A stretch of DNA of 14,157 nt. It comes from a virus. Both the position numbers and the translations under genes were made by a program. The stretch is taken from the IMG/VR virus record IMGVR_UViG_3300050506_000139, positions 1-14,157 of that record; one strand, written 5' to 3'. The notes under the pieces were generated by a model that was not told where the DNA came from, did no database searches, and worked only from the letters and a program-made list of their open reading frames with translations. Every line of letters starts with the position of its first letter. Within the stretch, counting starts at the first letter, position 1. Positions 1-14,157 of this stretch are shown in pieces.

Positions 1-127
1 CCACATGCGAGAGCAAATGCGCCCGAAGAGCGGGGTCACGCGTCGTCCCCCGTCCTTTCGCGCGACAAGTAGGCATGCAGGTCTGCGCGTCGCCAACGGC
101 GGTGGCTGCCGAGCTTCGACGCCAAGC
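1..127. repeat. Terminal direct repeat, copy 1 (identical to 14031-14157)
   Basis: Base-by-base comparison shows ccacatgcgagagcaaatgc...gagcttcgacgccaagc at both window ends, 127/127 identical. Confidence 0.97.
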
Positions 128-317
128 TGGCAAGGCCAGCATCGCGGCGAACCCGGGCTTGGAATGCGAGGACATTGGGGCAGCCGACTTCCCGCGCGGC
201 GTCCGCGTCGGTCAGCAGCGCGGTGCGGCCGGACTCCTCGAGCATCATCCGAAACCGGTCGCTCAGGCGGTTCTCAAACGCGACCAGCTTGGCGTCGAAT
301 TCCTCCTCGGTGATCAT
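36..317 (-). CDS. Excisionase/AlpA-like HTH DNA-binding protein (MerR-superfamily HTH_17-like)
   Basis: The C-terminal LLTDADAAREVGCPNVL...GSHRRWRRADLHAYL fits the excisionase pattern (LT..EaA..lG...., G.r.rW...dl..wL). I prefer the ATG at 317 (MITEEEF), preceded by GGTGAAGG, which also holds the upstream stop. The track ORF extends to 362. Continues by wrap-around into the replication gene. Confidence 0.55.
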   Translation of the reverse strand: MITEEEFDAKLVAFENRLSDRFRMMLEESGRTALLTDADAAREVGCPNVLAFQARVRRDAGLASLASKLGSHRRWRRADLHAYLSRERTGDDA

Positions 318-325
318 GACGACCT

Positions 326-520
326 TCACCGCGGGAGCGCCTCTGGCACGGGCAAACCACACGTACCCAACACTTTCCGGATGCGCTCTGCCAGCAGTGG
401 GCGCACGGGCTGCCCAGACAGCATGCGCTTGACGGTGCGGGGATCCGCGACCGCCATTGCTGCGACCATTCTGATCTCGGTTTCGGTGAGCTCATTGTTC
501 CGCTCGCTCATGTTGTCCAA
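326..520 (-). CDS. Small HTH regulator (DPRTVKR motif)
   Basis: 64-aa ORF with VAAMAVADPRTVKRMLSGQPVRPLLAERIRKVL, an HTH-like helix-turn-recognition helix. TTG at 520, alternative ATG at 511. Tightly packed in the leftward operon. Confidence 0.5.
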   Translation of the reverse strand: MDNMSERNNELTETEIRMVAAMAVADPRTVKRMLSGQPVRPLLAERIRKVLGTCGLPVPEALPR

Positions 521-569
521 GATGAACGAGAGAGCGGGTCAAGTCACTGACACCCGAGCAGAAAATATG

Positions 570-1172
570 TCAGTCTCGGATTTCTCGGATTTCTTTTAGC
601 CAGGCGGCAATCAGATTCTCGGTCAATACCGGACGCGGTGTGATCTTCTTTCCGCCATCAAGCACCCTGCGCACAGTCCGCGGATCTATGCCGAGCTCAT
701 CAGCGATTATCTCAGATGCCTTCCCGAGCGTGAGCCCCTTGGTCTGTCGCGGTTCGTGGCCGGGAGGGTAGCACTTCGGTCGTCGAGGCCGGTTGTCTAC
801 GAGATCGTCGAGCCGGCTATATATGTGTTCCTGTCTTTTTGCGAGCTGCCATGCGTCGCCACGACCGGGCCACAGGCGTTTCCCCTCGGCTCTGACTTCA
901 TTCTCGAGCCGGCGAGTCTCGGACTTGTCCGCGTCCATTTCAAGAAGGTTCGCATCGAAGGCCTGGACCAGTTCCATCAAGCGAGTGGCTTCGTCCCGAA
1001 GAAAGTCACGACACTCTAGAAGCGATGGGAATCGGTTTTTACGTCTGGGCAACTGCTCCGCGTCCTTCCCGCATCGCTTAAGAGAAACCGGGCAGGGCGC
1101 CGAGGACGCGGCGACCGGCGCCCACACAGCGGGGATCAACCACTGCGTTGCCCGACATGGATACTCTACCAT
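570..1172 (-). CDS. Regulatory protein with coiled-coil middle and C-terminal HTH (DPRTVRR motif); start uncertain
   Basis: The C-terminus LGKASEIIADELGIDPRTVRRVLDGGKKITPRP repeats the motif of the next gene. ATG at 1172 has no clear RBS and internal ATGs (for example 977) are possible. First gene of the leftward operon, divergent from 1371 (+). Confidence 0.5.
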   Translation of the reverse strand: MVEYPCRATQWLIPAVWAPVAASSAPCPVSLKRCGKDAEQLPRRKNRFPSLLECRDFLRDEATRLMELVQAFDANLLEMDADKSETRRLENEVRAEGKRLWPGRGDAWQLAKRQEHIYSRLDDLVDNRPRRPKCYPPGHEPRQTKGLTLGKASEIIADELGIDPRTVRRVLDGGKKITPRPVLTENLIAAWLKEIREIRD

Positions 1173-1370
1173 GCAGCTCTGACACGACGTGTGCTAGCCT
1201 GACATCTGCGTTCGCAGAAAACTCCGCGCGGGATCGGCATTGCTGGGGTTTTTGCCCCCTGAACGAGTGCACCTGATTGCGATCCCAGCTGCACGTCGTC
1301 ATCATTCGGCCGGAACTACCCACGGGCCGAGTACATTGATCCATCGACCTAGCACATCTCTGGAGCATAG

Positions 1371-2153
1371 ATGAAGCGATTAACAACGATCCTTCTGTCC
1401 TCGCTCGCCGCTATTTCTACTACCATTGTCGGTCTCAGTCGCGTCGATATTCCAAGAGGATTCTGGGGCGAAAAGAGAGTTCTGATCATCTTAGCGATCG
1501 CGTATCTTGGTATCCACGCTTTCGCGCAGCCGATAGTAAAAGATGTCAAAGAACGCATGACGAGTCGAAGCGTGCGGCGGCGAGAGGACATCACTGAATT
1601 GCTTATTGGGGCGCTTAGCAACATCGCCGACCAAACGGGTCTCGATTGGAGGCAGCTTGGTGTCCACGTTTTTCTCGTCAAAACCAAATGGCGTTGGCCC
1701 TTCCGAAAAGCCTGGTGGCCGCTCCGCAATCCGCGGGAGCAGGTCCAATATCAGGTTTCTCGTTTTAAGATCGCGAGGCATCCGCCGTCATCGGGCATTC
1801 GATGGACAAAGGGCAAGGGCGCCATAGGAGACTGCTGGGAGAAGCAGGTGCCGATCTCAGCAAATCTATACCGGGACTTTGCGCCCTATGCGAAGTTAAC
1901 GGCACAAGAGTGGGACGGGTTGGATCGCGACGTTCGGTATGGGCTGAGCTTTGATGAGTTTCGCAGAGTGAAAGATTACGGAGGGGCAATCGTTGTTACA
2001 CCAATCAAAAAGGCGGACGACACGACCAAGTACATTGGGTGCGTGAGTGCGGATTCGCCCGGCGATTCCTTACAAAGACTCGATAACCCCAGCGTTTTTG
2101 AAGTCCTTCAGGGTGTGGCAAAAACCACCGCCACGCTCTTGTCACGGCGGTAG
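1371..2153 (+). CDS. Membrane protein with two N-terminal TM helices and a GAF-like C-terminal domain; candidate cargo
   Basis: ATG with GGAG 5 nt upstream. Two hydrophobic helices (ILLSSLAAISTTIVGL, VLIILAIAYLGIHAFA). The C-terminal pattern LGVHVFLV...RF...IRWTKGKGAIGDCW...GGAIVVTPI...YIGCVSADS resembles the GAF/GAF_2 core (G.G..G ... vPl ... iGvl..ds). Opposite strand to most genes and more A/T-rich by eye. Confidence 0.6.
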   Translation: MKRLTTILLSSLAAISTTIVGLSRVDIPRGFWGEKRVLIILAIAYLGIHAFAQPIVKDVKERMTSRSVRRREDITELLIGALSNIADQTGLDWRQLGVHVFLVKTKWRWPFRKAWWPLRNPREQVQYQVSRFKIARHPPSSGIRWTKGKGAIGDCWEKQVPISANLYRDFAPYAKLTAQEWDGLDRDVRYGLSFDEFRRVKDYGGAIVVTPIKKADDTTKYIGCVSADSPGDSLQRLDNPSVFEVLQGVAKTTATLLSRR

Positions 2154-2178
2154 GGTATACTTATGAATTAGGTGACGG

Positions 2179-2370
2179 ATGCCTAGCCAAACCAGAAAAC
2201 TGGTCAAGCAGACCGTAGTCACGGAGCAGTTTCTTGAGACGTTGGAGCAACTTCACGTGAGCGAAAAGGTCGTCGAGGCGGCAAAGCGCGCGCTCGAGAG
2301 ACCGTCGACCGACGAGGAAACAAAGCTTCCACCCCGAAGCCACCCGGGGCGGGTACGCCGCTCAACGTAA
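2179..2370 (+). CDS. Small helical hypothetical protein
   Basis: 63-aa ORF 25 nt downstream of the membrane GAF-like gene, on the same strand, with AGGTGA just upstream of the ATG. No recognisable motif. Confidence 0.3.
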   Translation: MPSQTRKLVKQTVVTEQFLETLEQLHVSEKVVEAAKRALERPSTDEETKLPPRSHPGRVRRST

Positions 2371-2536
2371 GATCTCTGCCCGTCCGCTTCCGCTACAACG
2401 GCCATATGGAGCTCGGTATGGTCGGCGCGTCACCTCCGACAATCTCATGTCTGTGTGTTAGGGCGCCTGGCTGAGCGATCCCTTGTGGTCATCGGCGCTT
2501 GTCGGCGACCGAAGACATGACGCAACTCATTGTAAT

Positions 2537-2577
2537 GCTTAGAAGGCCTGTGCTCTATCCAGCTGAGCTACGGGAGC
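2537..2577 (-). other. Truncated tRNA-Arg(UCU): 5' half only (acceptor 5' strand, D-arm, anticodon stem 5' strand and loop); candidate attP identity block
   Basis: The minus strand reads GCTCCCG TA GCTC AGCTGGATA GAGC A CAGGC CTTCTAA GC. This is a canonical acceptor, D stem-loop and anticodon loop with anticodon TCT. Similarity ends 2 nt after the loop. No T-arm or 3' acceptor strand was found downstream. It starts 7 nt after the integrase stop. Confidence 0.75.
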
Positions 2578-2584
2578 AATGTCG

Positions 2585-3886
2585 TCAAACCTTACCTAAT
2601 CGTTCAGCTATCTGCAACGCGACGCCGGCGTCATCCGTGGCCGTGTCGGCTTCCATATGGTGTCTGGTATGGTCGTCGGCCATCTGCTGCCGTCGGGCCT
2701 GGTCCATGCTGGCGATGTCGGCGGGCAGCTTGGGCGCGAAGCTGAGGCGCGCCACCTGCGCCGAGAGGCGCGCGGGCATCGCATGCGCGTAGCGCTCGAC
2801 CTGGCTCATGGACTTCCACCGCCCCAGCTCCCTGAGCTCCACCGGATGCGTCCCCTCGGCTGCCAGGAGCGTTGCGAACGCATGGCGCAAAGCGTGGTTG
2901 TAGTGCTGCGGGACGTGAACGCCGGCCGCTACCAGCAGGTCCTTGACCTTCCGCATATCGTGCGGGTTGACCGCGCGGGCACCCTTCCCGCGCGCCCGCG
3001 GCATCGCGATAACCAACCCGTCTTTCGTCGCCGGGCACTTTTCTCGCCATTGCCGAAGCATCACCACCAGCTCCGGATTAGCCGGCACGGTCTTGACCTC
3101 CTCGTTCTTGGTGGTCGTCGCCCAGGACCGCGCCACGGTGATAAGGCCCCGCTCCAGGTCGCAATCGATCCAGCGTAGACCGCAAATCTCCCCGAGTCGC
3201 AGGCCCAAATACGCGCCGAGGGCAACGGCCGGCTTCAGATAACCGATGCCCATGGTCTCCGCGGTGGCTAGCATCTTCTCGAGCTCCCCGGCCGTGTAGT
3301 AGTCGGGCTTGCCGAGTTGGACCGATGGCCGCTCCACCTCGGCCGTGGGGTTCTCGCACGTGATGATGCCTTCCTTGCGAGCCCAGCGGTACATCCGGGA
3401 GATGACCTTCAAGACGTGAACCACGGTCTGCTTGGAACGCTTCGAAAGGATGTCATCGCGCAGCCGCTCCACATCCTTACGCGTGACATCGCTGGCGAGC
3501 TTCTGGCCGAGGGCCGGCAAGATGTAGTGCGTAAACTTGGAGCGCGCGAAGGCGCGGTATTTCTCCAGGTCTTTGATCCGTGGCCGAGAGTATTCGGCGA
3601 GAAAGCGATCGGCGACCTGATTCACGGTAAGCGCCACAGGCGCAGGCGCAGGCGGCTTCGGCTCTGGTAACCCTTTTCGAATGCGATCGGCTCGGGCCTC
3701 TGCCTCGCGTTCCAGCCGAGCGCCTCCATCCCGGGCTTGCGCCATGCTCTCGATCGCGTGCCCGTCGCCATCGGTGAGTAAAAGCTTGCTGTTTCGGCGC
3801 AGCTCGCCCTGCGCATCGACCTCGAGCAGCCCTTCAGCGTAGTAGCGCCAGCCCTTGCGTGTCTTCCGTCTGAATACGTAGGCCAT
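2585..3886 (-). CDS. int: Tyrosine recombinase / phage integrase
   Basis: Catalytic signature present: R in GLRLGEICGL, HALRHAF (H-x-x-R), GRWKS, and catalytic Tyr in VERYAH. N-terminal SAM-like core-binding region (VNQVADRFLAEY). ATG at 3886 is preceded by AAGGAGG. The track start at 3889 is a TTG one codon upstream. Confidence 0.92.
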   Translation of the reverse strand: MAYVFRRKTRKGWRYYAEGLLEVDAQGELRRNSKLLLTDGDGHAIESMAQARDGGARLEREAEARADRIRKGLPEPKPPAPAPVALTVNQVADRFLAEYSRPRIKDLEKYRAFARSKFTHYILPALGQKLASDVTRKDVERLRDDILSKRSKQTVVHVLKVISRMYRWARKEGIITCENPTAEVERPSVQLGKPDYYTAGELEKMLATAETMGIGYLKPAVALGAYLGLRLGEICGLRWIDCDLERGLITVARSWATTTKNEEVKTVPANPELVVMLRQWREKCPATKDGLVIAMPRARGKGARAVNPHDMRKVKDLLVAAGVHVPQHYNHALRHAFATLLAAEGTHPVELRELGRWKSMSQVERYAHAMPARLSAQVARLSFAPKLPADIASMDQARRQQMADDHTRHHMEADTATDDAGVALQIAERLGKV

Positions 3887-5262
3887 CAATCCTCCTTTTC
3901 TCGGCTACTCAACCCACTGCAGTTGAACCGAGGCGAATGCCTGCCTGAACGAACGCGCCGATGGTGTAGTCGTCGCATTGGAGAGTAAAATCGCCGGCGG
4001 ATCGGAATGTGAATCGTGGGGGTTTGGCTATGGCCGGGATGAGTCGCGGACGGAAGGCATTCAACGTTATCGGCGGCTTGGTGTTGATCGCGATGGCCGT
4101 GGCGGTCGTGGCGATCAGAGAGATGAAACAAGAGCCGGTACCGCGTCCCGCTTCTGTCACTCCGCCCCAAGCCGCTCCGTCCCTTTCCACGACAAATGCA
4201 CCAGGACAGCAGCCTCCCCCTTCTGATCCCAATGCTCCTATAGATACCAAAAACCTGGGCGCCTCGATCGCGCAAGAGTTGAAAAGCCTCAGCGCGACGT
4301 ATGCGAGCGAAGGCCCCCCCGGCAAGTACGCCGACCTGATTGATTCGGGGCTTTCGATCGATACAAGAGCAATTCTGGACGTGGCCGAGAAGGGCGCCGA
4401 GAACGCTCGGACGATTACATACTCCCATTTGAAGAAGGATGCGGACCGTTACGCCGGAAAGCCGTTTGTCTTTAGCGGACCGATCCTTGAAATACAAGAG
4501 GCGAAGGGGCAGCTCGTTGCTCGAATCAACCAAGGAAGCTATAGCGAACGCCCGATCTGGGTGGCAGCCACGTTTAACACCGAATTCATCGACGGGAAAT
4601 ATGTCGACGTGATTGGATACTTGGCAGGTTCTTACAGCTATACATCGCAAGCCGGTTGGAACATAACGATCCCTTCTGTCTTCGCTATAGCAATGACCAA
4701 AAACGGGAATCTCGCCAGGGCCCGAGCGCTCCGAAGCGGAAAGCGCTTGCGGCGCAGCGAAGACGAGGAGTGAAATCACGAAACAGTCCTCCTCTCTCGG
4801 CTCAGCAAACGCCATCTGTTCTGCATTCGAGGCGGCTTCCATGATTTCGTGGACCCGCGCCTGCGATGCCGCGAGGTCGCGTTCGAGGGTGTCTATGCGG
4901 GACCGGTCGGCCTGCGACGCGGCCAGCGCTTCGTGGCACATGTCTTTCAGTTCGGAGACCCGCGCCTTGGTGGTGTTAGCCGCGCGTGCATGGCCCCCTG
5001 CGACATCGACCAGCCGCGCATTCTCTCCCTCCAAGCGCTCGCGGTCCCGCTCCAGCTCGGCGACCCGCGCCGCTAATTGCTCGCATTCGGCTTCGGCGCT
5101 GTTCATTTCGCGTTCGAGCTGGTCACGCCACCGATCGCGTTCGGCGCGGGCCTCATCGCGCTCGCGTTCTAGCTCGGCGACCCGCGCGCGTAGGCGGTCG
5201 ATGATTTCCGCGTCAGCTTTCACGCCGGCAAGGTCGGAGATTCTTTCCTTGTGCCAGCTCAT
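3886..5262 (-). CDS. Coiled-coil protein; only the first 155 or so codons (5262 to about 4800) look coding, and the frame then stays open to 3886
   Basis: ATG at 5262 overlaps the upstream stop (ATGA). The N-terminus is heptad-like with an internal duplication (ARVAELERERDEA / ARVAELERDRERLE). Beyond about 4800 the translation is antisense to 4009-4773 and looks non-protein-like. The first in-frame stop is at 3886-3888, overlapping the int ATG (TGATG). Confidence 0.45.
   Translation of the reverse strand: MSWHKERISDLAGVKADAEIIDRLRARVAELERERDEARAERDRWRDQLEREMNSAEAECEQLAARVAELERDRERLEGENARLVDVAGGHARAANTTKARVSELKDMCHEALAASQADRSRIDTLERDLAASQARVHEIMEAASNAEQMAFAEPREEDCFVISLLVFAAPQALSASERSGPGEIPVFGHCYSEDRRDRYVPTGLRCIAVRTCQVSNHVDIFPVDEFGVKRGCHPDRAFAIASLVDSSNELPLRLLYFKDRSAKDKRLSGVTVRILLQMGVCNRPSVLGALLGHVQNCSCIDRKPRINQVGVLAGGAFARIRRAEAFQLLRDRGAQVFGIYRSIGIRRGRLLSWCICRGKGRSGLGRSDRSGTRYRLLFHLSDRHDRHGHRDQHQAADNVECLPSATHPGHSQTPTIHIPIRRRFYSPMRRLHHRRVRSGRHSPRFNCSGLSSREKED
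4009..4773 (+). CDS. Signal-anchored or secreted protein with Pro-rich linker and globular C-terminal domain; function unknown
   Basis: N-terminal basic stretch plus hydrophobic helix (RGRKAFNVIGGLVLIAMAVAVVAI), a P/S/T/Q-rich linker, then ordinary globular composition rich in K, I, Y, F and N. Start is GTG 4009, ATG 4030 or ATG 4039. The opposite-strand frame here is R/C/H/S-rich junk. Confidence 0.6.
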   Translation: MNRGGLAMAGMSRGRKAFNVIGGLVLIAMAVAVVAIREMKQEPVPRPASVTPPQAAPSLSTTNAPGQQPPPSDPNAPIDTKNLGASIAQELKSLSATYASEGPPGKYADLIDSGLSIDTRAILDVAEKGAENARTITYSHLKKDADRYAGKPFVFSGPILEIQEAKGQLVARINQGSYSERPIWVAATFNTEFIDGKYVDVIGYLAGSYSYTSQAGWNITIPSVFAIAMTKNGNLARARALRSGKRLRRSEDEE

Positions 5263-5594
5263 GCGGCCTCTTTTTCTTCATCTTCCGTGAGCCCCTGATT
5301 GAGCGCTGGGCCGTAGCTTGCCGCACATACCGAATCGATGCGCTCAGCAGCCTCACCAAGAATGAACTCAAGGGCTTCGATTTCGTCTAACCCAAGTGAG
5401 CTTCCACCGGACGACTCGATGGTGCGATAGACCAAGCGGAGATAGTGCGCGACGATAGCGGCATCCTCGTTGATCTTCTCGAACACCTTGCTCATCTGAA
5501 CCGGTTGCGTCCGTGCCTTGCTGCCAACGTTCCTCTTCGCCTTCATGTTCCCCCGTCCTTTCGTTGCGCCCTCGTTTTTCGGCGCCTCTGCCAC
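5259..5594 (-). CDS. Hypothetical protein (basic N-terminus, acidic C-terminus)
   Basis: 111-aa ORF. Start is GTG 5594 or ATG 5546 (MKAKRNV, preceded by AAGGACGGGGGA). Its stop overlaps the next gene's start (ATGA). Confidence 0.55.
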   Translation of the reverse strand: MAEAPKNEGATKGRGNMKAKRNVGSKARTQPVQMSKVFEKINEDAAIVAHYLRLVYRTIESSGGSSLGLDEIEALEFILGEAAERIDSVCAASYGPALNQGLTEDEEKEAA

Positions 5595-5621
5595 CTACGC
5601 GCGCGGCCCCACGCCGCACGC

Positions 5622-6020
5622 TTACAAACCAGCGTCACGCAGACGTGCATTGATCGCCGGGAGTGTCTGCCATGCCGGATCGCAGTGATCGCAATCGTCG
5701 CGCCCCAAGTGGCCGAGATGAGAGTGCATCAACTCGTGTGCATAGGCTGACGCGTCGAAGCTGCCCGGCCAAAAGAGCTCCACGCAATCGCAATGGCTGA
5801 AATAGAGCCCTTGGTACTGGTGGCCGTCCTTAGGGTCCGTGACAAGACCGGCGTCCCATTGCACCAACGGCGCGGGATCCGTTTCGTCCATCATCTGGTT
5901 CCATGTGATGGCCTCGGCCTCGCACTGCCTCGGCTGCCCATGTTCGCAATCGACCGGAGTTCCCGAGGGACCGTAATAGCACCCGCCGACGAACAGGAGA
6001 AGCATGAGCGCTCGCCGCAT
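5622..6020 (-). CDS. Cys-rich lipoprotein with HExxH motif (putative small zinc metallopeptidase-like)
   Basis: From the ATG at 6020 the protein begins MRRALMLLLFVGGC, a signal peptide plus lipobox-like VGGC. The mature part has 8 Cys and AYAHELMHSHLGH. The track ORF starts upstream at 6128. Confidence 0.6.
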   Translation of the reverse strand: MRRALMLLLFVGGCYYGPSGTPVDCEHGQPRQCEAEAITWNQMMDETDPAPLVQWDAGLVTDPKDGHQYQGLYFSHCDCVELFWPGSFDASAYAHELMHSHLGHLGRDDCDHCDPAWQTLPAINARLRDAGL

Positions 6021-6202
6021 CAGGCCACCAACCGCGCCAACGTGGAACAGCACCGAGTGCAGTTGCGCAACTCTGCCGCCGCTTCGCCATCGATTGCCTG
6101 CATCCCCACGTAAGGCAGTGCCTGCCATGCGACCTCATCGATCTTCAGCGCCTCATGCGTTTCACGCGAACACATCAGATACACCTCTCCCTTTGCGGCC
6201 AT
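6020..6202 (-). CDS. Small hypothetical protein
   Basis: 60-aa ORF with ATG at 6202. Its stop overlaps the lipoprotein ATG (TGATG). Weak RBS and no motif. Confidence 0.3.
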   Translation of the reverse strand: MAAKGEVYLMCSRETHEALKIDEVAWQALPYVGMQAIDGEAAAELRNCTRCCSTLARLVA

Positions 6203-6237
6203 AGGCCGCGCCTGCGAACGTTCCTCTTGAGCGCTTA

Positions 6238-6402
6238 CTACCGCTGGACTTTCTTACTTTCCTGATTGGCCAGCCAGTCGAGCAGCGCGACGCGCACGAT
6301 ATCCGCACGCGAAATCTTCAGGCCGGGGCGCTCCGCCGCCATGCGTTCGGCCGCCTTATCGAGCTTTGCGACGAGCCCCGTGTCGAGCCTAATGTGAAGC
6401 AT
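6238..6402 (-). CDS. Ribbon-helix-helix (CopG/Arc/MetJ-like) DNA-binding protein
   Basis: From the ATG at 6402 (GAGGAGGAAAAG upstream) the protein is MLHIRLDTGLVAKLDKAAERMAAERPGLKISRADIVRVALLDWL. This is a beta-strand followed by two helices, typical of RHH. The track ORF extends to 6462. Confidence 0.7.
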   Translation of the reverse strand: MLHIRLDTGLVAKLDKAAERMAAERPGLKISRADIVRVALLDWLANQESKKVQR

Positions 6403-6433
6403 CTTTTCCTCCTCGATAACCATGCGAGCGATT

Positions 6434-6575
6434 CGATACAAGAACGATACCAACACGTCCACTCTTGGGTGTACGCAGGGTTACGCGCGCGACCTGGGGC
6501 AATACCCGGGTATCGTTTGCAACACCTGTTGTATCGGTTGCCACACCGACTGTTACGGCCGATACACGGGTATCG
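6434..6575. promoter_or_regulatory. Operator or iteron array of CGATAC/GTATCG hexamers between the TerL stop and the RHH gene
   Basis: CGATAC at 6434 and 6445 (11-bp spacing). 16-bp palindromes CAATACccggGTATCG (6500-6515) and CGATACacggGTATCG (6560-6575). 18-bp direct repeats GTATCGtTTGCaACACC / GTATCGgTTGCcACACC at 6510 and 6531 (21-bp spacing). Confidence 0.55.
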
Positions 6576-6594
6576 TCTGACCCACCGGCCCGCA

Positions 6595-8022
6595 TCACAC
6601 CCGCTGCCGTATCACGCCGAATGGGCCGGCGCGCCGCATGATGGTTCTGTTCTGGAAGCGCTGTGGCGTAACGGGCTTATGTCGCACCGTCTCGACGAGG
6701 CAATAGCGAAGGCTATCCAAGGCGTGCGATGGGATCCGCTCGTCGATTTCTTCGCGATAGAGGCCCGTGCGCTTGTCGAAGAGCCACGAAGCAGCCTTGA
6801 TCTCGCGAATGAGATTCGTGCAGGCGTCGAGGATGCGCAGGCGCGGACCGTCGGGTCCCGGGTGCAGCCAGGTTTGGATATGCGTTAGGCCCGGCTTGAT
6901 CGACTTGTCGGTGCCGCGCGCATTCAGTCCACGTCGGCAAAATGCATCGATGACATCTGGCCGGGCGGAATCGACCACGACCGTGTTAGCCTGCCATCCA
7001 TTCGCCAGCTCGCGGATCACGGTCGCCCATGTTCGTCCGTGTTCATCGCCAAATGAATGTAGATGCGCCTCGTACACTTCTTCGGTGACGAGCAATTCAT
7101 CACCGAAATCGAGCAGAACGATCGCAGCGCCAGGCTGCGCATAGCCGACGTCGTGACCAATCGCAGCAGCCTTCGCCATGCTTCGGAGCGACCGGCCGCT
7201 CAGAGAGATTCCGTAACGAAGCTTCGCTTCCCTCTCTGTGATGACATGGATTTCGTCGTCAAACTCATCCAGAACGCGCGAACTCGACGGCGCTTCCCAG
7301 TTGGCGAGCCATAGCCGACGAAAGGACCGCTCGGGCAGTGTCTCCTGGGCGGCTTCGATCTCAGTCGTCTGGATGACGGGATTCGCACTCGTTGGCCAGC
7401 CGAATGAAGCGTAATCGGGATGGTACGAAGAATCATCCGGCATCCCGCGCCGCACCAGCTCGCTATAGGTCCAGTGCGTAGGATTGTCGGGCGTCGTAGT
7501 GAAGAGCGCGAAGCTATGCGGCGCCCAGTCGGCGAGCCTGGCGCGCAAAACTTCATTCCACAGTCCCGGCTCCGTGCCTGGTGTCGTCAACTCGTCGACG
7601 AACACTCCATGCAAGCGGAGACCGCGCAACCGTTCGCCGCCGTCTTCGCCCGAGCGAAACGAGACGAGCACATCGCCTTTGAGCCAAAGATCCTGCTCGT
7701 GACGGTTCCAGCTTTCGACGAGAGCATCTCCGGCCGCTTCGAAGGTTAGCCGCCGTGGCTCTGAGAGCATGCCGAACGTCGGCGTGCAAACGAGCAGATG
7801 AACCGCCGGCCTCCGATCCTTGCCGATGCCGGCCACCTGGTTGACGTGGCCCTGCGCGCGCAGTTCGTAGCCGCGCTGCAGAAGTGCCGTGACGGCTGCG
7901 CGCGTCTTGCCGCTTCGGTTGCCGGCCGAAGCCGTGACGAACCGCTTACGGCACTGCATGAATTCTGCCTGCGCAGGATGCGGTGTAAAATCATTGGCTG
8001 GTATTCGAATGCTGACTGTCAA
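6595..8022 (-). CDS. terL: Terminase large subunit
   Basis: Q-motif HPAQAEF, Walker A GNRSGKT, Walker B LHGVFVDE and coupling motif FTTTP. Nuclease-domain acidic motifs IGHDVGY, VVVDSARP and SHALDSLRYC. The Q-motif lies upstream of the first ATG, so the TTG at 8022 is the likely start; it overlaps the upstream stop as TTGA. Confidence 0.9.
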   Translation of the reverse strand: MTVSIRIPANDFTPHPAQAEFMQCRKRFVTASAGNRSGKTRAAVTALLQRGYELRAQGHVNQVAGIGKDRRPAVHLLVCTPTFGMLSEPRRLTFEAAGDALVESWNRHEQDLWLKGDVLVSFRSGEDGGERLRGLRLHGVFVDELTTPGTEPGLWNEVLRARLADWAPHSFALFTTTPDNPTHWTYSELVRRGMPDDSSYHPDYASFGWPTSANPVIQTTEIEAAQETLPERSFRRLWLANWEAPSSSRVLDEFDDEIHVITEREAKLRYGISLSGRSLRSMAKAAAIGHDVGYAQPGAAIVLLDFGDELLVTEEVYEAHLHSFGDEHGRTWATVIRELANGWQANTVVVDSARPDVIDAFCRRGLNARGTDKSIKPGLTHIQTWLHPGPDGPRLRILDACTNLIREIKAASWLFDKRTGLYREEIDERIPSHALDSLRYCLVETVRHKPVTPQRFQNRTIMRRAGPFGVIRQRV

Positions 8023-8222
8023 TGCAAATCAGGCTCCAGCGCGTGCTCCACGTCGTCGAGTAGCCGCACGCAGGTGCGCTGCATTTCCTTGACACAGCCC
8101 GCCAATGCAATGAGCGCTTGCCGATCGCGTTTCTCGAGCGCATCGAGAAACCGAGGGTTTCGTAGGCTCGCCACATGTCCTGCGGCCATCCTGGCGTAAT
8201 CGTGCAAATGCGATAAGAGCAT
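8019..8222 (-). CDS. Small helical hypothetical protein
   Basis: 67-aa ORF with ATG at 8222, 2 nt after the Gly-rich gene's stop. Its own stop overlaps the TerL start. Confidence 0.5.
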   Translation of the reverse strand: MLLSHLHDYARMAAGHVASLRNPRFLDALEKRDRQALIALAGCVKEMQRTCVRLLDDVEHALEPDLH

Positions 8223-8224
8223 CT

Positions 8225-9193
8225 CTAGCTTCCCAGCAATTGCACGATCGTGCCCGCAGACCCGGACGCTCCGTTGGTGCCGCCATTGGTTCCTGTGCCA
8301 CCCGCACCACCGCTAACGGTTGGGGCCGTACCGATCGCCGAGCTCATGGTTGTGAGCAAGATTCCACCACCACCGCCACCACCACCGCCACCGCTGCTGC
8401 TATTGCTGCCCGTGCCAGCGCCATTACCGCCGGCACCGCCGTTTGCGGTGATAGAACCGGAATTCGAAATCTGTACTGCAGCGATGACTATGATGCCACC
8501 GCCTGCCCCGCCTCCGCCACCTTCACCACCGGTACCACCCCCGAAAACAGCTCCGCCACCCCCACCGCCAGATCCGCCCTTTAGACTTACCAATGCAGAT
8601 GCGCCAACGATAGCGCCCAGCGTTGCCATTGGATTCGCTCGGTATCCTCCGGCGCTGGCAGAAGGGGCAGTTGCCGCTCCGCCTGCACCTCCGGTATCTG
8701 GTGCACCGATTGCGGAGTCGCCTCCGTTCCCACCAACGCCACCGATCTGATTAGATCCCCCGGCGCCGCCGGACGCTCCGGCTCCGGTTCCATTTGATCC
8801 CGCACCGCCTGCCGATCCTGAAAGTAACGACCCAGCCGCACCCGCAGTGCCACCAGCGCCGCCGTTGGATCCTGCTACTGCGTTGGCCCCGGCATTACCT
8901 GCAACTGAGATGATCCCACCAGATGCAATCGAGAGTAGTTGGGATACGTAGATGCGGAAACCGGCCGGCTTTAGTACACCTGTGCTACTGATTGTAAGAT
9001 TGCGGTAATACATATCCCGCGTGAGGGTCGTCGTTCCACCGGTGATAGTGACGTCGCCGTCGCTGCCATCACCAAATATGCCGCTTCCGCCGATCAAGCC
9101 GTTAATATCGTCTTGAACGGTTTGTCCCCATGTTGGCGTGAAAACAGTTCCGTTAAGCCAGGTAGCGGGCGAAGTAATCTTTCCGATCGCCAT
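8225..9193 (-). CDS. Glycine-rich beta-helix-like protein, putative fibre / receptor-binding protein
   Basis: The N-terminus reads FGDGSDGDVTITGGTTTLTRDMYYRNLTISSTGVLKPAGFRIYV. It is followed by long G/A/S/N/T repeats (GGAGG, GNGG) and a run of 10 Gly. This resembles phage fibre-like glycine-rich proteins from memory. The plus-strand Pro-rich ORF 8250-8750 is its mirror. Confidence 0.6.
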   Translation of the reverse strand: MAIGKITSPATWLNGTVFTPTWGQTVQDDINGLIGGSGIFGDGSDGDVTITGGTTTLTRDMYYRNLTISSTGVLKPAGFRIYVSQLLSIASGGIISVAGNAGANAVAGSNGGAGGTAGAAGSLLSGSAGGAGSNGTGAGASGGAGGSNQIGGVGGNGGDSAIGAPDTGGAGGAATAPSASAGGYRANPMATLGAIVGASALVSLKGGSGGGGGGAVFGGGTGGEGGGGGAGGGIIVIAAVQISNSGSITANGGAGGNGAGTGSNSSSGGGGGGGGGGILLTTMSSAIGTAPTVSGGAGGTGTNGGTNGASGSAGTIVQLLGS

Positions 9194-9195
9194 AG

Positions 9196-9384
9196 TTAAA
9201 TGCTCTCCAAATCCGCTAGCGTCGCGCGCATGCTCTCGATGTCGTGAATCAACGCTTCAAGCGCCGAGTCAACTTCGCCGATCAGCGGGCGCGGATCGCT
9301 CTGCAAGATACAATCAAGCTCCGCCAGACGATCAGCCGCCTGGCGGAGATGTGCTACCAGCGTGCGCGTGATGCTGACGCTCAA
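9196..9384 (-). CDS. Small helical hypothetical protein
   Basis: 62-aa ORF. TTG start overlaps the upstream stop (TTGA), and it ends 2 nt before the Gly-rich gene's ATG. Confidence 0.45.
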   Translation of the reverse strand: MSVSITRTLVAHLRQAADRLAELDCILQSDPRPLIGEVDSALEALIHDIESMRATLADLESI

Positions 9385-9614
9385 TCGCGGTTCCTCGGCG
9401 GCAAATCGGCGTTCGCGTCTTTAATCATCTGTTCTTGCTCGGCCTGTCCCGTCCTGCGCCCACCGCCGGCAGGCGTACGAAATGCATCATTGCCCAGGTT
9501 TCCGGCGCGCCGCTCCTTGCGCATACCGCCCACTAGGCCAGTATCGCTCTGTTCGCCGGTCGCCTTTTCGTCGCGGGCCTTTTGACTCTGTGAATGAAAG
9601 TTGCTTTTACCCAT
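9381..9614 (-). CDS. Small basic, probably disordered protein
   Basis: 77-aa ORF with ATG at 9614 preceded by GAGGAA. Rich in K, R, G, Q and E with no hydrophobic core. Confidence 0.5.
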   Translation of the reverse strand: MGKSNFHSQSQKARDEKATGEQSDTGLVGGMRKERRAGNLGNDAFRTPAGGGRRTGQAEQEQMIKDANADLPPRNRD

Positions 9615-9626
9615 AGGTTCTATTCC

Positions 9627-10115
9627 TCATTCCGTGATAGTTGATTCCGCGAGCCGCTGAATTGCTGCTCGCCAATTCGGTCCACGTTGATTGTTGATGA
9701 GCTCTCGCAAGCGCTCAAATACGGTCGCGAGCGGGTTGCCCTCTTGTTTCAGCTCGTGAGCCAGGAGCAGGATGGCGCGTCCGACATCGGAGTCGAGGCT
9801 CACGTCGGCGATGAACCGTTGCTGATTCTCGTGACGCTGTTGGGCGCGTTCGGTTCCGAGCGCCATTTCGGAAAGCATCGCGGCTTCTTGATGTCGCTCC
9901 TCGAGCGAAGCGAGATCCTTCTTTCGCTGTAGCTGCTCGAGCGTGGCGCGCTCTGCGTCGGTGAATATGGTAGCCGCCGTCGGTTCGTCGTCTGGCAAAC
10001 GACGTGTCTCTAGCGGCTCCGCGGTTCGAGAGGCGCGTTCCTCGGCAAGTGCAGCATTGACGTCGATCGGCCGGTTCTCTTCTGGAAACCAGCTGCTCTG
10101 GTACGGGAACGCCAT
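9627..10115 (-). CDS. Hypothetical protein (acidic, helical)
   Basis: 162-aa ORF. Its ATG is immediately adjacent to the upstream stop (TAAATG). Protein-like composition. Confidence 0.6.
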   Translation of the reverse strand: MAFPYQSSWFPEENRPIDVNAALAEERASRTAEPLETRRLPDDEPTAATIFTDAERATLEQLQRKKDLASLEERHQEAAMLSEMALGTERAQQRHENQQRFIADVSLDSDVGRAILLLAHELKQEGNPLATVFERLRELINNQRGPNWRAAIQRLAESTITE

Positions 10116-10421
10116 TTACTTGCTCGCCTTCTTCGCGGCTTCGCGCTCAGCGTATTCCGCCTCGGTCAACAGGCTCGGGCAGGCGTTGCGCACCGACCAG
10201 GGCGAGATACCGGTGCCGAGTTCGGCATCGAAGGGAATCTCGACCCATTCATTCTTGGCGACCGACTTTTTGACGCCTTCGAAGTTCAGGATGCAAGTGC
10301 CGGGCGGATAGCCACGGGGTAAAAGCTCGCGGGTCTGTTCGACGATCTTGCGCACTTTCTTGACGTCATCGTAAAAATAGTCGGCCCAAAGATACATTCC
10401 GCTGTTGAAATACTTCGGCAT
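10116..10421 (-). CDS. Hypothetical protein
   Basis: 101-aa ORF with ATG at 10421 preceded by ACGGAGGAAAAATAAC. Aromatic-rich, globular-looking sequence. Confidence 0.65.
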   Translation of the reverse strand: MPKYFNSGMYLWADYFYDDVKKVRKIVEQTRELLPRGYPPGTCILNFEGVKKSVAKNEWVEIPFDAELGTGISPWSVRNACPSLLTEAEYAEREAAKKASK

Positions 10422-10460
10422 GTTATTTTTCCTCCGTGTTAAGTGGTGTTCGGTTACGAG

Positions 10461-10766
10461 TCATTTGCTCTTCCTTCTGTCGCGAATCTCCCGGATCACG
10501 TCGCCAACCATTTCGGCCAGCCGCTCATGGGCCGTACCCTTTCGATCGAGCGCAGCACCTGCAATCGCGTCCAATCGATTGGCCGGCTGGCGTTCGGCCG
10601 GCGCAGGTTCGGCCGGTGCATTTTTCTTGGCCTCGAGCTCGGCGCGTTGGGCGGGCGAAAGCTGCGCCTTGAGCAATTCGGCTTTCAAGCGGGCTGCCTT
10701 GGCCGAGTGTTCTTCGGCGGCAATTTCCGCCTCTTGCAGGCGTCGGAAAACGTTATCGTCACTCAC
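10461..10766 (-). CDS. Coiled-coil hypothetical protein; first gene after the leader and terminator
   Basis: I prefer the in-frame GTG at 10766 (GAGGA 7 nt upstream). The track's TTG start at 10796 lies inside the U-tract of the upstream hairpin. Ala/Glu/Lys-rich helical sequence. Confidence 0.55.
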   Translation of the reverse strand: MSDDNVFRRLQEAEIAAEEHSAKAARLKAELLKAQLSPAQRAELEAKKNAPAEPAPAERQPANRLDAIAGAALDRKGTAHERLAEMVGDVIREIRDRRKSK

Positions 10767-10794
10767 GCGCACATCCTCGCTTTCGGTTGGTTGC

Positions 10795-10838
10795 AAAAAA
10801 ACGCTCTGCTAGTCCGCATTCTGTCGAGTGGGCAGAGC
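10795..10838 (-). terminator. Hairpin plus U7 tract (intrinsic-terminator-like) on the minus strand
   Basis: The minus strand reads GCTCTGC-(22 nt)-GCAGAGC-G-TTTTTTT. The loop is large, so this is tentative. It is preceded by a 9-bp-stem hairpin at 10843-10871 (ACACCGCAA/TTGCGGTGT). Confidence 0.4.
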
Positions 10839-11189
10839 AGCCACACCGCAAAGGAGGCGCCGTTGCGGTGTCGGCGCCGGGCCGCGGACCTTGGCCCTGA
10901 CAAATGAAAGAAATGCCCGCTGCCCATGTCTCTGCGGTCGGCGGGCGCAACCGGGCCGGGTCGGCACATGGGCGGCCGATGAATCATGGTCGGCTTCTCC
11001 ACCGGCCGCGAGTGCGTGTGAGGATATCGACCGACCGGGGCTTCCCGAGGTCACGCCACCGTCCACCTAGAAAGGCAATTTTAAGGTCGGCTTTGGCGTC
11101 TGACCCGCCGGGGCGGGCAGAACCACGGGAGACGGAATTGCACCCTCTAGATTCCGCGATCTGCTCGTGCAAAACGCATTTCTCAGCGG

Positions 11190-11660
11190 TCATATTTGGG
11201 CCTGCCTATGGCGTCGAAGTCCTGCCAGGCGCGCTGCCTTCTGTTCAGGAGTAAGCCGGTCCCAGTTGCGGGCTGGCTTCGGCGCGGGAGCGCTAGACGC
11301 TGCCGCCGTGGTGCCGCCTTTCCGTGTGACCTCGAGCTCTGCGCCCTCGCAGGCGCGGCACAGAATCACGTAACGCCATTCCTGCACGCCTTCGGGCAGG
11401 TGGTACAGAACGGCCGGCGCGCATGAATCGCGGCCGATGCCAAACCGGCTCGAGCAATGGAAGCATCGATCGGCTTGGTCATGGAGCTGTGCGAGTAGCG
11501 GCTTGTAGGTGTGGTCCGCGTTGCAGTAGCCACGGCTCTCGAGCGCAAGCAGCTCCCGCTTCCAGGGATTGACGCAGCATTGCGTGAAGCCGTCGATTAG
11601 AAAGGCTCTGTGCCCGCATTCGGGACAATTGGCATGTTTCAGCGGTTCGGTCTGTCTCAC
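11190..11660 (-). CDS. Cys-rich zinc-finger protein (possible degenerate HNH-like or Q-like regulator)
   Basis: CPECGH, CFHC and LCRAC pairs are present. YHLPEG....LCRAC loosely resembles an HNH beta-beta-alpha-metal core. I prefer the GTG at 11660 (AGGGAG 8 nt upstream), overlapping the upstream stop as GTGA. The track ORF extends to 11816 in a frame overlapping the previous gene. Confidence 0.5.
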   Translation of the reverse strand: MRQTEPLKHANCPECGHRAFLIDGFTQCCVNPWKRELLALESRGYCNADHTYKPLLAQLHDQADRCFHCSSRFGIGRDSCAPAVLYHLPEGVQEWRYVILCRACEGAELEVTRKGGTTAAASSAPAPKPARNWDRLTPEQKAARLAGLRRHRQAQI

Positions 11661-11839
11661 CTCGAAGGCTCCCTCTCGGGCCATAGCTGAAACGGGACGG
11701 CCAGCGGCGGTCGCGAGGGCTCCTTCGCGGCCTGTGATGCGGCATGCTGCTCTTGGCACTCCGCCGAGCAGTACACGTGAAGGCCACCGGGGATGGTGCC
11801 GCCGCACCAGATGCACTGTGTCTCTTTGTCGTCGCTCAC
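11657..11839 (-). CDS. Small zinc-ribbon protein (zf-FCS/TRASH-like CxxC-x12-CxxxC)
   Basis: GTG at 11839 is preceded by GAGGAGGAACCGAA and overlaps the upstream stop (GTGA). Motif CIWCGGTIPGGLHVYCSAEC. Confidence 0.55.
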   Translation of the reverse strand: MSDDKETQCIWCGGTIPGGLHVYCSAECQEQHAASQAAKEPSRPPLAVPFQLWPEREPSR

Positions 11840-12441
11840 TTCGGTTCCTCCTCGTGTTCGGGTAATGCGTACATTTTCAGCCCCAGCTCGGGCCGCTCGG
11901 TCACCACGGCCAACCGCAGCGAACCATCGGACGCCTCGAGGTAGACGCGGCCATCGCTGCCCTGCCAGCCCTCGAGCGCCGCACCGGTTGCGCCACGCAG
12001 CGAGACCCGCTGCATGCCGCCACTCGAGACCTGCGCGATTTGGATCAACGTGGGCTGTGGCGTGCTTGCCGCGGCTGCTTCGGCATTCATACGCCTTTCG
12101 CGTACCTTGCTGCGGCTATCGAGAAGGTGAGCCACGCGGGCAGAGATGTAATCCAGTCCCTTGCGCACGTTCTCGTCGCCCAGCGGATCGGGGTGGTCGC
12201 GCATTACACGCTGCGCTTTGGCGATCTCAAGCGCCGCCTGGCTAGTCAAAACGTTCTCGTCGCCGTAGTTAAGCCGTAGCAGCCTGTTATTACCCGTATA
12301 ATTACCAAGGTCTTCGCCGCGTAACTGCTTCGAATACAGGCCAGTCTTGAGAGCGTTCAAATTGCCGCGAGGAGCGCCACCGCGGCCTCGTCGTTTGGGG
12401 GGCTGGCGTCGCGTTGTTTTTGGCGTTTCACCGGCACTCAT
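11836..12441 (-). CDS. Basic N-terminus protein with GAPRGNLNALKTGLYS motif; possible small-terminase-like DNA-binding protein
   Basis: 201-aa ORF with ATG at 12441 and GCGAGG upstream. From memory, the motif G-A-P-x-G-N-x-N-A-x-K-x-G-x-Y-S occurs in YjcR-type and small-terminase-like phage proteins. Not verified. Confidence 0.6.
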   Translation of the reverse strand: MSAGETPKTTRRQPPKRRGRGGAPRGNLNALKTGLYSKQLRGEDLGNYTGNNRLLRLNYGDENVLTSQAALEIAKAQRVMRDHPDPLGDENVRKGLDYISARVAHLLDSRSKVRERRMNAEAAAASTPQPTLIQIAQVSSGGMQRVSLRGATGAALEGWQGSDGRVYLEASDGSLRLAVVTERPELGLKMYALPEHEEEPK

Positions 12442-12526
12442 GCTGCCTCGCTGTTTGCATTCCCGTCCATACCGGCGTCCATACAGAACCCGTTAACCAT
12501 GCGAACTCTTTGGAATAGCACAGGCC

Positions 12527-12556
12527 TATATAGCCTCTGTGCAATCGCGCTGCTAA
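12527..12556 (-). promoter_or_regulatory. Candidate sigma70-like promoter (TTAGCA-18 nt-TATATA) upstream of 12441
   Basis: The minus strand reads TTAGCA (12556-12551), an 18-nt spacer, then TATATA (12532-12527). It sits in the most A/T-rich stretch of the 12442-12634 intergenic region. Confidence 0.3.
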
Positions 12557-12605
12557 TAATTGCGCATAGTTGCGTTTGTTTGGCGCTACTTTCGATGGCG
12601 CGCGT

Positions 12606-12629
12606 GAGGCAGGCGACGAGGCAGGCGAC
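12606..12629. repeat. Tandem 12-mer x2 (GAGGCAGGCGAC)
   Basis: Read directly from the sequence: 12606-12617 equals 12618-12629. Located 5 nt from the DnaC-like stop codon. Confidence 0.9.
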
Positions 12630-12634
12630 AACCA

Positions 12635-13423
12635 TCATCGCCCACCACCACGCAGGCTATTGCCGCTGACCACGTAGAACCGACCGCCATCTTTGAGCCG
12701 ATCCAGAATCCGCACGCCATAGCGGGTTTTGAACTCGGTCAACGTGCAGTTGGTCGTCAAGATCGTCTTGCGGCCGTCGGCGTAACGGGCATTGACCACA
12801 CCATCGAGCAGCGAGGAGAACGCGCCACCGCGGTCGTTGAACTCGGTCCCAACGTCATCGACGATGAGTAGGCTACAGCGCTCAATCTTGGCCATGGCTT
12901 CATCATCGAAACGGGGATAGCGAGCCAGCTGGGGCGCAGTGAGGAACACCACGACCGACGATGCTTTCGCAAAGACGTTGCTCTGTTTCAGGGACTCAAG
13001 TGCGCGTTGGCGAAGAAGCTGATAAACAGCGGTCGCGCATGCGCTGGTCTTGGCCAAGCCTTTGTTGCCAGCGAGAACCAAAAGCCAATCAGAGCCAGCG
13101 ATGAAGTCACGCGCTACCCGATGTGCTTCGGCGTCGCATTTACCGCCAAGGACCTGATCGACAAATCGGCGAGGCAGATCGCTGGATTTAAACCGGAGCT
13201 CGGCCCGTTCCAACGCATCACGCCGGTCTTCTTCTTCGCAAAGCCGCTTCTGCTGCGCCTGATAGCGTTCGAGCTGGGCTGCGAAGTCGGGATCGGCTTC
13301 TATTCGGGTAAGAATGTCCTTGTAGGTTAGACCAACGCTGGGGTCAGCCAATGTGGTCGTGACAGTGTCGCTAAGATTAGTCATCGATTGCCTGTTCCCC
13401 TGCGGGTCCGTAATCACGGTCAT
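12635..13423 (-). CDS. DnaC/IstB-like AAA+ ATPase (helicase-loader-like) with atypical Walker A
   Basis: Walker A-like GNKGLAKT has Ala where the GKT glycine is expected. Walker B LLIVDDVG, sensor-1 TILTTN and RILDRL are present. Alternative ATG at 13384 would overlap the upstream stop by 8 nt instead of 47. Confidence 0.8.
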   Translation of the reverse strand: MTVITDPQGNRQSMTNLSDTVTTTLADPSVGLTYKDILTRIEADPDFAAQLERYQAQQKRLCEEEDRRDALERAELRFKSSDLPRRFVDQVLGGKCDAEAHRVARDFIAGSDWLLVLAGNKGLAKTSACATAVYQLLRQRALESLKQSNVFAKASSVVVFLTAPQLARYPRFDDEAMAKIERCSLLIVDDVGTEFNDRGGAFSSLLDGVVNARYADGRKTILTTNCTLTEFKTRYGVRILDRLKDGGRFYVVSGNSLRGGGR

Positions 13424-14036
13424 CGGTGAGTTTCAGGGCGCCAACGCCGGATCCATTCGTACTCTTGATCTTGTTAGTGCTCGTGCTCGTGATCGTGCTC
13501 GTGATCGTGGCGCTACTTGAAGCCGTTTTGGCAACGGTGGTTGGCAACGACGGTTGGCAATCAGGGTTGGCAACCCGCTTGGCGTCCGCGATGGCGTCCG
13601 CGAAGATCTCATGGAAGATTGCCCGCAGGTCGCGATGCGCACCTCTGGTCAGTTTCTTGGCCTTGAACGTTGCCATGAACTTGTCTGCGGCTAGCAGGGC
13701 TTCGCTGCGGAGACGACAATCCGGCAGCTCGTCGTAGACCTCGCGCCAGAGCTGAATTGTCTTCGGGCTGGTAGGTGCGTTGTCCGCCATCGCCTCCGGT
13801 AGCCACACCAGCGGCGCGGACCAGTCCGCCTTGACGAATCCCGCGCGCTCCAGCTCACCGAAGCATTGCAAAAACGCGCCGAGGTCCCATGCAAGCGATT
13901 CCGCCAAACCGGCGCGGCCAGCGGAGAACAATCCAGGCAGCGCTCGGCGATGAGGACCGGTCAGCAAGTACAAATGAAGCAGCCGTGCATTGGGCGCGGG
14001 CGCCGGGAGGGACCGAAAACGCCGGTCCTGCCACAT
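13377..14036 (-). CDS. Replication-organiser-like (winged-helix) protein with S/T-rich linker; start uncertain
   Basis: From the ATG at 14036 the protein begins MWQDRRFRSLPAPAPNARLLHLYLLTGPHR...PGLF. This resembles the N-terminal pattern of phage replication-organiser / DnaD-like proteins, and it sits directly upstream of the DnaC-like gene. The track start (TTG 14126) would overlap the wrapped Xis-like gene. Confidence 0.45.
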   Translation of the reverse strand: MWQDRRFRSLPAPAPNARLLHLYLLTGPHRRALPGLFSAGRAGLAESLAWDLGAFLQCFGELERAGFVKADWSAPLVWLPEAMADNAPTSPKTIQLWREVYDELPDCRLRSEALLAADKFMATFKAKKLTRGAHRDLRAIFHEIFADAIADAKRVANPDCQPSLPTTVAKTASSSATITSTITSTSTNKIKSTNGSGVGALKLTDDRDYGPAGEQAIDD

Positions 14037-14157
14037 GCGAGAGCAAATGCGCCCGAAGAGCGGGGTCACGCGTCGTCCCCCGTCCTTTCGCGCGACAAGT
14101 AGGCATGCAGGTCTGCGCGTCGCCAACGGCGGTGGCTGCCGAGCTTCGACGCCAAGC
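14031..14157. repeat. Terminal direct repeat, copy 2 (identical to 1-127)
   Basis: Same comparison as copy 1. An exact end overlap is the usual signature of a circular contig from a de Bruijn assembler; true terminal redundancy is the alternative. Confidence 0.97.

Follow-up and report, generated by a model that had tools for sequence, protein, structure and literature searches.

The window analysed here, a stretch of 14,157 nt from soil metagenomes (IMG/VR record IMGVR_UViG_3300050506_000139), represents a phage-derived integrative element of 14.0 kb in its excised or replicating state, which is on balance probably a helper-dependent satellite of an undescribed lineage. In our best reading, this lineage would carry its own terminase and receptor-binding proteins and would be intermediate between the PICIs and the cfPICIs. 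If true, an element that owns its packaging motor and receptor-binding protein and takes empty heads as well as tails from a helper represents a new kind of satellite. The preliminary description had already proposed a distinct satellite strategy, and this idea is strengthened because two diverged relatives, contigs L026 and L003, carry the same unusual module set. On the other hand, scans of genomes, IMG/VR and JGI metagenomes turned up no integrated copy, no helper phage and no virion-derived record of the element.

Circular form of the element

Positions 1–127 of the window are identical (100%) to positions 14031–14157, which marks a closed circle (or a concatemer) with a unit of 14,030 bp. 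Two further contigs are collinear with the window, L002 (JGI 3300006914) being 100% and L001 (ENA ERZ27257998) 99.3–99.9% identical; since they are broken at other positions, both read straight across the window ends. The circle described earlier (1–14030) is thus confirmed by the terminal overlap together with these differently permuted contigs, and it recurs, with microdiversity, in several samples. An assembly that is chimeric or collapsed, to which the k-mer-sized terminal overlap of a metagenomic contig might point, is extremely improbable, as the JGI and ENA data assemble the same circle with other break points at 99.3–100% identity over the full length, and its protein is also recorded in Logan assemblies. 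Nearly all genes of the window share one long minus-strand transcription direction, and all ORFs of the tight minus-strand operon are intact. Roughly half of the ORFs, being orphans, lack homologues outside the family.

Integration, regulation and replication

The tyrosine integrase (2585–3889, minus strand) assigned earlier is well supported by Pfam Phage_integrase (3.7e-19), Phage_int_M (6.7e-8) and phrog_1 (1e-54). Located 7 nt past its stop codon is a candidate attP core (2537–2577, minus strand), 41 nt whose direct reading gives a tRNA-Arg(UCU) 5′ half that runs from the acceptor stem up to and including the anticodon loop (CUUCUAA). The tRNA-Arg(UCU) sequence noted before is present, but as this half only, ARAGORN finding no whole tRNA in the window. 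The analogue in L026 is the 3′ half of tRNA-Lys(UUU) adjoining its integrase gene. Judged from these sequences, the element is predicted to integrate at the anticodon loop of tRNA-Arg(UCU) by means of its tyrosine integrase.

A putative regulator with an HTH near its C-terminus (570–1172; a weak phrog_1157 HTH stretch at residues 150–181 and weak HTH_23/HTH_29 matches) opens the long minus-strand transcription unit, and HTH regulators keep their place in the inventory, with weak matches. A putative small regulator of 64 aa (326–520, minus strand), an ORF called in both L001 and L002, has no family match. The last regulatory gene ahead of the replication genes (36–362, minus strand) encodes a small Xis/AlpA-like, HTH_17-like DNA-binding protein; the Xis-like assignment retains its Pfam HTH_17 match, although at a sub-threshold level (E 0.0011, below the cutoff), and the L026 gene at the equivalent position bears PF12728 HTH_17.

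Both replication assignments made earlier are upheld on the minus strand, for the DnaD-like replication organiser (13377–14126; phrog_1701, 8.7e-11) and the DnaC-like helicase loader (12635–13423; phrog_50, 1.3e-27, with IstB_IS21 below its cutoff). Iterons TTGGCAAC detected by repeat search inside the DnaD-like gene (13528–13574) are the likely origin. By these features the element owns a theta-type replication module, which consists of a DnaD-like initiator with internal iterons and a DnaC-like loader.

Terminase and its neighborhood

TerL (6595–8022, minus strand) comprises 475 aa and starts at a TTG overlapping the stop of a 67-aa gene; a 454-aa gene call is too short, since homology to the relatives begins at residue 4–5. 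Its identification in the preliminary description holds, with a phrog_2 match of 1.2e-30, a Pfam Terminase_6N score of 22.1 bits against a cutoff of 22, and ATPase and nuclease motifs that an alignment with relatives shows to be intact (GNRSGKT as Walker A, VDE as Walker B, three nuclease aspartates), although the protein is very divergent. It is 51% identical to the TerL of L026, 44% to that of L003 and at most 25% to those of cultured phages, and an exhaustive HMMER search of 1.84 billion representative proteins found no TerL above 36% identity beyond these two contigs. At 29–36% identity, the relatives examined come from ordinary phages, in which TerL is followed downstream by a portal gene or one of portal size, and one of the two such phages examined (TerL at most 36% identical) has a MuF gene beside TerL. 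Directly downstream of TerL in the window is a ribbon-helix-helix (CopG-like) protein gene (6238–6462, minus strand; Pfam RHH_1 E 0.001, 19.4 bits against a cutoff of 20.5), and on the other side the 67-aa ORF (8019–8222, minus strand), for which no homologue was found, is packed tightly between the fibre-like gene and TerL.

The 201-aa protein encoded at 11836–12441 (minus strand) has an N-terminal GAPRGNLNALKTGLYS motif matching phrog_1889 (E 0.008) and NF040601 (E 0.0012). Its L026 homologue matches the TerS family phrog_9231 (1.6e-4), and its L003 homologue sits just upstream of TerL. The AF2 model, with a pLDDT of only 65.6, shows a helical hairpin between an N-terminus that is disordered and a β domain at the C-terminus, and had no match in a fold search. 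The possible TerS suggested earlier thus gains from the weak TerS-model matches and synteny but not from the fold search, and we regard the protein as a probable TerS in view of motif matches in the range of E 1e-4 to 1e-2 and of gene order. Also on the minus strand, a Cys-rich protein called at 156 aa (11190–11660) and a 60-aa treble-clef zinc-ribbon protein (11657–11839; DUF2116 treble clef E 0.0011, weak zinc-ribbon matches), the latter resembling part of an HNH-annotated protein in contig L010, form a pair (11190–11839) that is possibly packaging-associated and HNH-like.

At 10806–10900 (minus strand) a conserved element outside coding sequence precedes a hairpin and a T-run; it is identical to L026 at 57 of 60 nt, and the hairpin stem differs in sequence between the two with pairing kept in both. 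It has no Rfam match and unremarkable fold z-scores. We consider it a candidate late-operon leader or regulatory site, or else a candidate pac/cos site.

The Gly-rich fibre-like protein

The Gly-rich protein (8225–9193, minus strand) has 943 homologues and is modelled by AF2 as a β-solenoid with a pLDDT of 88. In all five phage contigs examined, which are 40–48 kb long, its homologue closes a myophage baseplate module; in four of them it lies directly upstream of TerL, after which a portal or portal-sized gene follows. The element, at 14–15 kb, has about a third of their length. The model matches viral Gly-rich domains in BFVD (TM 0.6–0.73) and has no significant PDB match. The fibre-like character claimed before is therefore favored by the homologues and their baseplate-end position though not by PDB structures, and the gene position in homologous phages marks the Gly-rich protein as a candidate for either a tail fibre or a receptor-binding protein. 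The TerLs of these phages show no detectable similarity to the TerL of the window, which counts against our best reading, as it leaves a fit to the portal of such a helper conjectural.

Absence of head and tail genes, and the remaining ORFs

The claim that capsid, portal, protease and tail-tube genes are lacking stands: profile searches with Pfam, PHROGs and NCBIfam HMMs gave no match to these families for any ORF, tblastn against phages gave no head or tail match, and no scaffold, sheath or lysis gene is recognisable in the window. This absence rests on the HMMs, with structure prediction covering two ORFs, the β-solenoid and the TerS-like protein described above. No unassigned ORF is long enough for a portal. 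Three tightly packed ORFs of 162, 101 and 111 aa (9627–10796, minus strand), helical and charged, have no match in Pfam, PHROGs, NCBIfam or phage tblastn and are too small for an HK97-fold capsid protein or portal.

The earlier statement that all remaining ORFs are 201 aa or shorter is inexact, as four exceed this length, none of which looks like a head protein. Two are cargo genes on the opposite (plus) strand. One encodes 260 aa with N-terminal hydrophobic segments (1371–2153), has no match in Pfam, PHROGs or NCBIfam, and finds its sole phage match by tblastn in an unannotated gut phage contig; the other encodes a membrane-anchored protein of 254 aa (4009–4773; phrog_26645, 3.3e-14, unknown function), which matches a hypothetical protein of Listeria phage LWP01 by tblastn and is absent from L026. 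The third is a 208-aa reading (11190–11816) of the 156-aa gene. The last, of 458 aa (3886–5262, minus strand), begins with about 150 aa of coiled coil accompanied by 105/117-nt DNA repeats; only this part looks real, the rest being antisense to the 254-aa gene and not protein-like, and its first 23 aa are 70% identical to an 86-aa gene before the integrase gene in L026.

Several small minus-strand ORFs are shared with L026. A family-conserved small protein (5259–5594) is 36% identical to a 96-aa gene of L026 in the same position, and the best-conserved small protein of the family, of 60 aa (6020–6202), is 58% identical to a 51-aa gene, again in the same position. A putative lipoprotein (5622–6128) has a HELMH motif and, if started at M37, a signal peptide and the lipobox LFVGGC; its N-terminal part is conserved in a 165-aa L026 gene, and it has no match in Pfam, PHROGs or NCBIfam. 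Two small overlapping ORFs (9196–9614) both have conserved counterparts in L026 that lie shortly upstream of the TerL block, the 62-aa ORF being 38% identical to a 74-aa gene and the C-terminus of the 77-aa ORF aligning with an 88-aa gene.

Relatives of the element

L026 is a 15.1-kb contig encoding an integrase, an attP (tRNA-Lys), a Prim-Pol, a TerS-like protein (39% identical to that of the window), three fibre-like proteins that share or resemble the N-terminus of the window fibre, and TerL, with five small genes syntenic to the window. No head genes were detected in 13.9 of its 15.1 kb, the first 1.2 kb lying outside this reading. L003 is a fragment with the order AAA_25 helicase, TerS-like, TerL, and then six small ORFs in place of a portal. 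Head genes elsewhere in the L003 and L026 elements are conceivable. TerS-like protein and TerL are paired in all three elements, whose TerLs have diverged to 37–51% identity. Given the unusual module set shared with L026 and L003, the element of the window appears to belong to a lineage rather than to be a one-off.

Proposed mechanism and alternative explanations

We propose that a helper myophage would induce the element or co-infect its host, upon which the element would excise and replicate. Its own TerS-TerL holoenzyme would recognise a site on the element DNA, for which 10806–10900 is the candidate, and would dock on the helper portal, so that helper procapsids would be filled with satellite DNA. 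Helper tails would then attach, and the fibre-like protein may enter the baseplate and alter the host range. By analogy with the phages carrying the nearest TerL and fibre relatives, the head module of the helper is probably of the MuF type.

The element could instead be a defective prophage in a reduced state, or have arisen from a temperate myophage as a plasmid-like derivative, with the head and tail modules lost and excision and replication kept, a reading to which we give a modest chance. Its block of Gly-rich gene, 67-aa gene and TerL mirrors the fibre-TerL adjacency of four of the five phage contigs and is the leftover expected from a double deletion flanking the fibre/TerL junction, and the missing helper fits as well. 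However, three elements keep a TerS-like protein and a TerL with its catalytic residues and no adjoining portal, and residues kept across such TerL divergence indicate long-term selection and not recent decay. Moreover, the fibre genes of L026 are not beside TerL, hence the adjacency is not a shared ancestral remnant, and the intact operon and the recurrence of the same circle with microdiversity likewise speak against decay. Somewhat less probable still is an integrative replicon that is hardly mobile or moves without virions, by vesicles, transformation or a gene-transfer agent, its terminase-like proteins serving concatemer resolution or interfering with the packaging of invading phages as a defence. 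The membrane and lipoprotein cargo (1371–2153, 4009–4773, 5622–6128) is typical of exclusion or defence, and defence genes are known from both satellites and prophages (PMC10085698). Yet TerL keeps both its ATPase and nuclease motifs, its pairing with a TerS-like protein in all three members is the signature of a packaging holoenzyme, and it is not obvious what a fibre-like protein would do without a virion.

TerL-type motors act on a dodecameric portal, and capsid and portal proteins are normally about as conserved as TerL. A complete, very small virus whose particle is made of structural proteins of its own, so novel or divergent that they escape recognition, would account for the many orphan ORFs, but we hold it to be very unlikely: besides TerL, the integrase and the largely implausible 458-aa ORF, no ORF exceeds 322 aa, the longest others are the Gly-rich protein, the pair of cargo genes on the opposite strand, and proteins that serve replication or are TerS-like, and beyond TerL and the integrase no protein above 250 aa is conserved between the window and L026.

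Comparison with known satellites and phages

Among classical PICIs, cfPICIs, MulchRoom/MiniFlayer, VEIMEs, tycheposons and EPIPs as described, none pairs TerS, TerL and a fibre without portal or capsid. Among phages, the MuF-type temperate myophages (L011–L014 and the P0139 phage) are closest to the element in TerL and, as regards the fibre-like protein, are relatives of a source-like kind; they share the fibre-TerL adjacency. At 40–48 kb they also possess a full baseplate, sheath and tube, portal, MuF and capsid genes, none of which is found in the window. P4-like satellites use tRNA genes as integration sites, are able to exist in the form of a circular replicon and switch on late genes through helper-responsive regulatory sites, to which the element may be likened, and they take heads and tails from a helper myophage, as the element would in our best reading. 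P4, however, lacks terminase genes and uses the P2 terminase on a shared cos site, whereas the element has its own TerL; Sid, Psu, Delta and the alpha primase of P4 were not detected in the element.

The Streptomyces satellites MulchRoom and MiniFlayer encode TerS and TerL like the element; in addition, MiniFlayer has a gene for a tail fibre and MulchRoom one for a tyrosine integrase (PMC10690885). They have portal, major capsid protein, scaffold and adaptor and lack replication genes, the reverse of the element, and share no sequence relationship with it. Classical PICIs/SaPIs resemble the element in size (about one third of a typical helper genome), in the layout of integrase, regulator, replication and packaging genes, in a TerS-like gene redirecting packaging and in cargo near the ends. 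The element differs from them by its own TerL and fibre-like protein, by DnaD/DnaC-type replication rather than Pri-Rep (L026 has a Prim-Pol), and in that no capsid-size remodelling gene is recognisable. The cfPICIs are likewise integrative satellites of about 10–15 kb with an integrase, an AlpA-type regulator and their own replication genes, and they encode both TerS and TerL, which is unusual among satellites, often with an HNH protein (PMC10085698; PMC10690885). Unlike the element, in which none of these is detectable, they encode major capsid protein, portal, protease and head-tail adaptor/connector, and they have not been described with fibre genes, whereas the element has a fibre-like gene. 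The cfPICIs steal only tails; the element would have to steal procapsids as well.

Assembly of the circular element

The first 127 nt of the window recur exactly at 14031-14157, and the unit is therefore a circle of 14,030 bp, in agreement with the preliminary description. Four contigs, 10-20 kb long and recorded in JGI, ENA and Logan data, encode an identical TerL protein, and two of them were compared with the window. Identity to the window is 100% for L002 (JGI 3300006914, 14,130 bp) and 99.3-99.9% for L001 (ENA ERZ27257998, 14,228 bp). The two contigs are collinear with it over the entire circle and have different breakpoints, so that each of them spans the window's ends. The termini of L001 (1-210 versus 14019-14228) form a 210-nt overlap that is only 90% identical, because two alleles of the integrase 3′ end, encoding the C-terminus, are present in one sample; all 20 differences are confined to the final ~130 nt of int, and the two ends agree in the attP core. 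These comparisons point to a natural, slightly polymorphic population of circles. A chimeric or collapsed assembly, the risk named at the outset, is very unlikely given permuted, collinear contigs that reproduce the whole circle and display microdiversity, and we assign an assembly artefact a negligible probability.

Integration, replication and regulation

Nearly all genes of the window lie on the minus strand, in a single long transcription direction. A tyrosine integrase is encoded at 2585-3889(-) (Phage_integrase, 3.7e-19; phrog_1, 1e-54), a DnaC-like loader at 12635-13423(-) (phrog_50, 1.3e-27) and a DnaD-like organiser at 13377-14126(-) (phrog_1701, 8.7e-11), with TTGGCAAC iterons located within the latter gene at 13528-13574. 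An HTH_17-like protein is encoded at 36-362(-), with a sub-threshold match (HTH_17, E 0.0011), and an RHH protein at 6238-6462(-) (E 0.001). Between the RHH gene and the 3′ end of TerL are two 30-nt direct repeats 60 nt apart (6497-6586; GGGCAATACCCGGGTATCGTTTGCAACACC and a 77% identical copy), a possible operator of the RHH protein. A scan for sigma-70 promoters and terminators gave nothing above shuffled sequences.

The tRNA-Arg(UCU) named in the preliminary description is represented by its 5′ half: 41 nt at 2537-2577(-), located 7 nt past the integrase stop, match it through the anticodon loop, and ARAGORN found no whole tRNA in the window. This half is a plausible attP core. Integrative elements more often carry the 3′ part of a tRNA, and a 5′ half on the integrase strand is unusual. 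In L026, a contig of a diverged relative, the attP at 6765-6810 contains the reverse complement of the 3′ half of tRNA-Lys(UUU), and the identity blocks of both attP sites stop at the anticodon loop; related elements thus use different tRNA targets and orientations. The start of L027, another contig of this relative, is only a few bases from the edge of the tRNA block, which would fit an assembly-graph branch between integrated and excised forms. Comparison of the integrase with phage genomes gave no clue to the host. As in satellites generally, the element has its own means of integration and replication (integrase, attP half, DnaD- and DnaC-like proteins, iterons and a 14.03-kb circle).

The terminase

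The clear TerL reported earlier at 6595-8022(-) was confirmed by phrog_2 (1.2e-30), and Terminase_6N scored 22.1 bits against a cutoff of 22. The protein is very divergent, being at most 25% identical to any cultured-phage TerL and without a match among PDB sequences. In an alignment with its relatives (A2), G34-T40, D143-E144, D291, D351 and D436 are invariant; they comprise the Walker A motif GNRSGKT, the Walker B motif VDE and the three nuclease aspartates (D291, D351 and D436). The N-terminal ATPase and the acidic residues of the C-terminal RNase-H-like nuclease that characterize a Terminase_6/T4-like TerL are both in place, and the enzyme is intact, though divergent. Homology to the relatives extends up to residue 4-5 of the 475-aa reading with a TTG start, which shows the automatic gene call of 454 aa to be too short.

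The gene at 11836-12441(-) probably encodes TerS. The GAPRGNLNALKTGLYS motif at the N-terminus of its product weakly matches two independent TerS models, phrog_1889 (E 0.008) and NCBIfam NF040601 (E 0.0012), and the L026 homologue matches a third, phrog_9231 (1.6e-4). In L003, the contig of a second diverged relative, the homologous gene lies upstream of TerL with a 53-aa ORF between them. In an AF2 model, run on a two-sequence alignment and with a mean pLDDT of only 65.6, the N-terminus is disordered and is followed by a long helical hairpin and then by a beta domain at the C-terminus; this is the usual layout of TerS proteins. A fold search with this low-confidence model returned generic helical hairpins alone, which were discarded. 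The earlier suggestion of a TerS-like gene at this position gains from the profile matches and the synteny in L003.

Directly after the TerS-like gene, the segment 11190-11839(-) holds two ORFs: one of 60 aa encodes a treble-clef zinc ribbon (DUF2116, E 0.0011), and the other, of 156 aa, is Cys-rich with CxxC...YH...CxxC spacing. The zinc-ribbon ORF resembles part of an HNH-annotated protein in the phage contig L010. No HNH model matched either ORF, zinc-ribbon matches being the only ones. By analogy with cos phages and cfPICIs, the two ORFs may represent a degenerate HNH packaging accessory.

Absence of head and tail genes

The lack of capsid, portal, protease and tail genes noted in the preliminary description was borne out by profile HMMs and tblastn. 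No ORF matched capsid, portal, protease, scaffold, tube, sheath or lysis families in Pfam, PHROGs or NCBIfam at permissive thresholds; 17 unassigned or weakly assigned ORFs, concatenated and compared with 50,697 phage genomes by tblastn, gave matches via the two plus-strand cargo genes only; and no portal-sized ORF is left unassigned in the window. The structure check proposed for every ORF covered two of them, the Gly-rich protein, predicted to be a beta-solenoid, and the TerS-like protein; the absence of head genes otherwise comes from the HMM and tblastn searches. On these profile and phage tblastn searches, and with two ORFs folded, the element is devoid of virion-building genes, as a satellite in the generic sense would be. 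Nor is it a complete temperate member of the Caudoviricetes, as its closed 14-kb circle contains a terminase and one fibre-like gene alone.

The statement that all remaining ORFs are 201 aa or shorter was slightly wrong: ORFs of 260, 254, 208 (156 as called) and 458 aa are also present, none of which is head-protein-like. The 254-aa ORF at 4009-4773(+) encodes a membrane-anchored cargo protein (phrog_26645, 3.3e-14). The 458-aa ORF at 3886-5262(-) has a convincing repeat-built coiled coil in its first ~150 aa only; this N-terminus is kept in L026, where the gene is 86 aa long, and the remainder is a stop-free frame antisense to the 254-aa gene. The 254-aa gene has the appearance of cargo that was inserted between int and the coiled-coil gene, and as a result the C-terminal 300 aa of the 458-aa ORF are probably meaningless read-through. 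The 260-aa cargo gene at 1371-2153(+), whose product has transmembrane segments near the N-terminus, is flanked by the regulatory region and attP, a location at which defence genes are often found in satellites; the sole relative of this gene among the phage genomes, 25% identical, is on the unannotated gut phage contig MT835568. A putative lipoprotein is encoded at 5622-6128(-), with a signal peptide and the lipobox LFVGGC if started at M37, several cysteines and a HELMHSHLGH motif that recalls zinc metallopeptidases. The protein matched no family, and L026 has kept its N-terminus; it might act in exclusion, lysis or interference.

The Gly-rich fibre-like protein

The Gly-rich protein encoded at 8225-9193(-) has 943 homologues. 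In five of five phage contigs (L010-L014) the homologue closes a myophage baseplate module, coming after Dit_like, Pam3_gp18, Sheath_initiator and Phage_Wedge1-like genes. Four of the five have TerL directly downstream of it and then a portal gene (Phage_portal_3 in three contigs; in L013 an unannotated ORF of portal size), and Mu_F is present in two of them. The contigs L011-L014 are Pam3-like/MuF-type myophages in which the head module comes after the tail module. Translational coupling of the Gly-rich gene to TerL, with overlapping stop and start codons, is frequent among them, and no recognisable TerS lies between the two genes. The possibility that the Gly-rich gene, lying ahead of TerL, stands in for TerS was weighed and rejected, because of its beta-solenoid fold, its position at the end of the baseplate module and the presence of a separate TerS-like gene.

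The AF2 model of the protein, built with good confidence on a 61-sequence alignment (pLDDT 88, pTM 0.85), consists of a short N-terminal helix followed by a beta-solenoid. It matches viral Gly-rich domains in BFVD (E 1e-20 to 1e-14, TM 0.6-0.73) and nothing significant in the PDB, where a weak match to gp38 (probability 0.03) was rejected. A tblastn search against phages reported no match, probably owing to the low-complexity filter. The original label 'fibre-like' is therefore supported by gene position at the baseplate end and by viral distribution, and not by likeness to a characterised structure.

Relatives of the element

TerL belongs to a very small family. A word-indexed search of 5.8 billion proteins with it recovered the cluster of the window's TerL itself and P0002 (carried by L003) at 44% identity, and otherwise proteins of at most 29%; an exhaustive HMMER search of 1.84 billion representatives added no relative above 36%. 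The third member, L026 (15,147 bp, ENA ERZ27257952; L027 in SRR5689908), was found through the TerS-like protein, and its TerL is 51% identical to that of the window. Single-sequence TerL scans of genome_contigs and viral_contigs gave nothing, and alignment-based scans of genome_contigs, viral_contigs and metagenome_contigs gave only distant phage TerLs of at most 29%. Megablast of the whole circle against phages found no match, and TerL against plasmids found distant prophage-type matches only.

The gene order of L003 is an AAA_25 helicase, small ORFs, the TerS-like gene, the 53-aa ORF, TerL and six small ORFs, with no portal within 1.8 kb downstream of TerL. The surroundings of TerL in L026 are syntenic with the window: a homologue of the 62-aa gene lies upstream, and homologues of the 60-aa gene, the lipoprotein N-terminus, the 111-aa gene and the coiled-coil N-terminus lie downstream, followed by the integrase and the attP with its tRNA-Lys(UUU) half. 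Its replication protein is a Prim-Pol, as opposed to DnaD/DnaC in the window. After its TerS-like gene, L026 encodes two ~250-aa proteins that share the N-terminal ~37 residues of the window's fibre, one of them with a weak ConA-lectin-like domain, and a third, fibre-like-looking ORF of more than 430 aa rich in T, S, G and N. No head gene was detectable in the 13.9 kb of L026 that were read.

The TerL relatives examined at 29-36% identity belong to ordinary phages: P0003 (29%) has SPP1_portal and cement genes after TerL, P0139 (36%) a 603-aa portal-sized gene and MuF, and P0140 (34%) large structural genes. All members at 44% identity or above are small elements, with no portal beside TerL and with TerS and TerL intact, which argues for a stable lifestyle over recent decay. 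Since the fibre genes of L026 are not beside TerL, the adjacency of fibre and TerL in the window is no relic common to these elements, and modular exchange with phages seems to have produced it. The TerL of the window is not detectably similar to those of the fibre-bearing phages.

A conserved non-coding element

A non-coding stretch at 10806-10900(-) is identical to L026 (~441-535) at 57 of 60 nt, whereas the proteins of the two elements are only 39-51% identical. It lies within a ~390-nt ORF-poor gap, upstream of a tight operon running to the fibre gene and TerL. After the conserved stretch come a hairpin and a T-run; the stems differ (GCTCTGC/GCAGAGC in the window, GGGTCC/GGACCC in L026), both pair, and the loop is a conserved 22 nt. 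Rfam gave no match on the window at E up to 1. The element could be a leader or attenuator RNA, a helper-responsive late promoter region, or a pac/cos site. Two exact-word searches of IMG/VR were made for a helper sharing such a pac/cos site. One returned no hits; the other returned seven, which did not extend past 17-18 nt and were thus rejected as chance matches.

Proposed lifestyle and alternatives

The window is a tRNA-integrating, self-replicating element with a complete-looking terminase, a fibre-like protein and no virion genes. We infer that it is a phage satellite, a plausible interpretation that is strengthened by its relatives. A further-reaching interpretation, which we consider somewhat less likely than not, is that of an undescribed satellite lineage with three diverged members, which would carry its own TerS-TerL and exchangeable receptor-binding proteins, would take procapsids and tails from a helper myophage by docking its terminase on a foreign portal, and would stand between PICIs and cfPICIs both evolutionarily and functionally. 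Such a satellite would itself determine which DNA is packaged and which host is infected, and would take all else from the helper. With an active helper, the element would excise and replicate; the satellite's DNA would be recognised by its own TerS-TerL and enter helper procapsids via the helper portal; and helper tails would then be attached, possibly decorated with the satellite's receptor-binding protein. The helper is likely a temperate myophage with a MuF-type head module, the kind of phage in which both the fibre homologues and the closest TerL from a phage are encountered. Contigs with fibre homologues measure 40-48 kb, roughly three times the length of the 14.0-kb circle and of the 15.1-kb L026 contig; this ratio would fit either small capsids or three-unit concatemer packaging.

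The best support for a different explanation, that the element is a remnant of a defective prophage, is the missing helper: the search for helpers and integrated copies called for earlier was run on genome, viral and metagenome contigs and found neither, nor a virion-fraction record. Conservation at the level of the family weakens this explanation, which we regard as unlikely, albeit with appreciable weight. Rather more improbable is a replicon that keeps a terminase for another purpose or moves by other means. An autonomous mini-virus with unrecognised structural proteins has only a slim chance of being correct, as there is neither a portal-sized ORF nor a conserved large protein to build it from.

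Comparison with known satellites

Satellite-like in its working, the element nevertheless lacks the defining gene set of each named family. P4 has no terminase, and P4-like satellites carry Sid, Psu, Delta, Epsilon and the alpha primase and use a helper cos site; none of these families was matched in the window, which has its own TerL. A classical PICI combines int, an AlpA, Stl or MerR regulator, Pri-Rep, and TerS and/or a capsid-morphogenesis gene, and has no TerL or other phage structural genes. The window shares int; its HTH_17 match is sub-threshold, its replicase is of the DnaD/DnaC type instead of Pri-Rep, its TerS-like match is weak and no cpm-like gene is present, and it departs from the definition in having TerL (phrog_2, 1.2e-30) and a fibre-like protein. 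cfPICIs carry terL plus their defining capsid, portal, protease and connector genes (PMC10085698, PMC10690885). The window resembles them in its clear TerL and probable TerS, with zinc-ribbon matches only in place of HNH, but no ORF matched the major capsid protein, portal, prohead protease, head-tail adaptor or connector. MulchRoom and MiniFlayer encode TerS, TerL, portal, MCP, scaffold and adaptor without a replicase, and MiniFlayer has a fibre (PMC10690885), whereas the window has replication genes and no portal, MCP or scaffold. VEIMEs are described with TerS and HNH, TerL not being mentioned, PICI-like tycheposons with TerS or MCP, and EPIPs with TerS, adaptor, MCP and a tape-measure protein (PMC12822802). 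By these descriptions, the combination of TerS, TerL and receptor-binding proteins without portal or capsid occurs in none of the families compared (cfPICI, MulchRoom/MiniFlayer, VEIME, tycheposon, EPIP and P4).

The compared families redirect packaging either by borrowing the helper's TerL (through cos mimicry, a satellite TerS or Rpp) or by supplying a TerL of their own along with an entire head module. If our reading is true, a satellite TerL working on a helper portal would be a third solution and a new hijacking strategy, and a natural test case for the determinants of TerL-portal compatibility; satellite receptor-binding proteins on stolen tails would uncouple host range from that of the helper, with a bearing on gene flow in soil. 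The element fails the PICI rule by having TerL and the cfPICI rule by having no capsid, so the family is invisible to current satellite finders, and satellite diversity is probably under-counted. For satellite researchers it would represent a class that these finders miss, in which TerL acts on a foreign portal and the receptor-binding proteins are exchangeable.

Follow-up and report, generated by a model that had tools for sequence, protein, structure and literature searches.

What do two genes that run against all others in a phage-like integrative element, beside its attachment site, do for the element that carries them? An earlier note, made from the letters of the window (the whole 14,157-nt stretch of viral DNA analysed here), had singled out a 260-residue protein (the product of what we call gene A) and a neighboring ORF of 63 codons (gene B) as opposite-strand cargo of lower GC content, and had proposed either a single-gene sensor-effector or an orphan effector responding to a signal made elsewhere. 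Having followed both genes through structure prediction, homologue collection, and comparison of their neighborhoods, we tentatively favor another answer, in which A and B together form an autonomous, mobile, att-proximal cassette of toxin-antitoxin or abortive-infection type.

The cassette resides in a circular phage-like integrative element of ~14.0 kb, of which a second, circularly permuted copy (locus L001) carries an independent gene call. Both cassette ORFs are present exactly as originally described, and the L001 call contains them too, with all remaining genes on the minus strand. In place of the further plus-strand gene that had been noted at 4009-4773, L001 has a 458-aa minus-strand ORF (3886-5262). 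The GC content of positions 1371-2370 is 0.543 versus 0.608 for the remainder of the window, a modest but genuine drop, and that of 4009-4773 is also reduced (0.567). Lower GC, opposite strand, and divergence from the other genes are together typical of lysogen-expressed cargo. Shine-Dalgarno-like motifs stand 6 nt ahead of the ATG of gene A (GGAG) and 5 nt ahead of that of gene B (AGGTGA). The divergent region upstream of gene A is presumed, from the gene arrangement only, to be the promoter/operator region of the cassette, and a promoter scan found no sigma-70 consensus within it. Two ORFs with weak helix-turn-helix (HTH) matches (326-520 and 570-1172) both lie on the strand divergent to the cassette.

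On its other side the cassette converges with a tyrosine integrase across attP. The attP core begins 8 nt past the integrase stop and copies the acceptor arm, D arm, 5' anticodon stem, and anticodon loop (CTTCTAA) of a tRNA. ARAGORN and Rfam found no complete tRNA or RNA family in the window; because both require a whole tRNA, the tRNA-half assignment comes from reading the sequence directly. The 26-nt direct repeats flanking the core are candidate arm-type sites of the integrase. With integrase, tRNA-half attP, and repeats all adjoining it, the description of the pair as att-proximal cargo holds.

Table 1. Features of the cassette and the adjoining att region (positions in the window).
Feature	Position (nt)	Strand	Basis and remarks
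Divergent intergenic region	1173-1370	.	ORF map; separates the cassette from the minus-strand ORF 570-1172 (HTH protein)
Gene A, 260-aa inner-membrane GAF protein	1371-2153	+	ORF and Shine-Dalgarno motif; ATG start
TM1 of gene A (aa 4-22)	1380-1436	+	Hydropathy
TM2 of gene A (aa 37-56)	1479-1538	+	Hydropathy
Cytoplasmic stalk helix of gene A, prolonging TM2 to aa 89	1539-1637	+	AF2 model
GAF domain of gene A (aa ~90-260)	1638-2150	+	AF2 model, Foldseek
Gene B, 63-aa soluble partner protein	2179-2370	+	ORF and Shine-Dalgarno motif; ATG start; starts 25 nt after gene A
26-nt direct repeat, left copy CCATATGGAGCTCGGTATGGTCGGCG	2402-2427	+	Repeat search
attP core, 41-nt copy of the tRNA-Arg(UCU) 5' half	2537-2577	-	Read by eye
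Tyrosine integrase	2585-3889	-	Pfam Phage_integrase 3.7e-19, Phage_int_M 6.7e-8
26-nt direct repeat, right copy, 81% identical	2653-2678	+	Repeat search; inside the 3' end of int

Hydropathy analysis of the gene A protein (Kyte-Doolittle, 19-residue window) gave two N-terminal peaks of 1.83 (TM1) and 2.01 (TM2), in agreement with the two transmembrane helices originally proposed. By the positive-inside rule, the predicted topology is N-in/C-in in 73/73 relatives, with an external loop of only ~14 residues in the gene A protein and nearly all of its mass in the cytoplasm. An AF2 model (pLDDT 92.4, pTM 0.83) extends TM2 into the stalk and from there into a compact domain made up of β1 (97-105), β2 (124-133), a helix (150-158), β3 (162-165), lid helices (166-201), β4 (206-213), β5 (221-229), and a last helix (240-258). 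GAF folds consist of a central antiparallel β-sheet; helices from both termini pack against one of its faces, and a helical or loop 'lid' forms a pocket on the other. A Foldseek search of the PDB returned 30 matches at E <= 1e-3, nearly all of them GAF or GAF-like ligand-binding (IclR-type) domains; these had probability 1.0 and TMt up to 0.71 (2qyb). The Foldseek matches include 4g3v, 1f5m, 3ksg, 3mmh, and 1vhm as well as Lcd1-cAMP, PDE2A, PDE5A, and CyaB2. The GAF-like fold suspected earlier is thus borne out by the model, which places the protein in the GAF superfamily at the level of fold. In sequence, the window's protein stays below the Pfam gathering threshold for GAF, with no match even at E <= 1, and among the 73 relatives only 6/73 match GAF (best 8e-4) and 3/73 GAF_2 (best 4.5e-5), all weakly.

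Conservation is concentrated in the ligand pocket. Nowhere is the family more conserved than in the canonical motifs GKGxIGxCW, PI, and GCxSxD; its invariant or near-invariant residues are W145, K149, G150, G153, C155, W181, A209, P211, G223, D228, and A250. The stretches that the earlier note had quoted as GAF-like (WTKGKGAIGDCW, AIVVTPI, and YIGCVSADS) thus belong to a genuine protein family and coincide, far beyond chance, with its conservation maxima. Such conservation suggests small-molecule sensing, which a plain toxin-antitoxin model does not need, and it speaks for a membrane-bound sensor or regulator that has no part in conflict and serves as a lysogenic-conversion gene of the element. 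The GAF domain would then bind a metabolite, and the small partner would be released or sequestered, much like an anti-sigma factor or anti-adaptor, to tune host physiology. A long stalk helix leaving TM2, as in signaling proteins, fits this account, and so do the chromosomal loci L033, L034, and L036, which lie beside two-component systems or ECF sigma factors, and the failure of either protein to match a PADLOC model. We nevertheless consider it unlikely, because an output domain is absent, the neighborhood lacks a conserved regulator or target gene, and the partner shows neither DNA-binding nor sigma-like features. The family is moreover spread patchily, at ~30% identity, over Actinomycetota, Acidobacteriota, Thermodesulfobacteriota, and Chloroflexota, and recurs at the edges of mobile elements and beside defense systems.

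Which ligand class the pocket resembles bears on the proposal of an orphan effector. The closest profile matches of the family are 3ksg (E 0.019) and 4g3w (0.034), and soluble GAF domains of this kind, from fRMsr and the NifA-like proteins Nlh1/Nlh2, are the best matches by both profile and fold, although far below family thresholds. They share with the gene A family the motifs GKGVxG and vPI..g..iGvl.D.P. The fRMsr loop cysteine, in contrast, is an isoleucine in the gene A family (GKGVIG versus GKGVCG in the 3ksg alignment), which differs further in its invariant Cys155/Cys224 and its membrane anchor; given this substitution and a profile E of only 0.019, we rejected an fRMsr enzyme as the identity of gene A. 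Cyclic-nucleotide-binding GAF domains (PDE2/5/6, CyaB type) carry an NKFDE signature motif, and the window protein was likewise rejected as a member of this class since it has no N-K...F-x3-D-E pattern and no 'NK' dipeptide at all.

These comparisons leave little room for gene A as an orphan effector whose GAF domain binds a cyclic (oligo)nucleotide made by the cyclase of a CBASS, Pycsar, or type III CRISPR system located elsewhere, and whose transmembrane helices then disrupt the membrane. Type III CRISPR Cam1 and Csx23 and the membrane effectors of CBASS and Pycsar do combine transmembrane helices with a cytoplasmic ligand-binding domain, as gene A does; some GAF domains bind cAMP or cGMP, and the Lcd1-cAMP, PDE2A, PDE5A, and CyaB2 matches point the same way. 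Those effectors, however, are known to sense through SAVED, CARF, cNMP-binding, or similar domains, not GAF, and come with a cyclase gene. The element has neither a cyclase nor a CD-NTase on record, as had been observed before, and none recurs among the 132 neighbor proteins of 24 homologous loci; the constant partner is a ~60-aa protein, the sequence-level GAF matches are of fRMsr/Nlh rather than cNMP type, the NKFDE-type motif is missing, and the PADLOC effector models give no match. We regard the orphan effector as very improbable.

In the small partner itself, two helices (16-24 and 29-40) joined by a loop make up the core (FLETLEQL-HVSE-KVVEAAKRAL), which is preceded by a basic, disordered N-terminus and followed by a tail that is likewise disordered. 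AF2 predicts the two helices with a pLDDT of only 67, and no Pfam family covers the protein. As judged by HMM, at least 20/34 loci have a homologous mini-protein of the helix-loop-helix type directly after the GAF gene, and a partner occupies the same position in ~30/34 when position and pattern are considered; in most loci a small same-strand ORF starts 2-41 nt past the GAF stop, and it is reported by gene callers in independent assemblies. The partners have in common the motif [YF][LIV]ExL[RK]x[LVI]..[SP]..[VIL][ILV]..[AI]E, and an HMM built from 16 of them picked up four further partners, scoring 9.9-17.2 bits, whereas nothing in a control of ~1 M residues scored above 7.5 bits. Searching in reverse with the small protein, we found a GAF gene of the family directly upstream in 3/3 loci (E 1e-74 to 1e-79). 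Gene B is a conserved and tightly linked partner of gene A across phyla. It is therefore no mere add-on, as it had first appeared, and neither the single-gene sensor-effector nor the orphan effector of the earlier note accounts for it. In their adjacent, co-oriented arrangement, co-occurrence, and mobile or variable context, the two genes show the generic features of type II toxin-antitoxin systems.

A word-indexed search with the single gene A protein returned only itself and one relative, and it took an exhaustive profile search to reveal the family, with 821 cluster representatives, almost all 230-280 aa long; at 50% identity it comprises ~800 clusters, mainly from Actinomycetota and Acidobacteriota. 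Related loci were collected with an 11-sequence alignment of the family as query. Pfam, NCBIfam, PHROG, and PADLOC yielded nothing significant for either cassette protein. The PADLOC check suggested at the outset thus recognized neither of them: PADLOC-DB v2.0.0 gave 0 matches for the 260-aa protein and, for the 63-aa protein, only PDC-S63 at an insignificant E of 0.032. By tblastn, no family match was found among PLSDB plasmids, and a single uncultured record was matched among INPHARED phages, with two different family queries, so the family is uncommon in cultured phages and in plasmids. Our literature search found no paper on a system of a two-TM GAF protein and a mini-protein.

Around the cassette, little is constant. 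The commonest neighbor family accounts for at most 3 of the 132 neighbor proteins, and we found no conserved third gene upstream; upstream genes are shared only between near-identical genomes, with the exception of a GmrSD_N protein that ends 6-12 nt ahead of the GAF gene in two Streptomyces loci (L016 and L017). As no other neighbor is conserved, the cassette appears to be an autonomous unit. The majority of homologues lie in non-phage loci, and since some are far from any phage, the cassette is probably not a phage repressor.

Mobile-element edges and defense genes are instead the recurrent surroundings. The cassette converges with an integrase in L005, as in the window; in L032 (Streptomyces chartreusis) it supplies the last genes of an int/Prim-Pol/SSB element adjoining tRNA-Arg; in MT835568 it sits at a prophage edge; and in 2/3 IMG/VR proviruses it is found at the contig end. 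A tRNA or tRNA fragment lies within 1 kb of the cassette in 7/38 loci. The 'tRNA-Arg(tct)' that ARAGORN calls beside the cassette in L030 seems spurious and unrelated to the att core of the window, and was left uncounted. Defense genes are direct neighbors in at least 8/35 loci (~23% within ±3 genes, a raw fraction), including Hhe/PDC-S37 in L008 and L011, SspC in L017, a mad8/SspH-like gene in L020, the GmrSD_N protein of L016 and L017, AbiJ/Abi_C with nSTAND in L003, and N6_N4_Mtase with DUF87 in L004. Four loci (L006, L033, L034, and L036) have ordinary chromosomal surroundings, for example ECF sigma factors, metabolic genes, or two-component systems. There is no conserved housekeeping synteny, and many homologues are found next to defense genes or at the edges of prophages and integrative elements, as expected from the original suggestion of a defense module.

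The same placement might reflect superinfection exclusion, with A and its partner halting an incoming phage at DNA entry, or at some other early step at the membrane, while the cell survives. An inner-membrane protein at a prophage end, on the opposite strand and of lower GC, resembles many exclusion genes, and the att-proximal position recurs in L005, L032, and L035. A protein lying almost wholly in the cytoplasm, with so short an external loop, is nonetheless poorly suited to this role; the cassette also occurs outside prophages, in restriction, Ssp, and Hhe islands, and exclusion would leave both the obligate soluble partner and the conserved GAF pocket unexplained. We judge it improbable.

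In the toxin-antitoxin or abortive-infection reading that we favor, the two transmembrane helices would anchor A with its stalk helix carrying the GAF domain in the cytoplasm, and B would bind the GAF/stalk part of A and keep it inactive, in the manner of an antitoxin or antiholin. Were B lost or displaced, or a trigger bound in the GAF pocket, A might act at the membrane or divisome and arrest or kill the cell. Such a response might be set off by phage infection, by a shut-off of host gene expression, or by loss of the element, and could end in abortive infection or the exclusion of phage competitors, in stabilization of the element, or in both. The linkage of A and B across phyla with no other conserved neighbor argues for this reading, as do the mobile and variable contexts and the immediate defense-gene neighbors. 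Against it count the lack of any PADLOC, PHROG, Pfam, or NCBIfam match together with the four ordinary chromosomal loci, and a gene B that, unlike classical type II antitoxins, bears no DNA-binding signature.

A broader proposal is that the ~800 clusters make up a previously unrecognized, widespread two-gene immunity or conflict system. Its membrane-anchored cytoplasmic GAF domain would sense a small molecule or phage cue, and the helical-hairpin protein of ~60 aa would gate that domain, activation arresting the cell via membrane or divisome; for Streptomyces, the proposal includes a swap of this partner for a GmrSD_N/Ssp restriction context. Taken jointly, these elements are possible but doubtful.

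If the cassette is a conflict module, a large unannotated family would be added to the catalogue of defense and toxin-antitoxin systems, concentrated in Actinomycetota and Acidobacteriota, where defense systems are under-explored. With only 260 aa plus 63 aa, it would be a compact system in which to study the coupling of ligand binding to lethal action at the membrane or divisome, and a practical marker of att-proximal cargo in small integrative elements. Even as a plain sensor, it would constitute a new conserved pair of membrane sensor and mini-protein. GAF domains are among the commonest small-molecule sensor folds, and to our knowledge they have hardly any documented role in phage defense or toxin-antitoxin systems; the sole validated membrane-anchored GAF toxin that we know of is toxFtsL(D9).

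Two known systems come closest to the cassette. The first is T4 holin T, whose globular domain is bound by the antiholin RI, inhibiting the holin (PDB 6pxe; PMC11413866). Like gene A, holin T combines a membrane anchor with a GAF-like α/β domain (6pxe_F, Foldseek E 2e-3, TMt 0.56) and has a small partner protein, RI. Further Foldseek matches are phage 'T holin' or 'holin' models (BFVD matches include phage 'T holin' and TM-GAF proteins), and no holin or endolysin is recognizable elsewhere in the window, so A and its small helical partner might be a T/RI-like holin-antiholin pair that times the element's own lysis. The topology is opposite, however: T has one transmembrane helix and a periplasmic domain, and gene A has two helices and a cytoplasmic domain, consistently so across its relatives. 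A Pfam holin match is absent, there is no sequence-family match between T and the cassette, and the cassette stands outside a lysis module, divergent from all other (minus-strand) genes of the element and mostly outside phages altogether. In prophage L035 it even adjoins two further ORFs that lack a Pfam match, a separate holin-like one with multiple TM helices and another of 317 aa. A lysis-timing role is accordingly very unlikely.

The second, toxFtsL(D9):PanA of Gelidibacter mesophilus, is a toxin-antitoxin pair (Ernits et al. 2023, PNAS; PMC10440598). Its toxin (WP_027127282.1; ~280 aa) has an N-terminal transmembrane region and a long α-helical region leading into a GAF domain, and is predicted to form a membrane dimer; its validated toxicity consists of delayed growth arrest, filamentation, FtsZ delocalization, and later lysis, with no depolarization, and is neutralized by the adjacent cognate PanA antitoxin (PMC10440598). 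The two systems differ in the adjacent partner, which is a Panacea-domain protein in toxFtsL(D9):PanA and, in the cassette, an unrelated helix-loop-helix protein of ~60 aa that matches no Pfam family (no Panacea match is on record for any gene of the element), and in their hosts, Bacteroidota for toxFtsL(D9):PanA versus mainly Actinomycetota and Acidobacteriota for the cassette family. Compared by published description, they share the order of transmembrane region, long helix, and GAF domain and the two-gene module, and both this pair and T4 T:RI, which follow the same logic, count as precedents for the toxin-antitoxin or abortive-infection reading of the cassette.

Gene A, which encodes a GAF protein, and gene B, which encodes its small partner, form a two-gene operon that is autonomous and mobile as a pair. 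The termini of the window share a 127-nt identical overlap (1–127 and 14031–14157), and because a second public assembly (L001, ENA ERZ27257709 k141_3992555; 14,159 nt, 141-nt overlap) carries it in circularly permuted form, we conclude that the source is a circular element of ~14.0 kb. On L001, all genes except this cassette are called on the minus strand, and GC content is 0.543 in 1371–2370 versus 0.608 in the remaining window. The earlier note had described both ORFs just as we find them, and the strand layout, base composition and integrase/attP map confirm its reading of them as lower-GC, opposite-strand cargo adjacent to the att site.

Coordinates of the cassette and of the integration module in the window
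Feature	Position	Strand	Detail
Gene A	1371–2153	+	260 aa; Shine-Dalgarno-like motif upstream
Gene B	2179–2370	+	63 aa; Shine-Dalgarno-like motif upstream
26-nt direct repeat around tRNA half	2402–2427 / 2653–2678		second copy inside int 3' end
attP core, 41-nt copy of tRNA-Arg(UCU) 5' half	2537–2577	−	8 nt past integrase stop
Tyrosine integrase	2585–3889	−	Pfam 3.7e-19

The attachment region sits downstream of the small ORF. Its tRNA-Arg(UCU) half stops 2 nt beyond the anticodon loop, and neither ARAGORN nor Rfam found a complete tRNA in the window, as expected of an attP core. The part of a tRNA carried by attP is usually the 3' part, unlike the 5' half present here. Integration would rebuild the tRNA from the phage-supplied 5' half beside int, leaving the GAF cassette at the opposite end of the prophage. 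The rest of the element codes for a large terminase and for loaders of DnaC-like and DnaD-like type, and no capsid, portal or tail protein is recognisable there; the element could represent either a phage satellite or a temperate phage that is divergent and very small.

Several further ORFs deserve mention. Facing the cassette across the divergent region, 326–520 (−) and 570–1172 (−) have in common a helix-turn-helix-like motif (DPRTV[KR]R[ML]L[SD]G) and weak HTH_23/HTH_29/IS21-type matches, making their products candidate regulators or excisionase of the element. The 254-aa plus-strand ORF 4009–4773, whose PHROG match (phrog_26645, 3.3e-14) is real and whose product begins with a TM segment, is fully covered by a 458-aa minus-strand ORF (3886–5262) that is a gene in the public record, was chosen by the gene caller on L001, and has a coiled-coil N-terminus followed by an implausible Cys/Arg-rich remainder; probably one of the two calls is wrong over 4009–4773, the other option being a genuine antisense overlap. 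The 322-aa product of 8225–9193 (−), glycine-rich (GGAGG / GGxGG runs) over its C-terminal two thirds and without a family match, might be a fibre or receptor-binding protein. The 168-aa product of 5622–6128 (−), likewise without a family match, carries an HELMH zinc-metallopeptidase-type motif and an internal hydrophobic lipobox-like segment, LLLFVGGC, which would be a signal peptide were translation to begin at an internal Met; it may be an enzyme of lysis or one that acts on the envelope.

The gene A product is unrecognised by Pfam, NCBIfam, PHROGs and PADLOC, and a word-indexed search returned one relative only, at 32% identity. Searching 1.8 billion cluster representatives exhaustively with a profile retrieved 821 proteins at E ≤ 1e-3 (466 at E ≤ 1e-10), nearly all of 230–280 aa, aligned end to end and named, if at all, 'hypothetical protein'. 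It is therefore a large, unannotated family with a single architecture. W145, K149, G150, G153, C155, W181, A209, P211, G223, D228 and A250 are invariant or nearly so and correspond to the motifs singled out in the earlier note (WTKGKGxIGxCW, ..PI.. and GCVSxD). These pocket motifs are the conserved core of a membrane-anchored cytoplasmic GAF protein: hydropathy recovers the two N-terminal TM helices previously proposed (aa 4–22 and 37–56), and since in 73 of 73 relatives the ~14-residue loop holds fewer Lys+Arg than the N-terminus together with the 20 residues past TM2, the topology is N-in/C-in with the globular domain in the cytoplasm.

In the AlphaFold2 model (33-sequence alignment; pLDDT 92.4, pTM 0.83), TM2 runs on as a single long helix (36–89) into an alpha/beta domain. 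GAF domains fill the top of the Foldseek list against the PDB, including Nlh2, fRMsr (1f5m/3ksg/3mmh/1vhm), Lcd1-cAMP, IclR ligand-binding domains, PixJ and 2qyb (TMt 0.71), and the earlier note's GAF-like reading was right, the protein being a GAF domain at fold level. The family profile matches S. aureus fRMsr (E 0.019) and Nlh1 (0.034) weakly, at the two classical GAF motifs, and a few relatives touch Pfam GAF/GAF_2. Membership of Pfam GAF is rejected by score, and the protein falls outside the cNMP-binding and fRMsr GAF subfamilies, the holin T family and every PADLOC system.

Foldseek also matched the model to the soluble domain of T4 holin T complexed with antiholin RI (6pxe_F, E 2e-3), and among viral models the best matches were TM-helix-GAF proteins from uncultured phages, aligned full-length, and proteins annotated as T-type holins. 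This similarity, at fold level only, would suit a holin/antiholin pair serving the element's own lysis, but the topology is the reverse, the cassette diverges from every other gene of the element and the homologues are mostly non-phage, making such a role very unlikely.

All homologues with retrieved contigs have a 53–77-aa gene called directly downstream of the GAF gene. Across 35 loci collected via the GAF protein (metagenomes, 21 species genomes, 3 IMG/VR contigs and 1 GenBank phage record), a same-strand ORF of 48–92 aa begins 2–41 nt past the GAF stop in most, and these ORFs have a common core, [YF][LIV]ExL[RK]x[LVI]..[SP]..[VIL][ILV]..[AI]E. An HMM built from 16 clear partners added four loci at 9.9–17.2 bits, all 63–143 nt past the GAF stop, the best control score over ~1 million residues of the same loci being 7.5 bits. 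Of 34 assessable loci, 20 have the partner by HMM; judged from position and pattern, the figure is about 30. A reverse profile search with the gene B protein found 13 mini-proteins, and in all three new loci a family GAF gene (E 1e-74 to 1e-79) precedes the mini-protein gene by 23–24 nt. The small ORF is an obligate partner of the GAF gene.

This partner, which matched no Pfam family, is a helix-loop-helix with disordered tails (helices 16–24 and 29–40 by AlphaFold2); the helices are acidic or neutral and so do not suggest DNA binding. Partners at four loci (L006, L007, L008 and L011) bear an N-terminal [ST][FL]R[ST][AS]x[P] (TLRTAEP, TLRTAKP, TFRTSEP, TFRSATP) before the helical core, missing from the window's gene B, that may be a degron, cleavage site or phosphosite.

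Beyond the small partner, no neighbour was conserved among 132 proteins within ±3 genes at 24 loci (commonest Pfam family, 3 times), and upstream ORFs were common only to near-identical genomes. The earlier note had raised, as one option, an orphan effector activated by a nucleotide signal. We hold this to be highly improbable, as neither the element nor the 24 loci have a linked cyclase, the partner that stays constant is a protein, the closest GAF relatives are not of the cNMP type and an NKFDE-like motif is absent.

The cassette is often at the borders of mobile elements and in defence islands. At locus L005 the arrangement of the window recurs: cassette and integrase are convergent, and HTH_17 is present as well. 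In Streptomyces chartreusis it closes, as the final gene pair, an SSB / DNA-methylase / Prim-Pol / DUF3631 / excisionase / integrase element, with tRNA-Arg 314 nt away and then housekeeping genes, and in GenBank MT835568 it lies at the prophage edge, between host comEA/comEC-like genes and phage holin-like and lysin-like ORFs. It is at the contig end in 2 of 3 IMG/VR contigs; a tRNA 3' end lies 155 nt upstream, at the start of the locus, in L002; and a tRNA or fragment lies within 1 kb in 7 of 38 loci. Neighbours in the defence settings are Hhe/PDC-S37-type helicase-nucleases (L008, L011), SspC with SspB/D (L017), a mad8/SspH-like protein (L020), AbiJ_NTD4/Abi_C, an nSTAND NTPase and an IS3 transposase (L003), and an N6_N4 methyltransferase with DUF87 (L004). 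A minority (L006, L033, L034, L036) resemble ordinary chromosome; at tblastn sensitivity, PLSDB plasmids yield no family member and cultured phages almost none. Two Streptomyces spp. loci, L016 (8805–10645) and L017 (8766–10642), lack the small partner and have a GmrSD_N (DUF262) protein ending 6–12 nt before the GAF gene, which in L017 closely follows SspBCD. Here the partner may have been exchanged, or a restriction system may have recruited the membrane GAF protein.

These contexts bear on two further alternatives. A membrane sensor outside genetic conflict, with the mini-protein as output, would account for the conserved GAF pocket and for chromosomal loci near two-component or ECF systems, but the lack of any output domain or conserved target and the mobile, defence-rich contexts make it unlikely. 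Superinfection exclusion at the membrane fits the cassette's position, yet the protein is almost wholly cytoplasmic and many loci are outside prophages, and we regard it as a distinctly poor candidate.

We tentatively favour a restrained membrane GAF effector that harms the cell. The small protein would bind the GAF protein and hold it in check; upon relief of this restraint, or ligand entry into the GAF pocket, the membrane protein could shift to a harmful form and damage the cell envelope or division, resulting in abortive infection or exclusion and/or addiction to the element. This model is the most economical because of two precedents, toxFtsL(D9):PanA and T4 holin T:RI. Though it will not startle a specialist, the cassette offers a clean and compact candidate, open to testing, in phyla that are under-explored, and it comes from a large family covered by no annotation resource.

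In the second precedent, the antiholin RI binds and inhibits a GAF-like globular domain of T4 holin T. The first, toxFtsL(D9) of Gelidibacter mesophilus, is a 281-aa TM + long-helix + GAF toxin that in E. coli causes delayed arrest, filamentation, FtsZ delocalisation and later lysis, without depolarisation, and is neutralised by the adjacent antitoxin PanA (PMC10440598). Compared with that toxin as described, the cassette has a similar architecture and gene logic but a partner that, when tested, lacked a Panacea domain, and we therefore class it with toxFtsL(D9):PanA in kind, as a putative membrane-anchored GAF effector whose mini-protein partner is new.

Follow-up and report, generated by a model that had tools for sequence, protein, structure and literature searches.

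A 5' half of tRNA-Arg(UCU) beside the integrase gene of a circular phage-like element: probable core of an attP of reversed polarity

A 41-nt segment located 7 nt past the integrase gene of a circular, phage-like element corresponds to the 5' part of a tRNA-Arg(UCU) gene, and probably represents the core of the element's attP, an attP of the rare reversed polarity. We put the probability of this reading at roughly two in three. The element was analysed in the form of IMG/VR record IMGVR_UViG_3300050506_000139, positions 1 to 14,157, and this whole stretch of 14,157 nt is referred to as the window. In a preliminary description of the same DNA, a tRNA-Arg(UCU) 5' half had been placed on the minus strand, 7 nt beyond the stop codon of the integrase gene, and described as a canonical tRNA from G1 through the anticodon loop (TCT) and 2 nt beyond, where the sequence diverges, with neither a T-arm nor a 3' acceptor strand. 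The sequence itself and a truncated match to the tRNA model of Rfam (RF00005) agree with this description in each of these points, and the lack of the 3' parts was also apparent from ARAGORN, Rfam, and the comparison of pattern counts with those in shuffled sequences. The coordinates of all features are given in Table 1.

On the minus strand, from 2577 (tRNA position 1) to 2537 (the final tRNA-like base), the fragment reads GCTCCCG-TA-GCTC-AGCTGGATA-GAGC-A-CAGGC-CTTCTAA-GC, comprising the 5' strand of the acceptor stem, the D-arm, the 5' strand of the anticodon stem, the loop CTTCTAA (2545-2539, with the anticodon TCT at 2543-2541), and GC. It is directly preceded by GGTAAGGTT, the integrase stop codon TGA (2587-2585), and CGACATT, and is followed by ATTACAATGAG. 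Beyond the loop, the sequence is GCATT where the anticodon stem would need GCCTG, i.e. ATT replaces CTG after GC. The 41-mer occurs only once in the window and in none of 200 shuffles. When a stretch ending at the break was searched with RF00005, 2577..2537 was aligned as a 3'-truncated tRNA (model positions 1-39 of 71; 24.9 bits, E=0.0013), in which all stem and loop positions fit at high posterior probability, whereas a stretch crossing the break was forced into a full-length alignment scoring 18.1 bits (E=0.38; gathering score, 29). Because the full-length score is below the truncated score, the DNA past the break detracts from the match and is not a degenerate 3' half. The preliminary description had proposed that a full-length tRNA be sought with a covariance model; no full cloverleaf above the gathering threshold was obtained for the feature. 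The fragment thus begins exactly at the first tRNA base (+1) and stops 2 nt after the anticodon loop, at a recognised crossover sublocation, mirroring the class of att sites located in anticodon loops, which is one of the reasons for regarding it as an attP.

No tRNA was predicted by ARAGORN in the window or reported by an Rfam scan of the whole window at E<=10, and the T-loop and 3'-acceptor patterns in the window are not more frequent than those in shuffles; a T-arm and a 3' acceptor strand are absent both at the site and elsewhere in the window. The presence of a second tRNA half, a split tRNA, or an intron-containing tRNA in the window was also considered and was rejected, as ARAGORN, Rfam, and the pattern scans were all negative.

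Table 1. Features of the circular element, with positions in the window
Feature	Position	Strand	Basis or remarks
Assembly overlap	1..127	.	Same sequence at 14031-14157; marks the 14,030-bp circle
Terminator-like G+C-rich hairpin with T-rich tail	2329..2352	-	Pattern match only; 185 nt downstream of the tRNA part, same strand
Arm-type-like repeat, copy A (far side)	2402..2427	.	~128 nt from anticodon-loop centre; minus-strand CCATAY at 2421 and 2409
tRNA-Arg(UCU) 5' part, positions 1 to about 40; proposed attP core	2537..2577	-	Sequence, Rfam RF00005, tRNA gene comparison
7-nt spacer CGACATT, integrase stop codon to tRNA position 1	2578..2584	-	Sequence
Tyrosine integrase, 433 aa (P0001)	2585..3886	-	Phage_integrase and Phage_int_M matches; catalytic residues
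C-terminal extension of the integrase, 50 codons	2588..2737	-	In none of nine aligned homologues; overlaps the arm on the int side of the proposed attP
Arm-type-like repeat, copy B (int side, in the ORF extension)	2653..2678	.	~124 nt from anticodon-loop centre; minus-strand CCATAY at 2672 and 2660
Genes besides the integrase gene (terminase, loaders, glycine-rich protein)	6595-8022, 8225-9193, 12635-13423, 13377-14126	- (all)	

Positions 8-41 of the fragment (34 nt) are identical to the corresponding part of 27 genomic tRNA-Arg(UCU) genes (L010-L036), 26 of which are found in low-G+C gut Clostridia and one in a Candidimonas MAG (61% G+C), the lone high-G+C genome match. All of these genes continue with GCCTGGGGTC...TTCGA, that is, with GCCTG and a normal T-arm, and have acceptor stems other than that of the fragment; the acceptor stem in the Candidimonas MAG is unlike it at 4 positions. 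When the acceptor stem and the D-arm were fixed and the anticodon stem was left free, more than 120 metagenomic tRNA-Arg(UCU) genes matched, the closest among those fetched (L049) being identical at 40 of 41 positions and several others at 39. The 34-nt identity to 27 genes and the 40/41 metagenomic match indicate that the fragment is real tRNA-Arg(UCU) sequence, and, judged by its sequence, it unmistakably derives from a genuine tRNA-Arg(UCU) gene. The exact 41-mer was absent from all three collections searched (185,579 species genomes, 241 million metagenome records, and IMG/VR), and the relaxed patterns retrieved from genomes and metagenomes no gene having both this acceptor stem and this anticodon stem. 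The comparison of the 41 nt with candidate host tRNAs, which the preliminary description had suggested, therefore gave a perfect match over positions 8-41 and a near-perfect one over the whole length, but no exact counterpart in the three collections; host genomes with an exactly matching tRNA, or with integrated copies of the element, were not found in the collections searched.

The window contains an exact terminal direct repeat of 127 bp. A Logan contig (L001, SRR5585387) with a 29-bp terminal repeat is a circular permutation of the window with 100% identity, and the unit length obtained from each of the two is 14,030 bp. An ENA contig from a further sample (L157), which has a 141-bp terminal repeat, is permuted differently again and has a unit length of 14,018 bp; the sole difference from the window is one copy of a 12-nt tandem repeat (unit, GCTCGTGATCGT) near 13,498, within the DnaD-like gene, and one copy is missing in two of the assemblies. 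Together with a fourth contig containing the same DNA (L002), the circle was recovered, differently permuted, in four assemblies from at least three samples (SRR5585387, ERZ27257998, and ERZ27257709), which differ in assemblers, k-mer sizes, and break points, and no differences were found in the att region among all four. The circular permutations and the identical att region indicate that the tRNA part belongs to the element: the fragment is present in the excised, circular (attP) form, and not in a chimera, which also speaks for the attP reading. The contigs on record with the integrase gene or its neighbours are all circles of 10-20 kb, and none of them lies inside host DNA; the element may exist mainly as an episome. 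Since no attB, attL, attR, or integrated copy was found in the three collections or among all contigs with the element, and since these contigs are all circles, integration at this site is something that we infer.

The fourth contig (L002; ENA ERZ27257998 k141_563081; 14,228 nt) terminates at window position 2525, 12 nt beyond the tRNA fragment, and is longer than the circular unit by about 200 nt, compared with the 141 expected. The assembly graph may have broken at the tRNA-like repeat, or the contig may contain a sequence variant.

The genes of the element encode a large terminase subunit, DnaD-like and DnaC-like helicase loaders, the integrase, and a 322-aa glycine-rich protein. No portal, capsid, or tail gene was recognisable in the element, and most of the remaining ORFs had no PHROG match. 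The G+C content of the element is 60%, and its phage genes are of bacterial type; a megablast search of the whole window against GenBank phages yielded no match. Given its size of 14 kb, the element is possibly a kind of satellite, or else a small phage of an unusual type.

The product of the integrase gene, P0001, contains both the catalytic domain residues and the core-binding domain of tyrosine integrases. It matches PF00589 (E=3.7e-19), PF22022 (E=6.7e-08), and phrog_1 (E=1.8e-54), and its residues R230, K260, H331, R334, and Y366 are invariant in alignment A1; at alignment position 357, it has W where a nearly invariant His stands in the homologues. The N-terminal region of ~90 aa is conserved among the homologues and has no Pfam match even at E<=10. 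All nine aligned homologues stop at ...LSF, which corresponds to residue 383 of P0001 (codon 2740-2738), and the distance from this conserved end to the tRNA part is about 160 nt, the usual spacing between int and attP. Because the ORF runs on through the attP arm, the closeness of the fragment to the stop codon is largely a by-product of this extension; the adjacency to the integrase gene stressed in the preliminary description is correct as a distance (7 nt after the stop) but is partly incidental, as the conserved integrase ends at residue 383.

A search of 5.8 billion proteins revealed no homologue of P0001 above 36% identity, the nearest sharing 29-36%, and an integrase search in IMG/VR gave no match. 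For the homologues P0003, P0009, P0006, and P0012, no tRNA gene lies within 10 kb, nor is a tRNA fragment visible downstream of int, and with no tRNA link in these contexts the homologue clade of P0001 is uninformative on att polarity. The gene for P0006, found in a Myxococcales MAG, has an element boundary 148 nt upstream, from which point on the DNA is identical although the host contexts differ (L005 9456, L007 3787, and L006 1), and is followed by a second tyrosine recombinase gene, a context that suggests a multi-recombinase mobile element, not a tRNA-specific island. The gene for P0009 begins 3 nt past a 249-aa transketolase N-terminal gene (L004 9249-11122) and may reflect an insertion at the end of a protein-coding gene. 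In the element itself, a 458-aa ORF upstream of int (3886-5262, minus strand) is protein-like in its first ~150 residues only (coiled coil) and looks over-called, and a 254-aa ORF on the opposite strand (4009-4773, plus strand) has PHROG matches (phrog_26645, E=3e-14); a separate promoter region for int may therefore lie near 3887-4008.

The tRNA fragment resides in the sole sizeable non-coding stretch beside int, between the two copies of a 26-nt direct repeat. Copies A and B are identical at 21 of 26 positions (81%), a match that was reached in 1 of 200 Markov shuffles of the 800-nt region, and they contain four of the window's six minus-strand CCATAY motifs, arranged as two pairs 12 nt apart. 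The copies are placed nearly symmetrically about the anticodon loop, with their centres at -128 and +124 nt from 2542. These repeats look like putative arm-type integrase sites, in the layout expected for a heterobivalent tyrosine integrase, and the attP would appear to extend over roughly 2402-2678. The site appears to combine the features of an attP, being excised, next to int, and flanked by candidate arm-type repeats, and its symmetric flanking by repeats in a non-coding stretch beside int is a further reason for the attP reading. No sigma-70 consensus promoter was detected at 2100-3000; by eye, a weak TTGCAG-17 nt-TAAGGT was seen, the end of which lies 11 nt ahead of tRNA +1.

Similar fragments exist elsewhere. 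Among 120 metagenome loci fetched with a relaxed pattern, four (L075, L092, L101, and L138) contain tRNA-Arg(UCU) 5' halves whose break lies at the anticodon stem-loop or directly after it. In L075 (69% G+C; 5' half at 1477-1520, plus strand), a divergent integrase gene, 115 nt, and the 5' half are followed by repressor-, excisionase-, and RuvC-like phage genes, a layout that, with phage genes on both sides, appears attP-like. In L092, a host-type promoter precedes a 5' half (83-125, plus strand) that breaks after CTTCTAAGC, as in the window, and an integrase gene is located 165 nt downstream. L101 and L138 each have a 5' half behind a host-type promoter, with unrelated DNA after it, and L138 also contains a 77-aa N-terminal remnant of an integrase. 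These three loci may be regarded as attL-like. The integrases of L075 and L092 are no close relatives of P0001; hence the reversed polarity has arisen, or is in use, in several lineages. This recurrence of 5' halves at the same isoacceptor, together with the precedent in the literature, likewise favours the attP reading. In IMG/VR, a search with a pattern for the D-arm and anticodon loop identified no clear 5' half in 117 scorable matches, which is consistent with the rarity of such fragments. A viral tRNA-Arg(UCU)-like gene in another IMG/VR record (L204, at about 2373, minus strand) has extra bases directly after the anticodon loop (CTTCTAA GCTCGACTTAGAAGGCGTAGG), which may be due to a duplication or an insertion in the anticodon arm.

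Several other origins of the fragment have to be weighed against a reversed-polarity attP. It is rather unlikely that the site is a relic, i.e. that a once functional attP persists as a decaying remnant in an element that now replicates only as a circle. Such a history would be in line with the record of circular forms only, the absence of the exact 41-mer from the species genomes, metagenome records, and IMG/VR, the extension of the integrase ORF through the arm region, and the element's own replication genes (for the DnaD-like and DnaC-like loaders). However, the fragment shows no decay, as each stem and loop position fits the tRNA model; moreover, the integrase has kept all of its catalytic residues, and the arm repeats are still 81% alike. 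Many phages carry tRNA-Arg(UCU) for AGA codons, and phage-borne genes of this kind are very common (115 of the 117 scorable IMG/VR matches are complete genes), so that the fragment might also be what is left of a once complete cargo tRNA-Arg(UCU) gene that lost its 3' half by deletion and lies beside int by coincidence. This origin is less likely, and we regard it as improbable, given that the break falls exactly at the anticodon stem-loop, that the fragment is centred between symmetric repeats and directly beside int, and that no 3' remnant is present anywhere in the circle.

An error of assembly, in which a host tRNA read was joined to the contig of the element, can be considered only a very slight possibility. 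In metagenome assembly graphs, the D-arms of tRNAs constitute repeats, and one of the ENA contigs stops 12 nt beyond the tRNA part; however, four assemblies, which differ in assembler, k-mer size, and break points, all have the same att region, and this effectively refutes such an error. The reversed-polarity attP itself has points against it: no attB and no integrated copy among the collections and contigs searched, nearest integrase homologues that are not beside tRNA genes, no sigma-70 consensus promoter, and a missing second half of the anticodon-stem inverted repeat (GCATT, not GCCTG).

If the fragment is an attP core of reversed polarity, the events at this site, the position of the crossover, and the route of transcription can be pictured as follows, as far as we infer them. 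The circular 14,030-bp phage-like element would encode a tyrosine integrase of the heterobivalent type, which would bind both candidate arm repeat blocks (~+/-125 nt), and strand exchange would take place within the anticodon loop of a host tRNA-Arg(UCU) gene or directly beside it, with the element contributing tRNA positions 1 to about 40. One junction would then consist of the host upstream region with its promoter and the orphan host 5' half, followed by ATTACAATGAG, and the other of int, CGACATT, and the element 5' half joined to the host 3' half, yielding a complete tRNA. The rebuilt tRNA gene would be co-oriented with int and located 7 nt past its stop codon, and int would remain intact. 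The expected sequence of the attR-type junction would be ...GACGACATTGCTCCCG...CTTCTAAGC followed by CTG and the T-arm, and that of the attL-type junction would be non-element DNA, the 41-mer, and ATTACAATGAGTTGCG. Transcription of the rebuilt tRNA would start in the element, either by read-through from int or at a weak promoter in the 3' end of int, and would be followed by trimming by RNase P. The hairpin at 2352-2329 would end int transcripts in the circle and, after integration, would stop host-promoter transcripts crossing the orphan 5' half.

A more far-reaching proposal, which we hold to be doubtful, is that integration acts as a promoter swap. The host tRNA-Arg(UCU) would then have no other source than the transcript of int or a cryptic promoter within the extension of that gene, and the strong host promoter would be redirected into the element and halted at 2352-2329; this would happen in a bacterial element with int intact and one arm hidden in the tail of the integrase. 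tRNA-Arg(UCU) is often the sole decoder of AGA, and if the promoter swap were true, rare-codon decoding in the lysogen would be coupled to the transcriptional state of the element. More generally, tRNA att sites of reversed polarity, at which the rebuilt tRNA is parted from its native promoter, are under-studied, and their orphan 5' fragments can be mis-handled by tRNA finders and island mappers. The element is a compact example in excised form; its candidate arm sites are clear and its integrase is intact, so that it could serve in tests of both mechanism and expression.

Elements carrying the 3' part of a tRNA gene are the rule (PMC1635311, PMC4383910), and the preliminary description was right in calling the polarity of this fragment opposite to that of the usual tRNA attP, the 5' polarity being a minority form in the literature (PMC4383910, PMC6563490, PMC8371274). 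In Table 1 of Islander, the displaced tDNA fragment is a 3' fragment in 3760 islands and a 5' fragment in 159 (159/3919), and the configuration filter of Islander explicitly admits 5' fragments lying upstream of the tDNA (PMC4383910). A reversed tRNA attP is rare but not unprecedented and constitutes no new category, being counted in Islander and described for bacteria and archaea. Zhao & Williams 2002 reportedly describe an element of reversed orientation, and anticodon-loop tRNA att sites are said to correspond to sublocation A of Williams 2002. Like the reversed-polarity islands (Islander 5' class; Zhao & Williams 2002), the element has the 5' part of its putative target tRNA and a tyrosine integrase. 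Those islands have an orphan 5' fragment upstream and the rebuilt tRNA at the far end; here, in contrast, there is an excised circle only and no mapped island.

pTN3-like integrases use the 5' half of a tRNA gene as attB, and it is the integrase promoter that drives the rebuilt tRNA (PMC8371274); the attP and attB of pTN3 have 41 bp in common (PMC5495485, S2 Fig legend). Transcription of the rebuilt tRNA from the int side, as put forward in the preliminary description, fits this archaeal report; the read-through itself is presumed, and no sigma-70 consensus promoter was detected at 2100-3000. The proposed site would share with the pTN3/TKV4-like archaeal elements (Krupovic & Bamford 2008; Cossu et al. 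2017) an attB formed by a tRNA 5' half and the expression of the rebuilt tRNA from the integrase side. However, these elements have archaeal hosts and an SSV-type integrase whose gene contains the attP and is split, whereas the present element has bacterial-type phage genes, a G+C content of 60%, and an intact int. Its core is not located inside the int ORF, as it would be for a 'suicidal' integrase of the SSV/pTN3 type, and starts 7 nt past the stop codon. [quoted passage not shown] In the myxophage Mx8 and in SSV, the att core is within the int ORF, and the protein is altered or split on integration (PMC4383910). The integrase reading frame also overlaps attP DNA in the present element, but it does so in the int-side arm, with the core outside the ORF. 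The mechanism suggested in the preliminary description is essentially that published for the rare 5' class; what is distinct here is the bacterial-type element, the integrase that stays intact, and the attP arm lying within an extension of the integrase ORF.

Follow-up and report, generated by a model that had tools for sequence, protein, structure and literature searches.

The window analysed here, 14,157 nucleotides long, is the whole of a circular viral record from IMG/VR: 14,030 bp plus a 127-nt terminal repeat. The minus strand carries nearly all genes of this element, which also encodes a terminase large subunit and DnaD-like and DnaC-like replication proteins. The locus of interest lies around the integrase start and contains the following features, in window coordinates:

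2585-3886, minus strand: int, encoding a phage-type tyrosine integrase of 433 aa
3887-3906, minus strand: downstream copy of an imperfect direct repeat, AGCCGAGAAAAGGAGGATTG followed by ATG, with the int ribosome-binding site and the TGATG stop/start overlap
3886-4785, minus strand: read-through tail of 299 codons, the in-register antisense of the plus-strand gene and of a spacer
3889-4029: spacer between the divergent starts of int and the plus-strand gene
4030-4773, plus strand: gene for a predicted TcdC-like protein
4784-4802, minus strand: upstream copy of the repeat, AGCCGAGAGAGGAGGACTG followed by T, with no stop
4786-5262, minus strand: about 159 codons for a phage coiled-coil protein, the real part of the long minus-strand frame
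5259-5546, minus strand: gene of 95 aa whose stop overlaps the coiled-coil ATG

The integrase matches PF00589 and PF22022 above their cut-offs, along with phrog_1 (E 1e-54). An integron reading (intI with a divergent cassette) was rejected: the integron integrase model TIGR02249 scored 18 bits, against a cut-off of 265. Searches of Pfam, PHROG, and NCBIfam with the 95-aa gene returned no family match.

The peculiarity of the locus is a single minus-strand frame. As the first-pass annotation had stated, it runs for 458 codons, from 5262 to 3886, without a stop. It is coupled to its upstream neighbor, its ATG overlapping the stop of the 95-aa gene (ATGA, 5262-5259), and it ends on a TGA (3888-3886) that overlaps the int ATG (3886-3884; TGATG), downstream of AAGGAGG at 3897-3891. 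The plus-strand ORF 4009-4773 lies wholly inside this frame and in exact codon register, the codon boundaries of both falling at position 1 modulo 3.

A trivial explanation would be an assembly or sequencing error near 4780-4800 that deleted a stop, as had earlier been considered. The identical 458-aa product, however, is called on five contigs (JGI, ENA, and Logan), and where DNA is available, in one JGI and two ENA assemblies, the region matches the window at 100% identity. These copies are not plain duplicates, since a 12-nt indel outside the region sets one ENA copy apart. The assemblies that carry the frame may share samples; nevertheless, because the frame recurs unchanged in them, such an error is extremely unlikely, and that proposal finds no support.

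Only the first 160 or so codons of the 458-codon frame look like a gene. Codons 1-159 have a GC3 of 0.67-0.80 and a codon score of 0.38 bits per codon, and a confident single helix at residues 3-151 (pLDDT mostly 85-98) bears out the coiled coil previously proposed for about 155 codons. There is a single clear homologue, P0013 (48% identity over 109 aa), which stands in a different context. P0013 ends at a normal stop after 237 aa, about 40 residues past the aligned part, compared with the 24 residues that separate the aligned part from the junction here. The nearest ESM Atlas clusters are hypothetical proteins of 98-134 aa, the top two of them from phages. Matches of the SMC, TPR, and T4SS type were rejected as generic coiled-coil similarity, far below cut-off.

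The remaining 299 codons are of another kind. Their codon score is -0.02, as in the antisense frames of the element's other genes, and the composition is rich in R, S, H, and C, as claimed earlier (14.7%, 9.0%, 5.0%, and 4.0%, versus 9.8%, 5.4%, 2.3%, and 1.3% in the element's genes). NCBIfam gave no match to the tail, nor did Pfam or PHROG beyond residue 149; the sole tblastn match is the antisense of a homologue of the plus-strand gene. Predicted pLDDT is below 50 throughout (a single-sequence fold, and by itself weak evidence). We class the tail as a shadow ORF in frame -1.

The plus strand, by contrast with this tail, holds a genuine gene under selection. The first-pass annotation rightly called its ORF protein-like, but a start at the GTG at 4009 is less probable than one at ATG 4030 (GGGGG 7 nt upstream; 247 aa) or at 4039. 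The product has 12 protein homologues, at up to 57% identity, and matches phrog_26645 (E 3e-14); relatives occur in bacterial genomes as well as viral contigs. Its layout comprises an N-terminal hydrophobic helix (approximately 4060-4116), a proline-rich linker, a further helix, and a C-terminal OB fold (approximately 4411-4701). The N-terminal anchor reaches a Kyte-Doolittle 19-residue mean of 2.6 at residues 18-36, within a modelled helix at residues 15-39. AlphaFold predicts a five-strand beta-barrel (pLDDT >85), and Foldseek matches this barrel to the OB folds of SSB, RPA, and tRNA synthetases; a PDB sequence search returned nothing significant.

Several lines of comparison point to TcdC. 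Among its structural neighbors in the Atlas are clusters annotated as 'putative toxin regulator' and 'TcdA-E operon negative regulator' (TM <0.5 by query, hence a lead only). The family profile aligned by hhalign with Lactobacillus phage A2 ORF22 at 98.3% probability (27% identity over 98 aa), and pairwise searches with profile A1 retrieved A2 ORF22 (E 2.5e-23) and a phiMH1 'putative negative regulator' (E 6e-21). The A2 ORF22 and phiMH1 proteins have been described as TcdC homologues situated between cI and int, other TcdC homologues being found on insertional elements (PMC3575817). These phage proteins (A2 ORF22, Lrm1, and that of Leuconostoc phiMH1; PMC3575817) share with the protein described here the hydrophobic anchor, the helix, and the C-terminal OB fold, together with sequence homology to A2 ORF22 and a position beside int. 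Compared with the phage members A2 ORF22 and phiMH1, the plus-strand product is, on homology, a putative new member of the TcdC-like phage family.

There are also differences. The described genes lie between cI and int in the same direction, whereas the plus-strand gene here is divergent from int and runs against the operon. It belongs to a GC-rich subfamily with the motif YTSQAGWNITIP, and no toxin locus is nearby. Homologues precede the integrase in phages A2, phiMH1, and Listeria phage LWP01, and in one Clostridia genome; in other contigs, family members are isolated genes that run counter to their surroundings. (An 'xis' gene overlapping A2 ORF22 was examined as a precedent for antisense overlap and rejected, as 'xis' is on the same strand.) Because the OB domain of TcdC is extracellular (bioRxiv 10.1101/872283), the plus-strand protein is probably surface-exposed and may act in exclusion or lysogenic conversion.

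Which of the two frames has been conserved was read from codon positions on both strands across homologues, the comparison that the first-pass annotation had proposed. In this register, plus codon position 3 is minus codon position 1. Over a 96-codon core, identity at plus positions 1, 2, and 3 was 0.68, 0.81, and 0.39; 0.67, 0.66, and 0.23; and 0.68, 0.73, and 0.32 for the three closest homologues with DNA. In the same three comparisons, changed codons were synonymous in the plus frame in 33 of 70, 34 of 80, and 37 of 74 cases, and in the minus frame in 8 of 70, 3 of 80, and 8 of 74. The antisense frame contains stops in 14 of 16 homologues, and the two open ones have GC3 values of 0.89 and 0.75 (L016 was left out because its frame is truncated; L019 and L021 are near-duplicates). 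Judged by these codon comparisons, the plus frame is under purifying selection and the minus frame is without long-term selection. Because the homologues are 35-57% identical, the test covers the history of the family, not recent selection in the element; a very recent function of the tail in this one element would not show up among homologues so distant.

These data bear on the idea that the tail is a young overprinted coding region whose protein has its own function, either as a C-terminal domain or as a separate protein of about 297 aa. The latter would start at an in-frame GTG at 4779, which lies 8 nt after an SD-like AGGAGG in the upstream repeat copy. Pseudomonas aeruginosa does have long overlapping genes in frame -1 that are translated and under selection (PMC8850804), and gene callers did pick this ORF. 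The P. aeruginosa genes olg1 and olg2 are likewise antisense in frame -1 and of similar length (957 and 1536 nt, versus 897 nt here). However, they are backed by Ribo-seq, mass spectrometry, and selection, whereas the present frame is known from its sequence, and the selection test is negative at the family level. With minus-frame substitutions mostly non-synonymous, the frame closed in most homologues, no family match, low pLDDT (again from a single sequence, and weak), and antisense-like codon and amino-acid scores, an overprinted protein is very unlikely.

How surprising is the open frame? Stops in this frame require TTA, CTA, or TCA codons on the plus strand (PMC3454372). The 247 codons of the plus-strand gene contain none, where about four are expected under the element's codon usage (P = 0.007-0.02). 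Among non-redundant, unrelated genes in the fetched loci, 3 of 29 with a GC3 of 0.58-0.70 have equally open antisense frames, compared with 0 of 62 at GC3 <0.5 and 13 of 26 at >0.8. (A first estimate, 24 of 64, was discarded because it included redundant loci and counted shadows as genes.) A fully open antisense frame of this length thus occurs in about 1-10% of comparable genes. The open 47-codon spacer adds a factor of approximately 0.16 and the phase a factor of 1/3, for a joint chance per insertion (0.007-0.1 for the gene, times 0.16, times 1/3) of about 0.0004-0.005. This is small yet acceptable, because the case was picked from a scan of very many windows in search of oddities. The openness exceeds chance only modestly.

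The two copies of the direct repeat offer a clue to how the arrangement arose. They are about 20 nt long and 897 nt apart, flank an 897-bp cassette, and differ by two mismatches and one indel. Read in the ORF frame, the upstream copy ends Glu-Asp-Cys and the downstream copy Glu-Asp-stop: the stop codon is cut short in the upstream copy (TG|T, against TG|A-TG at int). It lies 10 nt past the plus-strand stop, and is the best match to the int ribosome-binding region elsewhere in the element on either strand. By shuffling, the repeat has P = 0.002-0.004 in windows of 50-100 nt and about 0.014-0.017 in windows of 150 nt; it is in part a Shine-Dalgarno motif. (Separate from this repeat, the element holds an exact 15-mer, including a ribosome-binding site, ahead of two other, unrelated start codons, recalling published start-associated sequences [PMC3203893].) The GC content of the cassette is 0.56, versus 0.66 and 0.64 in the flanking genes. 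Related integrases for which the context could be read (51%, 38%, and 33% identity) are directly preceded by small co-oriented genes, at distances of 3, 65, and 2 nt, and a divergent gene is absent from all three.

This suggests a model. Originally the coiled-coil gene, of about 160 codons, would have stood second from last in a minus-strand operon, its stop overlapping the start of int (TGATG). The 897-bp cassette, with its gene for a putative membrane-anchored, TcdC-like OB-fold protein, would have inserted in opposite orientation at the coiled-coil/int junction, with about 20 nt of the int ribosome-binding region ending up on each flank. At its upstream end the insertion would have split the stop codon between G and A, thereby depriving the coiled-coil frame of its stop. 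It would then have stayed open by chance, as the TTA, CTA, and TCA needed to close it are scarce in GC-rich genes, until it met the original stop in the downstream copy. The tail would be a non-functional shadow, and any delivery of ribosomes to int incidental. We consider that this sequence of events, with the plus-strand gene as a functional passenger (a moron), is probably correct. It agrees with one of the first-pass proposals, insertion of the plus-strand gene at the 3' end of the coiled-coil gene with a junk tail, to which selection in the plus frame only and a repeat broken within the stop codon both conform.

The insertion is something that we infer, because no relative with an empty site was found in IMG/VR or metagenome searches, and because the repeat is a short one that was spotted only in hindsight. 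Single queries of IMG/VR with the coiled-coil gene, the plus-strand gene, and int found no close relative of the element, and alignments of int against IMG/VR and metagenomes returned only integrases of 20-36% identity. A search of metagenome contigs for the exact pattern of the predicted empty junction found nothing, a weak negative since only exact matches would be seen. The spacer at 3889-4029, with non-coding codon scores in both frames, is presumably the promoter region of the plus-strand gene. A scan with the sigma-70 consensus found no consensus promoter there, a weak test because the host may use another promoter type; no terminator was found by scanning after the plus-strand gene.

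The repeat might instead be coincidental and the tail still junk, with the plus-strand gene an older resident and the coiled-coil stop lost near 4780-4800 through a point change, a small deletion, or module exchange. The weaker significance in wider windows (about 0.015) would fit, as would the origin of AGGAGG from Glu-Glu codons elsewhere in the element; TcdC-like genes are moreover long-standing neighbors of int in other phages. In those phages, however, the family is co-oriented with int, not divergent as here, and two separate coincidences would be required, the repeat itself and a frame that ends precisely at the int ATG. We regard this course of events as unlikely.

A further possibility, also raised at first pass, is that selection keeps the frame open to let ribosomes traverse the antisense insert of 0.9 kb, escape polarity, and initiate afresh at int (TGATG). 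Selection would then act on the absence of stops and not on the tail peptide. The lack of all three closing codons, the termination exactly on the int ATG, and an int SD only 4 nt from that ATG are what this would predict; the SD-GTG at 4793-4777 could serve as a second in-frame entry, and one of two predicted folds pairs up part of the int ribosome-binding site. However, int has a strong SD of its own, which the longer of these folds leaves unpaired. Frames just as open occur without such context in the 3 of 29 matched genes, and the antisense frame of homologue L001 is open for more than 300 codons. A duplication would yield the TGATG ending with probability 1/3, and the geometry as a whole follows from insertion without selection, leaving this reading unsupported. 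Moreover, a filter merely removing stop-bearing insertions would not make open frames commoner among events, and we therefore rate selected coupling as decidedly improbable. Given a continuous operon mRNA, translation of the frame would bring ribosomes to the int ATG with or without such selection. Were the selection real, it would act on frame openness alone, a route by which overlapping genes begin.

To return to the insertion model, both of its products have known counterparts. By analogy, the plus-strand gene would be arranged like a moron or a noncontiguous operon, as in Staphylococcus aureus phage 80alpha (ith-1/tha-1; PMC11087260, PMC11034616), where an opposite-strand gene is likewise nested in a phage operon and has a lower GC content than its flanks. 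Those descriptions report no upstream gene whose frame continues through the antisense one, as the coiled-coil frame does here. The tail resembles shadow ORFs in frame -1 (PMC3454372; AntiFam shadow-ORF entries, PMC9710616): like them, it runs far without a stop exactly opposite a real gene, can be closed by TTA, CTA, or TCA only, scales with GC3, is junk in composition, and has been taken up by gene callers. The difference is that here the shadow forms an in-frame extension of a real gene, and for that reason the tail is probably translated, provided that the operon mRNA is continuous.

The locus is ordinary biology and an ordinary accident with a neat junction scar. What is new is that scar, the imperfect direct repeat of about 20 nt flanking the 897-bp cassette, which suggests that the stop of the coiled-coil gene once overlapped the start of int. 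The consequences for annotation are tangible: a collection of 15 billion proteins (JGI, ENA, and Logan calls) holds the 458-aa chimera and lacks the plus-strand protein from any of the starts at 4009, 4030, or 4039; the ESM Atlas includes that protein from residue 11 onward. The locus is thereby a worked example of how an insertion may fuse a real gene to a shadow frame, making a convincing false protein of 458 aa that misleads gene-finding software. In addition, the TcdC-like OB-fold phage family, described from Firmicutes, would now extend to a GC-rich 14-kb element and to a new orientation relative to int.

The TcdC-like plus-strand gene has a homologue at another locus (L001:57-1000); this homologue has a GC3 of 0.89 and adjoins a convergent HTH gene. 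There too, the in-register antisense frame is open for more than 300 codons; this open frame is an independent chance shadow. Separately, in Lactobacillus phage A2 (L112:1856-2624), an annotated 'putative excisionase' shares 140 nt with the TcdC-like ORF22 on the same strand, and the phage J-1 annotation has the same overlap.

Several repeats lie in and around the coiled-coil gene and at the ends of the record:

4760-4800: inverted repeat, formed by the plus-gene 3' end with the upstream copy of the direct repeat
4843-5188: 19-nt repeat, four copies, inside the coiled-coil gene
5549-5563 and 14076-14090 (= 46-60): identical 15-mer, two copies, minus-strand sequence CGAAAGGACGGGGGA
1-127 and 14031-14157: exact terminal repeat, 127 nt

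As minus-strand RNA, the inverted repeat would base-pair the SD-like AGGAGG ahead of GTG 4779; no U-run follows it. Within the coiled-coil gene, the 19-nt copies are spaced at 105, 105, and 117 nt and encode ARVAELE-like units, and this repeat-bearing part has 88% DNA identity with locus L007. One 15-mer lies 2 nt ahead of the start codon (ATG) of the 95-aa gene, and the other 6 nt ahead of that (GTG) of the replication gene; a start-associated or recombination boundary sequence is possible.

An ENA copy of the element (L006) lacks 12 nt, in frame, at 13481-13492, where the replication gene has its Thr/Ser-rich end (product of 226 aa versus 230 aa). This difference is either a variant or an assembler collapse.

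Because the 127-nt repeat is exact at both termini, the record represents a closed circle of 14,030 bp. It encodes the integrase, TerL, and replication genes, and among the scanned proteins neither a capsid nor a portal protein was recognised, a satellite-like gene content.
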